Source of the DNA: Leucoraja erinacea
Taxonomy: Eukaryota
Assembly (NCBI RefSeq): GCF_028641065.1
Contig: NC_073384.1
Location: 41,850,001-41,914,000 of the forward strand
Reading direction: 5' to 3'
DNA: 64,000 nt
Within the stretch, counting starts at the first letter, position 1. The number at the start of each line of letters is the position of its first letter. A program made the translations under genes and the position numbers. The notes under the pieces are model-generated. The model ran no database searches. It saw only the letters and a list, made by a program, of their open reading frames with translations, and was not told the origin of the DNA. This document shows, piece by piece, positions 1-64,000 of this stretch.

Positions 1-59
1 ACAGACCAAATAAGTCTAAGGGAAAGATAGATGGGGAGATTTCTAACCGCTATTCAGCC

Positions 60-850
60 CTTTTTTTACGCGGCCGCTGAGAGTATGGGGACGGTGAGAG
101 ATGGTGGTGATAGTAGTGTTTGATGATAGGCTAGTTGCCTGCTTGAATCAGCGAGGCTGGATTAAAGCGCAGGAGGGAAAAGTCTGTACATGACGCAACT
201 GTGCCCCTGAAAACGTGCACCCGCGGTCCGGTCACTGTTCTCACTTGTTTCCGGGAGATCCTTTGAGAAATCAAAAGCATCCCGACATCTGGGCTACTGA
301 AATGCGAATAACTACTCCCTCCCTTTCCACTCTCAGTTGGACCGAGTTTTCCTAGAAAAAGAGAGTAATTTTAATCCAATCCACACATCATAGCGTATCA
401 CAACACGTACGTAGCTCTTTCGGACTCTAACATAGATTTAAATTGAGCCGCGAGTCAAACCAGGTTTGCCATATTTGATTAGCAATTCGAGGCAGTGAAA
501 TTGACCCAGGCGCCTGTCTGTCGAGTTGGTGACCTTTCGCCTCCACACTTACTGCTTGACCCTCTGAATGTTTCCTCTGAATTGCCCCTTAGATGGGTAA
601 AGTGGGAAGGAAGAGGCGCAGAGTATTTACAGAGGGATGAACAAAACGTGAATTTGAGAAAACTTGATTGAAACCAATATATTCTCATTGTTGTAGTTCA
701 GTTCAGACCAGGAAAGGGCACTGACGGCCTTTCGACTGGAGCGTGTGTTGACACTTAATTTTCAGTTCAGAATAATTGGTATAGGTGCAAATTTGGAAGT
801 GCGTAGAGCGTACACATAGAGGCGGGACTGGGAACATTGGGTATCAAGTC
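60..850. promoter_or_regulatory. CpG-enriched unique sequence, possible flank of a CpG island or promoter
   Basis: Many CpGs (acgcggccgc, cccgcggtccgg, gagccgcgag, gaggcggga) relative to the CpG-depleted unique DNA elsewhere; no recognisable repeat. Confidence 0.3.
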
Positions 851-1219
851 AGATTTAAAGACTTGAAGAAAATTTAAAGAGGCTCATAACATTAGGTGTC
901 CACATTATGAAAGCCTGGAAAAATAATGCAGGTGATTCAGAGCCAAAGGTTAAAGGAGGGACAGACTAGACCTGACCAGACCGAAGGAAAGGGGGCTAGG
1001 GAGTTAGTCCTGATCTTGGAGGAAGTAATGGATTTGCCTTGCAGCTGAACCATTGTTTGCTGATTTTCTTGGCCGGGTTTGGTCAGTGTTACTCCACCAC
1101 ATCAGCCCTGTAGGTTAGCAGTGCACCATGCAAAGAGATAGAGCCCAGCTTTGGGTTAAAAGTCTCTCTTTTAGCTCAGATAAATTTTGCTCTTCTTTAT
1201 GGCAGACGAGGCAGGATCC

Positions 1220-1221
<2 letters not shown>

Positions 1222-1249
<28 letters not shown>
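1222..1249. repeat. (GA)n microsatellite
   Basis: agagagagagagagagagagaaagagag. Confidence 0.9.
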
Positions 1250-1250
<1 letters not shown>

Positions 1251-4200
1251 ATCAGAGTTAACACTTCATGGTACATTCTGATGAATGGCCAGTCACCCAA
1301 AACTTTACCTCCATTTCCCTTTCCAGAGGTTCTGCCTGACCAGCTGCAAATGCCCAGGGTCATCCCTGGGTTTTTTATTTGCAATCACTGCCTATTATTG
1401 CAATGTTCTAACAAAATGCAGCTCTGTAACTGGAGATAGCCCTACTGAAGATGACTTGGCTCAGCATCCAGTTCAGAGCCTGTGAAGGCTGTTCCAAATA
1501 GACATTGGTGGGTAATATTGCCAAAGGCTTGACGATAAGGTTGGTGCCAAGTGCAGTCCACTGCCTGCCAACCATCCCCACATCCCTTCCTTTCATGCCT
1601 GGCTTAATTGCCATTGAGTTGTTCTGAGCCAGCACCCAATATTATGGTTAATCAGTCATTCAGTTATCACGATGTTGTCATTGAGCCTGATCTCCCACTT
1701 GCAGTTGGGAAGAGGAGCCCCAGTTTGCAGTAACTGTGCATGAAACCATGGTATGTTAATCGTGTCCACTGGTACAGGCCTCTGAAAACCTGCTACTGGG
1801 CACTGAATAATACTCGAGCAGCTTGAATTGCCGAGCATTCCTCAGTCAATCTTCTTTCCAGACAAGTCAAATGTCATATCAATGTCAGCAGAGGACCAGA
1901 TGGGCTGCTAGCAATCATTTATTTTAAATGATTAACATGAAGGTTTATGAGAACCCAAAGTGCCAATAGAAGAAAAATAAAGGGAACAGTGAAATGACAA
2001 CTGACAAGTGAAGGATTGAAGCTATTTGCATTGGCCATTTAGATCAGCTACTTCCCTCGTAACTGGGGCATCATTCAGACAGATGTTCTGTGTGCCCAGC
2101 GAATGGAAATGTGTGCGAGCTTATCACATCACCAGGTTTGTTTGAGGTACATACGCCCATAATCACCGGCCACGCCACTGGGAATGAAATGGCAGTGAAA
2201 ATTGGGCAGAGTTCCACCCATTTCATGTTGCAATAAAAGATGACTAATGGAAGCAAGCAAGAACAACGCAGGGAGCAATTGTGGGAAATGTTAGGAGTGA
2301 ATGAGAGAATGTTACATGGTAAGCAATGTGAGAGAGAGAAAGGACACGTTTATGTTTGGGGGGGAAAGTGTGCGAGGAAGCATGCGAGTAAACCAGAGAG
2401 AAACAGAGTGCAATTCTGGATTGAAAATGCTTTTAAGAGATAGAATAAGGAAGCAGTAGAGAGGATGCAGAAGGGAGAAATAGTACAGGAAATTAAAGAG
2501 AGATAAAATGATAGAGATTTGTGAAATTGAGAGCTGCATGAACAGAATAAAGAATATTCCAAGGGAGAGAATGATTAACAGCCAGTGAATGAGGAAGAGA
2601 TCATAAGGTGCAGAAAGAGAAATAGAAAAGATGAACATTAAAACAAATGCAGAGACGCAGGTAAAGAAATTAAAATGACTTGGACTGTCTTCGAGACAAG
2701 TTCTTGATGCACAGGTGTTTGGCTGATGAAAAAAATATTAGAGATGCACGAAGATGACAAGAATTGAGATTAGGTTAAAGGGAATTAAATTATATCTTTG
2801 TACATTCTGAATAAAGTCTTGCTGAAAGAAAAATCACTGTTTTAAGCCTAACCATGTATTGATACGTGAAAGGTGATTTCATTGATACATAAAAAAGAAT
2901 GGAGATTGAAAATGATGTATAAAGGAAAACAGGAAAGTGTGGGGAAAATCTATATTGCATTTCACATTAAATGTTTTCATAAAAATGTTGAGTAAAACAA
3001 CTTAAAATGAAAGGTTATTGCTTATGCCATGAGGTTGTATCGGCAATATATGTTTTTTTGTACGTAGTATGAACATTGCTTATGTTGCGATCTTGGTGTA
3101 AATTGTGGATCTTATCCAAGAGCTTCATTGATCTGGTGCTTTCAAACATGTGTGGCAGCAGTTTCAACATATTATCTCTTCATTACAATTCACCTCTCCT
3201 AACTGCCTTCCTTTCATACACTTTCCCATAGCCCCATTTAAACTCGGAGTGTGTCATAATTGCATTGCCTTCAGCTTGAAAAAAAGTCAGTCATTCATTT
3301 TCTCTGTGATCCCTCTAATTTTCAACAAAGGAGCAGCATATTCGGGAAATACTGCATCATGGATGTCATTTACCTGGTCACTTAACAAATATTGTTGTAG
3401 TGTTGTGGCAACATTTGTATTCCATCCTTAATTAAGTGATATTGATGGTTCTCTCTGAAGGCTAGCACAGTCTCAATGGGCCGAAGGATCATGTTTTGTG
3501 TTGCATGGTTTCACAGTTCTAATTCACCAATAGTCAATGGTCAAAGATAGACACAAAATGCTGGTGTAACTCAGGAGGACAGATAGCATCTCTGGAGAGA
3601 AGGAATAGTGACGAGACCCTTTTCAGACTTTCTATCTTCAGTTTATAACCATATAACATATAACAATTACAGCACGGAAACAGGCCATCTCGGCCCTACA
3701 AGTCCGTGCCGAACAACTTTTTTCCCTTAGTCCCACCTGCCTGCACTCATACCAAAACCCTCCATTCCCTTCTCATCTATATGCCTATCCAATTTAAAGT
3801 TTAAAGCCGCATCTGCAGTTCCTTCCTACACTGGTCAATGGTCACTCAAGAATGCGCTAAATGTACCACGTAAAAGAAGGGTTGGACATTTCATTTTAAG
3901 AGCCTCATTAAATGGAATCAGTTGTCAAAACTGTAATGTGATTGGTGCTAATTTATGTTTTATTTAGGATTGTCAAATTACTGATGCAAAGAGCAGGAAT
4001 AATGCAAAGGACATAGAGACTTTCTAAGTTAAACAAAGAGGGGAAGGTTGCATTTTATTCAAAATCAAAAATTTCAAAGTGCTGGAGCAATTCAGCGGGT
4101 TAGGCAGCATTTCTGGACTCGGACAGGTGACGTTCTGGGTCTGGACTCTTCTTTGGCATTTTATTCAATTTTTGAAACCTGTTTGTATACCAGTGAATTG

Positions 4201-4623
4201 TGCACCTTGTGTTATCGAGTCAAGCTATCCTCCACTTCTGCTTGCTGGGTGAGTTGCACTTTGCTGTGCTGAGGTGAGGATCCTGCTTCGATTCATATTG
4301 AGTTGTGAGTTGGGAAAAGCGATCTGTTTGTTGCAGGAAACTGTGAACAAACAAGGAATATTATGGAAGTGCAGACTCAACATCAGAACGGATTAAACAT
4401 AAATAAAACATCAGAAATAATGTCAGCATTCTAAGCAATGCCGCATCCCAAAGATTTACGACATTGCTTAATGAAGTAACCCTTTAGGATACTATGATGA
4501 GAAAGTGGGACAACATAGAACTAGTGTGAATGGGTGATTGATGGTTGGTATTGCCACTGTATCTGTACACTAAACCATCCCAATGGGTTAATTTCTTCCG
4601 ATGATACAAAATGTATGTGCACC

Positions 4624-5040
4624 TTGCCGGGTCTAGATGGCCCGAGCTCTAGGGAGAGCTGGAGCAGGCTAGGACTCTATTCCTTGGAGCGCAGGAGGAT
4701 GAGGGGTGATCATATGGAGGTGTACAAAATCATGGGAGGGTATTCACACAGTCTCTTGCCCAGAGCCAGGGAATTGAGAGCCAGAGGACATGGGTTTAAG
4801 GCGAGGTAGGGAAACCTTTAATAGAAACCTGAGGGGTAACTTTTTTACATAAAGGGTGGGGGGTGTATGGAATGAGCTGCCAGTGGTAGTTGAGGCAGGT
4901 ACTATTACAATGATTAAGAAACATTTAGACCAAAGGACAGGTTTAGAAGGATGTGAGCCTAATACAGGCATGTGGGACTGCTGTGGATTGGGCAAGTTGG
5001 GCCAAAGGACCCGTTTCATTGCTGTATGACTCTATGACTC
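4624..5040 (+). mobile_element. CR1 LINE 3' fragment
   Basis: Translates to LGLYSLERRRMRGD.MEVYKIM (CR1 ORF2 C-terminus), followed by 3' UTR and (tgactcta)n tail. Confidence 0.85.
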
Positions 5041-5502
5041 CAGATGATTCTCTATGATGCTCAATGCTCATAATGTTTCAATCCCACTGGTAGTTGTAGG
5101 CTTAGTAATGCTGCTGCTTTAGTCTCCTTGGTGCTCTGATTCATACAAAAATGACTATACAGCAAATATCCAGTCTGCATGCCATTGGTAATTGCTGAAT
5201 GTGAACATTTTGAACATGAATTGCTCCGACTGTCCAATACATGGCTCAAAAGTATGTATCCCTTGGTTGTTTTCATGACAGGTTTGTTCCAATATTGAAC
5301 CCAAAGCACATGCATAGTATGTGTTGTACCCAATCTTAATAAGGATATTATTATGAGCTAAAGCCAAGTAGGCAGATCATTATATCAATCTATGGGCAAT
5401 GTTGTTTTGACACCACATTCCTGCCCATCCCCATTCCGATCTTTTAACTTTGCAAAGTGAACATTCAATTTCAGAAGGAACATCCATCAACCATATTTAA
5501 TT

Positions 5503-5875
5503 TAGACTTTAGAGATACAGAATGGAATCAGGCACTTCGGCCCAACAAGTCCATGCCGACCAGCGATCACCCTGTACACTAGCACTATCCTACACACTAT
5601 GGACAATTTACAATTTTTAACCAAAGCCGATTAATCTACAAGTCTGTACGTCTTTGGACTGTGGCAGAAAACCCACGAGGTCATGGGGAAGTATAAACAA
5701 AATGGTGGAGTAACTCAGGGGGACAGGCAGCATCTCTGGAGAGAAGGAATGGGTGACGTTTCGGGTCAAGACCCTTCTTCAGACATCATGGGGAGAACGT
5801 ATATACTGCGTACAGACATTACCCATAGTCAGGATCGAACCTGGGTCTCTGCCGCTGCACCACTGTGCCACACAG
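5503..5875 (-). mobile_element. HE1-type V-SINE interrupted by a Penelope-terminus unit
   Basis: Matches the other SINE copies in the window; foreign insert at ~5698-5785. Confidence 0.85.
5751..5784 (-). ncRNA. Minimal hammerhead ribozyme motif (Penelope-type), catalytic core intact
   Basis: Minus strand gt-CTGAAGA-a-GGGTC-tt-GACCC-GAAA-C-GTC-accc: CUGANGA box, helix II, GAAA box, palindromic ACGT helix III, GUC cleavage triplet; helix I is only 2 bp. Confidence 0.65.
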
Positions 5876-6431
5876 TTTTACTCAATTTAATCAATAGCAA
5901 CTTGCAGGTTAGTGATTGATTCAATTATGCTGCTGTGATTCGACGTTGTTGAGTTCTCTAACATGTTTTTAAAGTTGCTGTGGTAGGAGGGAGACCTGTG
6001 ATGGATGCTTAAATAGTTAGTCTTGAATCTTCAACTGACTCTGTGCGCATTGGTAGGCACACCACTTGGGGTAAAGTACATTGAGGAAATTGAGCATATG
6101 GCATACAGAAGAAAAGGAGATTTGGAACACGGATGATGAGATGGGGAGAAAGCTCCCCCTAGCATGAGTCCAGATCATTCAACGTATCATGGAAGCAATT
6201 GTCCTACCAGGATCCCAGCAAGAAAGTGTCAGTGATGTCTGTGCTTCAGTGAAGACATCTTCATAAATGATAGCTACCTGTACCAGCATCAGAGCAGGGC
6301 ACAGACTGCTCTGCCTGTGGCTCTTAAGATTAGCCTGGCAATAGGCTGTTACCTGTGGGGATATTTCCAGTCTGGAGCTGTAGATATTTGTAACATCTAA
6401 TTTTACCTTATGTGCAAGGAGGTTACTGATG

Positions 6432-6767
6432 TGTGTTGGAAGCAACTGCAGATGCTGGTTTAAACTGAAGATAGACACAAAATGCTGGAGTAACTCAGCG
6501 GGACAGGCAGCAGCTCTGCAGAGAGGAAATGGGTGACGTTTCGGGTCGAAATCTTTCTTCAGACCAAGGGGAAAGGGAAACTAGAGATATAACTGGCGAT
6601 GTAGAGAGACACAGAACTAATGAATGAAAGATATGCAAAAAATCAGCCATGATAAAAGAAACGGGCCATATTTAGCTGTTTGCTAGGTGAACAAGAAGCT
6701 GGTGTGACTTGGGTGGAGAAGGAATGGAGAGAGAGGGAATGCAGGGTTTACTTGAAGTTAGAGATTA
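6432..6767 (-). mobile_element. Penelope-like element 3' end / pLTR fragment
   Basis: ORF-end motif (tctctaacttcaagtaa on minus), 3' UTR, degenerate hammerhead and the shared terminal unit. Confidence 0.75.
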
Positions 6768-6861
6768 CTGATATCCACTATTTTCAAAGTGCTGATAGCG
6801 TCTAGTTTTATTGTCCTTGACCAGAGAGAGCAGCAGAAGTGAGTGTATTGTTTTACCTGGC

Positions 6862-7020
6862 AGGACTCAAAGTGCTGGAGTAACTCAACAGGTCAGGCAG
6901 CATTTCTGGAGGAAGTGGATAGTGACGTTTTGGTTCGGGACCCATCTTCAGTCTCGATCACCTGTCCACGTTCCCTTGCCATGCTGCCTCTCCAGCTGAG
7001 CTACCCCAGCACTCTGTATC
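6862..7020. repeat. Fold-back pair of Penelope-terminus units
   Basis: caaagtgctggagtaactca...tgagctaccccagcactctg inverted arms. Confidence 0.7.
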
Positions 7021-7547
7021 ATCTTCTAATCATACTAACCTCTGCATATTAACCTACAAATCTTGATTGCACAGAGAGCTGCTGGCAATGGCATCTTCTT
7101 GTGTCCACTCGTCTCTGACTTGCATGCCTGCACATTGAAACCTGACGTACCGACACAAAACATCACCTATCCAAGTTCTCCAGACACTCTGCCTGACCCA
7201 CTGAGTTACTCTAGCACTTTGTATCCTTTTGTGTATTGACCAGCATCTGCAGTTCTTTGTCTCTACACTCTGGTGTCAGCAGGCTTGCAGGTTTGACCCT
7301 GTGGAATAGTGCCTTGGCTTCATTCCCTTCCCATTCCCTTCTATGTCACTTTACTTGGCACTCTGGCAGGAGAAAGGATGAATCTATAGTGAGGGGAATG
7401 GGTAGGAGGGAGGTGTATAAGAGAGTGTACAAAGTAAGGCATGAAAGTTGTAAGCAGATGAGATGGCAGAACAAGGATGGGGGGGGAAGGGATGTGCGAA
7501 GGATATAATGTGGGTGGAGCATCATTGTCAATCATTCCTGCCCCACT

Positions 7548-7856
7548 GACTTTAGACTTTAGATATACAGCATGAAACAAGCCCGTCCGCCCACCGAGGC
7601 CATGCCGACCAGCGATCACCCCGTACACGAGCACTATCCTACACATTAGGGACAATTTACAATTTTATCAAAGCCAATTAACCTACAAACCAGCACGTCT
7701 TTCGAGTGTGAGTGGAAGCCAGAACATCCAGAGAAAACACACGCAGTCACGCGGAGAATGTACAAACTCCGTACAGACAGCACCCGTCGTCATGATCGAA
7801 CCCGGGTCTCTGGTGCAGTAAGGCAGCAACTCTACAGCTGTGCCATCATGCTGCCC
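7548..7856 (-). mobile_element. Full-length HE1-type V-SINE
   Basis: tRNA-like head with A box (tggcacagctgtag) and B box (ggttcgatc), V-domain core, CR1-derived tail and (ctaaagt)n end. Confidence 0.9.
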
Positions 7857-8381
7857 CATTGCTGGTGACTTTGCAAGCGCTGGCTTGGGAATGATAACCC
7901 AAACTACGGTGAGTGCATCTTATTCCATGGCAATCAGCTGATGAAGAGGCTCCTGTCCTTCTCCTTGGGATTCTGTATCATCTGCTCCGGCAAAAGTACG
8001 GGGGCAAGTTGGTGAGTGTTGTGCAATGTGCTTGGCTCATGACTATCTGGAATATCTGGAAGTGCGTACAAGCATGGAGAGGTTGGGATGGGGCTTGCAG
8101 CAGTTATAAGTGCTTGAGAATGCAGTGGAGCAAATTAATATGCTGTCTGCACTGAAAGCTCCAAGGACGGATTGACTGTGCACTCTGCTGCTAGTGTATC
8201 CCTGTTCACCTCTGAGCCATAAACATTCAAAGAATGCCCGGTTTAATTTTTGTTCCGTGCTGCAATAAATAGAGTTAGTGATATTGTCTGTCATTGTATG
8301 CACCTTCACATAGTCAACTCCATTAATTTATGTTGCACCACACATTTGTGTCAGTAAGATCTGGGAATCATAGAACACAGT

Positions 8382-8668
8382 GGATGGCACGGTGGTGCAG
8401 TGGTAGAAGCCCATGTTCCATCCTGACTATGGGTGCTTGTCTGCACTGAGTTTTGTATGTTCTTTTGTGACTACATTGGTTTTCTCCAGGTGCTCCGGGT
8501 TCCTCCCACATTCCAAAGATGTGCAGGTTTGTAGGTTATTTGGCTTCTGCAAATTGTTCCTAGTGTGTAGGATAGAACTAGTGTATGGGAGATCGTTGGT
8601 TGGTGCAGACTCGGAGGGCCGATGGGCCTGGTATTGTGCTACATCTCTAAAACTAAAACTAAAAACTA
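8382..8668 (+). mobile_element. HE1-type V-SINE
   Basis: ggcacggtggtgcagtggtag head, gtgctccgggttcctcccacattccaaaga core, (aaact)n tail. Confidence 0.88.
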
Positions 8669-9137
8669 CCATAGAAGAGTACAGCACAGGAAGAGGCCAT
8701 TTAGCCCATTTTGTCTGTGCCAAACATGATGCCAAGATTAACTAATCTCATCAGCCATATATATTTAGATCTCAAGGTGGTCTCTGACTTTCTTAAATTT
8801 GGCTTGGACAATCATACACCTGTGTTTCTGCTATGAAAAGTGTTGACATTTATAAAATCCCTTTCACAAGCACAGTACACCCTAAAATGCCTAACTGGTC
8901 AATAAACAACTTTTGTAGGGAACAATGTTGGGAGGCACAAACCTTATGTGGGTGTGAAACAAAAGGACTATGGCATAGTGATGATCTATCACAGCCTTTA
9001 TCTTGGCCTCAGCTTGTGGATTTACTGCAGGTGAGGATGCTTTTGTGGCAGCATGATAATTTCTGCAGCACTAGTAATTTTGGCTTCAGATGAAAACTGA
9101 ACTGGTGATTAGAATAAATCAGCCTTTTAAATCACAC

Positions 9138-11002
9138 TGTGTAAGAAAGAATTACAGATGCTGGTTTAAGTCGAAGGTAGACACAAAATGCTGGACTAAC
9201 TCAGCGGGTGAGGCAGCATCTCTGGAGAGAAGGAATGGGCGACGTTTCAGGTCGAGACCCTTCTTCAGACTGATGTCAGGGGAGGGGGCAGGACAAAGAT
9301 AGAGTGTAGGCGGGAGGGAAAACTGGGAAGGGGTTGGAGAGAGAAGGCAAGGGCTATCTGAAATTAGAGAAGTTAATGTTCATACCGCTGGGGTGTAAAC
9401 TACCCAAGCGAAATATGAGGTGCTGTTGCTCCAACTTGCACTGGGCCTCACTCTGACAATGGAGGAGGCACAGGACAGAAAGGTCAGATTGAGAATGGGA
9501 GGGGGAATTGAAGTATAGAGCCACCGGGAGATCAGGTTGGTTAAGACGGACTGAGCGGAGGTGTTCAGTGAAACTCGCCGAGCCTGCGCTTGGTCTCGCC
9601 GATGTAGAGAAGTTGACACCTGGAACAGCGGATACAGTAGATGAGGGTGGAGGAGGTGCAAGTGAATCTCTGCCTCACCTGGAAAGAGTGTTTGGGTCCT
9701 TGGACGGAGTCGAGGGGGAGGTAAAGGGACAGATGTTGCATCTGTTGCGGTTGCAGGGGAAAGTACCTGGGGAGGGAGTGGTTTAGGTGGGAAGGTACGA
9801 GTTGGCCAGGGAGTTTTGGAGCGAACGGTATCTGCGGAAAGCAGAAAGGGAAGGAGATGGGAAGATGTGGCCAGTAGTGGGATCACGTTGGAGTTGGCGA
9901 AAATGTTGGAGGATTATATACAACGGCTGATGGGATGGGATGGAAAGTGAGGACAAAGGGACTCTGTCCTTGTTACGAATGGGAGGAGGAGGAGTAAGAG
10001 CAGAGCTGCGGGAAATCGAGGAGACCCTAGTGAGAGCCTTATCTATAATGGAAAAGGGGAACTCCCGTTTCCTAAAGAATGAGGACATCTCCGATGCTCG
10101 GATATGGAACACCTCATCCTGGGTGCAGATGCGGCGTAGACGGAAGAATTGGGAGTTGGGGATAGAGTCTTTACAGGAAGCAGGGTGGGAAGAAGTGTAG
10201 TCAAGATAGCTTAGGGAGTCAGTAGGTTTGTAGTAGATGTCAGTCAACAGTCTGTTTCTTGTGATGGAGACGGTGAGATCTGGAAACGGTAGGGAGATGT
10301 CCAAGATGGTCCAAGTGAATTTGCGTGCTAGATGGAAATTAGTGGTGAAGTCGATGAAGTCAGTGAATTCTGCTTGGGTGCAGGAGGTAGCATTAATGAA
10401 GCGGAGGTAGAGTCTGGGGATAGGGCCAGTGTATGCCTAAAACAGGGATTGTTCGACGTACCCAACAAAGAGGCAGGCATAGCTAGGGCCCATGTGAGAG
10501 CCTATAGCTACGCCTTGGATTTGGAGGAAGTGGGAGGAGTCAAAGGAGAAGTTGTTGTGGGTAAGGACCAGCTCTGCTAGGTGGAGGAGAGTATTAGTAT
10601 CAAACTGGCTGGTTCTGCAGTCGAGGAAGAAATGGAGGGCTTTAAAACCCTCCTGGTGGGGGATGGAGGTGTAGAGTGACTGGACATCCATGGTAAAGAT
10701 GAGGGAGTGGGGGCCTGAAAAATGGAAGTCATTGAGGAGACGAAGAGCATGTGAGGTGTCTTGGACATGGGTAGGGAGGGATTGGACCGGGGGGAATAGG
10801 ATGGAGTCGAGGTATGTGGAAATTAATTTGGTGGGACATGAACAAGCAGTACCAATGGGTCTGCCAGGACAGTTCTGTTTGTGAATTTTGGGGAGAAGAT
10901 AGAATCGGGCTGTTCGGAGCTGGTGAACGATAAGGTTGGAGGCAGAGGGCAGAGAGCCGTTTGTGATGAAATCAGTAATGGTGCTTGAGATTAAGGCCTG
11001 GT
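9138..11002 (-). mobile_element. 5'-truncated Penelope-like retroelement (Neptune-type): RT, Cys-rich linker, GIY-YIG endonuclease, 3' pLTR; disrupted by stops and frameshifts
   Basis: RT motifs FYLLPKIHK..PGRPI, TMDVQSLYTSIP, QIQGVAIGSHMGPSYA; linker TFPCNRNRCNICPF; endonuclease LIYCIRCSRCQLLYIGETKRRL; ORF stop at 9354-9356; hammerhead motif at 9237-9272. Confidence 0.93.
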
Positions 11003-11758
11003 CCACTCCTTTAAATCACACTCCTGCCTTTTGCAACATTGTTTATTGCAGCAGTTCTATTTTGTAAGGACCCCTTTTAAAATTCTAAAACGCAGAATGG
11101 CAAACCGCAAATAGGAAAGAATGCCCAGCAATCAGCTGAGATGTGAAATAAGGAAACATTTGCTGGAATTGCTTGCAAAGTGAAAGGACGTGTTTCGATT
11201 TAGGTCTCCTTTCTTCATTATGAATTGTTTCTGTTTAGATGTTGGGAGCATATGTAAATACATTTGTGTGGAAATATATTCAATTACAGAACACACTGTT
11301 TATTGTCGCTGCTGGACAGGCGGTTAGGATTTAACTCACTAAATTATAGAAGCTGGTTTTGAACTTCTATTTTGTTTCATTTAGAGATACAGCGTGGAAA
11401 CAGGCCCTTCGGTCCATTGAGTCCATGTTGACCATCAATCACCCATACACTAGCTTTATCCGACACACTAGGGACAATTTATTGTAACCATTTAAGCTAC
11501 AGACCTGCATGTAATTGGAATGTGGGTGGAAACTGGAGCACCTGGAGAAAATTCAAGTGGTCACAGGGACAAACTCTGTACAGACAGCACCCGTAGTCGG
11601 GATCAAACCCAGGTTATTCGGTTAGTAGGGGCCTTTCGGCCCCTATTACATATATCCCTCCCTCTGGCTTTATGTTTCACTCATCATTTTTCCTAATCTA
11701 ACACCCTTTTGTCTCCTTTTTATCTCAAGCTTTTGTCACTCTGCACATCTGCCAATAA

Positions 11759-12045
11759 GGACAGCACAGTGGCGCAGCAGTAGAGTTGCTGCCTTACAGC
11801 ACCATAGACACGGGCTTGATCCTGACTGCAGGCGCTGTCTTTTTACGTTCTCCCTGTGACCGCGGAGGTTTTTTCCGGGCTTTCTGGTTTCCTTCCACAT
11901 TCCAAAGATGCGCAGGTTTGTAGGTTAATTGGCTTCTGTAAATTGCCCCGAGTGTGTAGGATGGAACTAGTGTATGGGTGATCGTTAGTTGGCGCAGACT
12001 TGGTGGGCCAAAGGGCTTGTTTCCACGCTGTATCTCTAAAAAAAA
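11759..12045 (+). mobile_element. HE1-type V-SINE
   Basis: tggcgcagcagtagagttgctgccttacagc head, V core, CR1 tail; an oppositely oriented copy lies at ~11380-11612. Confidence 0.88.
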
Positions 12046-13137
12046 TTAACCTCCCCCGTTTCACGTATCCACTGTCTGAAGAAGGGTCTCGACCCAAAAC
12101 GTCACCAATTCCAGAGAGAGAGAGAGAGAGCCGCTCCCAGCTCTCTTTTCCAGCTTTCTTTCCACTGCTTCAATCAGACAGCATTACAAGAGATCATTGA
12201 TACTGTAGCTAACTGGTCGGGCAGCATCTCTGGAGAAAATGGATGGGTGATGTTTTGCATTGGGAACCTTCTTTTACTGACTATAGTTGGGAGGGGGGGT
12301 GGACTGGATGCAAGAAAAGACCAGGACAAAGGACGGAGCAACTGTGTATTTCATTTTGTTTCATGTCATAGCAGCAGAATTAGACCATTCAGTCCATCGT
12401 CCATTCCGCCATTCAATCATGTCTGATCTTCTCCCCATAACTCGTACTAATCAAGAATCTGTCAATCTCTGCCTTAAAAATATCCAATTATTCTTATAAT
12501 TCATGAACTTTCATATTCTAATTAAACTCCAGCATTTTATAAAGTCTGAGGAAGGGTCGTGACCAGAAACATCACCTGTATGTGTTCTCCGGAGATGCTG
12601 CCTGACCCGCTGAGTTACTCCAGGACTTTTTTTCTTCTGTAAACCAGCATCTGCAGTTCCTTGTGCCTAGTAGTATGATCAGGCTGGGTGGCACCTACTC
12701 TAACAAGCTCTGCTCCATCCGTGGGTGATACACACTATGGAGGTGCTCACTGCCCTGTTCAATGAATTGCTGGACATTAAATGGGCCACTGGGAAAACGT
12801 TCAAGTGGAATTATAACGTGCCAAGGATGGAGTTGATCTGGAGATGTTCTTCTGACCATAACCCAGAATTTACTCTATCATCTTCAAACTCCACCATTAT
12901 CTTCGGTAATTGCCACTGACATAATCCATTTTTCTGTAGAGAAATTTTGAAAAATACGAATTACATAGCTACTTAATCATGTAGACAAGAAAACCAGTGC
13001 ACTATGCCATTGGCCTATTATCTATTAGTAACATTTTTGGTCATTATGATTTGTGGAAATCTAACTGCTTGCAAGAGAATATTCCCAGGAGGACTGACAA
13101 CCGACATGTGTAAATGTGGAACTCACTAAAGGATTTG

Positions 13138-13155
13138 GTACCACTAGATGGCATA
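13138..13155 (+). promoter_or_regulatory. Candidate CTCF site
   Basis: CCACTAGATGGCA matches the CCASYAGRKGGCR core; motif match only. Confidence 0.3.
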
Positions 13156-13358
13156 AACAACTCCTTTTCTACCCAATGTGCTTACGTTTTGGCCTATTAA
13201 TTCATGCATCTCTGTTTAGGTTCCAGGAAACCTCTCCTTTGCTTCCTTCCGTCGAGGTACATAACACAAATGAAGTTTACAAAGCCATTTAAGAAACACA
13301 CATTTAAAGCTAAATGTTTTGATCTGCTTGGAAGCAAACAGTTTTTCGATAACAAATT

Positions 13359-13820
13359 CTCATCTATGGCGGCGGAGGGGAATCCCCGTTCCCTGAAGAA
13401 CGAGGACATTTCCGATGCCCTGGTGTGGAACGTCTCATCCTGGGAGCAGATACGGCGTAGGCGGAGGAATTGGGAGTAGGGGGTGGAGTCTTTACAGGGG
13501 GCAGGGTGGGAAGACGTGTAGTCCAGATAGCCATGGGAGTCGGTGGGTTTATAGTGGATGGCGGTCAGAAGTCTATCACCTGCGATGGCGATAGTGAGGT
13601 CAAGGAATGGTAGGGAAGTGTCGGAAATGGTCCAGGTATATTTGAGTGCCAGATGGAAGTTAATGGTGAAGCGGATGAAGTCAGTCAGTTGTGTGTGGGT
13701 GCAGGAGGTAGCACCAATGCAATCATCGATGTAGCGGAGGTAGAGGTCGGTGATGGGGCCCTTGTACGTCTCGAACAAGGATTGTTCAACGTACCCTACA
13801 AAGAGGCCAGCGTAGCTGGG
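13359..13820 (-). mobile_element. Penelope-like RT fragment (young subfamily)
   Basis: Uninterrupted frame SYAGLFVGYVEQ...YLRYIDDCIG...YKPTDSHGYLDYTSSHP...FPSAAID; very similar to 36965-37424. Confidence 0.92.
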
Positions 13821-14835
13821 ACTGTTGACATGGATGTTATTTGGAGCTGTGACTATAGAGAGTCTGTACATTATGTAGAGATGGTTTTAGAGATAAAGCA
13901 TGGTAACAGGCCCTGTTGCCCATCGAGTCTGTGCCAACCATCAATCTCCCGTTCACACCAGTTCCATGTTACCTCAGTTAACATCTACTCTTTACACAGT
14001 GGAGGGCAAATCACAGAGGCCAACAAACCTACAAACCCGCATGTCTTGGGATATGTGAGGAAACCGGAGCACCCGGAGGAAACCCATGTGGTGACAGGGA
14101 GAACATGCAAACTCCACACAGAGGGCACCTGAAGTCAGGATCGAATGCATGCCCTTGGTGCTGTGAGACAGCAGATCTCCCCAGCTGAGCCACAGCACCA
14201 CCCTCATCTAATGCTTTTACCATCTCCGCATTCTATGCTGAAGTAGATCACCAGTCTCCTCTTGTCCAAATCATAGCACACGTACCTTCCACAAAATAAG
14301 TGCGAGCATTGTCCCAAAATCCTGGCATCTAACTTGTCCTTCTAAAGACAATTTGTAGCACACATCGCTACATTCTTCTGTGTCAGCATAGATCAAAGAT
14401 TAAACCAAGCATTTCTTGGCCTATTTAGTTTAATACTCCATCATGCATTAACTCCCACCCTTGCCCCTGTCATCCCAAATTAGGCCATCAAGTAACAGTT
14501 CTAAAAGACTGATTTTTATGTTGAATATTTAATTTGTCGGACTGACTGGTGCCTCTGTATTTAACATGCTTATATTACTGATGTGCAGAGCATTTGGATT
14601 GTTAATGTTTAATTACACATCTCATGGACACAGAGAGGATTTATTATAGCTCAGCAATTACTTCATTGATACCCCTGGTATCTGGCATTGTGTGGAAATC
14701 ATAGGAAAGCAGGCACTAGGTTTTAGTTCAATCATTGCTGAAATTAATAAAGAAGATGTTCTTACAATGCTGGCCACATATCTACAGAGTAAAATAGCCA
14801 TTTGGGTTTGTCACTTGACCTTGCGTTTTGCACAG

Positions 14836-15041
14836 CCAAGTATGAATGTTGTATTCTGGCTGAGACGGTTTGAAAACAACATGCATGGAATCAGCTATCC
14901 CTGTGTTCATCACCGCAAGGGTCAGATGCGCACTAAACCTGGCATTAGAATTGGAACGCAGTTCCGGACTATTATTTTAATACTCTTCTGCAAAAGGTAC
15001 ATCACCTTGAAGTGCGGTTTCTACTCTGAACATTATTCACA
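14836..15041 (+). other. Candidate exon (206 nt), host transcript unidentified
   Basis: Branch-like cttgac, pyrimidine tract and cacag acceptor; CA|gtaagt donor; unique sequence with one open frame; peptide not recognised. Confidence 0.3.
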
Positions 15042-15429
15042 GTAAGTGCAAGTGTTAGCATGCTGTGGCAAAATACACACATCGCCAGTGCCAGATACCC
15101 AGGTTCGATTCTGACTGCAGGTGCTGTCTGTACGGAGTTTGTGCGTTCTCCCCGTGACCTGCGTGGGTTTTCTCTGCATGCTCTGGTTTCCTCCCACACT
15201 CCAAATACGTTCAAGTTTGTAGGTTACTTGGTTTCTGTTAATTGTGAATTGTCCCTGGTGTGTAGGATAGTGCTAGTGTACGGGGTGATCACGGGTCGGT
15301 GTGGACCGAAGGACCTGTTTCTGTGCTGCATCTCAAAATATCATATTTGATGTGTACTGCAGAGTGGAGCATTCATAGATCAAGGAGATATATAAAATAC
15401 TCTCAGTTATCATGTGTTATTCCTAAGCT

Positions 15430-15630
15430 TTTCAAAGCACCCCAATGCACTGTACTTTTGAAGTGTAGTTGTTATAATAGATGAAAAATGCTTCGATAAT
15501 CAGATTATTTACATTGGTTATGGTGACTGAGAAATAAAATATGGTTAGAATACAAAGATTAGACTGCTTTGGAAAATATCCAGGGAGACTTTTATGATCA
15601 TTTGAGAGAACAGACAGGAACCTGGTCCAT
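15430..15630 (-). mobile_element. Old, diverged SINE, probably Deu-domain (SacSINE1/AmnSINE-related)
   Basis: tacttttgaagtgtagt and downstream sequence resemble, from memory, the reverse complement of the Deu-SINE 3' half; similar piece at 56680-56730. Confidence 0.45.
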
Positions 15631-17723
15631 CTTGGTTTTAGTTTAGTTTAATTTAGAGAGAGTGGAAAAAGGCCTTTGGGCCCACCGAATCTGCGCCAAC
15701 CAGCAATTCTTTCCCCCACCACTATTTTTTCCTTCCCCCCCCCCCCTTCCTCCACTAAAAGTCACTTAACCAGTTCCACAGTTTGCAACGATGGATGTAT
15801 CACTCTTGGGGTCACACCATCCATAGCCAATAATCGGCCTCTCAGAGAACCTCTGCCTAAGGTCATCTGTTGCCAGCCCTGATTTGGTCTTTTCTTGCTT
15901 CCAGCTCCTCCCAAGAAAGACTAGAATGAAGATGAGGAGGTATTTCTTTAGCCAGAAGGTGGTGAATCTGTGGAATTCATTGCCAAAGACGGCTGTGGCG
16001 GCCAAGACATTGGGTATTTTGAAAGCGGAGATAGATTCTTAATCAGTAAGAGTTTCAAAGGTTATGGGGAGAAGGCAGGAGAATGGGGCTGAGACAGAAA
16101 AATAGCTCATCCATGATTGAATGATGGAGTAGACTCAATGGGCCAAATGGCCCGGTTTTGCTCCTATATCATGGTGTCGTACAGTGTGGAAAAAGGCCCT
16201 TCAGCCCAACTTGCCCATGCCAACCAATGTTCCCCACCTACACTAGGTCTCATAGAGTTACACGCTCCATCTACACCAGGTGCATAGATTTGTTTAACGT
16301 TGGTAGTACTTTTTGGGATTGAAATTTGTCTTGGAAAGCAGCATAAATGTATGACCATGAGTTACTGCCTCACCCTGCCTGATATTGTTTCATATTAACC
16401 TCCTGTGGCTTTGCACAATCACAGAATACCAATTGCATCCGCTGATCACTGAAATCTCTTTTGCTGATTACTGTTATACTGAAAATCCGGTTAAAATACT
16501 TCATTTGGCCATTTATCAATGTTGTTGCTATATCCCAGCATCCTGCTCTCCTCTCCTGAAGCCTCTATCTGTGACTGGGGTGATTCCCCAGGTTATCCAC
16601 TATTACGTCTGAGCATTTACTGAGAACCACAGCCGACCACATGTTATGGTTCAAATTTTTCTTTATCATCATGTGTACTAAGGTACAATGAAACACTTTT
16701 TTTTGCATGCAGCTCAGCAAGACCATCACCGTACATGAGCACAATCTCCCGGTTAGTACTGAATGTACTGAACACTCCACTGAGTCTATATGCATGAGGT
16801 GCATTTTGCTGTTATTTTACAGTCTCAGCTACAGCTGGTCGCAAAGGCCCATTGCAGCTGTCGCCCCCATTTTGCTCGTCCTGTGAACCGTCGTCCCTCT
16901 CCTTGCACAGCGCTCTTCAGCCTGTGTTCCCCAGTGGGTGCCTGCCACAGCCGACCATGAGGGGGGCAGAAAATTAAACCCCCCCCCCCACAGCTTCTTC
17001 TCTCTGGGCCCTTTGTCCAGCGTCCACCACCGCCTCCCTCCACCCTTCTCTCTCCGTCTTCCCTCCATGGGCGGGTTTGCAGTTCTGTGTTGGATGAGCC
17101 AGGCCTGCTGTTGGGATATGGCCGCGGATCACCGGGATTAAACCTCCCTTCTGTGCGCATAGAAATTCATGAGGTTGCGTGTGATGAATTTGAGAAACAC
17201 AGAATAAGTGGTGATATGGCTACATCACACTGTTGGGCACAGTGGCGCAGCACTTGCAGCACCAGAGACCCGGGTTCGATCCTGACCATGGGTGCTGTCT
17301 GTATGGAGTTTGTACATTCTCCTTGTGACCGCGTGGGCTTCGGTTTCCTCACACATTCCAAGGGTTAATTGGTTTTGGTAAGAATTGTAAATTATCCCTA
17401 GTGTGTACGATGTAACTAGTGTACGGGGATCGCTGGTCGGCATGGACATAGTGGGCCGAAGGGTCTGTTTCCACGTTGTATTTCTAAACTAAACTAAACT
17501 GCTGCCCAGAACTACAGGAGATGCAGGTGCAAGGGGAAGTGGCCTCCTGTTGGTTTCACTTCAAGTCCTGCACCACCTTGACTAAGAAATATAATGCCAA
17601 TCTTTCATCATCATTTGAATTTGAGTTAATAATTGCAGCATGGAAATTGGCCCTTCAGCCCACTGAGTCTACGCCGACCATTGATCACCCATTCACGCTG
17701 ATTCAATGTCATCCCACATTTTA

Positions 17724-17978
17724 TTTCACATAGAGAGTTGTGAGTCTGTGGAATTCTCTACCTCAGAGGGCAGTGGAGGCCGGTTCTCTGGATACTTTCA
17801 AGAGAGAGCTTGATAGGGGTCTTAAAGATAATGGAGTCAGGGGATATGGGGAAAAGGCAGGAACGGGGTACTGTTTATGGATGATCAGCCATGATCACAT
17901 AGAAAGGCGGTGCTGGCTCGAAGGGCTGAATGGCCTACTCCTGCAACGATTGTCTATTGTCTATTGCTTATTGTCTAT
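17724..17978 (+). mobile_element. CR1 3' fragment nested in a minus-strand V-SINE (~17630-18175)
   Basis: LWNSLPQRAVEA.SL..FKRELD motif with (ctattgt)n tail; SINE halves on both sides. Confidence 0.85.
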
Positions 17979-19127
17979 TCTCATCAACTCCCTACACACT
18001 TGAGGCAATTTTACAGAAGGCCAATTAATCTACAAACCTGCACACCTGGAGGAAGCCCATGCGACCACAGGGAGAACATGCAATCTCAACACAGACAGTC
18101 CCTGAGGTCGGAATCAAACCCAGGTCTCTGCAACTGTGAAGCAGCAGCTCTACCAGCTGCACCATTGTGCCGTCCCGACAGATTGGGTCTAGACGACTGC
18201 ATCTACATGACTGTATATAGTGTAGATGGGGCATCTTGGTTGGCATGGGCATGTTGGGCCAAAGGGCCTGTTTCTATGCTATATGATTCCATGACAATGA
18301 TTCTAAATCCTACAAATCTGAACGCAACATTACTTTAGGAGATTCTTTCCCATCTGGCCTATAGATTAATTAATTACTCTAATGACTTTAACCCACTCAT
18401 TCCCCTTGCTGAATGCTTGGGAGTTTATGATCGAACTCTTCCAAAGTCTTTTTTGAAAAATGGTCATTATTATTTCCGCAAATTGGCCGGCACATTATTA
18501 TAGCAACTTTCATTTTGAAAGATGCTTTCCTGGAAGATCCTGAGATTACGAAAGGCTTTAGGCTTTATTACAAGAGAATTTGAATGCAGTAGGAAGTCTT
18601 GTTGCAATTGCAGGGGGCCTCAGCGAGAATACACCCAGAGTATTGTGCACAGGTCTCCTTATCTAACAAGTGATTTAAGTGCCCATAGAAGGAAAGATTC
18701 ACTGGACCAATTCCAGGCATGGCAGCTTTACTGCCTGGGAAGAGATTGAGGAAGGTAAGAAGGCGTAGAAGGTGGCTGGCGTAGGAAGTGTCCCTGCAGC
18801 AGCCTGGGGCTGACCTGGGCTTATCAGGACCGCGGGCGCTCCAGTACACCCAGCATGTGGACCAAACTGTGGACATTTTATTTTGTAAATAGTACAAAAA
18901 TATGACAACTTATGCATGCGTGAGCTATGCAGATGCTGGTGTACACAAAAGGACACATGTTCTGGAGTAACTCAGCGGGTCAGGCAGCATCTCTGGAGAC
19001 GCTGACGTTATGTATTGACGTTCCTGTGTTCTTGTGAAAGAAAGGACTTTCATTAATAAGTCTTCTTCTGCACACCTCCCACCCTCCTCTCCCTCCCCCC
19101 TCCCCAATATGGCATTTTCAAACCTAT

Positions 19128-19455
19128 GTATCTCTCCCTCCCGTCAAGCAAGAGGTACAGAATTTTGTAAATGCATACCTCCAGATTCAGGGTTAGTTTC
19201 GTCCCAGCTGTTATTAGACAACTGAACCATCCTCTCATCAACTAGAGAGCAATCCTGACCTCCCATTTACCTTATTGTCCTTCAAACTCTTTAATAGGAC
19301 TGGACCTTATCTTGCACTAAACATTACACCCCTTATAACCTATGGACAGCTTGATTGTAATAATATATTGTCTTCTTGCTGACTGGATAGCGCGCAACAC
19401 AAGCTTTTCACTGCACCTCGGTATGCATGACTATAATAAACTTAACTAAACAAAA
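19128..19455 (+). mobile_element. Rex1/Babar-like LINE 3' end
   Basis: LPSSKRY...TSRFRVSFVPAVIRQLN-like C-terminus plus a 3' UTR shared with 37583-37831, 51975-52395 and 28120-28385 (-). Confidence 0.7.
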
Positions 19456-20152
19456 CGTTAGTCCTGAAAAGGATCTGGAAATCGAGGAAAGGAATACAGT
19501 TTAGTGGTGTCTATTCACAAGCAATGATAGTCTCTGCCTGAAGTCTTTGACCTGGATTTTCCAGATATGTTCACCATAACTTCTCCTTACAATAGAACAT
19601 CATTCAGATCGTCACTTACATTTGCCTTCAGGCTGAAGATACTTTTATTGTGTTGTTCTCACTTCTCCAACATAATCAGACAGAAATCATTGCAACTGCT
19701 GTATCTATGCCTCTTATAATTTCATGTATTTCTATCCTCAAACTCTGGCGTTCTGAACAAAACTATCTAAGTTTGTCCAACCTCTCCCTGTAGCTGATAT
19801 TGCCTAATAAATGCAGCAATTATTTAAATTATTAAACCCTGTAAATTCAATTTTATAAATCTGGATTCTGTGTTCATCTATGGGCATCGAACAATGTAAG
19901 AAGGATTAAAAAAAAATTTGGAAAACTTATTTATATTGCTTTGATCCTATGTTTCAATCTTTATTTAGCAATTTGTATGATATGGAACAAAGTGAATGTA
20001 AAGAATATTTCTGGGTTTCACATTCCTATGATTAATGTGAATGAGACCTGGGTGCCAGGAATCCCCCGAACCAAAGTTGTTCAGTGGGAGAAATGGGAAT
20101 AGGGGAAGGTTTCACCATTGTACTTGGCCATTTAACGGGAACTACTGAACAA

Positions 20153-20468
20153 TATATGATATGATAGAAGTTTATTTATCCCAGGAGGGAAATTGATCTG
20201 CCAACATGCAGAAAACACAAGATACATGAAACATGAAATTAAAGTGATGAGTGGAAAGGATGGGGGATGTGCAAAGATTGGGGAGGGGGTTGGGAGTTGT
20301 ACAATTTGATAGCCACAGGGAAAAATGATCTCCTGTGGCGTTCTGTCCTGCATCTTGGTGGAACCAGTCTGTTGCTGAAGATACTCCTCAGGTTGACCAG
20401 TGTGTCATGGAGGGGGTGAGCTGTATTGTCCAAGATGCTCTGCAGTTTGAGGAGAATCCTCCCCTCCA
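20153..20468 (-). mobile_element. Rex1/Babar-like LINE 3' end (second family)
   Basis: ILDNTAHPLH...RCRTERHRRSFFPVAIKLYN followed by 3' UTR and (tatca)n tail. Confidence 0.75.
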
Positions 20469-23400
20469 AGAGTTATCTTGTACTAAACGTTATTCACATT
20501 ATTACCTTCATCGTGTATCTCTACAGTGTGGACGGCTTGGTTGTAATAGACACAAAATGTTGGAGTAACTCAGCGGGACAGGCAGCATCTCTGGATAGAA
20601 GAAATGGGTGACATTTTGGGTCGAGACCCTTCTTCAGATACCTAACTAGGACTACAGGCTCGGTTGCAATAATGTATTGTCTTTCCACTGACTGATTAGC
20701 TCGCAACAAAAGCTTTTCACTGCACCTTGGTGTCATTTGCTGTAAATTTTGGGCTTTTACCTTTTAATGGACAAGGTAGGGGTTGTCAGGAGTTATGGGG
20801 AGGAGGCAGGAGAATGGGGTTGAGTGGGAAAGATAGATCAGCCATGATTGAATGTCAGAATAGACTTGATGGGCCCTTGAAGGGTCTCGACCCCAAACGT
20901 CACCTATCCATGTTCTCAAGAGATGTTGCCTGACCCGCTGAGTTACTCCAGCACGTGTCCTTCCATGAATGAGAGGCTTGGAGGTTAACTATTTCAACAG
21001 CAGCAAGAAGGGGGGAAGGGAGAATTTGGTTTAGATTATAGATACATTATTGAAACAAGCCCTTCGGCCCACTGAATCCAAGCTAACCAACAATCACCTC
21101 ATACGCAAGTTTTATCCCACATTCTTGGGACAAGTTACAGTAGCCAATAAACCTACAAACCTGCACGTCTTAAAAGTGTGTGGGAGGAAACCGGAGTACC
21201 CGTAGAAAACGCAGTCACAGGGAGACTGTGCAAACTCCGTACAGCCCAGATTGAACCCGGGTCTACTCTGGTGCTGCAAGTAGCTACTCTACATCCATGC
21301 CACTGTTCCACCTGTAGAGGGCGTTGGGGAAGAGGGAGAGATTGTTAATATTAGCTTCTGCTAATAGTGTATCGACTGAGGGGGAGAGGATGCAAGGGAG
21401 GCAGGTGTTCAATGCAATGTAAGTGACTGGACTGTGAAATCAGACAAAAAGCATCGGGGAACAGTTTTTGGCAATCATTACCAGGTGAGAGCAGCTTGCT
21501 ATTTGTGCCTCTTCTGTGAAGGCGGAAAGCAACCGCTGAACACTTGCCTGGAGTGAGAAAGAGAAATATTGACCTGTATGGATTGGTGGGAAAGGATTCA
21601 GCGGCAAGGAGGGAGTTGCAAGGAGGGAGTTGATGTTTGGAGGGAGCTACAGCCACATGTAGGACATAGTGAGGGAGATGTGAAGAGCTCTAGGTCATCT
21701 GCAGGCTCTGGTTGAAACATTTACTACATGGAAAACACAACAGCTTTAGTTTAGTTTATGTTTAGTTTAGAGATACAGGCCTTTTGGCCCATCCAGTCCG
21801 CACCGACCAGGAATCACTGTGCACTAGTGGAGTGTGGGAGAAAACCTCCACAAGGCACAGGGAGAATATACAAACATCGTACAGACAGCACCCGTGGTCA
21901 GGATCGAACCCGGGTCTCTGGCACTATAAGACAGCAATGTCCTCAATGCGATCGAGGTGAATCAAAAGGTACCCTAGCTATTTAGAAGCAAGGAACTGCG
22001 GTTTCCACATCTCAAAGACGTGTGGGTTTGTAGGTTAATTGGCCCTCTGTAAATTGGATGTGAAAGTGGGATACCAGTGTGAACGGGTGATCAAGGGTTG
22101 ACGTGGACTCGGTGGGCTGAAGCACCTGTTTCCATGCTGTATCACTAAACTAAACTAAACTAAACTGAATGGAGATACGTTCTGATGGACTGTCCTGAAG
22201 GAAGCTCATTGACTTGAAACTTTCACTCTGGTTCTCTCCACAGACACTGTGTTGAGTGAATCTGGCTCCATCAACATTTTAGGCAGTGGATTCTAGACTC
22301 TCTCCCATCCTTGTGTGGGAAAAAAACTTGAACTTTCCTCCATTTTTTCCATCTTGAATCTATTTCCACTGGTTGTTGACATCTTTGCTAATGGAAGTCA
22401 GCCCATACTAATGTTGACTTGGTAACACAAGGGACATCAGGCTTTTGTTTTGCACAAATATTGTGTTTTTTATTATTTTGTAGAATCACAGTCGTACAGT
22501 GTGGAAACAAGCACTTCAGTCCAACTTGCCCACACCAACTAACATGTGCCATATCCACTAGTTCCACCTACCTTTGGTACATATCCCTCTAACCCTGTCC
22601 TATCCATGTACCTGCAGCGGTTTTCTCCGAGATCTTCGGTTTCTTCCCACACTTTGAAGATGCATGGGTATGTAGGTAAAATGGCTTGGTAAATGTAAAA
22701 ATTGTCCCTAGTGTGTGTAGGATAGTGTTAATATGCGGGGATTGCTGGTTGGCATGGAGTCGGTGGGCCGAAGGGCCTGATACCATGCTGTATCTCTAAA
22801 ACTAAAACCAAAAAACTAAGATCAGGACCTTGAGTCCTGGCAACATCCTCGTAAATCTTCTCTGCACCCTTTTCAGGTTGACAACATCTTCACTCTATCG
22901 ATCTGTGATGCCACTTTCAACGAACTATGTACCTGTACACCTAAATCTCTCTACACTAAAATACTCCCCAGAGCCCTACCATTCACATTTATTTAACATT
23001 TGTTTTGTTGAATATGGTGTTTATGAGTAATGTGTTTACAGACCTGTTATGCTGCTGCTAGTAAGAATATAATTGTTCTGTTTCGGCGCATATGACCACT
23101 GAACTCTCAAACACTCCCAGTTAAATTGTCCCAGAGATGATCAGGCACGGGCTACTCACTCTTTCCTCATGATGAACATCTTCCAGTCTCTGAAATTCCC
23201 TTCGTGTCCCCATCATTCTTCCAGTGATCTGGTGACCTGTAATGTTGTGACATTTGCATCTCTCTTTCCCAGCTCCTGCTTTCATTGTTGTTAAAGGTTA
23301 CTTTCCACAGCACATTTCCATTTATTACCTCAGCTAATCATTAGCTCCATCGTTATTCAAATTGCTGGGGTGGGGAATGATGCTTTTATTGGTTCTCTAT

Positions 23401-24311
23401 TTCATAGCTGACTGCGTTATGGACGTATTGTCGCATAAATGAAAGCATTGGCTTATGGTTCATCTTTTTTAAAGGGAAGGACTCTCAGTGAACTTGTGAG
23501 TAATCCTAATTTACCATGTACGGTGTTTAGAGTCATGCAGAGTGAAAACAGGCCCTTCGGCCCAACTTGCCCACACCAGCCACCATGCCCCCCGAGTGCA
23601 TGAAATGTGCTGCCAGGAGTAGTGGTTGAAGCAGATATGTTAGTGGCAATTAAAATACTTTTACATAGGCACATGGATAGATGCAGAGAATGGAGGGATA
23701 TATATATAGTTCAATAAGTGATGGGCTTGCTATCCTGTTCGGCAGAGACATTGTGGGCCGAAGGGCCTGTTCTTGTGCTGTTGCCCTACAGTGCCTGAGA
23801 ACCGGGTTCAATCCTAACTACAGATGCTGTCCGTATGGAGTTTGTATGGTCTCTCTGTGACCGTGTGGGTTTTCTCCAGGTGCTCCGGTTATCTCCCACA
23901 CTCCAAGGACGTGCAGGTTTGTGGGTTCATTTGCTTCTGTTACTTTTCCTAGTGTGTAGGATAGAATAAGTGTACAGGGTGATCGGCACGGACTCTGTGG
24001 GCTGAAGGGCCCATTTCCACACTATATCTCAAAAATATAAAGTCTAAATTCAACCCATTAATTCCTCCCTGAGACAGGGATCACCTGCTGTTGAGACGAA
24101 AGCGGAATATATTTTATATTTTTCCTGTTACTCAATCAAAATGAAGAAAAAGTGCTTTCACCTTGTCGGGTCTTATGCATGTTCTATTGGGGCAGTGAGG
24201 TATTGCTGTGTTTCTTTAGGAGGTTTTTCAGAGCAGTGCTTCTGATTAATGATCTGTGTGCAGATCAAGTATTGAAAGCCCGAAGAGAATAAAACCTCTT
24301 CTCGTTTCCAG

Positions 24312-24443
24312 CAGCGTTAGATGCAGTTTACCCATACCATAGATTTTGGAATGCTATTACTGTATACTCTGAAGCTTATAAGATTTGCAGGGCTCACAAA
24401 GACAAAGGGTTTTTGCCAAAACGAGTTCAGATAGTAGGAGAAC
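24312..24443 (+). other. Candidate exon (132 nt, phase 1-1), unidentified
   Basis: ctcttctcgtttccag(cag) acceptor, AAC|gtatgt donor, open frame ALDAVYPYHRFWNAITVYSEAYKICRAHKDKGFLPKRVQIVGE. Confidence 0.3.
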
Positions 24444-25221
24444 GTATGTAGGACACGGGGAGAGGAGCTTCATCACAGGATCCGCAGCAGCTTAAGAAGG
24501 TGGCTCACTATCTCATTCCCAAGGGCATTTGGCGAAGGGCAACACATGCTAGCCTTGCTAACGTTGTCCATCACTGGCTGATGATACTTCCAGGCAAATA
24601 ATCACCTTTAGTTTTAGTTTTATTTTAGAGATACGGCATTGAAACAGGCCTTTCGGCCCACTGAGTCCTTGCCGACCAGTGATCACCTCTACAGAGGCCA
24701 ATTAACTGACAAACCTGCACGTCTTTGGAATGTGGGAAGAAACCGGAACATCCGGAGAAAACCCACATTGTCTCAGGAGGAACGTACGAACTCCACAAAG
24801 ACAGCACGTGTAGCCAGGATCGGGTTGAGACCCTTCTTCGGACACTTTAGCTTAACTTAGTTTAGTTTAGAGAAACAGTGTGGAAACAGGCCCTTCAACC
24901 CATTCAGTCTGCACCGACTAGCGATCTCCCCTATACTGGTTCTTCCCTACCCACATAGGGGGGCAATTTTACAGAAGCCAATTAAACAACAAACCTGCAC
25001 ATCTGTGGGAGGAAACTGGAGCACCCAGAGAAAATCCACATGGTTACAGGGAGTAAGTACAAACTCCATACAAACAGCACCCGTAGTCAGGGTCAAACTC
25101 TGATCTCTGGCACAATATGACAGCAACTGCTCAGCTGTGTTGTCCAAAGCCCTAATTCTGCAGTTGGTCCAGGAATTCTATGCGCTACTGGTCAGGATCT
25201 GGACACAAGTGATGCAGCAGG

Positions 25222-27836
25222 ATGATAAGTGGCTGATATCCAAATATCTCTCTGGATACACCATTGCCAAATTGTATTAGCCAGATTGTCACATGATGTC
25301 GATTTGTTTCCACCCATGTGGTTAATGTATGCTACCACGGTGGTATTGTCTATCTGTAGTCTAACATGCTGGTGATATGACCCAGTACAATATGACTTTA
25401 GGCCATGGAATGCACCCAACATTTCCAGGTAGTTTATGCCCAGTGTGAGTAATAATGATGCTTCCTGAGCAGTCCATCTACCTCCACAGCTGGTGATGGT
25501 ATTGGTGGCTCCCCACCCAAGTGCACTGGCATCAGTTTGTAGTACCATGGAAAGGTTACTGACAATGATTGGATTGGAACAAAGCCAGATGTTATCTATC
25601 CACCATTTTATTCCATTTTAGCTTGATTGGTAGTTTCATAGGTCTGTCAAAGTGACCTGCATTAATTTAGAGTGCTTGTATTTTTGCTCTCTGTAAGTTT
25701 TTGGTAATGTAGAGGTCTAAATTGTGTGGCTGGCAAGGCAGCCACCATTTGCCAATTACGTTTGCTACCAATCTGATGGATGGTTTGCTGATGTCAATGA
25801 GGTTATGCAAGCCTCTATTAAATCTCTAGCCTTTCCCTTAGGCAGAGTCACCGACATGTGAACTGAGTCAATGGTGAACCCCAAATAGTCCATAGTAGTG
25901 GAAGTCGTTAGTTTAGATTTAACTGGATGGATAATAAATCCCAGTTTTTCAAATAACTGTTTTGTGGCTGTTACAGTTTGTTTGGCCAATTCCAAAGTTT
26001 TGCCCACAATGAGTATGTCATCTAAATATGCCATAACCATGTGTTTACGTTTCCGTAGAAACGCTAGGGCTGGTTTCAAAATTTTTGTAAACAGCCTGGG
26101 GCTGATGACCCATTTGGCAGTGCTTTATACTGCCAGAGTTGCCCATCCAGTTGAATTTTAAGTAACATCTGTGGTTCCCTCGTATAGGCACTGAATAGTA
26201 AGTATCTTTTAAATCGATGCAAGCCATGAAGTAACCTTTGGAAATTAATTGTTTAGCAGTAACAAAGGTATCCATTTTGTCCAATCTATGGTGATGCGAC
26301 AACCACCATCTTTTTTGTTTTTGATAAATATATTGGACACGAATTCTAATGGTTCGTGTTGAGTTTTCTCAATTACACCTTTTATGTAAAGCCGCTCCAG
26401 TTCAGCTTGCGCTTTTGATTTTTCTTTATCAGAAGGCACGAACATTCGGTTCGGTATATGTTGAACTGGAGTGCTGTACTTGTATATAAACTCTATTGTA
26501 TATCCCTGGATACTGCTTAAGATGCAAGTATTGGTTGTTAACATGCTCCATGCATTCAGAAAAGAGTGTAGTCTCCCCCCAACCTCCATGCTCCCTGTAT
26601 TTTATAGGGAACCAGACCCACCTACCTCCATAGTTACCAGTGGCAGGTTTACTTCTTTTTGTAGGTTCTTTGCTGCTGTTGTTGCGCGGGTGTCTGGATT
26701 TTCGGTTTGGTTGGCGTTGGAGGTGCCCGCATCTTCCAAGAAGGCCGGCCTGGGCCATGGCCTAAAAAGACTCATGTTTTGAATACTGGGCTTTCACCAG
26801 TTCTGCTGGTGGGTGCGTAGGGGTGCTGTCTTTGGCTGTAGTGTTTGTTGGAGTCCATTTTATTAGTCCAGTAGGTTCTCTTGTTCCTGCACCCCTTGCA
26901 CACTTGTCTTTCCTTCTGCGGACCCCTCTTCCAGGTCAGCCCAGAACTGACCCGCAGTACTCCCCTCTGATGAGGTCGAAGCACTGTGCAGCCCTTCAAG
27001 AGGTACTGCTGTGGGTTTATCATAGGGCCCACAGTGACCCGACTCCATCTCCCGGAGTCTGTCACATTGGAGCAAATGCTCCACACACCGCTCCATCCGG
27101 CTCCAGCGCTCTCGGTCGCTGGCTGCCCGCGGTTGTTCAAAGTCGGACTCCTCTGAGTCCACGACCTTGTTTGTTTTGTGTCTAGCCTTTCCGCCTGACT
27201 GCGTGGATCTGGCCGGTGCGGAGGTGACACTGGGCACAGCTGATCCCACTATCGGTGATCCGAGTGCTGCTGCTGGCTGCCCGCTGCTCCGCGGTCCTCC
27301 TTCACCAGCTTTGTCCTTACTGCCGTGGAGTGGATCTGGCCAGTGCGGAGGCGTCATCGGGCACAGCTGATCCCATCTAGCCCACCAGTTTTGTCGCAGC
27401 CCGTTGGTTTCTCCACCTGTAATTAGCATGGTAAAAACACGAAAAGACCGCAGCTCTTACCTGCAGGTCCAAGTTAAAATTGTCACTACGGGGGAATGTC
27501 GTTCCACCCCGTCTCCTGCCGTTTTCGACTTGTCCAAAAGTCGACGGCCCCATCTGAATAGTCTCCCGCCCGGCCGTGGTGTTCTGGCCGGCGCGGGACC
27601 AAAAGTCGGCACAGCTGATCCCTTACGGGGCTTGTGCCTTCAGCTGCTGCTGGCTCCCGCAACTTTGCGGTCCTCCCCAGCCAGCTTTACTCGCAGCACT
27701 TGTGGACACTATTTTGTCCAGCTTCCCCCCCCCCCCCCCCCCCCCCCCCCCCTGTGTAAAACCAGCGCGGCGACAAAAACTACCGCAGAGTAAATCACTT
27801 ACCTGCAGGTCGCGGTTTCAAACTTACCGCTGCGAG
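25222..27836 (-). mobile_element. Partial DIRS1-type retrotransposon (gag-like region, RT, RNase H); tyrosine recombinase and termini missing
   Basis: VGGRL..F..AW, FVSNIFIKNKKDGG, IDLKDTYYSVPI, MAYLDDILI, YLGFTIDS (RT); QTDASALGWG, INYLEMLG, QIDNTTVVAYINHMGG (RNase H); several frameshifts. Confidence 0.92.
27725..27752. repeat. Poly-C run (28 nt) inside the DIRS 5' region
   Basis: Directly visible homopolymer. Confidence 0.9.
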
Positions 27837-28736
27837 GGACACGGAATAGGAATAGGTGACGTTTTGGCTCAAGACCCTTCTTCAAACACATAAACACTGT
27901 AAATGTTAAACAGAGTAATTAAACACAAATATTGTAAAAAAAAAATGACTTAACACAAAACACAGATGAAATATAATAAATTAAAATGTATAAAATTATA
28001 ACAGCAGTACTAGTGCAAAGAAAACATGGTCCCTACTGCAACCATAGTTTAGTTTAGCTTAGATACCCCAAACATTAGCTTTCCAGCTTGTCAAACCAAG
28101 GCCATAGTGCTTCCAGATCAGTTTAGTTTTATTTATTGTCACATGTACCGAGGTACAGTGGAAAGCTTCTAATCTGTCAGCGGAAAACAATGCATGATTA
28201 CAATCAAGCCACCACAGTGTACAGATACATGGTAAAGGGCAAAATAAAGTCCAGTATAGTCTGATTAAAGATAGACTGAGGGTCTTTCATAAGGTAGGTG
28301 GGAGGTCTGGACCGCTAGCTAGTTGGTGATAGAATGGTTCAGTTGCCTGGTGACAGATGTCAAGAAACTGCCCCTGAATCTGGAGGAATCTTGGGTGGTA
28401 AATTTACCTGTACACCCCAGAGTATTTGAATAATCAAAAGGCATGAGACATGAGGAGGATGCAAAGATCTCCTGGTCAAGATGAGGCAGCTCCAGCAATG
28501 CAACAAGCTGGACACCATCCAGCATCTTGCGGCCTGCTTGATTCACCCCATCCATCACCCTAAACATTAATTTCCTTCAGCAGGGAGTGAATGTGAACCA
28601 CCAATAAAATGCACTGGCTGACTGCGTGATCAGTGTAGTAATAATGTTTAAATGCTAAAGAACAAAATTCCTTATGTTTATTCTGTCTAATGCTCCCTTT
28701 CAGTAAGAACATTTAGGAACAAGAAAAGCTCATGAA

Positions 28737-29030
28737 CAGACGCAAAGTGCTGGAGTAACTCAGCGGGTCAGTCTTCTTCAGACTTCTCTGGAGAAAAAGG
28801 ATGGGTGATGTTTAGAGCTATGACCATCCCAAAACGTCCCCCATCCTTTTTCTACAGAGAGACACAAAGTGCAGGAGTAACTCAGCGGTGTTACTGCTGA
28901 GCATCTCTGGAGACCATGGAGAGGTGGCATTTTGTGTCGAGCTCTTCTTCAAAGAATGATCCCGACCTGAAATGTCACCTATCCATGTTCTCCAGAGATG
29001 CTGCCTGACCCTCTGAGTTACTCCAGCACC
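28737..29030. repeat. Cluster of Penelope-terminus units in mixed orientation
   Basis: Repeated caaagtgctggagtaactcagcgg and gatgctgcctgacc...gagttactccagca segments. Confidence 0.75.
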
Positions 29031-29062
29031 AAGTGGTTTGGTTGCCAGTTGAGGCACCCAGA

Positions 29063-29657
29063 GGCAGCGCGGTAGCGCAGTGGTAGAGTTGTTGCCTCAC
29101 ACTGTTGGAGACCTGGGTTTGATCCTGACTGTGGGTGTCGTATGTACAGGGTTTGAATATTTTCACTGTGACCACGTGGGTTTTCTCTGGGTGCTCCGAT
29201 TACATCCCACACTCCAAATTCATGCAGGTTTGTAGGTTAATTAGCTTCGGTTAAATTGTCCTAGTGTGTAGGATGGTTTTAGTGTACGGGGTGATCACTG
29301 TTCAGCATGGACTCAGTGGGCCAAAAGGCCTGTTTCTGCACGGTATCTCAAGTCTAAAAGTTCCTCAATTTCTAATATTCGCATTTTGTTTGCTGTTTAG
29401 TTTAACGATGCAGTGTGGAAACAGGCCCTTCAGCCCACTGGGTCCATCCTGACCCCGATCACCTTTACACTAGTTCTATCTTACACATTAGGGACAATTT
29501 ACAGAAGCCTGCAAACCTGCACGTCTTTGGATTGGGGGAGAAACCTGGAGAAAACCCATGTAGTCACAGAGAAAATGAACAAACTCTGTACAGACAGCAC
29601 CTGTCGTCAGGATCGAGCATGGGTCTCTGGCGCTGTAAGGCAGTGTACTGTGCCACC
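29063..29657. mobile_element. Tail-to-tail pair of V-SINEs (+ 29063-29360, - 29396-29657)
   Basis: Two SINE copies in opposite orientation ~35 bp apart. Confidence 0.85.
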
Positions 29658-29852
29658 CTTAGTTATATACATTGTGTTGTGCTATTCAGAGGTTTTAAAA
29701 ATCTTCATGTTCACCCTTGACTTTTGAAACTCAATACCATGAAAATATCTGAATAAAGAAGTACTTCTAGGAATCGATCAAACTCACGCCCGCAAGTCAT
29801 AGGTCGATGAAGTGATGAAGGAATGAAACACTAATTATTATTGTATTTTCAG

Positions 29853-29970
29853 AATAGATGTTTCCAATCTAACAATGGCATGGTGCTTAATCCAGCTGAA
29901 TGTTAAGTTGATTGAAATAATTCTGATCAGCCTGGCAGAGAGTCATGGAGGGATGAATGTTACACTTGAG
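29853..29970 (+). other. Candidate exon (118 nt), unidentified
   Basis: ctaat branch, ttgtattttcag acceptor, GAG|gtaaag donor; open frame IDVSNLTMAWCLIQLNVKLIEIILISLAESHGGMNVTLE. Confidence 0.25.
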
Positions 29971-30024
29971 GTAAAGAATCACTTCTCTGTAACATAATCC
30001 AGAGACAGAGATCAGTACTGTTCC

Positions 30025-31213
30025 CTCAGCGGACAGCCCAAGTTGTCTGGTGAAATGCCTCATCTCCAGAACACACCAACAAGCACCGACTGGTTTGGCT
30101 GGTGGTGAGAGGAGCCTCCCATTCACACCCTCTCTGCACCCTCAGCATCTCACTACCAATGCATGTTGCCCTTGGGACGGCTGCTATGGAGAGGAGACAG
30201 TTGCCCACCTCTTCACAGATTGTGGATTTGTAAAGAGAGTCTGGAGAACGATGCAAATGTTCTTGTCGCGGTTTATCCCGAACAGCTCCGTAACAGAGGA
30301 CTCTCTGATTTTTGGGCTCTTTCCAGGGTTGCATTTGGAGACGGATGTCAACCGCTGCTGGAAGGTCATCAGCTTGATGGAAGACGCTCTTTGGTCGGCC
30401 CGAAACTAGTTGGTCTCCCGGCAGAGTGAGATGTCCGTCAGGGAATGTTGCCGACTGGCCCATTCCAGACTGCAGGGGTAAACATAGAAACATAAAAATT
30501 AGGTGCAGGAGTAGGCCATTTGGCCCTTCGAGCCTGCACCGCCATTCAATATGATCATGGCTGATCATCCAACTCAGTATCCTGTACCTGCCTTCTCTCC
30601 ATACCTCCTGATCCCTTTAGCCACAAAGGCCACATCTAACTCCCTCTTAAATATAGCCAATGAACTGGCCTCAACTACCTTCTGTGGCAGAGAGTTCCAC
30701 AGATTCACTACTCTCTGTGTGAAATTTTTTTTTCTCATCTCGGTCCTAAAAGATTTCCCCCTTATCCTTAAACTGTGACCCCTTGTTCTGGACTTCCCCA
30801 ACATCGGGAACAATCTTCCTGCATCTAGTCTGTCCAACCCCTTAAGAATTTTCTAAGTTTCTATAAGATCCCCCCTCAATCTTCTAAATTCTAGCGAGTA
30901 CATGCATAGGAACGCACTGAAACTCGGTGCAGCCAATGCCAAGGCTCTGTGGGGGAAGACCACAGTGTAGGGTCCTTTCGCTGCTGGACATTGAGGGGCA
31001 GAGTCTGGTGAGGACACCCCTAAAACATGGGAAGAGATTCACCTCAGGGGGCCACATGAGTGGCAAGGGTGCATGGTATAATGATAGTTTTTTGTCAACA
31101 CTACCAAATACAATGGTGATTAGTGCATGTATAGCCACTAAGAATGTCAGAAGTGTTTTTGCACAGTCCTTGTTTTGTATATATTGAATAAAGTTTATTT
31201 TGTGGAAAAATAA
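30025..31213 (+). mobile_element. Tx1/L1-clade LINE 3' end, split by a CR1 insertion
   Basis: CCHC knuckle CPWDGCYGEETVAHLFTDC, ALWSARN, ORF end at ~30970, AATAAA at ~31187 and short A-rich tail. Confidence 0.82.
30481..30900 (-). mobile_element. Young CR1 3' fragment nested in the Tx1 element
   Basis: RTRGHSLRIRGK.FRTEMRKKNFTQRVVNLWNSLP; (tttctatg)n tail; near-identical to 33476-33634 and 42156-42400. Confidence 0.92.
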
Positions 31214-33475
31214 TCCCAATACAGAATCTGGATTGGTTATAGAGTGAGCTTATCAATCACAACAAATAATAAATAATCAGACCATTCAGCGCAGAAAAAC
31301 CTGCACCCACTGTCTGAAGAAGGGTCCCCACCCGAAACATCATCTATTCCTCTTCTCCAGAGATGCTGCCTGTCCTGCTGAGTTGCTCCATCATTTTGTG
31401 TCCATCTTCAGTGTAAACCAGCATCTGCACTTCTGAAGTACAAACCAATATAGATCTCTTCTGTTCAAAAACAATTAAATCACAAGTAGTCGCCATTAGA
31501 TTCAACGGGTAGATGGGTGGGGCTGACACAGGGATCCTCTAGTGCCTTTGCGTAACGGTTAAATGGTGCTTTATTGTCACATGCACAAATGCACAGTGAA
31601 ATTCCTTAATACAAACAGTCTAGTAGAGTATTGTCATACCTAAGCACATCCCCGATTGGCAAGTGTACAGAAATAGTCCACTGAGCCCGCAGGCATGAGG
31701 CGCTATGTTTTGGTGTCATTTACTGGGCTTGGCTGGCGTTACTCGATCCAGCCAAGCCCCAGGTTGCTGCGGACCTCCACCTGTCACTTTCCTTGGACGT
31801 GTGGATCAACCTGTAAACCGACGTATCTCTCCACCTCTCGCCCATCCACCTCTGTGCTCCTGGGGTGCCTCCCTGAAGGGTGTGGTGGGCCATTCCCCGG
31901 TTTCCTCTCCTACCAGCCTTGCTCCTCACCCCTCACGTCCGACATCCTCACGATCTCTTGTCTTCAAGGAAGAGTGGCACATGCTCGGCGGCTTCCACCC
32001 TACCGGCCCCAGCTGGCCAGGTCATAGTGCGTCCGGCCGCGGGGGGGACGGGCAGGGGGCTGCTTGGCAGCTTCCCACCTGCTGGGAGCTTCTGCCACCC
32101 CTGTGCAAAAGCAACATCGAAATCTCTGTGGATACACAAGGAACTGCAGATGCTGTAACCTTGAGCGAAACACAAAGTGCTGGAGGAGCTCAGGTGGTCA
32201 GAGAAGGAATGGACAGGCAATCTTTTAGGTCGGGATTCTTCTTCACAATCTGTTTTTCTTTTTCCCTTGCTTTCTTGGCTGGGTTTACATTGATGCTGAG
32301 ATAAAGCAGAAAATCCTAACAATACTCAGCTGGTCTTGTAACACCTGTAATGAGAGAAACAAGGAGCTACTTGAAATGTTAACTGCTTCTTCCTCCACAG
32401 ATGCTATCTGACCTGCCGAGCATTGACAGCATTTTGCATTTTACGCCCGATATCCAGCATCTTGTTTTCAGTTTAATTTGAGAACGTCAATTGTATGAGA
32501 CTTGCATGTTGCAAGAGAGTATAATTTGCTGCACACCAGGGGAATATAAAAGCAGTTTTAAATGACTTCAAGGTTTTTACATCCATTATCCTACTTGGAA
32601 GTTCATTTAAATATTAATCAGTGTTTAGGTGTTCAGAGAATTTTCTGATATTGATTTTAATTTTGCTTTTCACAATTTGAACACTTTACTCTTTGCCTCA
32701 GCTGTGTGCCTTAGAGTAATGCCTAATGTTTACTGATTTTGAAATTTGTTGAGGCTATAATCCTGGCAGTTAGGCTCAAAAATTGATTATGGAGCATATC
32801 TTATGGTGGCTCACCATTCCCTGTCACAGTCAGCACTTGTGGACTTCTTTAATCTTGAGATAAACAAGTACTCATGTTCATGTCTTTTAATCGTCCTCCC
32901 ATCGATCCAGCAGACCCCCTGTGGCGACGCTGAGTTTTCTGTGGAGTTGCAACCTCGTGGAACACTTTAGCTTTTGCACGGCATACAACCATAGTGATTC
33001 AGGCAGCGCAGCCCCTATACAATGCAAACAGTTGAAGCATTGGCAGGAGACAATTAAGACCTTCCATTAAGCTGATTCCATCAATGATGGGCTGTTCCCA
33101 CACCCAAGAACACATGAATCTCTACAGAGAGAAGGAATGCAGATGGTGGTTTACCAAGGAAAGGCACAAAATGCTGGAGTAACCCAGCAGATCAGGCAGC
33201 ATCCCTGAAGAACATGGACGGGCGAGGTTTCAGGTCGGGACCCTTCTGAACAATCTGAAGAAGGGTCCCAACCTAAATCGTCACCTTTCCATGGTCTCCA
33301 GGGATGCTGAGTTACTCCAGCACTTTGTGTTTTTCCTTGTCAACACATGGATTTTCCAGGTTATTCCTTCTCTCCACTTCCACTGGGTAGAAGATATAGA
33401 AGCTTGAAAGCATGCACCACCAGACTGGGGAATAGCTTCTTCTCCTCTGTCATCAGGCTTCTGAATGGCTCTTCC

Positions 33476-33675
33476 ATTCGGCCCTTCGAGCCTGCACCGC
33501 CATTCAATATGATCATGGCTGATCATCCAACTCAGTATCCCGTACCTGCCTTCTCTCCATACCCCCTGATCCCCTTAGCCACAAGGGCCACATCTAACTC
33601 CCTCTTAAATATAGCCAATGAACTGGCCTCAACTGGAACTCTCTGCCTCAGAGGGTAGTTGAGGCCAGTTCATTG
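33476..33675 (-). mobile_element. Young CR1 3' fragment with an inverted 5' segment, inserted in a Rex/Babar 3' end
   Basis: Near-identity to 30520-30676, then orientation flips at 33635-33675. Confidence 0.85.
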
Positions 33676-33940
33676 CATCTTTTGTGCAGCAATGCTGAGA
33701 ACTATATTCTGTCCTCTGCATCTTTCCCTTGACTCTACCTATTGTACGAGTTTGCTTTGATTGTATTTATGTATAGTATGATTTGATTTTGATTGGTGGG
33801 CATGCAAACTAAGGCTTTTCATTGTACTTTGGTCCACATGACTATAGTAAAAAATCTAAACTTAAATCTACCATGCTAAATTCCCAATCTCCCACTATTC
33901 TGCCTTCTCCACAATATTTTCCTGGTGCAAATATTTATGC

Positions 33941-34238
33941 ACAGCACAGTAACGCAGCAGTAGAGATGCTGCCTTATAACACCAGAGACCCAGATTCAAT
34001 CCTGAGTGCGGGTGCTGTTTGTACGGAGTATGTACGTTCTCCTTGTGATCCCGTAGGTTTTCTCCGGGTGCTCTGGTTTCCTCCCACATTCCAAAGACGT
34101 GCAGGTTTGTAGGTTAATTGCCTTTGGTAGAATTTTGAATCGTCCCTAGTGTGTAGGATAGTGCTACTGCACAGGGTGATCAATGGTCGGCGCAGTGTCG
34201 GTGGGCCGAATGGCCATTTTCCGTGCTGTATGTCTAAA
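33941..34238 (+). mobile_element. HE1-type V-SINE
   Basis: Head, V core and CR1 tail as in other copies. Confidence 0.87.
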
Positions 34239-34262
34239 GCAAAAGCCCAGAGTACACCCTTA

Positions 34263-34487
34263 TGCCCCTGTCCCACTTAGGAAACCTGAACGGAAACCTC
34301 GGGAGACTTTGCGCCCCACCCAAGGTTTCCGTGTGGTTCCCGGAGGTTTTTGTCAGTCTCCCTACCTGCTTCCACTACCTGCAACCTCCGGCAACCCCTG
34401 CAACCTTTGGGAACCGCACGTAAACCTTGGGTGGGGCACAAAGTCTCCAGAGGTTCCCGTTCAGGTTTCCTAAGTGGGACAGGTGCA
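34263..34487. mobile_element. MITE (~225 bp) with ~85 bp terminal inverted repeats, probably PIF/Harbinger-type
   Basis: tgcccctgtcccacttaggaaacctgaacgg... versus ...ccgttcaggtttcctaagtgggacaggtgca; flanks tta / tga. Confidence 0.85.
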
Positions 34488-35554
34488 TGAGTGTATCTCT
34501 GAGGCTCGTAGATGTTGGAACTCCCTGGCACAGTATAATACTTTTGGTCAGCTCCTTACAAGTCAGGGGAACCACATTTCTCCAGCCTTCCTCAAATAAT
34601 TGAATCATTTGATTAGGATCAGCCTTGTAGCTCTTTTCAATACTGCTTCCCTAGCTGAAATCATTCTCTTGTGGACAAGAACTGTTTTAAAAAAATAAAA
34701 CAGCTGCTGTTTATCTTGTATAAAAAGCCGTACATTTACACAGTGTGATTTGACAATCTCTCACTGGATGGAACAATGAATTTAATGCTCTCTCTCCAGC
34801 TGGAGCAAGGAATCCCTCACTTTGCATTCACCATTAATCTGTATTGCAAGGAAATGGAGAATCTCGACAATATTGCATTGTTTTTTCTGTCCCTCATGGC
34901 ATCATAAAAACCTGACAGGCAAGGAAAGATCATTTGGCCCATCAAGCCTCCGTAATGTGTGCCTCTTCCCGTAAATTTGATTTAAATAGCTATCATAACA
35001 CCATATGAAGTATGAACAAGAGATGCTGTACACCCTTTGAGCATGTTCCGCCATTCAACTGGATCATCGTGGATCCTGTGCTTGGTTGCTCAGTTCCCAT
35101 GCCTTCTAGTCCTATGGTGTCCTTCTGCAGTTGAGAATTTTCTTTCCAGGGCAGTTTAGTCCCAGCTGTTATCAGGCAGCTGAACCATCCTCTCACCAAC
35201 AAGAGAGCAGTCCTGGTCTCCCATATGCCTCATTGAGGACCATCGATCTATCTTTAATCGGACTATACTGGATGTTATCCTCCACTGAACGTTATCCCTC
35301 ATATATACACATACACTGTGGGCGGCTTGATTGTAATCACGTTTTGGGTCAAGACCCTTCTTCAGACTCACATTGATTCAAATTCAGACTGAGTCTAAAG
35401 AAGGGTCTCGACCAGAAACGTCATCTATTCTATTTCTCCAGAGATGTTGCCTGATCTGCTGAGTTACTGTATTCCAGCATTTTGTGTTGTACTACAATGC
35501 AACCTCCTTATCTGCTCACCTGTCTATATGCTGAAACACTATAAACTATGTGCA

Positions 35555-35900
35555 GGCGTTGGAGAAGGTCCAGAGAAGGCTTACAAGAATTATCCCAGGA
35601 ATGGGTGGGTTAACATATGGTGAGCATTTGATGGCATTGGGCCTGTACTTGCTGGAGCTTAGAAGGATGAGGAGAGATGCCATTGAAACCTACGAATAGT
35701 GCAAAAAAGGCCTGCATGTGGAGAGAATGGTTCCATCAATGGGAAAGTTTAGGACCAGAGGCCATAGCCTCAGATTAAAAGGACGTACGTTTAGAAAGGA
35801 GATGAGGAAGAATTAATTTAGCCAGAGGGTGGTGAATCTGTGGAATTTATTGCCATGGATGACTGTGAAGGCCAAGTCAATGGATATATTTAAGGCAGAA
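35555..35900 (+). mobile_element. CR1 3' fragment cut by the adjacent Penelope insertion
   Basis: LEKVQRRLTRIIPGM, LGLYLLELRRMR, RVVNLWN motifs. Confidence 0.82.
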
Positions 35901-35916
35901 GGTACACAAAAATGCT

Positions 35917-37443
35917 ACCTCCCATCCCTGCCGGGTGTTCACCATACCCCCCAACCTCACCCTCTCCCACACCGAACGGTCTGTCCTCAGCAGAGGTCTT
36001 ACCTTTGTACCCCTCCATCCCCATCTCAATGAGTTCCGCGCCCACCACGACTTGGAGCGCTTCTACCGTCGCCTCCGCCTCACAGCGTTCTTCCATGGGA
36101 AGGAGTCCTCGCCCCCTACTGATGACCCCTTTTCCCGTCTCCAACGCACCCCCTCCTCGTGGAACCCCTCTCGTAAAGTCCCGGCTCTGGAACTCTTTAT
36201 CCAGAACTGCCGCCGCGACGTCAACCGCCTCAACTTCTCCACTCCCGTCTCACTCCAATCTCTCCCCCCCTGAACGCACAGCCATCGACTCACTCCGCAA
36301 CAACCCAGATTGGGTTATCAAACCAGCCGACAAGGGAGGTGCCGTGGTAGTCTGGCGCGTCGATCTCTACAAAGCTGAGGCCACGCGCCAACTCTCGGAC
36401 ACCTCCTCCTACTTACCCTTGGACCATGACCCCACTGACGAGCACCAGGCCACCATATCTAGCACCATCACCGACTTCATCAATTCCCACGCCCTGCCCG
36501 ACCAAGCTTCCAACCTCATCGTTCCCCAGCCCCGCACGGCCCGTTTTTACCTTCTCCCCAAAATCCACAAACCCGGCTCTCCCGGCAGACCCATTGTCTC
36601 TGCTTGTTCGTGCCCCACCGAACTCATCTCCACATACCTTGACTCCATCCTATCCCCCTTGGTCAAATCCCTTCCCACCTATGTTCTAGACACCTCAGAC
36701 ACTCTCCGCCGCCTCCGCGCATTCCACTCTCTAGGCCCTCACCCCCTCATCTTCACCATGGATGTCCAGTCACTCTACACCTCCATCCCCCACCAGGATG
36801 GCCTCAAAGCCCTCCGGTTCTTCCTCGACCAGAGGAGCAACCTACACCCAGCCACTGACACCCTCCTCCGCCTTGCGGAGTTGGTCGTCACCATCAACAA
36901 CTTTACGTTTGACTCCTCCCATTTCCTCCAAACACAAGGCATAGCTATGGGCACACGCATGGGCCCCAGCTACACCTGCCTCTTTGTCGGGTACGTTGAA
37001 CAATCCTTGTTCAATACGTACCAGGGCCCCATCCCCGACCTCTATCTCCGTTACATTGACGACTGCTTTGGGGCCACCTCCTGCACACACACACAACTGA
37101 CTGACTTCATCCACTTCACCACCAACTTCCATCCGGCACTCCAATACACCTGGACCATTTCCGACACTTCCCTACCATTCCTTGACCTCACCATCTCCAT
37201 CGCAGGGGACAGACTTCTGACCGACATACACTACAAACCAACTGACTCACATGGCTATCTAGACTACACTTCTTCCCACCCTGCCCCCTGTAAAGACTCC
37301 ATCCCCTACTCCCAATTCCTCCGCCTACGCCGCATCTGCTCCCAGGATGAGACGTTCCACACCAGGGCATCGGAAATGTCCTCGTTCTTCAGGGAACGGG
37401 GATTCCCCTCCGCCACCATAGATGGAGGAACAGCACCTCATAT
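35917..37443 (+). mobile_element. Young Penelope-like RT copy with one frameshift (~36245) and an internal deletion removing most of the endonuclease
   Basis: LSRGLTFVP (ORF 35935), IKPADKGGAVVVW, FYLLPKIHK, GIAMGTRMGPSY, YLRYIDDCFG; then jumps to gaggaacagcacctcatat (EEQHLI, endonuclease C-terminus). Confidence 0.95.
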
Positions 37444-38079
37444 GTTAGTTTCTGGTTGAAGAGGAGCAATTATTTTATCCAGACATTAATATAAACATGA
37501 AATATTGTTTGGCTCACTCTTTCCCCTCCGTCTTACAGATGGACATATGCACTGACTTTGTTTCCACCACTGCTAAATGGAGTTATCAGGCAATTGAATC
37601 ATCCTCCTACAACCAGAGAGCAGTGCTGAACTACTATCTGCCTCCTTGGTGACCCTTGGACTATCCTTGATCAGACTTTGCTGGCTTTACATTGCACTAA
37701 ATTGTATTCCCTTATCATGTATCTATACACTGTAAATGGATTGATTGTAATCATGTATTGTCTTTCTGCTGACTGGATAGCACGCAACAAAAGTTTTTCA
37801 CTGTACCTCAGAAGACGTGACAATAAACTAAAGAATAACTGTAAACAGGAGTCAATGGGCTGAGTAGACTCTTCGTTTTGTTGCAACAATGTAATGGTTG
37901 TACAGTTCTTTTCTCAGTGCTGCAGCCCATTGACGTTTCATCCCAATTAAAATGAGATATGTGAGAAGTGTGGCGTTATGAACATTTATGGTTGATGCAT
38001 TGTATCAAGTTCACCACTCCCTGCTCCATTAAAACTGTGCTGTCCAAGGCTGGAATACAAAAATGTATTCCTTAGCTGT

Positions 38080-38662
38080 GATAGAGTCATAAAGATTCAT
38101 AGAGTGATACAGTGTGGAAACAGGCCCTTTAGCCCAACTTGCCCTTACTGACCAATTTGTCCCACCTGCGTGCATTTGGCCTATATCCCTCTAAACCTGT
38201 CCTATCCATGTACCTGTCTAAATGTTTCTTAAATGCTCTGATACTACCTGCCTCAACTGCTTCCTCTGGCAGCTTGGTTCATACCCACCACCCTTCGTGT
38301 GAAAACATTACCCCTCAGATTAAATCTTTAGCCCCTCACCATAAACCTATGCCATCTGGTTCTCAATTCCCCCCTGGGCAAAAGACTGCGAGTTTACCCA
38401 ATCTATTTCTCTTGGGATTTTGTACACCTCTATAAGATTACCCCTCATCCACGCACTCCAAGAAATAGAGTCCTAGCCTGCTCAATCTCTCTCTTTAGCT
38501 CAAGTCCTCGATTCCTGGCCACATCCTCGTAAATCTTCTCTGCACCTTTTCCAGCTTGATAACTTTTCCTATTACATGGCGCCCACAACTGAACACAATA
38601 CTCTGAATGCAGCCTCACCAACATCTTATATAACTATTACGTGACCTCCAAACTTCTATACT
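38080..38662 (-). mobile_element. CR1 3' fragment (degraded)
   Basis: Reverse complement of the family at 4624-5040, extending further 5' (EYCVQLW region). Confidence 0.8.
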
Positions 38663-40677
38663 ACTGTATCATGATAAAACAAAAATGAAAAGCTGTTGAA
38701 TGAGTGAGATTGCCTCATTCCCTGACAGACGAGACAAATTTCATGTTTATATTAATGTCTGGATAAAATAATTGCCCCTCTTCAACCAGAAACTAACACT
38801 GCTTTCTGTTTCGTTTTAATAATCCCTTTCACTGAGACTGTGTATCAAACATACAAAGAAAGAAAACAAATGGACCTTGCCTTGAAGACAGAATCACCCC
38901 ATTTATTTACCAACAGATATCAACGAGCAATAGTTACCCCCGAGTTCTCATCTAGAACGAGTAGTTACACTCTTAGGGTAAGGAATTTGGGACCATCTTA
39001 GGACAAGAATGAGGAGATATAGAGTCATAGAATCATCTAACACGGAAACAGGCCCATCAACCCACTCGCCAACAAGATGCCCCATCCAAGCCAGTCTCAT
39101 TTTCCTGCATTTGGCATAAATACATCCAAGCTGAACTCAAGTTAAATAATCTCCTCTGCCTGCACGTGATCCATATCCCTCCATTCCTTGCATATCCAAG
39201 TGCCTATCCAAAAGCTTCTTATACAACATTATCACATCTGCATCCACCTTAAACAAGCCCTTTAGCCCACATCCATGCATACCAAGATGCTGCATCCAAA
39301 CAAGTCCCGTTTGCCTGCATTTCGCCCATATCCCTCTAAACCGTTGCTATCTATGTATCTATCCCTTCTGTCCTACAGATGGATATATACACTGACTTTG
39401 TTTCCACCATTGCTTAGATAGAGAGATACATCCTGGAAACAGGCCCTTCAGCCCAATCCATCCATGCTGACCGCTGTCTAATCGAGCTAGTCCCACTTGC
39501 CTATGCCTACATCTCTACAAATCATTTTAGGAGAGAAAATAAGTCTCTGCAAGTCTTCTCTAGGTTGAATTAGAGTTAAAGAGCCAGTTGATATGTATCT
39601 TTAAAGCGGAGATTGATAGGTTCTTGAATAGGAAGAGCATCAAAGGTTACAGGGAGAAGGCAGGTGGAGAATGCGGTTGAGGGAGAAAAATAAATCGCCC
39701 ATGATCGAATGGGGGAGCAGACTCGATGGGCTAAACTGCCTAATTCTGCTCCTAAGTCTTACAATCTTATAGTCTTATAGTTGAGCCACAGCATTTTCAT
39801 CAGTGTTTTTATCCATTGCACTTAAAAATGAGCAGAAAACAAGTTTGCCCGTTCATATATGCAGCGTAATCGTTGATTCTCTCAGCCACTGTGCTCCTCA
39901 ACAGACTGACATTTGCAAGAGCTTCACATTTATCACAATACTCTATTTCTGGAGCTTTATGCGTGCAGTATTGCAAAGAAATTCCCCTCAGCAAATGGTT
40001 TTGTGGACATAGCTATTAACATTCGATCCAGGGAGCTCAGTTTAAGATCGGCACCACTTTCATGATGAGCATTAGTGAGCATTGATTACTGCGTTCTCAG
40101 CCACCAGGCTAATTCAGAAACTTTATCTACCCTTAAATTACCAACGCATTTATTGTATTTCTCACCTTGGTATGCTGCTTAGTGTCTTTGAATGCATTTT
40201 GCATGAGGGCAGCGCTGGCTGGGCCAGCGTTTATTTATTGCCCATCACTAATTATCCTTGAACAGAGCGGGTTTGCTAGACTATTTCATAAGGCAGATCA
40301 TGAATCAACCACATCATTGTGCATCTTGAGTTCTGTACGGAGCACATCCAGTAAGGGAGGCAGATTTCTTTCCCTGTAGGACATTAGTGTCCAAGAGCAG
40401 GACAGCTCAGCACTTGCGTAACTGGACTCACATCAGAACATGAGTTCGGACCCCACAGTGAGAGATGGGAATTTCAAATCCGAGTAATTCATCAACTCGG
40501 ATTTGAAAATAATCACCTATTATTATTAGTAGTGACAGTACTACAGTAGTAGCAGTAACTATGAAACTTTAGTGTAGAAGTAGAAGTTAGGAGGTCATAA
40601 GACGTTGTGTACATTTGGAGTATTGTGCTCAGTTTTTGGATGTGAAGTAATGTGGATTAAGTGCTGGTAGATAAGAC

Positions 40678-40952
40678 GTGTCGGAAGGAACTGCAGATGC
40701 TGGTCTACACCGAAGATAGACATAAAATGCTGGAGTAACTCAGCGAGCCAGGCAGCATCTTTGGAGAAAAGGAATAGGTGATGTTTTGGGCTGAGACTCT
40801 TATTTAGACTGGTGTCTGGAGTCTGAAGAAGGGTCTCAACCCAAAATGTCACCTATCCATGTTCCCCAGATATGCAGCCTGACCCCCTGAGTGACTCCAG
40901 CATTTTGTGTCTACCTTCGGTGTAAACCAGCATCTGCAGTTCCTTCCTACAC
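40678..40952. repeat. Fold-back pair of complete Penelope-terminus units (~133 bp arms, ~8 nt spacer)
   Basis: gtgtcggaaggaactgcagatgctgg...agact / agtctgaagaaggg...ccagcatctgcagttccttcctacac. Confidence 0.9.
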
Positions 40953-41531
40953 ATCTTATCCACCTGCACATAATCCACGTCCCTTCATATCCACGTGCCG
41001 ATCCAAAAGTCTCTTTTCTTGGTGGTTCTCTTGTGTAAAGCCTCTTTTTACTCAACAGCTCTGGTCTTTGTGTAGCTAATTTAATCTCTTCCTCTGTGTG
41101 GCCTTCACATTGTGTAGGAATTAAAGTTGCTCTGACATGGCGCTGACGGTAACGATGCATGCTGAGCACGTGCCTTTGCCTGGTTAGCAATAATAGAGTT
41201 AGTAATATTCAACTAAAATGTTTCACACCCACCATGTGATGATAGTGATGCAAATGTTTTAATACACCACGGACAACAGGTGGCTGTGCTATAATATCCT
41301 GAAACTGATGAGCGAACCACTTGTTTCTTTTCTTAGTTGGAGCTTTTCACGTCGCCTAAAAATAACTTTACGTTGGCGACAGATGAAAAGAGTTGAGCGG
41401 AAGCTCAGCTATTGTGGCTCGTTTTTTGTCACTGTTCTTGCTACTTCAGGAATGCCATGACTCCCTAACAGTTGAGATTGGCACAGGTAGCAGAGGTTTG
41501 CGCTGTTATGGCAACCGAGATGTGCACTAGA

Positions 41532-41826
41532 TTTAGTTTAGTTTAGAGATACAGCGCGGAAACAGGCCCTTCGGCACACCAAATCCTTGCCGACCATCGA
41601 TCCCAGCACACTAACACCATCCTACACACACAAGGGACAGTTTTTACCGTTAAATCAAGCCAATTAGCCTACCAATCTGCATGTTTGGAGAAAATTGGAG
41701 ATCCAGGAGAAAATCCACCTAGGTCACAGGGAGAACGCACAAACTCCGTACAGACAGCACCCGTAGTCAGGGTTGAACCCGGGTCTCTGGCGCTGTAAGG
41801 CAACAACTCTATCGCTGCACCACCAT
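41532..41826 (-). mobile_element. Near full-length HE1-type V-SINE
   Basis: A and B boxes, V core, (aaact)n tail. Confidence 0.88.
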
Positions 41827-42155
41827 TGGACAGATGAACAGTTGGTAGGAAGGTGATTTTTTTGCATGTCATGGTCTGTTTTCTGTGCTCTCAATTCAGG
41901 TTTCCTATTCAATATTAATTGTTGATGAAATGGCCAGATGCCCTCAGTTGAGTGTGGGGTTCTCTTTAGAGAGGCCATTGTTATAATGGAGCACCTCAGC
42001 TCCAGCAATAGTAAGATCCAGGGCATAGCTCTCTTTCAACTGCCCCTAGCCTCCCGAGGAAAACCAACGTTGCAATGTTTAAGAAACATTTAGCCAGGCA
42101 CATGGATAGGACAGACCTGATCCTGTGCTATATTGTTCTATCTTCTATGACCTTC

Positions 42156-42400
42156 TTTTTCACACAGAGAGTGGTGAATCTCTGGAATTCTCTGCCACAG
42201 AAGGTAGTTGAGGCCAGTTCATTGGCTATATTTAAGAGGGAGTTAGATGTGGCCCTTGTGGCTAAAGGGATCAGGGGGTATGGAGAGAAGGCAGGTACGG
42301 GATACTGAGTTGGATGATCAGCCATGATCATATTGAATGGTGGTGCAGGCTCGAAGGGCCGAATGGCCTACTCCTGCACCTAATTTCTATGTTTCTATGT
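42156..42400 (+). mobile_element. Young CR1 3' fragment
   Basis: FTQRVVNLWNSLPQKVVEASSLAIFKRELD...GY*, (tttctatg)n tail. Confidence 0.92.
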
Positions 42401-44024
42401 CTACTGTTCGCAGTTGTATTTCTGATGATAATAAAGCAACAATGGGCCTTTGTGCCTATTTATGTACAATTTGCTGACCAAGTCTCATTAAATAGGAACG
42501 AGCTTCTCACCACCCAAGCCCACTTGATGCATGACCCTTCCAGTTAGGGGAGGGAAAACTGGGGAGACATTTATCTTTGATGACTAACATTGCAAGTTTG
42601 TGTGAGTATTGCCTGTTTATTGAAGTTATTGGAACCAAATGTGCAGAAGGTGTATACAACTGATACCTGTTACTGTAGCGTCAGCTCAGGATGCAAGGAC
42701 ACGTTTCACTCCCCAGCCTGGTTAACCCATCACAGCAACAGAAGAAAAAAACCCCCAGAAACACCCAGGCAAGAAGCATGAGTGGAGAGATCAACAGAGT
42801 CCTTACAGAGCTGGAGACCTGGGCTCGGTCCCAACTACTACTGCTGTTTGTAAGGAGCTTGTACATTCTCCCTGTGACCATGAGTGTTTTCTTCAGTTGC
42901 TCCGGCTTCCTCCCACACTCCAATGATGTACAGGTTTGTAGGTTAATTGGCTTCTGTACATTTTTTAATTATCCCTAGTATGTAGGATAGTGCTAGTATA
43001 CGGGGTGATCGCTGGTCAGCGTGGACTTGGTTGGCCGAAGGGCCTGTTTCTGCGCTGTATCTCGAAAGTCTAGTAAACAGCATCTCATCTAATATCCTGG
43101 CACATTGCAGCCTGAAAAACTCAAAATCGATTTGAACAATCTTCACACACGTCTCTTTACCTCGATAGAAATGGCTGTTTCCAATTTTTTTTATTTTCCG
43201 CTTTTTATCTAGCGCTGTTTTTTAAAACAATTCTTGATCATTTTGATCTGCACTATATGTGTTCTCTCCGCTCTCCCCTCTCAATCGTTTAAAACATTCT
43301 TGATTCCTCACATTTCCATTTCCCTGACCTGGAACCTTGACAATTTGCTGCCCCACTGGTGCTGACAAAGCTGCTGAATTACATTTTTGTAGGATTTCTT
43401 TCATATGCAACTTTTAGTTCTTGTTTAACTCCATGCTGGATCTTTTTTTTATTTTAGTTTAGTTTATTGTCATGTGTATCAGCAATGCTGGCTCTGTGTG
43501 CAAGCCAATATCTTTGACTGATTATAGACACAATGTGCTGGAGTAACTCAATAGGTCAGGCAGCATCTCTGTAGGAAAAGGATAAATGAAATTTCAGGTC
43601 AGGATCCTTCTTCAGACAGAAGAAATGTCTTAAGAAGGGTCCCAACGCAAAACATCTCCTATCTTTTTTTCTCCAGTTGGCGGCACTTAAGCGCCAGATA
43701 CCCGAGTTCGATCCCAAGTAAGGATGCTGTCTGTACGGAATTAGTATATTCTCCCCGTGACCGCATGGGTATTCTCTGAGATCTTTGGTTTCCTCCCACA
43801 CTCCAAAGACGTACAGGTTTGTAGGTTAATAGGCTTGGCATTATTGTAAAATGACCCCTAGTGCATGTAGGATAGTGTTAATATGCGGGGATAGCTGGTC
43901 GGTGTGGACTCGGTGGGCCAAAGGGCCTGTTTCTACGCTGTATCTCTAATAAAAACAAACAGTTGCTTCTTGAGTTACTCCAGAACTTTGTGTCTATCTT
44001 TGGTCTAATCCAGCATCTATATTT

Positions 44025-44345
44025 AAAAAAACCCGCCAAGAAACTTGTGCTCCGCATGCGCAGTACAGCAAAGGCAGAATTTCAGCTGCCTTCAGCCCCG
44101 CTTTAAATTGACGGCTTGAAGCAACGCTGACAGGCATGTGGGCTGCACAGATCTTCAAGGGTTACAAGTACTGCAGTTGAAAGGCACGGAGAATTATGTC
44201 TACCTAAGAGATCGATCTCTTAAATAGGCATAATTCTCCCATGCCATTACTATTTATATTTAATAATTGCCATTTCATAATTTTAGTCAGGGTAGGCAGT
44301 GCCTACCTTGCCCACCCTGACGGCACGTGCCTTATATATATATAG
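44025..44345. mobile_element. Probable non-autonomous DNA transposon fragment with one terminus and an internal palindrome
   Basis: Self-complementary end gtcagggtaggca...tgcccaccctgacggcacgtgcct next to (TA)n; ~31 bp-arm palindrome at 44183-44245; no matching second terminus found. Confidence 0.45.
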
Positions 44346-45769
44346 TGATGCACTTGCAAAACATTCCTATTGCAAAATTATGGCATGGAAGGCAAAAGGA
44401 AAATGTTTACCAAGCTAGGAAGCGAGCAAATAACAAGGGCATTTAAAAGGTGAGGTACAGGGATTTTATAAGAAGAGAACAGGCAATAAGGATAGCTGAT
44501 GTTATACCATTATTTAAGAGGGGTAGCAAGGACAAGCCAAGGACCTGACATCAGTGGTGGGAAATTTGTTGGAGGGGATTCTTAGGAACAGGATCTAGCA
44601 GCATTTGGACAGTTACTCACCACTTAGGAATAGAATGGACCACTTCCAGGAAAGAGGTGGGAGGAGGTGTAGTCAAGAAAGCTGTGGATGTTGATGGGCA
44701 TATAATGGAAATTGTCTTGGATGAAGAAGTCAAAGAGTAGTTGTGGAGGGTTGTTTTTCTGACTGGAGACCGGTGTCCAGTGGAGAGCACCAGATTTCAG
44801 AGGGACAACTTTTTCACTCAGAGGGTAGTCCATATCTGGAATGAACTTTCAGAAGTGGAAACAATTATGACTTTTAAAATACATTTTGGACAGATATATG
44901 GATAGGGAGGGTTAGAGTGCGATGGGCCAAATGTACTCAAATGGGACGTCTAAAATGCCAACTTGGTCGACACTGACAAAGTGGACTGAAGGGCTTGTTT
45001 CCTTGATGTACAGCTCTAGGTCTCTCATGGAACCACCTGGGTGGGTGAGTTAGATATGTGGAATTTAGAAAGCAAATAATAGCAAAGGAAAATCACATCA
45101 AAGAGAATAAAATTAGGTAAAGAGTGGGAAAAGGAAAATGAAGAGGGGGTAGTGGGGTTGGCAGGGCGGTGGGGTGGGGATTATAACATATCAAATGGAA
45201 CTGAAGCAAGAAAATCATTGTTAAAAATGGAAAGGCAGAGCACAGACTTTAGAGATACAAGAGACAATCATTTATAAATTTGAGATAACACAAATGGGAG
45301 CAGGCATCTTATAGACTTAATGGCTGAATTTTATTTCCAAGAATTTGGGACTTATTGAGGAGATGGAACTTTTAGATATGGGAACATAATAAACAACTGG
45401 ATAGCAGGCATTTTGGCCCCCCAAGTCCACCCTGGGTGGGGATTGAATGTTAGATATGTCAACTTTAGGACCCTGGAACAATAACTAGCAAAGGTGTGGG
45501 GGAATATCACATTAGACGGGTCCAATGTCAAGAAAGAACGATCCTGCGAGAAGCCACCGATCAAATTGAATAGTATATATATAGAAGAACCCAAAAAATT
45601 TAGAAACTAAAAAAGAAATTAAATAATTTACAACCCCGGAGAAAACCCGTATGAAGGCAGAGCACAAAATTTCAACAATACTTGGGGTGGGAGATAACAA
45701 TATCAAATGGAACATGAAGCGAGGAGATGAACCAAGAAAATCATTGTTAAAAATGGAAAGGCAGAGCAC

Positions 45770-46071
45770 AGACTTTAGAGATACAGCATGGAAACAGGCA
45801 TTTTGGCCCCCCCAAGTCCATGCTAACCTGCGATCACCCCATACACTAGCACTAGCCTACACACTAGGGACAATTTCCAATTTTAGGAAAGCCAATTAAC
45901 CTACAAACCTGTACATCTTTGGAGTGTGGGAAGAAACGGAGCACCCGGAGAAAACCAACCCAGTCACAGGAAGAACGTACAAATTCCACACAGACAGCAG
46001 CCGTAGTCAGGATCGAACCCGGGTCTCTGATGCTTTAAGGCAGCTACACTAACGCTGCGCCATTGTGCGCC
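45770..46071 (-). mobile_element. Full-length HE1-type V-SINE
   Basis: tggcgcagcg A box, ggttcgatcc B box, V core and tail. Confidence 0.88.
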
Positions 46072-47546
46072 CCACTCACTGAGTGAATGATTTACAATGG
46101 TCTTGAAATGGGGAAGAGGAGGTGAATCCTAACAATTCTGAGGAGCAACCAACATGGATAAAGGGGGAGAATTTAGGTTTCAAAGGAAGGTGGCCTATGA
46201 AGGCTGGATGGGATAGATCCTTGGATCCTGATCAAGCAAATTGCAAAAGGCCCTACAAATTCTGGCACAAAGCTCTATTGAATCTGACTGTTTGCCAGAT
46301 TGTTGGAGTGGCCAACATAGTAACCATTTTAAAAAGGAAGGAAGAACTAATTCTTGTAATTAGTGGGCAGCCAGTTCAACATCTGTGCCTGGGGAAATAT
46401 GAGTGTCTCTACTTTAGGATGAAAATATTTAGTTCCAGTTTTAAAGATACAGCATGGAAGCAGGGATCATGGGATCATGGACCAGCGTTGACCCCGTGCA
46501 CTAACCTTCACACACCAGGGACAATTTTTTTTTTTCATTTTACAGTAGCCATTTAACCTACAAACCTGCACATCTTAGGAAGGTGGGAGGAAACTGAAGC
46601 ACCCAGAGAAAGCACAGGCAGTCGCAAGGAGAACGTGCAAACTCCATACAGGCAGCACCCATAGTCAGGATGGAACAGGGGTCTCTGCCGCTGTAAGGCA
46701 ACAACTCTACCGCTGTGCCACTATGCCGCCCCATACTGTGTGATGATACAAGGGAAATTGGCTGGCTCTGACTGTAATCAATGCAACTGAACTTGCTAAG
46801 CATCAGAATTTAGCAGAAGAATGATAAATGATCATCATAATTTTGACTGCCTGTTGTCGAAGGCTTCTGGTATTAGACTGCATTATAGTTAGTGGAATGA
46901 CATTTTAGGAGAGGAGTACAAGACATTCTGTACCCTCTGTAATCTCCTTCGTTCATGGACGTTCACATTTCTGAACCAAGCCGTGATACAACCCTCTATC
47001 ATACACCTGTAGAGGTTAAAGGGAATTTTTGCCCACAATCTTCTAAGGAAGTTTAGTTTAGCAGTTTCTTGTTTTCATGTGTACCGAGCTACAATGAAAA
47101 GCTTTCAGCAAAAAGACCATGCACGGTTCCAATCAAGCTGCCCACAGTGTACAAGGGCATCACGTTTAGTACAAGATAATGTCCAGTAAAGTCTGATTAA
47201 AGATAGTTCAAAGGTCTCCAATGAAGTAGATTGAACCGTTCTCTCACCAACGCGAAAGTTGGTGAGAGGTCAGTTGTCTGATGAAGCATTAGTGGGCTTT
47301 CTTTATGATGTGTTGCCAGGAGAATTTTCTTCAACAATATAGAGATGGCCTTACCACAGAGGGTGCATAACTGGACATCCTTGCAGATGCAGATGCCGAG
47401 AAGTGTGTTCAGCTCTGGCTGAACCACTTCGAATCTTGTGTGTGGACTCGATAAAAAGACCGGACATTCTATCAGACAACAGAGCAGGGTGGATGACTGG
47501 AGCATCAGCGTGGCATAAAAGGCTGAGGGTGACCTAACAGGAGTAT

Positions 47547-48719
47547 GAAACATAGGAAAATATGTGCAGGAGTACTCTTTGCTTCCTGTCTGCCCATCGA
47601 GCCAGCACCGCCATTCAATATGATCATGGTTGATCATCTAAAATCAGTACCCTGTTCCTGCTTTTCCCCCCATATTCCTTGATTTATTTAGCCCTAATAG
47701 CTAAATCTAACTCTCTTGAAAATATCAAATTGGCCTCCACTGCCTTCTGTGGCAGGGAATTCCACAGATTCACTACTCTCTTATTTTTTCCTCATCTCAG
47801 TCCTAAATGGCCTACCCCTTATTCTTAAACTGTGACCCCTGGTTCTGGACTCCCCCAACATCGGGAATTTTTTTCCCGCATCTAGCCTGTCCAATCCTTT
47901 AAGAATTTTATATGGTTCTATAAGAACCCCTCTCATCCTTCTAAATTCCAGTGAATACAAGCCCAGTCGACCCATTCTTTCATCATATGTCAGTCCCGCC
48001 ATCCCGGGAATTAACCTGGTGAACCTATGCTGCACTCCCTCAATAGCAATAATGCCTTTCCTCATATTAGGAGACCAAAATTGCACACAATACTCCAGGT
48101 GCGGTCTCACCAGGGCCCTGTACAACTGCAGTAGGACCTCCTTGCTCCTAAACTAAAATCCTCTCGCAATGAAGGCCAATATGCCATTAGCTTTCTTCAC
48201 TGCCTGCTGTACCTGCATGCTTGCTTTCAGTGACTGATGTACAAGCACACCCAGTTCTCGTTGCACCTCCCCTTTTCCTAATCTGACACTATTAGATAAT
48301 AATCTGCCTTCCTGTTCTTGCCATGCATGCGCCCACTCTCGCAACCTATTCAAGTTACCCTGCAGCCTCATAGCATCTTCCTCGCAACTCACACTGCCAT
48401 CCAGCTTTGTGTCATCTGCAAACTTGGAGATGTTACGTTTAATTCCCTCGTCTAAATAGTTAATATATATTGTAAATAACTGGGTTCCCTGCACCGAGCC
48501 TTGCGGCACTTCATTAGTCACTGCCTGCCATTCTGAAAAGGACCCATTAATTCCTATTCTTTGTTTCCTGTCTGCCAACCAGTTCTCTATCCATGTCAAT
48601 ACCCTACCCCCATACCATGTGCTCTAATTTTGCCCACTAATCTCTTGTGTGGGCCCTTTTCAAAAGCTTTTTGGAAGTCCAGATACACCACATCCATTGG
48701 CTCTCCCTTATCCATTCTA
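47547..48719 (-). mobile_element. CR1 LINE, 5'-truncated, RT domain to 3' UTR, disrupted
   Basis: YLDFQKAF, WIENWLADRKQR, VPQGSV, KFADDTKL, YRALVRPHLEYCVQFWSP. Confidence 0.95.
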
Positions 48720-51700
48720 ATTCCATGCTGACTGACCGATCCTGTCACTGTTTTCCAAAGGTGCTGCTATTTCATTTGTATATAATATGCAGAATCATGA
48801 GAGGCATAATAGCACAAATGGTCACAGTTGTTTTCCCAAGATAGATCTGCCCAGGTAAATCCCTGTGACCTGCATGGGTTATCTCCGGGATCTCCAGCTT
48901 CCACCCACATTCCGAAGATGTTCAGGTTTGTAGGTTAATTGGCTTTTGTAAAATTTAAATTGTCTCTAGTGTGTAACATAGTGCTAGTGTATGGGGGTCA
49001 CAAGTTGGACCAAATATGAAGACTTCATTATTTTCTTCAAGCCATTTGAATAACTGAGTTTTGGTGGCAGATCAGATCGAGAGAGATAATTTTAAGATAT
49101 TCATCTTATATAAGTCATCACAATTTCTTCACTTTGTACTCAACATCCAACGCTCCGTCATCAACTCCAAAGTAAAGATCATCAGATGCAGTGAAAATTA
49201 GGCAGCGTATTCAATGCTGTTCAGTTAATTAGTGTGCAAAATTAAAATGATCCACACCCATCCAAAGATTAACTATAAAAATGATCACCAACGGTTTTCA
49301 TCCTTTCGTTATCATGCACTTTGGGGATGAAACAAAATAGCATTTAGCCCAAGCAATAAAGATGAGAATCATTCATGGCCTTTTGAAGCTTATTTTTAAC
49401 ATAAACATCATTTTCGCAAGGTCCATGCGATTAGATTTCAGTCCCAGTTGCCAAAAATAAACCCTTCGATGTGCAAATCCCTTCACACATGCATCATTTT
49501 AAATGTACAATTTACAAGTGGCCAATTATCAAGACAGGCTGCCATAATCACACATCTCGATTTTGAACATGAGCTCAGACGCTTCACACACATTAGTAAC
49601 TAACTTTGCATTCTCCCCAGAACATCTGCTGTTAATATTCTTATATTTTTCTTACATAAACCACCTCAATTTACACATAATTCTTTGGCTTATTTGCTCT
49701 AAACTGAAAATTTAAAAAAAAGGTCAGATCATGCTGTACAAGGCTGTGTGAAAATCAGATAATAAGGAATGGAAATTTTCCTCTGCTGAGCATGTGTTAA
49801 GGTGTGGGAAAGCTCAAATAGAGAGTCCAGTGGGATAGTTAATTGCAGAATAAGACCATGTGCAAATAAGCCGTTCACTCTTATTTACCAGAGTGTTTAA
49901 TTATAGGGTGAGCATATTCAATGATAATTTATTGTCACATGTACCTAGGTACAGTGAAATCTGTTTAGTTTAGTGCAGTTTAATTTAGAGATGCAGCATG
50001 GCATCATGCCCTTCAGCTCACCCAGTCCACGTGGACCAGCAATCACCATAAACTAGCACATCTACACACAAAGGATGGTTTACAATTTACGGAAGCCAAT
50101 TAATCTACAAATCTGCACGTCTTTGGAGTGTGGGAGGACACTGAACCACCCGGAGAAAATCCATGTGGTCACAGGGAGAACATACACACTCCGTACAACT
50201 CCAAGTCAAAATCCAACCCGAGTCTCTGGTCCACTCAGGGTTCCAGGCTATTTTTTGCACGAGTTTTGGGGTAATTAATTGAGCCGTATCATGCAATAAC
50301 GGCTAAAATAATACCATGTGTTCTCATAGGTTGAAGGCCCAACTCAAAGTTTTAACTGAAACACTCAAGCATTGACTCACTGGTGGGAAAGTCTGAATAT
50401 AGGAGTTATAGAGTCATACAATGTGGAAACGGGCCCTTCGGCCCAACTTGCCCATACCGCCAACATGTCCAATCTACACTCGTCCCACCTGCTTGCATTT
50501 GGCCTATATCTCTCTAAACCCATGTATCTGTCTAAATGTTTCTTAAAGTTTGCGATAGTACCTGCCTCAACTTCTTCCTCCAGCAGCTCGTTCCATATAT
50601 CTCCTGGTCTTAGACTCTGTGTTACCCCTCAGGTTCATATTACATCTTTCTACCCCCACCTTGAAACTGTCCTCTCCAGAGGTTAAGAGGTATTTTCCAG
50701 ATATCGTACCTTATCCAAATGTATCGACTCCAGGTGTGGAATTGATGATTTATTCATATCAAATTATTTTGTAAAAACAAGCTTCCAGATTCAGGTGACA
50801 TGTGTTTTGTTTAGTTTAAAGATACAGTGTGAAAAAAAGGCCCTTTGGCCCATCTGCGCTGACCAGCGATCCCCATACACTAGCATTATCCTGCACATTA
50901 GGGACAATCTTACAATTTTTACCAAAACCAATTAACCACAAAACCAGGGAAAACCCACGTGGTCACAGGGAGAGTGTACAAACTCCATACAGACAGCACC
51001 CGTAGTCATGATGGAACCTGGGTCTCTGTCGCTGTGAGGCAGCAACAATACCACTGTGCTATCGTGCTTCTATGACCAATCATGGCAGCTTCTGAAACAA
51101 TGCATATTTGTCCCTACAGTTGCAAGCATTTTTAAACATTTTTAGCCTATAGGGTATATATTTTTTAAATAGGCTTTCTTTTATTTTGTACTTGTCAAAG
51201 TGAGGGATGCCTGCACCATGAGTGGAGCACTTCCTAAAGAACAATCTGTCAGCTTCAATCACTCAAATCCGAGACATGGCATGGGTTTGATGTAGTGTAA
51301 CATTCCTACTTTTCCTTTGAATGCTCCTTAATCTAAACCACTGCAGAGCACATCAGTTCAGTTAGTTTAAGAAGGAACTGCAGATGCTGGAAAATCGAAG
51401 GTAGACAAAAATGTTGGAGAGACTCAGCAGGTGAGGCAGCTTTATAAGCATAAATGCTGCCTTACCCACTGAGTTTCTCCAGCATTTTTGTCTACCTTCA
51501 GTTGAATTAGTATTGAGGATATTTTTGCACATTGGATCAGAAGCAGACTTGGAGCATGGAGGATGTGAGGAGGGGTCAGCATTGGCAACCAGCAGAGAAT
51601 TTAATCTGTACTTAGTGGAACTCGGCATTGACTGTGACTGTCCACATAGATGTGGAGAGAATGTGTCCACTTGTGGGAGAGCCTAGGACCAATCCCTCAG

Positions 51701-51974
51701 AATAAAAGGACATACCTTTAGCAAGGAGATGAAGAGGAATTTCTTTAGTCAGAGAGTGGTGAATCTGTGGATTTCATTGCCACAGACGTCAGTAGAGGCA
51801 AAGTGAATCATGGCGGAGAATGACAGATTCTTGATTAATACGAGTGTCAGGAGTTATTGGAAGAAGGCAGGAGAATGGGATTGAGAGGGAAGGATAGATC
51901 GACCTTGATTGAATGGCAGGGTAGTCTTGATGGGCCAAATAGCCTAACTCTGCTCCTATGACCAATGAGCGTAT

Positions 51975-52395
51975 GAACTTCATTGACTCCATCCACATAT
52001 CACGCTGCCTCGGCAAGGTCACCAGCCTAGTGAAGGACAAATCTCACCATGTCCACTCCCTCTTCTCCCCTTTCCCATCAAGCAACAGGTACATAAGTGT
52101 GAAAATGCATACCTCCATATTTAGAGACAGTTTATTCCCATCAGGCAACTGAACCATCCTACAAACAACTAGAGAAATGTTTTGACCCACCATCTACCTC
52201 ATTGGAGACCCTCGGACCATCTTTAATCAGACTTTACTGGTCTTAATCTTGCACTAAACATTATTCTCTTCATCATATATCTGTACACTGTGGACAATCG
52301 ATTGTAATCATGTACAGTCTTTCCGCAGACTGGTTAGCACGCAACAAAAAGCTTTTCACTGTACCTCAGTACACGTGACAATAAACTAAACTAAA
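51975..52395 (+). mobile_element. Rex1/Babar-like LINE 3' end
   Basis: CLGKVTSLVKDKSHHVHSLFSPFPSSNRY.SVK.HTS.FRDSLFP followed by the shared 3' UTR and (aaact)n tail. Confidence 0.78.
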
Positions 52396-53110
52396 AACAC
52401 AGGAACAGGCCCTTAGGCCCACAATGTGTCTGCTGAACATAATGTCAGGTTAAATTAATGTTCTCTGCTGCACATTATCTGTATCCCACTATTCCCTGCA
52501 TTTCCATGTGCCTATCTAAAAGGCTCTGAAATGCCACTATCAAAGCTGCTTACACCACCACCCCTGGCAGTGCGTTCCAGGCACTCGCCATTCTCTGTGT
52601 AGATAACTTGCTTCGCGTATCTCCTTTAAACATTGCCCCATTCACCGTAAAGCAATGCTCTCTGATCTTTAACAATCCCATCCTGGGAAAATGATTTTGA
52701 TTGTCTACCCTACCTGTGGCTCTCAATATTTTATAAACTTCTATCAGGTGACCGCCCGACCAACAATGCCCCAAAGAAACCAATCCAAGTTTGTCCAAAC
52801 TCTACCGTTAGCTAATACCCTCTAATACCCTCCAATCAAAGTAGCATTCTGCACCCTTTCCAAAGTCTCCACATCCTTCCTGTAATGGAGTAATTAGGAC
52901 AGCAATACTCCAAATACTCCTAATGTGGTCTAACCAAAGTACTCTAAGAGCTGCAACCAATGAAGGCAAACATCTCATATGCCTTCCTTACCACTCTTGT
53001 CTACTTGTGTTGCCACTTTCAGGGAGTAATGGACTTGGAACCCAACATCCCTCTGTACATCAATGCTGTGAAGTGGCTTGCCATGAACTATATTCTTCCC
53101 CCTTACATTC
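52396..53110 (-). mobile_element. Old CR1 3' fragment
   Basis: DKLGLVSL...GHLIEVYKIL...AWNALPGVVV. Confidence 0.78.
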
Positions 53111-54225
53111 ATTGATTTAATTCAATTATACTTTATTGTGACATTTACCTAGGTACAATGATATTGTTTATTTTTGCATATAATACCCAAAGTGCGCAAA
53201 GTGTCTTTGAGATAACTCATATTTCAACGTGCTTTAATTGGTAAATGTGGCAACAAACTTACCTTGAAACCATGAAACCATGAAACATATCTGGCAGCGA
53301 CAAAGTTAGAAAAGTAACCATTAGAGTCTCGATGGTCCCTCTGTTCTCGGAAGCCTCCCAGGCCAAGTCCCTCTTTGTTCTCAGTTGTCCCCCACCAAAC
53401 CAGGTCCCTCCTTGTTCTCAGCGCCCCCCCCCCCCTCGACTTCCCAAAATACAACACCGCACATTTTCTCGGATTAAACTCCATCTGCCATTTCTCCGTT
53501 CATCTCTGTAACTGATCTAAATCATGCCATGTCCTTTAACAGCTTTCATCACTGTCCATACTGTGTAGGAATAGCAGGCATAGGTTGGAATCACCACTGC
53601 GTAGTCAGTTTTAGTTTAGTTTAGAGATACAGCATGAAAACAGGGCCCATCGAGTCCATGCTGACCAGCGATCACACGTACACTAGTTCTATCCTACACA
53701 CTAGGGACAATTTACACAAGCCAATTACCTACCAGTGATCACCTCTTACACTAACATTATCCTACACACGAGGGACAATTAAAAAAATTAGCAAAGCCAA
53801 TTAACCTACGAACCTGCACGTCATTGGAATGTTGAAGGAATCTGAAGCATCTGGAGAAAACCCAGTGGTCACAGGGAGAAAGTACAGACTTCCTACAGAC
53901 AGCACCCGCGTGGTCAGGATCGACCCGGGTCTCTGGCGTTGTAAGGCAGCAACTCTACCGCTGCGCCACTGTGCTGCCCACAGTTCCATTGCATTTGGTT
54001 TCATTGATGTCGCTGAAAAAGACAATGTTGAGGTGAGCAGCCAAAGGCCTGGTATCTCAGAAGAAGATTATTTTTTCACCCAATGCAACACAAAGTGTCG
54101 GAGTAACTCAACGGGTCAGGCAGCATCTTTGGAGGGAATGGGCAGGCGACGTTTCTGGTTGGGAAGTAGATACAAAATGCTGGAGCAACGCAGAGGGACA
54201 GGCAGCATCTCTGGAGAGAAGGAAT

Positions 54226-54261
54226 GGGTGACGTTTCAGGTCGAGACCCTTCTTCAGACCC
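54226..54261 (-). ncRNA. Minimal type I hammerhead ribozyme motif with a 4-bp helix I
   Basis: Minus strand GGGT-CTGAAGA-AGGGTCTCGACCT-GAAA-C-GTC-ACCC. Confidence 0.6.
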
Positions 54262-54765
54262 TTCTGGTTGGGACCCTTCTTCCGATCCATTTCTAACCTG
54301 AGATGTTGTGGCTAGTGTTTTATTATTTCCACTAGCATTCCGTCCCATGCCTCAGATATTCGATTCCCATAATGGATTCACTGATATCAATCTTGTTTCA
54401 CGTATACAATAATATGTGTGATCAACTGATTCAATAAAGTAATTATGCCATTTCCGTCTTTGTTAAAATAATAATGAAGATTAACTCATAAAATTATTCC
54501 TGCATAAAATATGAAAAACAGTTTTGCAATTATGGAGTGAAATTATTGCAAGCAATTACTTACAAGTTGTTAGGAAATGTTGTACTTTAGTGGAGGAATT
54601 AATCTTTTTAAAATAAATGTTCTTTGCTAAAATCCTTGCTGTATTTATAACATTTCCAGCCTCTAATAACTGCGATGATAACTCTGCCTCTCCCTCCATT
54701 CCCGATGCCTGACTTCTGCAGAATTTCAATTTTTCCTGTTGTACAGATTTCCAGCATCTACATGG

Positions 54766-55072
54766 ACTTTAGATGAGAGATACGGTGTGGAAACAGGCCC
54801 TTTGGCCCACTTAGTCCGTGGCGACCAGTGATCATCCCGTACTCTAGCGCTATCTTACACACCAGGGACAATTTCCAATATTACAGATGGCAATTAACCT
54901 ACAAACCTTTATGTCTTTGGGGTGTGGAAGGAAACGGGAACACACGGAGAAAACCCACGCTGATCACAGGGAGAAGGTAAAACTCCGTACAGACAGCACC
55001 CGTAGTCAGGATCGAACCTGGGTCTCTGGTGCTGTAAGGCAGCAACTCTACCGCAGCTCCACTGTGCTGCCC
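54766..55072 (-). mobile_element. Full-length HE1-type V-SINE
   Basis: Head, core and tail as in other copies. Confidence 0.88.
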
Positions 55073-56347
55073 TCAAAGTACTTTCTGCTACTGTGTACTG
55101 CAGTGGCATCAGTGAAGGTCACGCTTACTCTCTTTCATTGACGGGACATTTAGAGTGGAGGTGATTATGGAAATGTAATGATCTCTTCATTTGTAGGTAT
55201 ATTGACTGCAAAGAAAAGCAACAAGAAATGACAAGTAGATGATTAGTCAGTGGTGAAAGAGGTGGGGGTGGGGGGGCAGGCACAGTGGGAGACGTAGAGG
55301 GCTAGGTGACAGGAGTGTGGGACACTGGTAGCACTTAGAGACCTTGGAACAGAAAGATACAGCACGGAAGCAGGCCTTTTGGCCCTCCTAGTCCATGCCA
55401 ACCATTGATCACACTAGTTCCTTGTTATCCCACTTTTCCATCCACTCCCTTCACACAAGGGGCAATTTACAGAGTCCAATTAACCTACAAACCTGTACGT
55501 CTTTGGGATGTGGGAGGAAACCGGAGGAAACCTGTGTGGTCACAGGGAGAAGAGGGGAAATATGTAGATTATAGTGAGCTGACCAATGTGCTCAGATTCA
55601 GTGTCCGATCTGCTACAGAAGTTTATTTGTTTAGTTTAGTTTAGAGATACTGCGTGGAAACAGTACCTTCAGTCCTCTGAGTCTGCATCGACCAACGATG
55701 ACCTATAGACTGGTTTTATGCTACACACCAGACACAATTTACAGAAGCCGATTCACCTGCACGTCCTATGATGTGGGAGGAAACTGGAGCACTGGAGAAA
55801 ACCGCACGCAATCATAGGGAGAAAGTACAAACTCCTAAAGATAGCACCCATAAGAAAAGATCTGTTCCCATTGTCAACTTCCTTGGTCAATCAGCGGCCA
55901 GGACTCCCGAACTCCAACCTGACTGGAGCAGGCAGATCCGCTCCCATAATCGGTATCTTGGCTCCTCGGAGGCCTAGGTGAACAGTTATGGTACCATTGG
56001 ACTCCTTTCAGAGGCCATGATCTATGTTGGTCATGTTGGTCATTATCTAAAACAGATAATCCAGAAAAGCACTGGATCCAAGGGAGCCAGGAAATTGGTG
56101 GTGGGCCTGTAAAATGGTAAAAACTCACAATCAGATATAATCTAAGTTTATTGTTGAGTTGAATCAATATAAATGAGGGCAATTATGTTTCACCTTAAAT
56201 CCTACTTCTTTTTCTCCATCTGAGCTCCTATCTCCCTTTCATACCATCATTCATATCTGGTAATCAAATAAGAATTTTCCATTATGCCTCTGGGATGATT
56301 TCCTCCATTTATTTTTGATGGTAAACAAGATTCCTGATCACCTAATA

Positions 56348-56641
56348 GGGGCGGCACATTGGCGCAGCAGTAGAGTTGCTGCCTTACAGAGCCAGAGACC
56401 TGGGTTCAATCCGAACCTCGGCTTCTCTCTGTACGGAGTTTATGTTTTCCCTGTGACCACGTGGGTTTCCTCCGGGTGCTCCCACATTCCAATGACATGC
56501 AGGTTTGCAGGTTAATTGACTTTGATAAGTTGTAAAAATTGTCTCTAGTGTGTGTAGTTTAGTGTACAGGGTGGTCACTGGTCGGTGTAGACTTGGTGAC
56601 CGAAGGGGCTGTTTCTGTGCTGTATCTCTAAAGTCTAAAGT
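56348..56641 (+). mobile_element. Full-length HE1-type V-SINE (about 30 copies or fragments in the window by manual count)
   Basis: ggggcggcacattggcgcagcagtag head, ggttcaatcc B box, V core, (ctaaagt)n tail. Confidence 0.9.
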
Positions 56642-57129
56642 CACTCATGGCACATCTGAAAACACCTATCAGGATATTTCAAAATGCTTCATAATCAATG
56701 AAGTGTAGTCACTGTTGTAAAACAGGAAACGATGTTACATGCACATGGTATCACAATTAGAATTGACTCAACCTCCAAATTAAAACAAAATGGTAGAGAT
56801 ACAACAAAGGTCTAATATGTGTGAGTAGTTCCACTGGTGGTTATTCTCAAGATGTTAAATATTGTAATTTTAATGGTTTATTGATTTTGTGCTGTTGTTT
56901 TAATGTATGTAAGTTACAAAGATAGTGCAAATTTCTCTCCTTTTTCATTGTGATCGTGGCCAGAGAATGAATGGTTTAAAATAGCATTGCTTTGAATCCA
57001 TTCATTGCAGCATTGGCAGGGAGGTATGGTTAGCATATCGTGTAATTTTATGGTGTATTGTCCAACTTATGGACAAAAGTTTAGGTTTAGGTTTATTATT
57101 GTCATGTGTACCAAGGTGCATGCTATCAA

Positions 57130-57546
57130 CTTTTGCTTGGGCAGCATACAACCCACTGGTATAAAAATGTATTTCGCTAACTTCAAGTAATGTGTGCATC
57201 CCCTCTCTCTCGCGATACCCACCCAAGATGTTGTACTAGCTTCAAAGCCGGCTTGTTGAGTTATTGTCTGTAACTCGTTTTCACTAAAGGCCACAGCAAA
57301 TAATGGCTTGTTCCCTTTATCATCGTTACTTTTTTGCCTACCTTTCATTCATTTGTTCTATATCTCTCTATATCACCGTCTACATCTCTTGTTTCCCTTT
57401 CACGTGACTATCAGTCTGAAGATAGATCTCAACCCAAAACGTCACCTATTCCTTTTCTACAGAGATGCTGTCTGACCCGTTGAGTTACTCCAACTTTTTG
57501 TGTTTATCTTCAGTTTAACCCAGCATTAGCAGTACCTTCCTCCACA
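57130..57546 (+). mobile_element. Penelope-like 3' end with degenerate hammerhead
   Basis: FCLGSIQPTGIKMYFANFK* endonuclease tail, 3' UTR homologous to 6432-6767, cagtctgaaga...aaaacgtcacc. Confidence 0.8.
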
Positions 57547-58021
57547 AATCAGATAATGTTAGACTTTAGACTTTACAGCTGACTTTGAACGTTGAATAAT
57601 AAAACCAAAGATGACGGCTCTCCTGTAAGGGTTGCCAAAATAGGCCTTAAAATCATAGTGAATGCCTGGTGGTGGGTAGATGGAACAAGCTACCAGAGGA
57701 GGTAGTTGAGGCAGGTACTTTAACAAAATTTAAAAGACAGGTACATGGATAGGGAAGGTTTAAAGGGATGCGGGCCAAACATGGGCAAATGGGACTAGTG
57801 TAGATGGGGCAGCATGGGGAAGTTGGGCCGAAGGGCCTGTTTCAATGCTGTATGACTCTATGACTCCTGCATAAGTAACAATTGTCTTAAGATGGACAGA
57901 CACGTCTAAATAAACTTTTTGGAATTGATATAATGTTAAAGTGCTGGGCATTTCTGTTTATGCCAAAGAATGCAAATGTTTTACACCGGTCCTTATAGTT
58001 TCTCCCACGACTCCATTTAGG

Positions 58022-58395
58022 CTACCCAAAAGTCCTTTCAGGTGAGGCAGAGGTTCACTTGCACCTCCTCCAACCTCATTCACTGTATCCATCGTTCAAG
58101 TAATCCCAACATTCCCTTTCTCCCCCAATCATGTCATCCTACTAGTTCCACTGTTTGTATCCTTGTATCTCATTGTGATCACCTCTTACCCAGCCTACAA
58201 TTATGCCATTGTGTGCTCCACCCATCGTTGGTCATCTGTTTCTGGCCTTGCATTGTTCTGGCCTTTTCTTACATCCAATTCCCTCGCCTCTACTTTCAGT
58301 TTGAAGAAGAGTCGTGATCTGAAACATCACCCATCCATTTTCTCCAGTGTTGGTACCTGATCCACTGATTTATTCCAGCACTTTGTGTCTATCTT
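58022..58395 (+). mobile_element. Internally deleted Penelope fragment (start of GIY-YIG joined to 3' UTR and terminus)
   Basis: QVRQRFTCTSSNLIHCI then jump to tcaagtaa and a terminal unit with a decayed hammerhead. Confidence 0.72.
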
Positions 58396-58504
58396 CAATG
58401 CAAATGTGTTCTACCATTAGACCGGCTCACTGCAAGTTTCTGGGTAACATCACATCATTGCAAATGGTGAACTTCAAGATGCATTATTGAGTTTATAATT
58501 ACTA

Positions 58505-58872
58505 TTCATAAGTTCATAAGTTCTTGGAGCAGAATTAGGCCATTCGGCCCATCAATTCTACTCCGCCAGTCAATCATGGCTGATTTCTCTTCCCCTCTCA
58601 ATTTTATTCTCCTGCTGTCTCCCCATAACCCCTGACACCCATACTAATCAAGAATCTATCAATCTCCACCTTAAAAATATCCATTGATGGCCTCCACAGC
58701 CTTCCGTGGCAGTGAATTCCACAGATTAACCATCCTCTGACCAATTTCTCCTGCTCCTTTCTACAGGTACTGTACATCCTTTTATTCTGAGGTTATAGCC
58801 TCTGGTCATAGACTCTCCCACTGGTGGAGACATCCTCTCTGCATCCACTCTATCCTGGCCTTTCACTATTCG
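58505..58872 (-). mobile_element. CR1 3' fragment
   Basis: DRVDAERM.P.VGES.TRGYNLRIKG; (ttatgaac)n tail. Confidence 0.85.
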
Positions 58873-58940
58873 CTTACCTGGCACATATAAACTTTGTACT
58901 GCTGGTAGACTTTCCAAAGCAAAGACACTAAACTAGAACA

Positions 58941-61900
58941 ATTAAACAAGAACTTACCGTTTGAAGTTTGATCTTTATTTTATGAGAAGTTGGAGTGAGA
59001 GACTATGTGAAGAACCCGCCAGCCCGCATGCGCGTCAATCTTCAAAGCAACTATATGAAACCAAAGAACACTTGCACCAAATTAAACTATAGAAAGATTA
59101 ATAACGCTTGACTTACCGAATGATCTTTATGAGATTCAGGATTGGGAGTGGAGGGCACGTAGTCTCTCACTCCAACTTCTCATAAAATAAAGATCAAACT
59201 TCAAACGGTAAATTCTCGTTTAATCTTTGTATTTTATATCGAAGTCTCGTGATGAGACTACGTGAAGCCTTCAAAGCCCTGTAGTTTCATGCAGTAAACC
59301 AATCTGTATGTGAAAACACTAAACCGATAAACCATAAATGGTAGAAAAGACATGGGCCATTAACAACATGATGCTAACTTTACATATATGTACATCGCCC
59401 TTAATTGGACCCAGTCTCAATTGCTTTTGGGTTAGACAATAGCTCATGCAACACTGTTCAGAATTCTATCTGCAACCGTCCAGACATGTTCAATGAAATT
59501 TTATAACTTCTGAAAGTGCGCTTATCTGAGCCTCCTGCTGTTGCAAGAAAGTGATCAAAAGGGAATATCCATTCTATTGGCTGCTGACGAGCCAGCTGCC
59601 CTGGTAGAGGGAGACTTGAAATGATTTGTATTCACTCCTGCTTTCAGCTGCTTACACTCTGTCCATCTTGAAATTGTCTGCACCACCAATCTCTTGTGAA
59701 GCTATTATATAACTATGAAGAAACTTTTTCTTCACCTCATAGGTTCTTAGTAACCCCAGTGTACCTTTTTACATAATACACACCCCAATCTCCGTTCTGG
59801 TGGGTATGCTGTCAACCCCAACTTGTACCTAACCGTGCCTGCTATTCTTTATGAATTTATTCTCATAAAATGCTACCCTCTTGTCAAATATGACTGAGAG
59901 ATGCTGACAGAGATTGTGTTAAGACTGTACTCTTCGTCCTGAAATCAGTGTCATAAGCATGACTAACTTAAGAATAACTGATCCCATGTTAGGGATACAG
60001 CTGATGATAATTGCATAAAAAATTATACTGACTACATTCCACACTACTTTGTATCTAGGCTTTAGAGTGTTTATATAAAATACACCTTCCATAACCATAT
60101 TCAACAGTGGGTGAAAACCAACCATTTATTGTCCCACTTAGTACTAGATACAACGACAAAGCAGTATGAGCAGTGTTAATTGCGCTATAACATAGTCACT
60201 TCTCTTAAACCCAAACCGAAAGAAAACCGCAAACCACTGCTACTTCTGTTTAAAAGTAGCTTGCATGTGTCTCTTCACAAAACTTTCCATACAACCTTGC
60301 AGTGATAGATGCATGAGAAATAGGTTGAAATAGCCACCGCTCGTGTCTTCGAGCAAATATAGGAGCTTCTTTCAGCGGACTTATTTACAATGGAAGCCAT
60401 GGTTCAGTAGGCCAATTTGGCACTACTTAAAGTTCATGTTACCTCATTTTGAATTATCTTAAGAGGCATCTACTGATAAATACCCTGGGTCTTATCTGTG
60501 TGTAGGGTGCGAGCCATATGTGCAGAGTTTATGACAAAACCTAAATATGTAATAGATAATGCCGGTTCCAGTATGGACTCCTGGATGAATAACAAACCCT
60601 AGATATTCTAGGAGTGCCTTGGTTGCTGAAACAGCTAGCTCTGCTGTATGTCCTCTATAAACTCCATGACAAAGTGCCCTTTAGATCTGAGTAGGACAAC
60701 ATTGACTTTAAAATCTTTGTAAATAGCCTAGGGCTGAAGTCAACCCCTTAGGTAGAGCCTAAAATTTCCACAACTGGCCTTGCCAGATAAACCTCAGATA
60801 TATCCTGTGACTCGTGAATTGATATGGAAAAGTATGCATCCTCGAGATCGATTGAGGCCCTAAAGCAATCCTCTGTAATCAGCTATTTTACTGAGTGACA
60901 ATTATCCATCTTAAAATGGTTATACCAAGCACATGTTCAGACTAGCCAAATCGTAGAATTATTTGGCATCCTCCACTTTTCTTCAACCGTGAGAAGATAT
61001 TAGAAATATACCCCACTTGTTCATGGACAGCCTGCTCATCCTTTTGTGAAATGTCTGTTTCAACTTGGATAGCCATAGTTTCCTCTTTAGACCGTATGTA
61101 CGGAAATCTTGGCTTCTCTTGCCGCGGAGGAAATTAATCAGCCAGAAACTGAATCTTATAACCGTTTATGATTTGTAAAATGGAAAGCTCAGGCATCGTG
61201 GCCAGCTCGGGAACATACTGCCTCCATGGTGAGCGCTAAAACCTGTGAATAAAAAGCCCTCTGGCTCGGTTTAATTGTGTAGGCCTGGTGCTCCAAGCAG
61301 CCTCAGTGTAGGGTATCTGCCACTCATTTGGTAGTGATGATATGGATGCAGGTAAACGGGAGTCTTACCCACAAAGGGTGTCTTTACCACACCCGCCACA
61401 GCCTTGAATTCCTCTTGCAAGTCTTTTACTTGCTAGCCCAAGACTTCTCCAAAGAGATACTTGCAGAATGCACATATTAGCCTTGCACAAAATTAACATA
61501 TATTGGGTTGATCTCAGGCCTATACCATCCTAACACAATTTGAGTTTAGACTGTGCATTACACAAAAGTGCTAAGGCGTCCCCTGCAATTCAGACAGCTG
61601 AGTTCTCTCCACTGACCTTGCGAATGCCGTAATCCTTCTTTGAGAATTCTCTGAACTCGCTGGAGTTTAAAACCTTTTGACTTTGTTTTACCATTCAGAT
61701 AGCCCCCAAATGGTGGCATTAGCCTATGGACTTCCTGGCACAAATCTGGACTAGCATACTATCCAGCAGTGTCCTGCATGATCTTCTCAACCAACTGATG
61801 AGAAGTCAAATAACCAATGCTACTTGCCAGTTATTTCTCTTAACGGTTCTCCTATACCTGAAGGGATGGCAAATTTAGTCACAAGTGCCAGCAGATTCTT

Positions 61901-63480
61901 ATGAGACTTGAGTTGAAGCATATCATCCACTTGATGTGGGAATTCGAGTTCACTGTCAAACTACCTCGCTGTCAGAGTCTCCACGAATAATCCTCAAAAC
62001 ACCCCTCCTCAGAGTGGAGATATCATAATGCAACCCTGAACCAGGTATTGCTGCCGCAGACCTCCGACTGCAATTACCTATCTCGGTCGCCAGTGTGCGC
62101 AACACATTCCCTTCGACCTAGCCTCTCAATCAGGCCTACAGATGATATCCTCAATGGATGTTGAGGCAATACCTTCCTGCCCAATATTGTCCTTTTGAAA
62201 TGTCCTAGACATTTTGCCGTTTTGGCATGGCTTACCCTGAACTTGGGTCGCCAAACTGCTCCCTTACGGAGCTTTTGCTTTTTGTTATCTATCTATCTAT
62301 CTATCTATCTATTTATCTATCTATTTATCTTTATTTATTTATTTATTTATTACTTTTACAACACAAACCTGCAAGTCAGGTAAAAATGCTACATGCCAGT
62401 TCGGCTTTTACTGGTTTACCTATCCCCGAGAGGATGGGAAATGATGTTTCAGCATGCTGGCAACTCCTTTTAGCCGAGCTGAAATAATTTAGCATGTGTT
62501 GAGGGAATCCTCAAAGTCCCTGCCTCTGAGCAGATATCCTCAAATATCTGAGTTTAAATGCCTCTATCAATGAAATACACCTTCCTCACTCGTGTGGGCA
62601 GCCTGATAACCTCAATCATAGATGTTGAGGCAGTGTTTCACTGGCCAATATGATCCATTTGGACTGCCAGTTTCAAGTTGGTCTACCCTGAATCAGGGTA
62701 GACAAGCTGCTCCTTCTTGAAGCTTTCACTGAGGTTTCTGTGCAGGCCACCCTGCCAGCGTCTCTGAGCCTGGTTCCAACAAGCTGCTCCATTTAGAAAC
62801 TTTCAGCGGTTGCTGTGCAGGCCACCCTGCCAGCCTCTCTTTGCCCGGGTCGCCAACCTGCTCTTTTCTAGAGCCAGTGGAAAGTATTAGACAGACTATG
62901 CTGCCAGTATTTCCGAGCCCGTGTTGCCAGGCTGCTCCATTTCGGAACTTCCACGGAGGTTAGTAAGCAGACCTTACCTGCCAGTGTCTCTGAGCCCGGG
63001 TCGACCTCCTTATCGGAGCTTCAGCGATGTTCCTTTTGCAGGCCGTGCCTGTCCACATCTTCGACCCACGCTTGCCAAACTGCTCCCTTTTGGAGCTTTA
63101 AACGGACATTGCTGTGGAGCTTACTGTTCAGGTCGCGCCTGCCAGTTACTCCGAGCCTGGTGCGACAGGCTGCTCCTTCGGAGCCTTGGTGGAGCTTACT
63201 GTTCAGGTCGCGCCTGCAAATTTACTCCGAGGCCGGCCGCCTGCTCCCTTCCGGAGCCTCAACAGCGGTAGCTGTACAGGTCGTGCCTATCAGCCTCTCC
63301 AAGTCCGCTGCCTCTATTTTTGTAGCCAGCGGGTCGTTCCTGCAAAGAAAAACAGCTTACCTGCCTGGGCATTTTTGAATGCCTCCGAATCCCGCGCCAT
63401 GCGATGACGTATTGACGCACATGAGGGCTGGCGGGTTCTTCACATAGTCTCATCACGAGACTTCCATATAAAATTCCAAA
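58941..63480 (-). mobile_element. DIRS1-type tyrosine-recombinase retrotransposon with both termini and ICR; coding regions decayed; RNase H apparently deleted
   Basis: ITRs 63411-63452 / ~58998-59039; ICR 59156-59267; RT remnants HFKMD...SIDLEDAYFSI and ITYLGFVINS; YR remnants VGFHPLL..MEGVF..PRY..W.V, LKLVMLMTLISGRRVQS, TISRW..AGV...FKSPSTRAA. Confidence 0.93.
62287..62352. repeat. (ATCT)n/(ATTT)n microsatellite inside the DIRS element
   Basis: atctatctatct...atttattt. Confidence 0.9.
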
Positions 63481-64000
63481 TGTTTCCTATAATTTGCTTA
63501 GAAATTAATTGCTGTGCCCAATGTAATTAGTAAATGGTTCTGTACAGTTATTTTTGTTGATTTTTTTTACAATTAAGTTAGGCACTGGGGGTGGAATACA
63601 GGGTCTGATTAAAATAATTCATCTTTTTATGATGAACATATTGTCCACTGTCTAATAAAAACTGCAGATGGTTATTTGAAATACATCAAAGAATGCTTTC
63701 CCTTTTTTTTTGTAAAAATGGAATTGAAAATGCTGCCTAATTGTGCTAGTTCATGCCAGATTTAATGTCTGCTGCGAAGCAAATAATTTTTGAGAGTTCT
63801 GAGTAAACAAAAAACAAACCTTAAATTCTTCGGCAGTTGGATGGAGAGAAGTTGTATTTCCCAGGATGATGTTCAGAACCAGGGGTCAGTGTGTTAATGT
63901 AATGCCTCAGCCATTTAGGACTGACGAATGGATAAATGTTTTCACCCAGAGAGAAGTAAATCTTTAGATTTCTCCAACCGATTGATCTTATAAACGTGTA

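Follow-up and report, generated by a model that had tools for sequence, protein, structure and literature searches.

Short units and Penelope-like remnants in the window

The window, a 64,000-nt stretch of Leucoraja erinacea DNA, was found by a profile search to contain 35 copies of a short unit, together with remnants of a Penelope-like element (PLE) (Table 1). The recurrence reported in a preliminary description is real, in that all 23 coordinates listed there coincide with unit matches. In a random genome sample (120 random 10-kb stretches), the same profile gave 469 copies in 1.2 Mb—that is, one per 2.6 kb, upholding the described spacing of 2-3 kb—and 0 matches in a reversed control; about 300,000 stubs are estimated across the genome. 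As also described, the majority of copies lack RT sequence, with 40 of the 469 reaching the ORF stop and 10 of them extending 600 nt upstream. The units represent short terminal pieces of a PLE, most of them decayed, with its usual small ribozyme motif, and the earlier claim that the unit terminates such an element was confirmed for the 5'-truncated copy on the - strand at 9139-11007. Exact or near target-site duplications (TSDs) were seen in only 2 of the 16 window stubs or pairs examined. Unit positions are counted from C3 of the hammerhead core (e.g., -3 is the A of TCAGT).

Table 1. Units and PLE-derived features of the window (., copies on both strands).
Feature	Position	Strand	Remarks
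Decayed unit	3527..3629	-	start -3, core partly deleted
Decayed unit	4056..4153	-	
Solo short unit (-2..+93)	5689..5784	-	9-bp TSD 5681-5689 / 5786-5794
Tailed unit + short upstream UTR piece	6433..6564	-	helix II broken
Decayed units, head-to-head pair	6864..7048	.	arms 6954-6864 -, 6960-7048 +
Unit truncated within core	7151..7258	+	
5'-truncated PLE	9139..11007	-	RT, linker, GIY-YIG remnants, pyrimidine-rich 3' UTR, tailed unit
TSD of this element	9124-9138 / 11008-11022		15 bp, one mismatch
pLTR unit joined to this element	9139..9274	-	core 9268-9241, C11.1 changed to T
Unit start (-3..+36)	12073..12112	+	G12 lost, then GA repeat
Decayed unit fragment	12211..12273	-	
Tailed unit	12542..12657	+	start -3/-4 after unrelated DNA
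Internal RT fragment, same PLE family	13376..13820	-	without unit
Unit without hammerhead part	18922..19004	-	
Solo short unit (-1..+91)	20546..20638	-	decayed core
Short unit	20879..20965	+	start about +5
Unit start (-2..+41)	27844..27887	-	abuts another repeat
Cluster of two - units and one + unit	28728..29033	.	head-to-head junction 28952
Tailed unit	31312..31437	+	start -2; core present, palindrome lost (ACAT)
Decayed unit	32167..32248	-	
Head-to-head pair	33130..33345	.	tail only on - arm; candidate 11-bp TSD, one mismatch
Head-to-head pair	35339..35487	.	each arm starts -4/-5
RT-coding fragment, younger subfamily	35894..37459	+	521 aa open, 3' end missing
Head-to-head pair	40678..40953	.	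tail on both arms
Head-to-head pair	43505..43676	.	
3' fragment of unit	43970..44019	+	
Head-to-head pair	51365..51507	.	very short arms without hammerhead
Two units, direct partial tandem	54071..54259	-	
Tailed unit + upstream UTR piece	57405..57541	+	
Decayed unit	58296..58408	+	pyrimidine-rich upstream

Parent element

The unit is the pseudo-LTR (pLTR) of a PLE, probably of Neptune type, encoding RT and GIY-YIG domains, with the same sequence serving as both the 3' end and the 5' leader of the element. In the leader, the ORF begins with an ATG ~165 nt after the hammerhead core, and ORFs encoding RT, a C-x4-C-x2-C linker, and GIY-YIG stop ~115 nt before the core. One ORF carries RT and, at its C terminus, GIY-YIG, as in EN+ PLEs; the Pfam matches to RVT_1 (E=2e-6) and to GIY-YIG (E=0.005) lie slightly under the curated cut-offs, and an IYIGET motif was found in long copies. 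The translated linker agrees with the CX2-5CxxC linker between RT and EN that forms part of the Neptune definition (PMC8557442). A survey of 35 animal genomes recovered four clades, none of them Nematis. Partial tandems, in which a unit runs on into the leader and then the ORF, are present, and the 3' end of another copy precedes 10 of the 30 ORF-linked leaders, as expected of a pLTR.

Hammerhead motif

Minimal hammerheads are known from the pLTRs of metazoan PLEs (Cervera and De la Pena, 2014; PMC4209133). The majority sequence of the skate family fits this type, with the catalytic boxes, an extra base between 9 and 10.1, G10.1-C11.1, and a palindromic helix III; the Penelope origin and minimal palindromic hammerhead proposed earlier are supported. 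The weak helix I noted earlier (about 2 bp) was likewise borne out: in the 469-copy sample, pairs 1-2 form at frequencies of 0.86-0.90 and pair 3 at 0.12, short of the 4-5 bp of minimal PLE hammerheads, and folding predicts a pairing probability of about 0. The 6-bp helix I and loop contacts of the canonical type I hammerhead are absent. Helix II is better drawn as 4 bp with a tetraloop, the 5-bp stem with a 2-nt loop proposed earlier being disallowed by the folding model.

The motif is seldom intact, contrary to what the first description implied for copies extending far enough: 34 of the 469 sampled copies retain the core (93% having lost it), and 2 of the 35 window copies pass a minimal-hammerhead descriptor, among which only the - strand copy at 5782 (core 5782-5755; unit 5689..5784) also has the ACGT palindrome, making it the sole window copy with core, helix II, and palindrome all intact. 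A search with Rfam at the gathering score gave no match; the descriptor gave 48 matches per 1.2 Mb, every one inside a unit, and 0 in the control. By extrapolation, the genome contains 60,000 intact predicted cores; given their 2-bp helix I, unaided cleavage of host RNA by them is unlikely. Dimeric variants of the PLE hammerhead were reportedly characterized by Lunse and colleagues in 2017.

End points of the copies

Copy boundaries do not follow ordinary random 5' truncation: 170 of the 282 copies at risk terminate between -8 and +5 (0.043 per nt), as compared with 0.004-0.014 per nt in the other bins (+60 to +6; -9 to -150), where some surplus occurs at -9..-20 (0.014 per nt). Thus, 36% of all copies end inside one 14-nt window. 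The pile-up at -3 in the first BLAST was partly an artefact of subfamily-specific UTRs; flanks were therefore classified and ends re-called against 131 references, although absent subfamily references could inflate the -3 bin of this census. The stop is sharp and coincides with the A of TCAGT, which resembles an initiator. Among 74 solo copies, T-1, G-2, and A-3 are retained at 0.77, 0.76, and 0.69, followed by C-4 at 0.36 and T-5 at 0.32 (-4 is apparently included in about a third of solos), whereas the corresponding values for 81 copies with upstream UTR are 0.79, 0.83, 0.74, 0.70, and 0.75. A cap-derived G was not overrepresented at -4 (6 of 36 solos with AGT, as against 19 with C).

The earlier statement that many copies stop right at the hammerhead holds as to a fixed edge, but that edge lies on the 5' side, ~30 nt upstream of the GUC, and the copies span the cleavage site. 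Indeed, no pile-up was found at the GUC itself (25 of 388 copies at risk; 0.007 per nt, compared with 0.043 at the edge), which the ends avoid. Of the 30 ORF-linked leaders, 5 start at -11..+2, 12 are truncated at +9..+99, and 10 extend upstream; the count of 5 was 8 before removal of 3 leaders interrupted by a DNA transposon that inserts, with an 8-bp TSD, at the -2 site. Because the transposon end was found only once in 1.2 Mb, it does not explain the 170 stops.

The 3' ends fall at two sites, about +93 and +128, the ~35 nt between them corresponding to the PLE 'tail'. TSDs of at least 8 bp flank 20 of 74 solos (null 1.6) and 25 of 63 head-to-head pairs (null 0.5), 8 of the 20 solo TSDs ending at -6/-7, and several solos lie in other repeats, whose empty sites reveal 9-15-bp duplications. 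Solo copies and head-to-head pairs are thus single TSD-flanked insertions. Microhomologies of 1-3 nt are common at solo junctions. No empty sites were seen in the contigs of related organisms, which break at repeats and so carry no evidential weight.

The head-to-head arrangement of many copies was missing from the preliminary description. In the 469-copy sample, 83 close pairs were counted against a null of 4.3, and 49 of 63 pairs carry a tail on exactly one arm (expected 30.7, p=2e-6), matching the EN+ PLE layout of an inverted 5'-truncated copy with a one-sided 30-40-bp tail.

Origin of the short copies

The units are read here as dead 95-135-nt pLTR insertions, probably formed by an RT that initiates at internal sites and copies uncleaved RNA until it runs off at the 5' terminus. 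In this scheme, TCAGTCT would be the Pol II initiator of an internal promoter, with transcription starting at -3, as in Drosophila virilis Penelope, where an internal promoter with an Inr and start site lies inside the pLTR (PMC2377424). By analogy with the Poseidon element of Anolis—for which two internal RT start sites a tail apart and uncleaved RNA as the main substrate have been described in vitro (PMC11167929), in a clade different from Neptune—the element protein would nick both strands and prime at two internal sites. Stubs would end at -3 because an RT primed at the leader copy of these sites has just 95-135 nt of template ahead of it; initiation in the downstream pLTR would instead yield ordinary 5'-truncated copies, and priming on both strands would yield head-to-head pairs with a tail on one arm. 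The hammerhead would be a passenger, with no role in setting stub ends. We lean, if only slightly, to the fuller statement that the stubs are 'strong-stop-like' cDNAs, leader-primed on the element's own capped, uncleaved Neptune PLE mRNA and run off at an initiator 3 bases before the hammerhead, giving SINE-like promoter-bearing inserts without a non-autonomous master.

The same ends are predicted by a SINE-like relay, with an internal promoter at -3 in the stub or 3' pLTR driving short transcripts that PLE protein then copies in trans, so that existing stubs give rise to new ones. Tail frequency is equal in stubs (30/73) and longer copies (23/59, p=0.86) and therefore leaves leader priming and short-RNA templates indistinguishable. 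The D. virilis 3' pLTR contains all sequences required for transcription in carcass (PMC2377424), pLTRs suffice for trans mobilisation in A. vaga (PMC3846280), and leader/ORF-start matches of the sampled subfamilies are few (6 in 1.2 Mb, against 170 stubs), counting only matches to positions 1-99 since the leader library contained an unrelated repeat. However, no solo-only lineage, such as a SINE-like family distinct from its autonomous partner would form, emerged from a nearest-neighbour test on an 88-nt alignment of low resolution (a stub's nearest neighbour is a stub at 0.46, against 0.64 expected, n=157); each of six rough subfamilies yields stubs as well as longer copies; and the Anolis protein requires sequence downstream of the start sites (PMC11167929) that solos perhaps lack. 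We regard the relay as unlikely. A genome search for young subfamily-B units gave 30 loci of mixed classes, as judged by eye.

An RT barrier or preferred joining, whereby copies derive from the 3' end of long RNA and the RT stalls at the C/U-rich UTR or joins by microhomology at TCAG-T-CTGA, would account through this palindrome for the joining of both arms at -5/-4 in ~8 of the 102 pairs listed, and is in keeping with the frequent microhomologies at solo junctions, the missing cap G, and the surplus at -9..-20. It fits poorly with the sharp -3/-4 drop in TSD-flanked solos, which have no partner arm, with the weak folding of the one upstream UTR tested (57 nt, -5.6 kcal/mol), and with the position of the hammerhead helices 3' of the stop, where they would already be unwound; we judge it quite unlikely. 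The retrozyme reading put forward in the preliminary description, in which a hammerhead-released small RNA circularises and spreads alone, can point to a minimal hammerhead with a conserved core, whose helix II pair 4 varies by subfamily (U-A 134, U-G 31), and to the relation of retrozymes to PLE pLTRs (bioRxiv 2026.07.22.740005). Nevertheless, as a route of copy formation it is already largely refuted and appears highly improbable: ends avoid the GUC in the copies, and none was found there in poly(A)/oligo-dT RNA runs, which would miss small circles; tandem arrays are absent among the 469 copies, the 9 direct tandems including none with two intact cores; a solo lineage is missing; helix I is barely predicted to pair; most cores are lost; and head-to-head pairs place two motifs on opposite strands, so that one transcript cannot contain the dimer. 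The 5' boundary was also considered as a splice acceptor (CAG/T preceded by a pyrimidine tract), since a pyrimidine tract and CAG lie upstream and a D. virilis intron ends at helix I (PMC4209133). This reading was rejected as having almost no likelihood: A-3 and G-2 are no less frequent in solos than in attached copies, and the upstream sequences of solos are unrelated to each other.

Relation to known systems

According to the available text of PMC4209133, PLE hammerheads share with the skate unit CUGA-N-GA, the extra base between 9 and 10.1, G10.1-C11.1, the palindromic 15.2-16.2, and the position in the pLTR; they are mostly single copies tied to truncated PLEs, with some opposite-strand pairs, and helix I is also 2 bp in D. 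virilis. In contrast, helix II is only 4 bp in the skate, the density is far higher (~48 descriptor matches per 1.2 Mb, whereas the coelacanth and Xenopus genomes contain 4,000-9,000 each), and that text gives no fixed start of truncated copies. The ribozyme-Penelope link and genome-wide truncated copies have thus been published since 2014, and as a headline are ordinary. Neptune-type EN+ PLEs likewise show the C-terminal GIY-YIG, cysteine linker, partial tandems, inverted 5'-truncated copies, one-end 30-40-bp tails, palindromes at inverted junctions, and TSDs (Arkhipova et al., 2013, PMC3846280; Craig et al., 2021, PMC8557442), unlike which most skate insertions have shrunk to ~100-250 bp, and 36% of the copies end inside the one 14-nt window. 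Poseidon of Anolis carolinensis, in the available text of Frangieh et al. (2024; PMC11167929), has its two RT start sites downstream of the leader hammerhead, cuts both strands, copies uncleaved RNA, and shows no RNA ends at the cleavage site; its ORF, however, begins inside the hammerhead, and that text mentions no run-off stubs sharing one 5' point. Non-LTR retrozymes are also short, non-coding, and PLE-related, with type I hammerheads, but form 150-450 bp tandem arrays of units, each with a complete canonical hammerhead, and circular RNAs (Cervera and de la Pena, 2020, PMC7229834; Li et al., bioRxiv 2026.07.22.740005), whereas the skate units lie scattered, carry the minimal motif, and do not end at the ribozyme cleavage site. 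No description of this fixed 5' start of PLE stubs was found in open-access papers.

The main value of these copies lies in their junctions, which bear on how PLEs transpose. They indicate templates uncleaved by the hammerhead, and place the presumed RNA start (-3) and both RT start sites (+93, +128) at positions open to testing, for a clade without an in vitro system.

RNA reads

In four RNA runs, no pile-up of unit RNA starts or ends was observed, and 80-95% of aligned reads continue into unrelated sequence; none of the indexed runs containing the 64-kb stretch is recorded as RNA. The single-cell runs showed a 5:1 direction bias of reads, which probably stems from oligo-dT priming on the purine-rich antisense UTR, the loose ends carrying T-runs.

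The unit as a Penelope pseudo-LTR

Positions are numbered with C3, where the hammerhead core CTGAAGA begins, as the zero point, placing the predicted cleavage after +27. Using BLAST with the window's own element and a profile made from 51 copies, 35 unit copies were detected in the window, and all 23 places listed in the preliminary description were covered by matches. Sampling 26 large Leucoraja erinacea contigs at round positions, in 120 segments of 10 kb, yielded 469 matches, with none in the reversed-sequence control. The resulting density over 1.2 Mb—that is, one per 2.6 kb—agrees with the unit every 2–3 kb claimed earlier, and corresponds to ~850,000 units genome-wide if the sample is representative.

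Long copies at 20 loci encode an RT, a C-x4-C-x2-C linker, and a GIY-YIG domain; a linker of this type has been described as a mark of Neptune or Nematis (PMC8557442). On the 3′ side of this Penelope-like element (PLE), the ORF stop lies ~115 nt upstream of the core and is followed by a C/T-rich UTR, which differs by subfamily, and then by the unit, which ends at about +93 or +128. At the 5′ ends of near-complete elements, the unit extends beyond +130 into the leader, with the ORF ATG near +165. Occurring thus at the 3′ end and in the 5′ leader, the unit is the pseudo-LTR (pLTR) of the PLE. Only 40 of the 469 copies extend as far as the ORF stop, and 10 go on to 600 nt upstream, bearing out the remark that most units lack RT sequence.

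Cervera and De la Peña (PMC4209133) have reported minimal hammerheads in PLE pLTRs, where they occur in large numbers as single motifs within truncated PLEs and also as opposite-strand pairs, with low in vitro activity and, in D. virilis, a helix I of 2 bp. The skate family, likewise with a helix I of two pairs, belongs to this described kind. Helix I, noted before as weak (~2 bp), has a predicted pairing probability close to zero in the two sequences folded, and helix II is likewise lost in folding of a young leader. The hammerhead proposed for the units is a trait of the family, not a property of most copies: a minimal-hammerhead descriptor is passed by two of the 35 window copies (palindrome kept in one), and core, palindrome, and helix II are kept in 34 of the 469 sampled units (25 of 469 with the two helix I pairs as well). 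Erosion is among the strongest at the two CpG sites of the core (0.61–0.70 vs. 0.87–0.96), and Rfam at gathering score gave no match for the unit. In one young subfamily (loci L011–L030, unit +24 to +28), GUU replaces the GUC cleavage triplet and helix II bears a UUCG loop; U at position 17 is found in 36 of 185 in-register copies.

Position of the 5′ edge

On the question of random 5′ truncation versus fixed ends, 5′ ends called against 131 references were found to concentrate at −8 to +5 (170 of 282 at-risk copies, 0.043 per nt, mode −3), with the caveats that ends are eroded by local alignment, that very short copies escape detection, and that the −3 bin is inflated where references are absent. 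No excess was seen at the cleavage site (+24 to +32; 25 of 388 at-risk copies, 0.007 per nt, vs. 0.0095 and 0.012 in the adjoining bins), which speaks against the retrozyme-like amplification suggested earlier. A slight surplus of ends at −17 to −29 in the random sample, where a C-run of the UTR has its edge, may reflect either a second, weaker stop or noise in the alignment.

The edge was tested independently on the 254 of the 469 matches whose core was anchored; judged by the sequence upstream, 89 of these are inverted, 81 attached to UTR, 74 solo (lone units), 7 tandem, and 3 ambiguous. T−1, G−2, and A−3 are kept at 0.77, 0.76, and 0.69 in solos vs. 0.79, 0.83, and 0.74 in attached copies, whereas the match at −4 and −5 falls to 0.36 and 0.32 in solos (0.70 and 0.75 in attached copies). 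The 5′ edge of solos is the A of TCAGTCT. The initiator consensus is YYANWYY, and TCAGTCT fits it with its A as +1. No description of copies starting uniformly at an initiator-like base was found in the literature searched, including PMC8969392; subscription journals, Repbase, and bioRxiv supplements lay outside the scope of the search.

Copies as insertions

The unit copies are insertions. TSDs of at least 8 bp surround 20 of the 74 solos (null mean 1.6, maximum 5), collinear flank matches exist elsewhere for 11 of the 74, and for four of these 11 (loci L031, L039, L101, and L055, outside the window) comparison with empty paralogous sites shows 9–15-bp duplications. Head-to-head pairs number 83 (null 4.3). 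Among the 63 having both 3′ blocks, 25 have a TSD (null 0.5), and 49 carry the tail, the ~35-nt stretch between the two 3′ end sites, on one arm only (expected 30.7). An inverted copy with a one-sided tail is the layout described for PLEs (PMC8557442; PMC3846280), but in the skate it is shrunk to 100–250 bp. TSDs were not found in 14 of 16 pairs or stubs (95–135-nt insertions starting near −3) tested in the window.

Features located in the window
Position	Feature	Remark
5689–5784	Solo unit	TSD present
9139–11007	5′-truncated PLE	TSD present
11390–12040	tRNA-derived SINE-like repeats beside the PLE	Presumably HE1-like
25192–27793	ORF pieces; repeat adjoins unit at 27844	Taken to resemble a DIRS-type retrotransposon
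29993–30409	LINE reverse-transcriptase fragment	Presumably Tx1/L1-like
40678–40953	Pair with tail on both arms	Both arms continue ~20 nt past the tail in similar sequence, which may be an older subfamily's 5′ leader
47781–48623	LINE reverse-transcriptase fragment	Presumably CR1/L2-like

Proposed mechanism and alternatives

In Anolis Poseidon, both DNA strands are reported to be cut and extended, with two internal RT start sites that match the tail, uncleaved RNA as the main substrate, and a hammerhead requiring the protein (Frangieh et al., PMC11167929); in D. virilis Penelope, the internal promoter has its start within the pLTR (PMC2377424). From these precedents, we infer a likely mechanism for the skate units in which PLE RNA would start at A(−3) and the RT start sites would be present twice, once in the leader and once in the 3′ pLTR. 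Synthesis primed in the leader would then run off after 95–135 nt to give stubs, priming at the 3′ pLTR copy would give ordinary truncated copies, and priming on both strands would give head-to-head pairs. Against this mechanism, there is no cap-G excess (6 of 36 copies) and no mapped RNA start, the tail is equally frequent in stubs and longer copies, and the support from the 30 ORF-linked leaders is weak: five begin at −11 to +2, 12 are truncated at +9 to +99, and 10 run upstream. The other three seem to start next to the end of a DNA transposon, whose two ends and 8-bp TSD were checked at L187 only. A SINE-like relay starting at the same A(−3) is unlikely, and an RT barrier or joining hotspot at the 5′ edge slightly more so. 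Splicing has practically no chance of setting this boundary, since use of an acceptor would remove the AG, yet solos keep A−3 and G−2.

It is very improbable that a hammerhead-released small RNA makes the copies, as in the non-autonomous amplification suggested previously. Retrozymes have been described as tandem arrays with canonical hammerheads (PMC7229834; bioRxiv 2026.07.22.740005), whereas only nine direct tandems, none with two intact cores, occur among the 469 matches. Moreover, stubs do not have other stubs as nearest neighbors more often than expected (0.46 vs. 0.64 ± 0.09, n = 157), all six rough subfamilies give both stubs and longer copies (~1.1–2 to 1), and the two-pair helix I scarcely folds. 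Each of four RNA runs (organisms A and D) gave 8,000–24,000 reads on a young leader, 80–95% of which continue into unrelated sequence; no pile-up of starts or ends was listed, although such libraries would miss small circles. Unique DNA between copies at 3300–8700 of the window had almost no depth (two runs, 5–6% of reads sampled). Single-cell RNA coverage of a unit outside the window (L185:1406–1533) was ~five-fold higher in one direction, probably because of internal oligo-dT priming on antisense transcripts.

A DNA transposon at the Penelope leader

The transposon at L187:1785–2649 (G000:C10) is young, non-coding, and ~860 bp long. It ends in terminal inverted repeats, is flanked by an 8-bp TSD, and is presumably hAT-like. 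Its ends also occur in L025, L179, L203, and L250. It has inserted into the Penelope leader several times, at the −2 site or close to it, with the exact site occupied by one of 29 non-query copies, and 30 copies show a target bias for GT-n4-AC.
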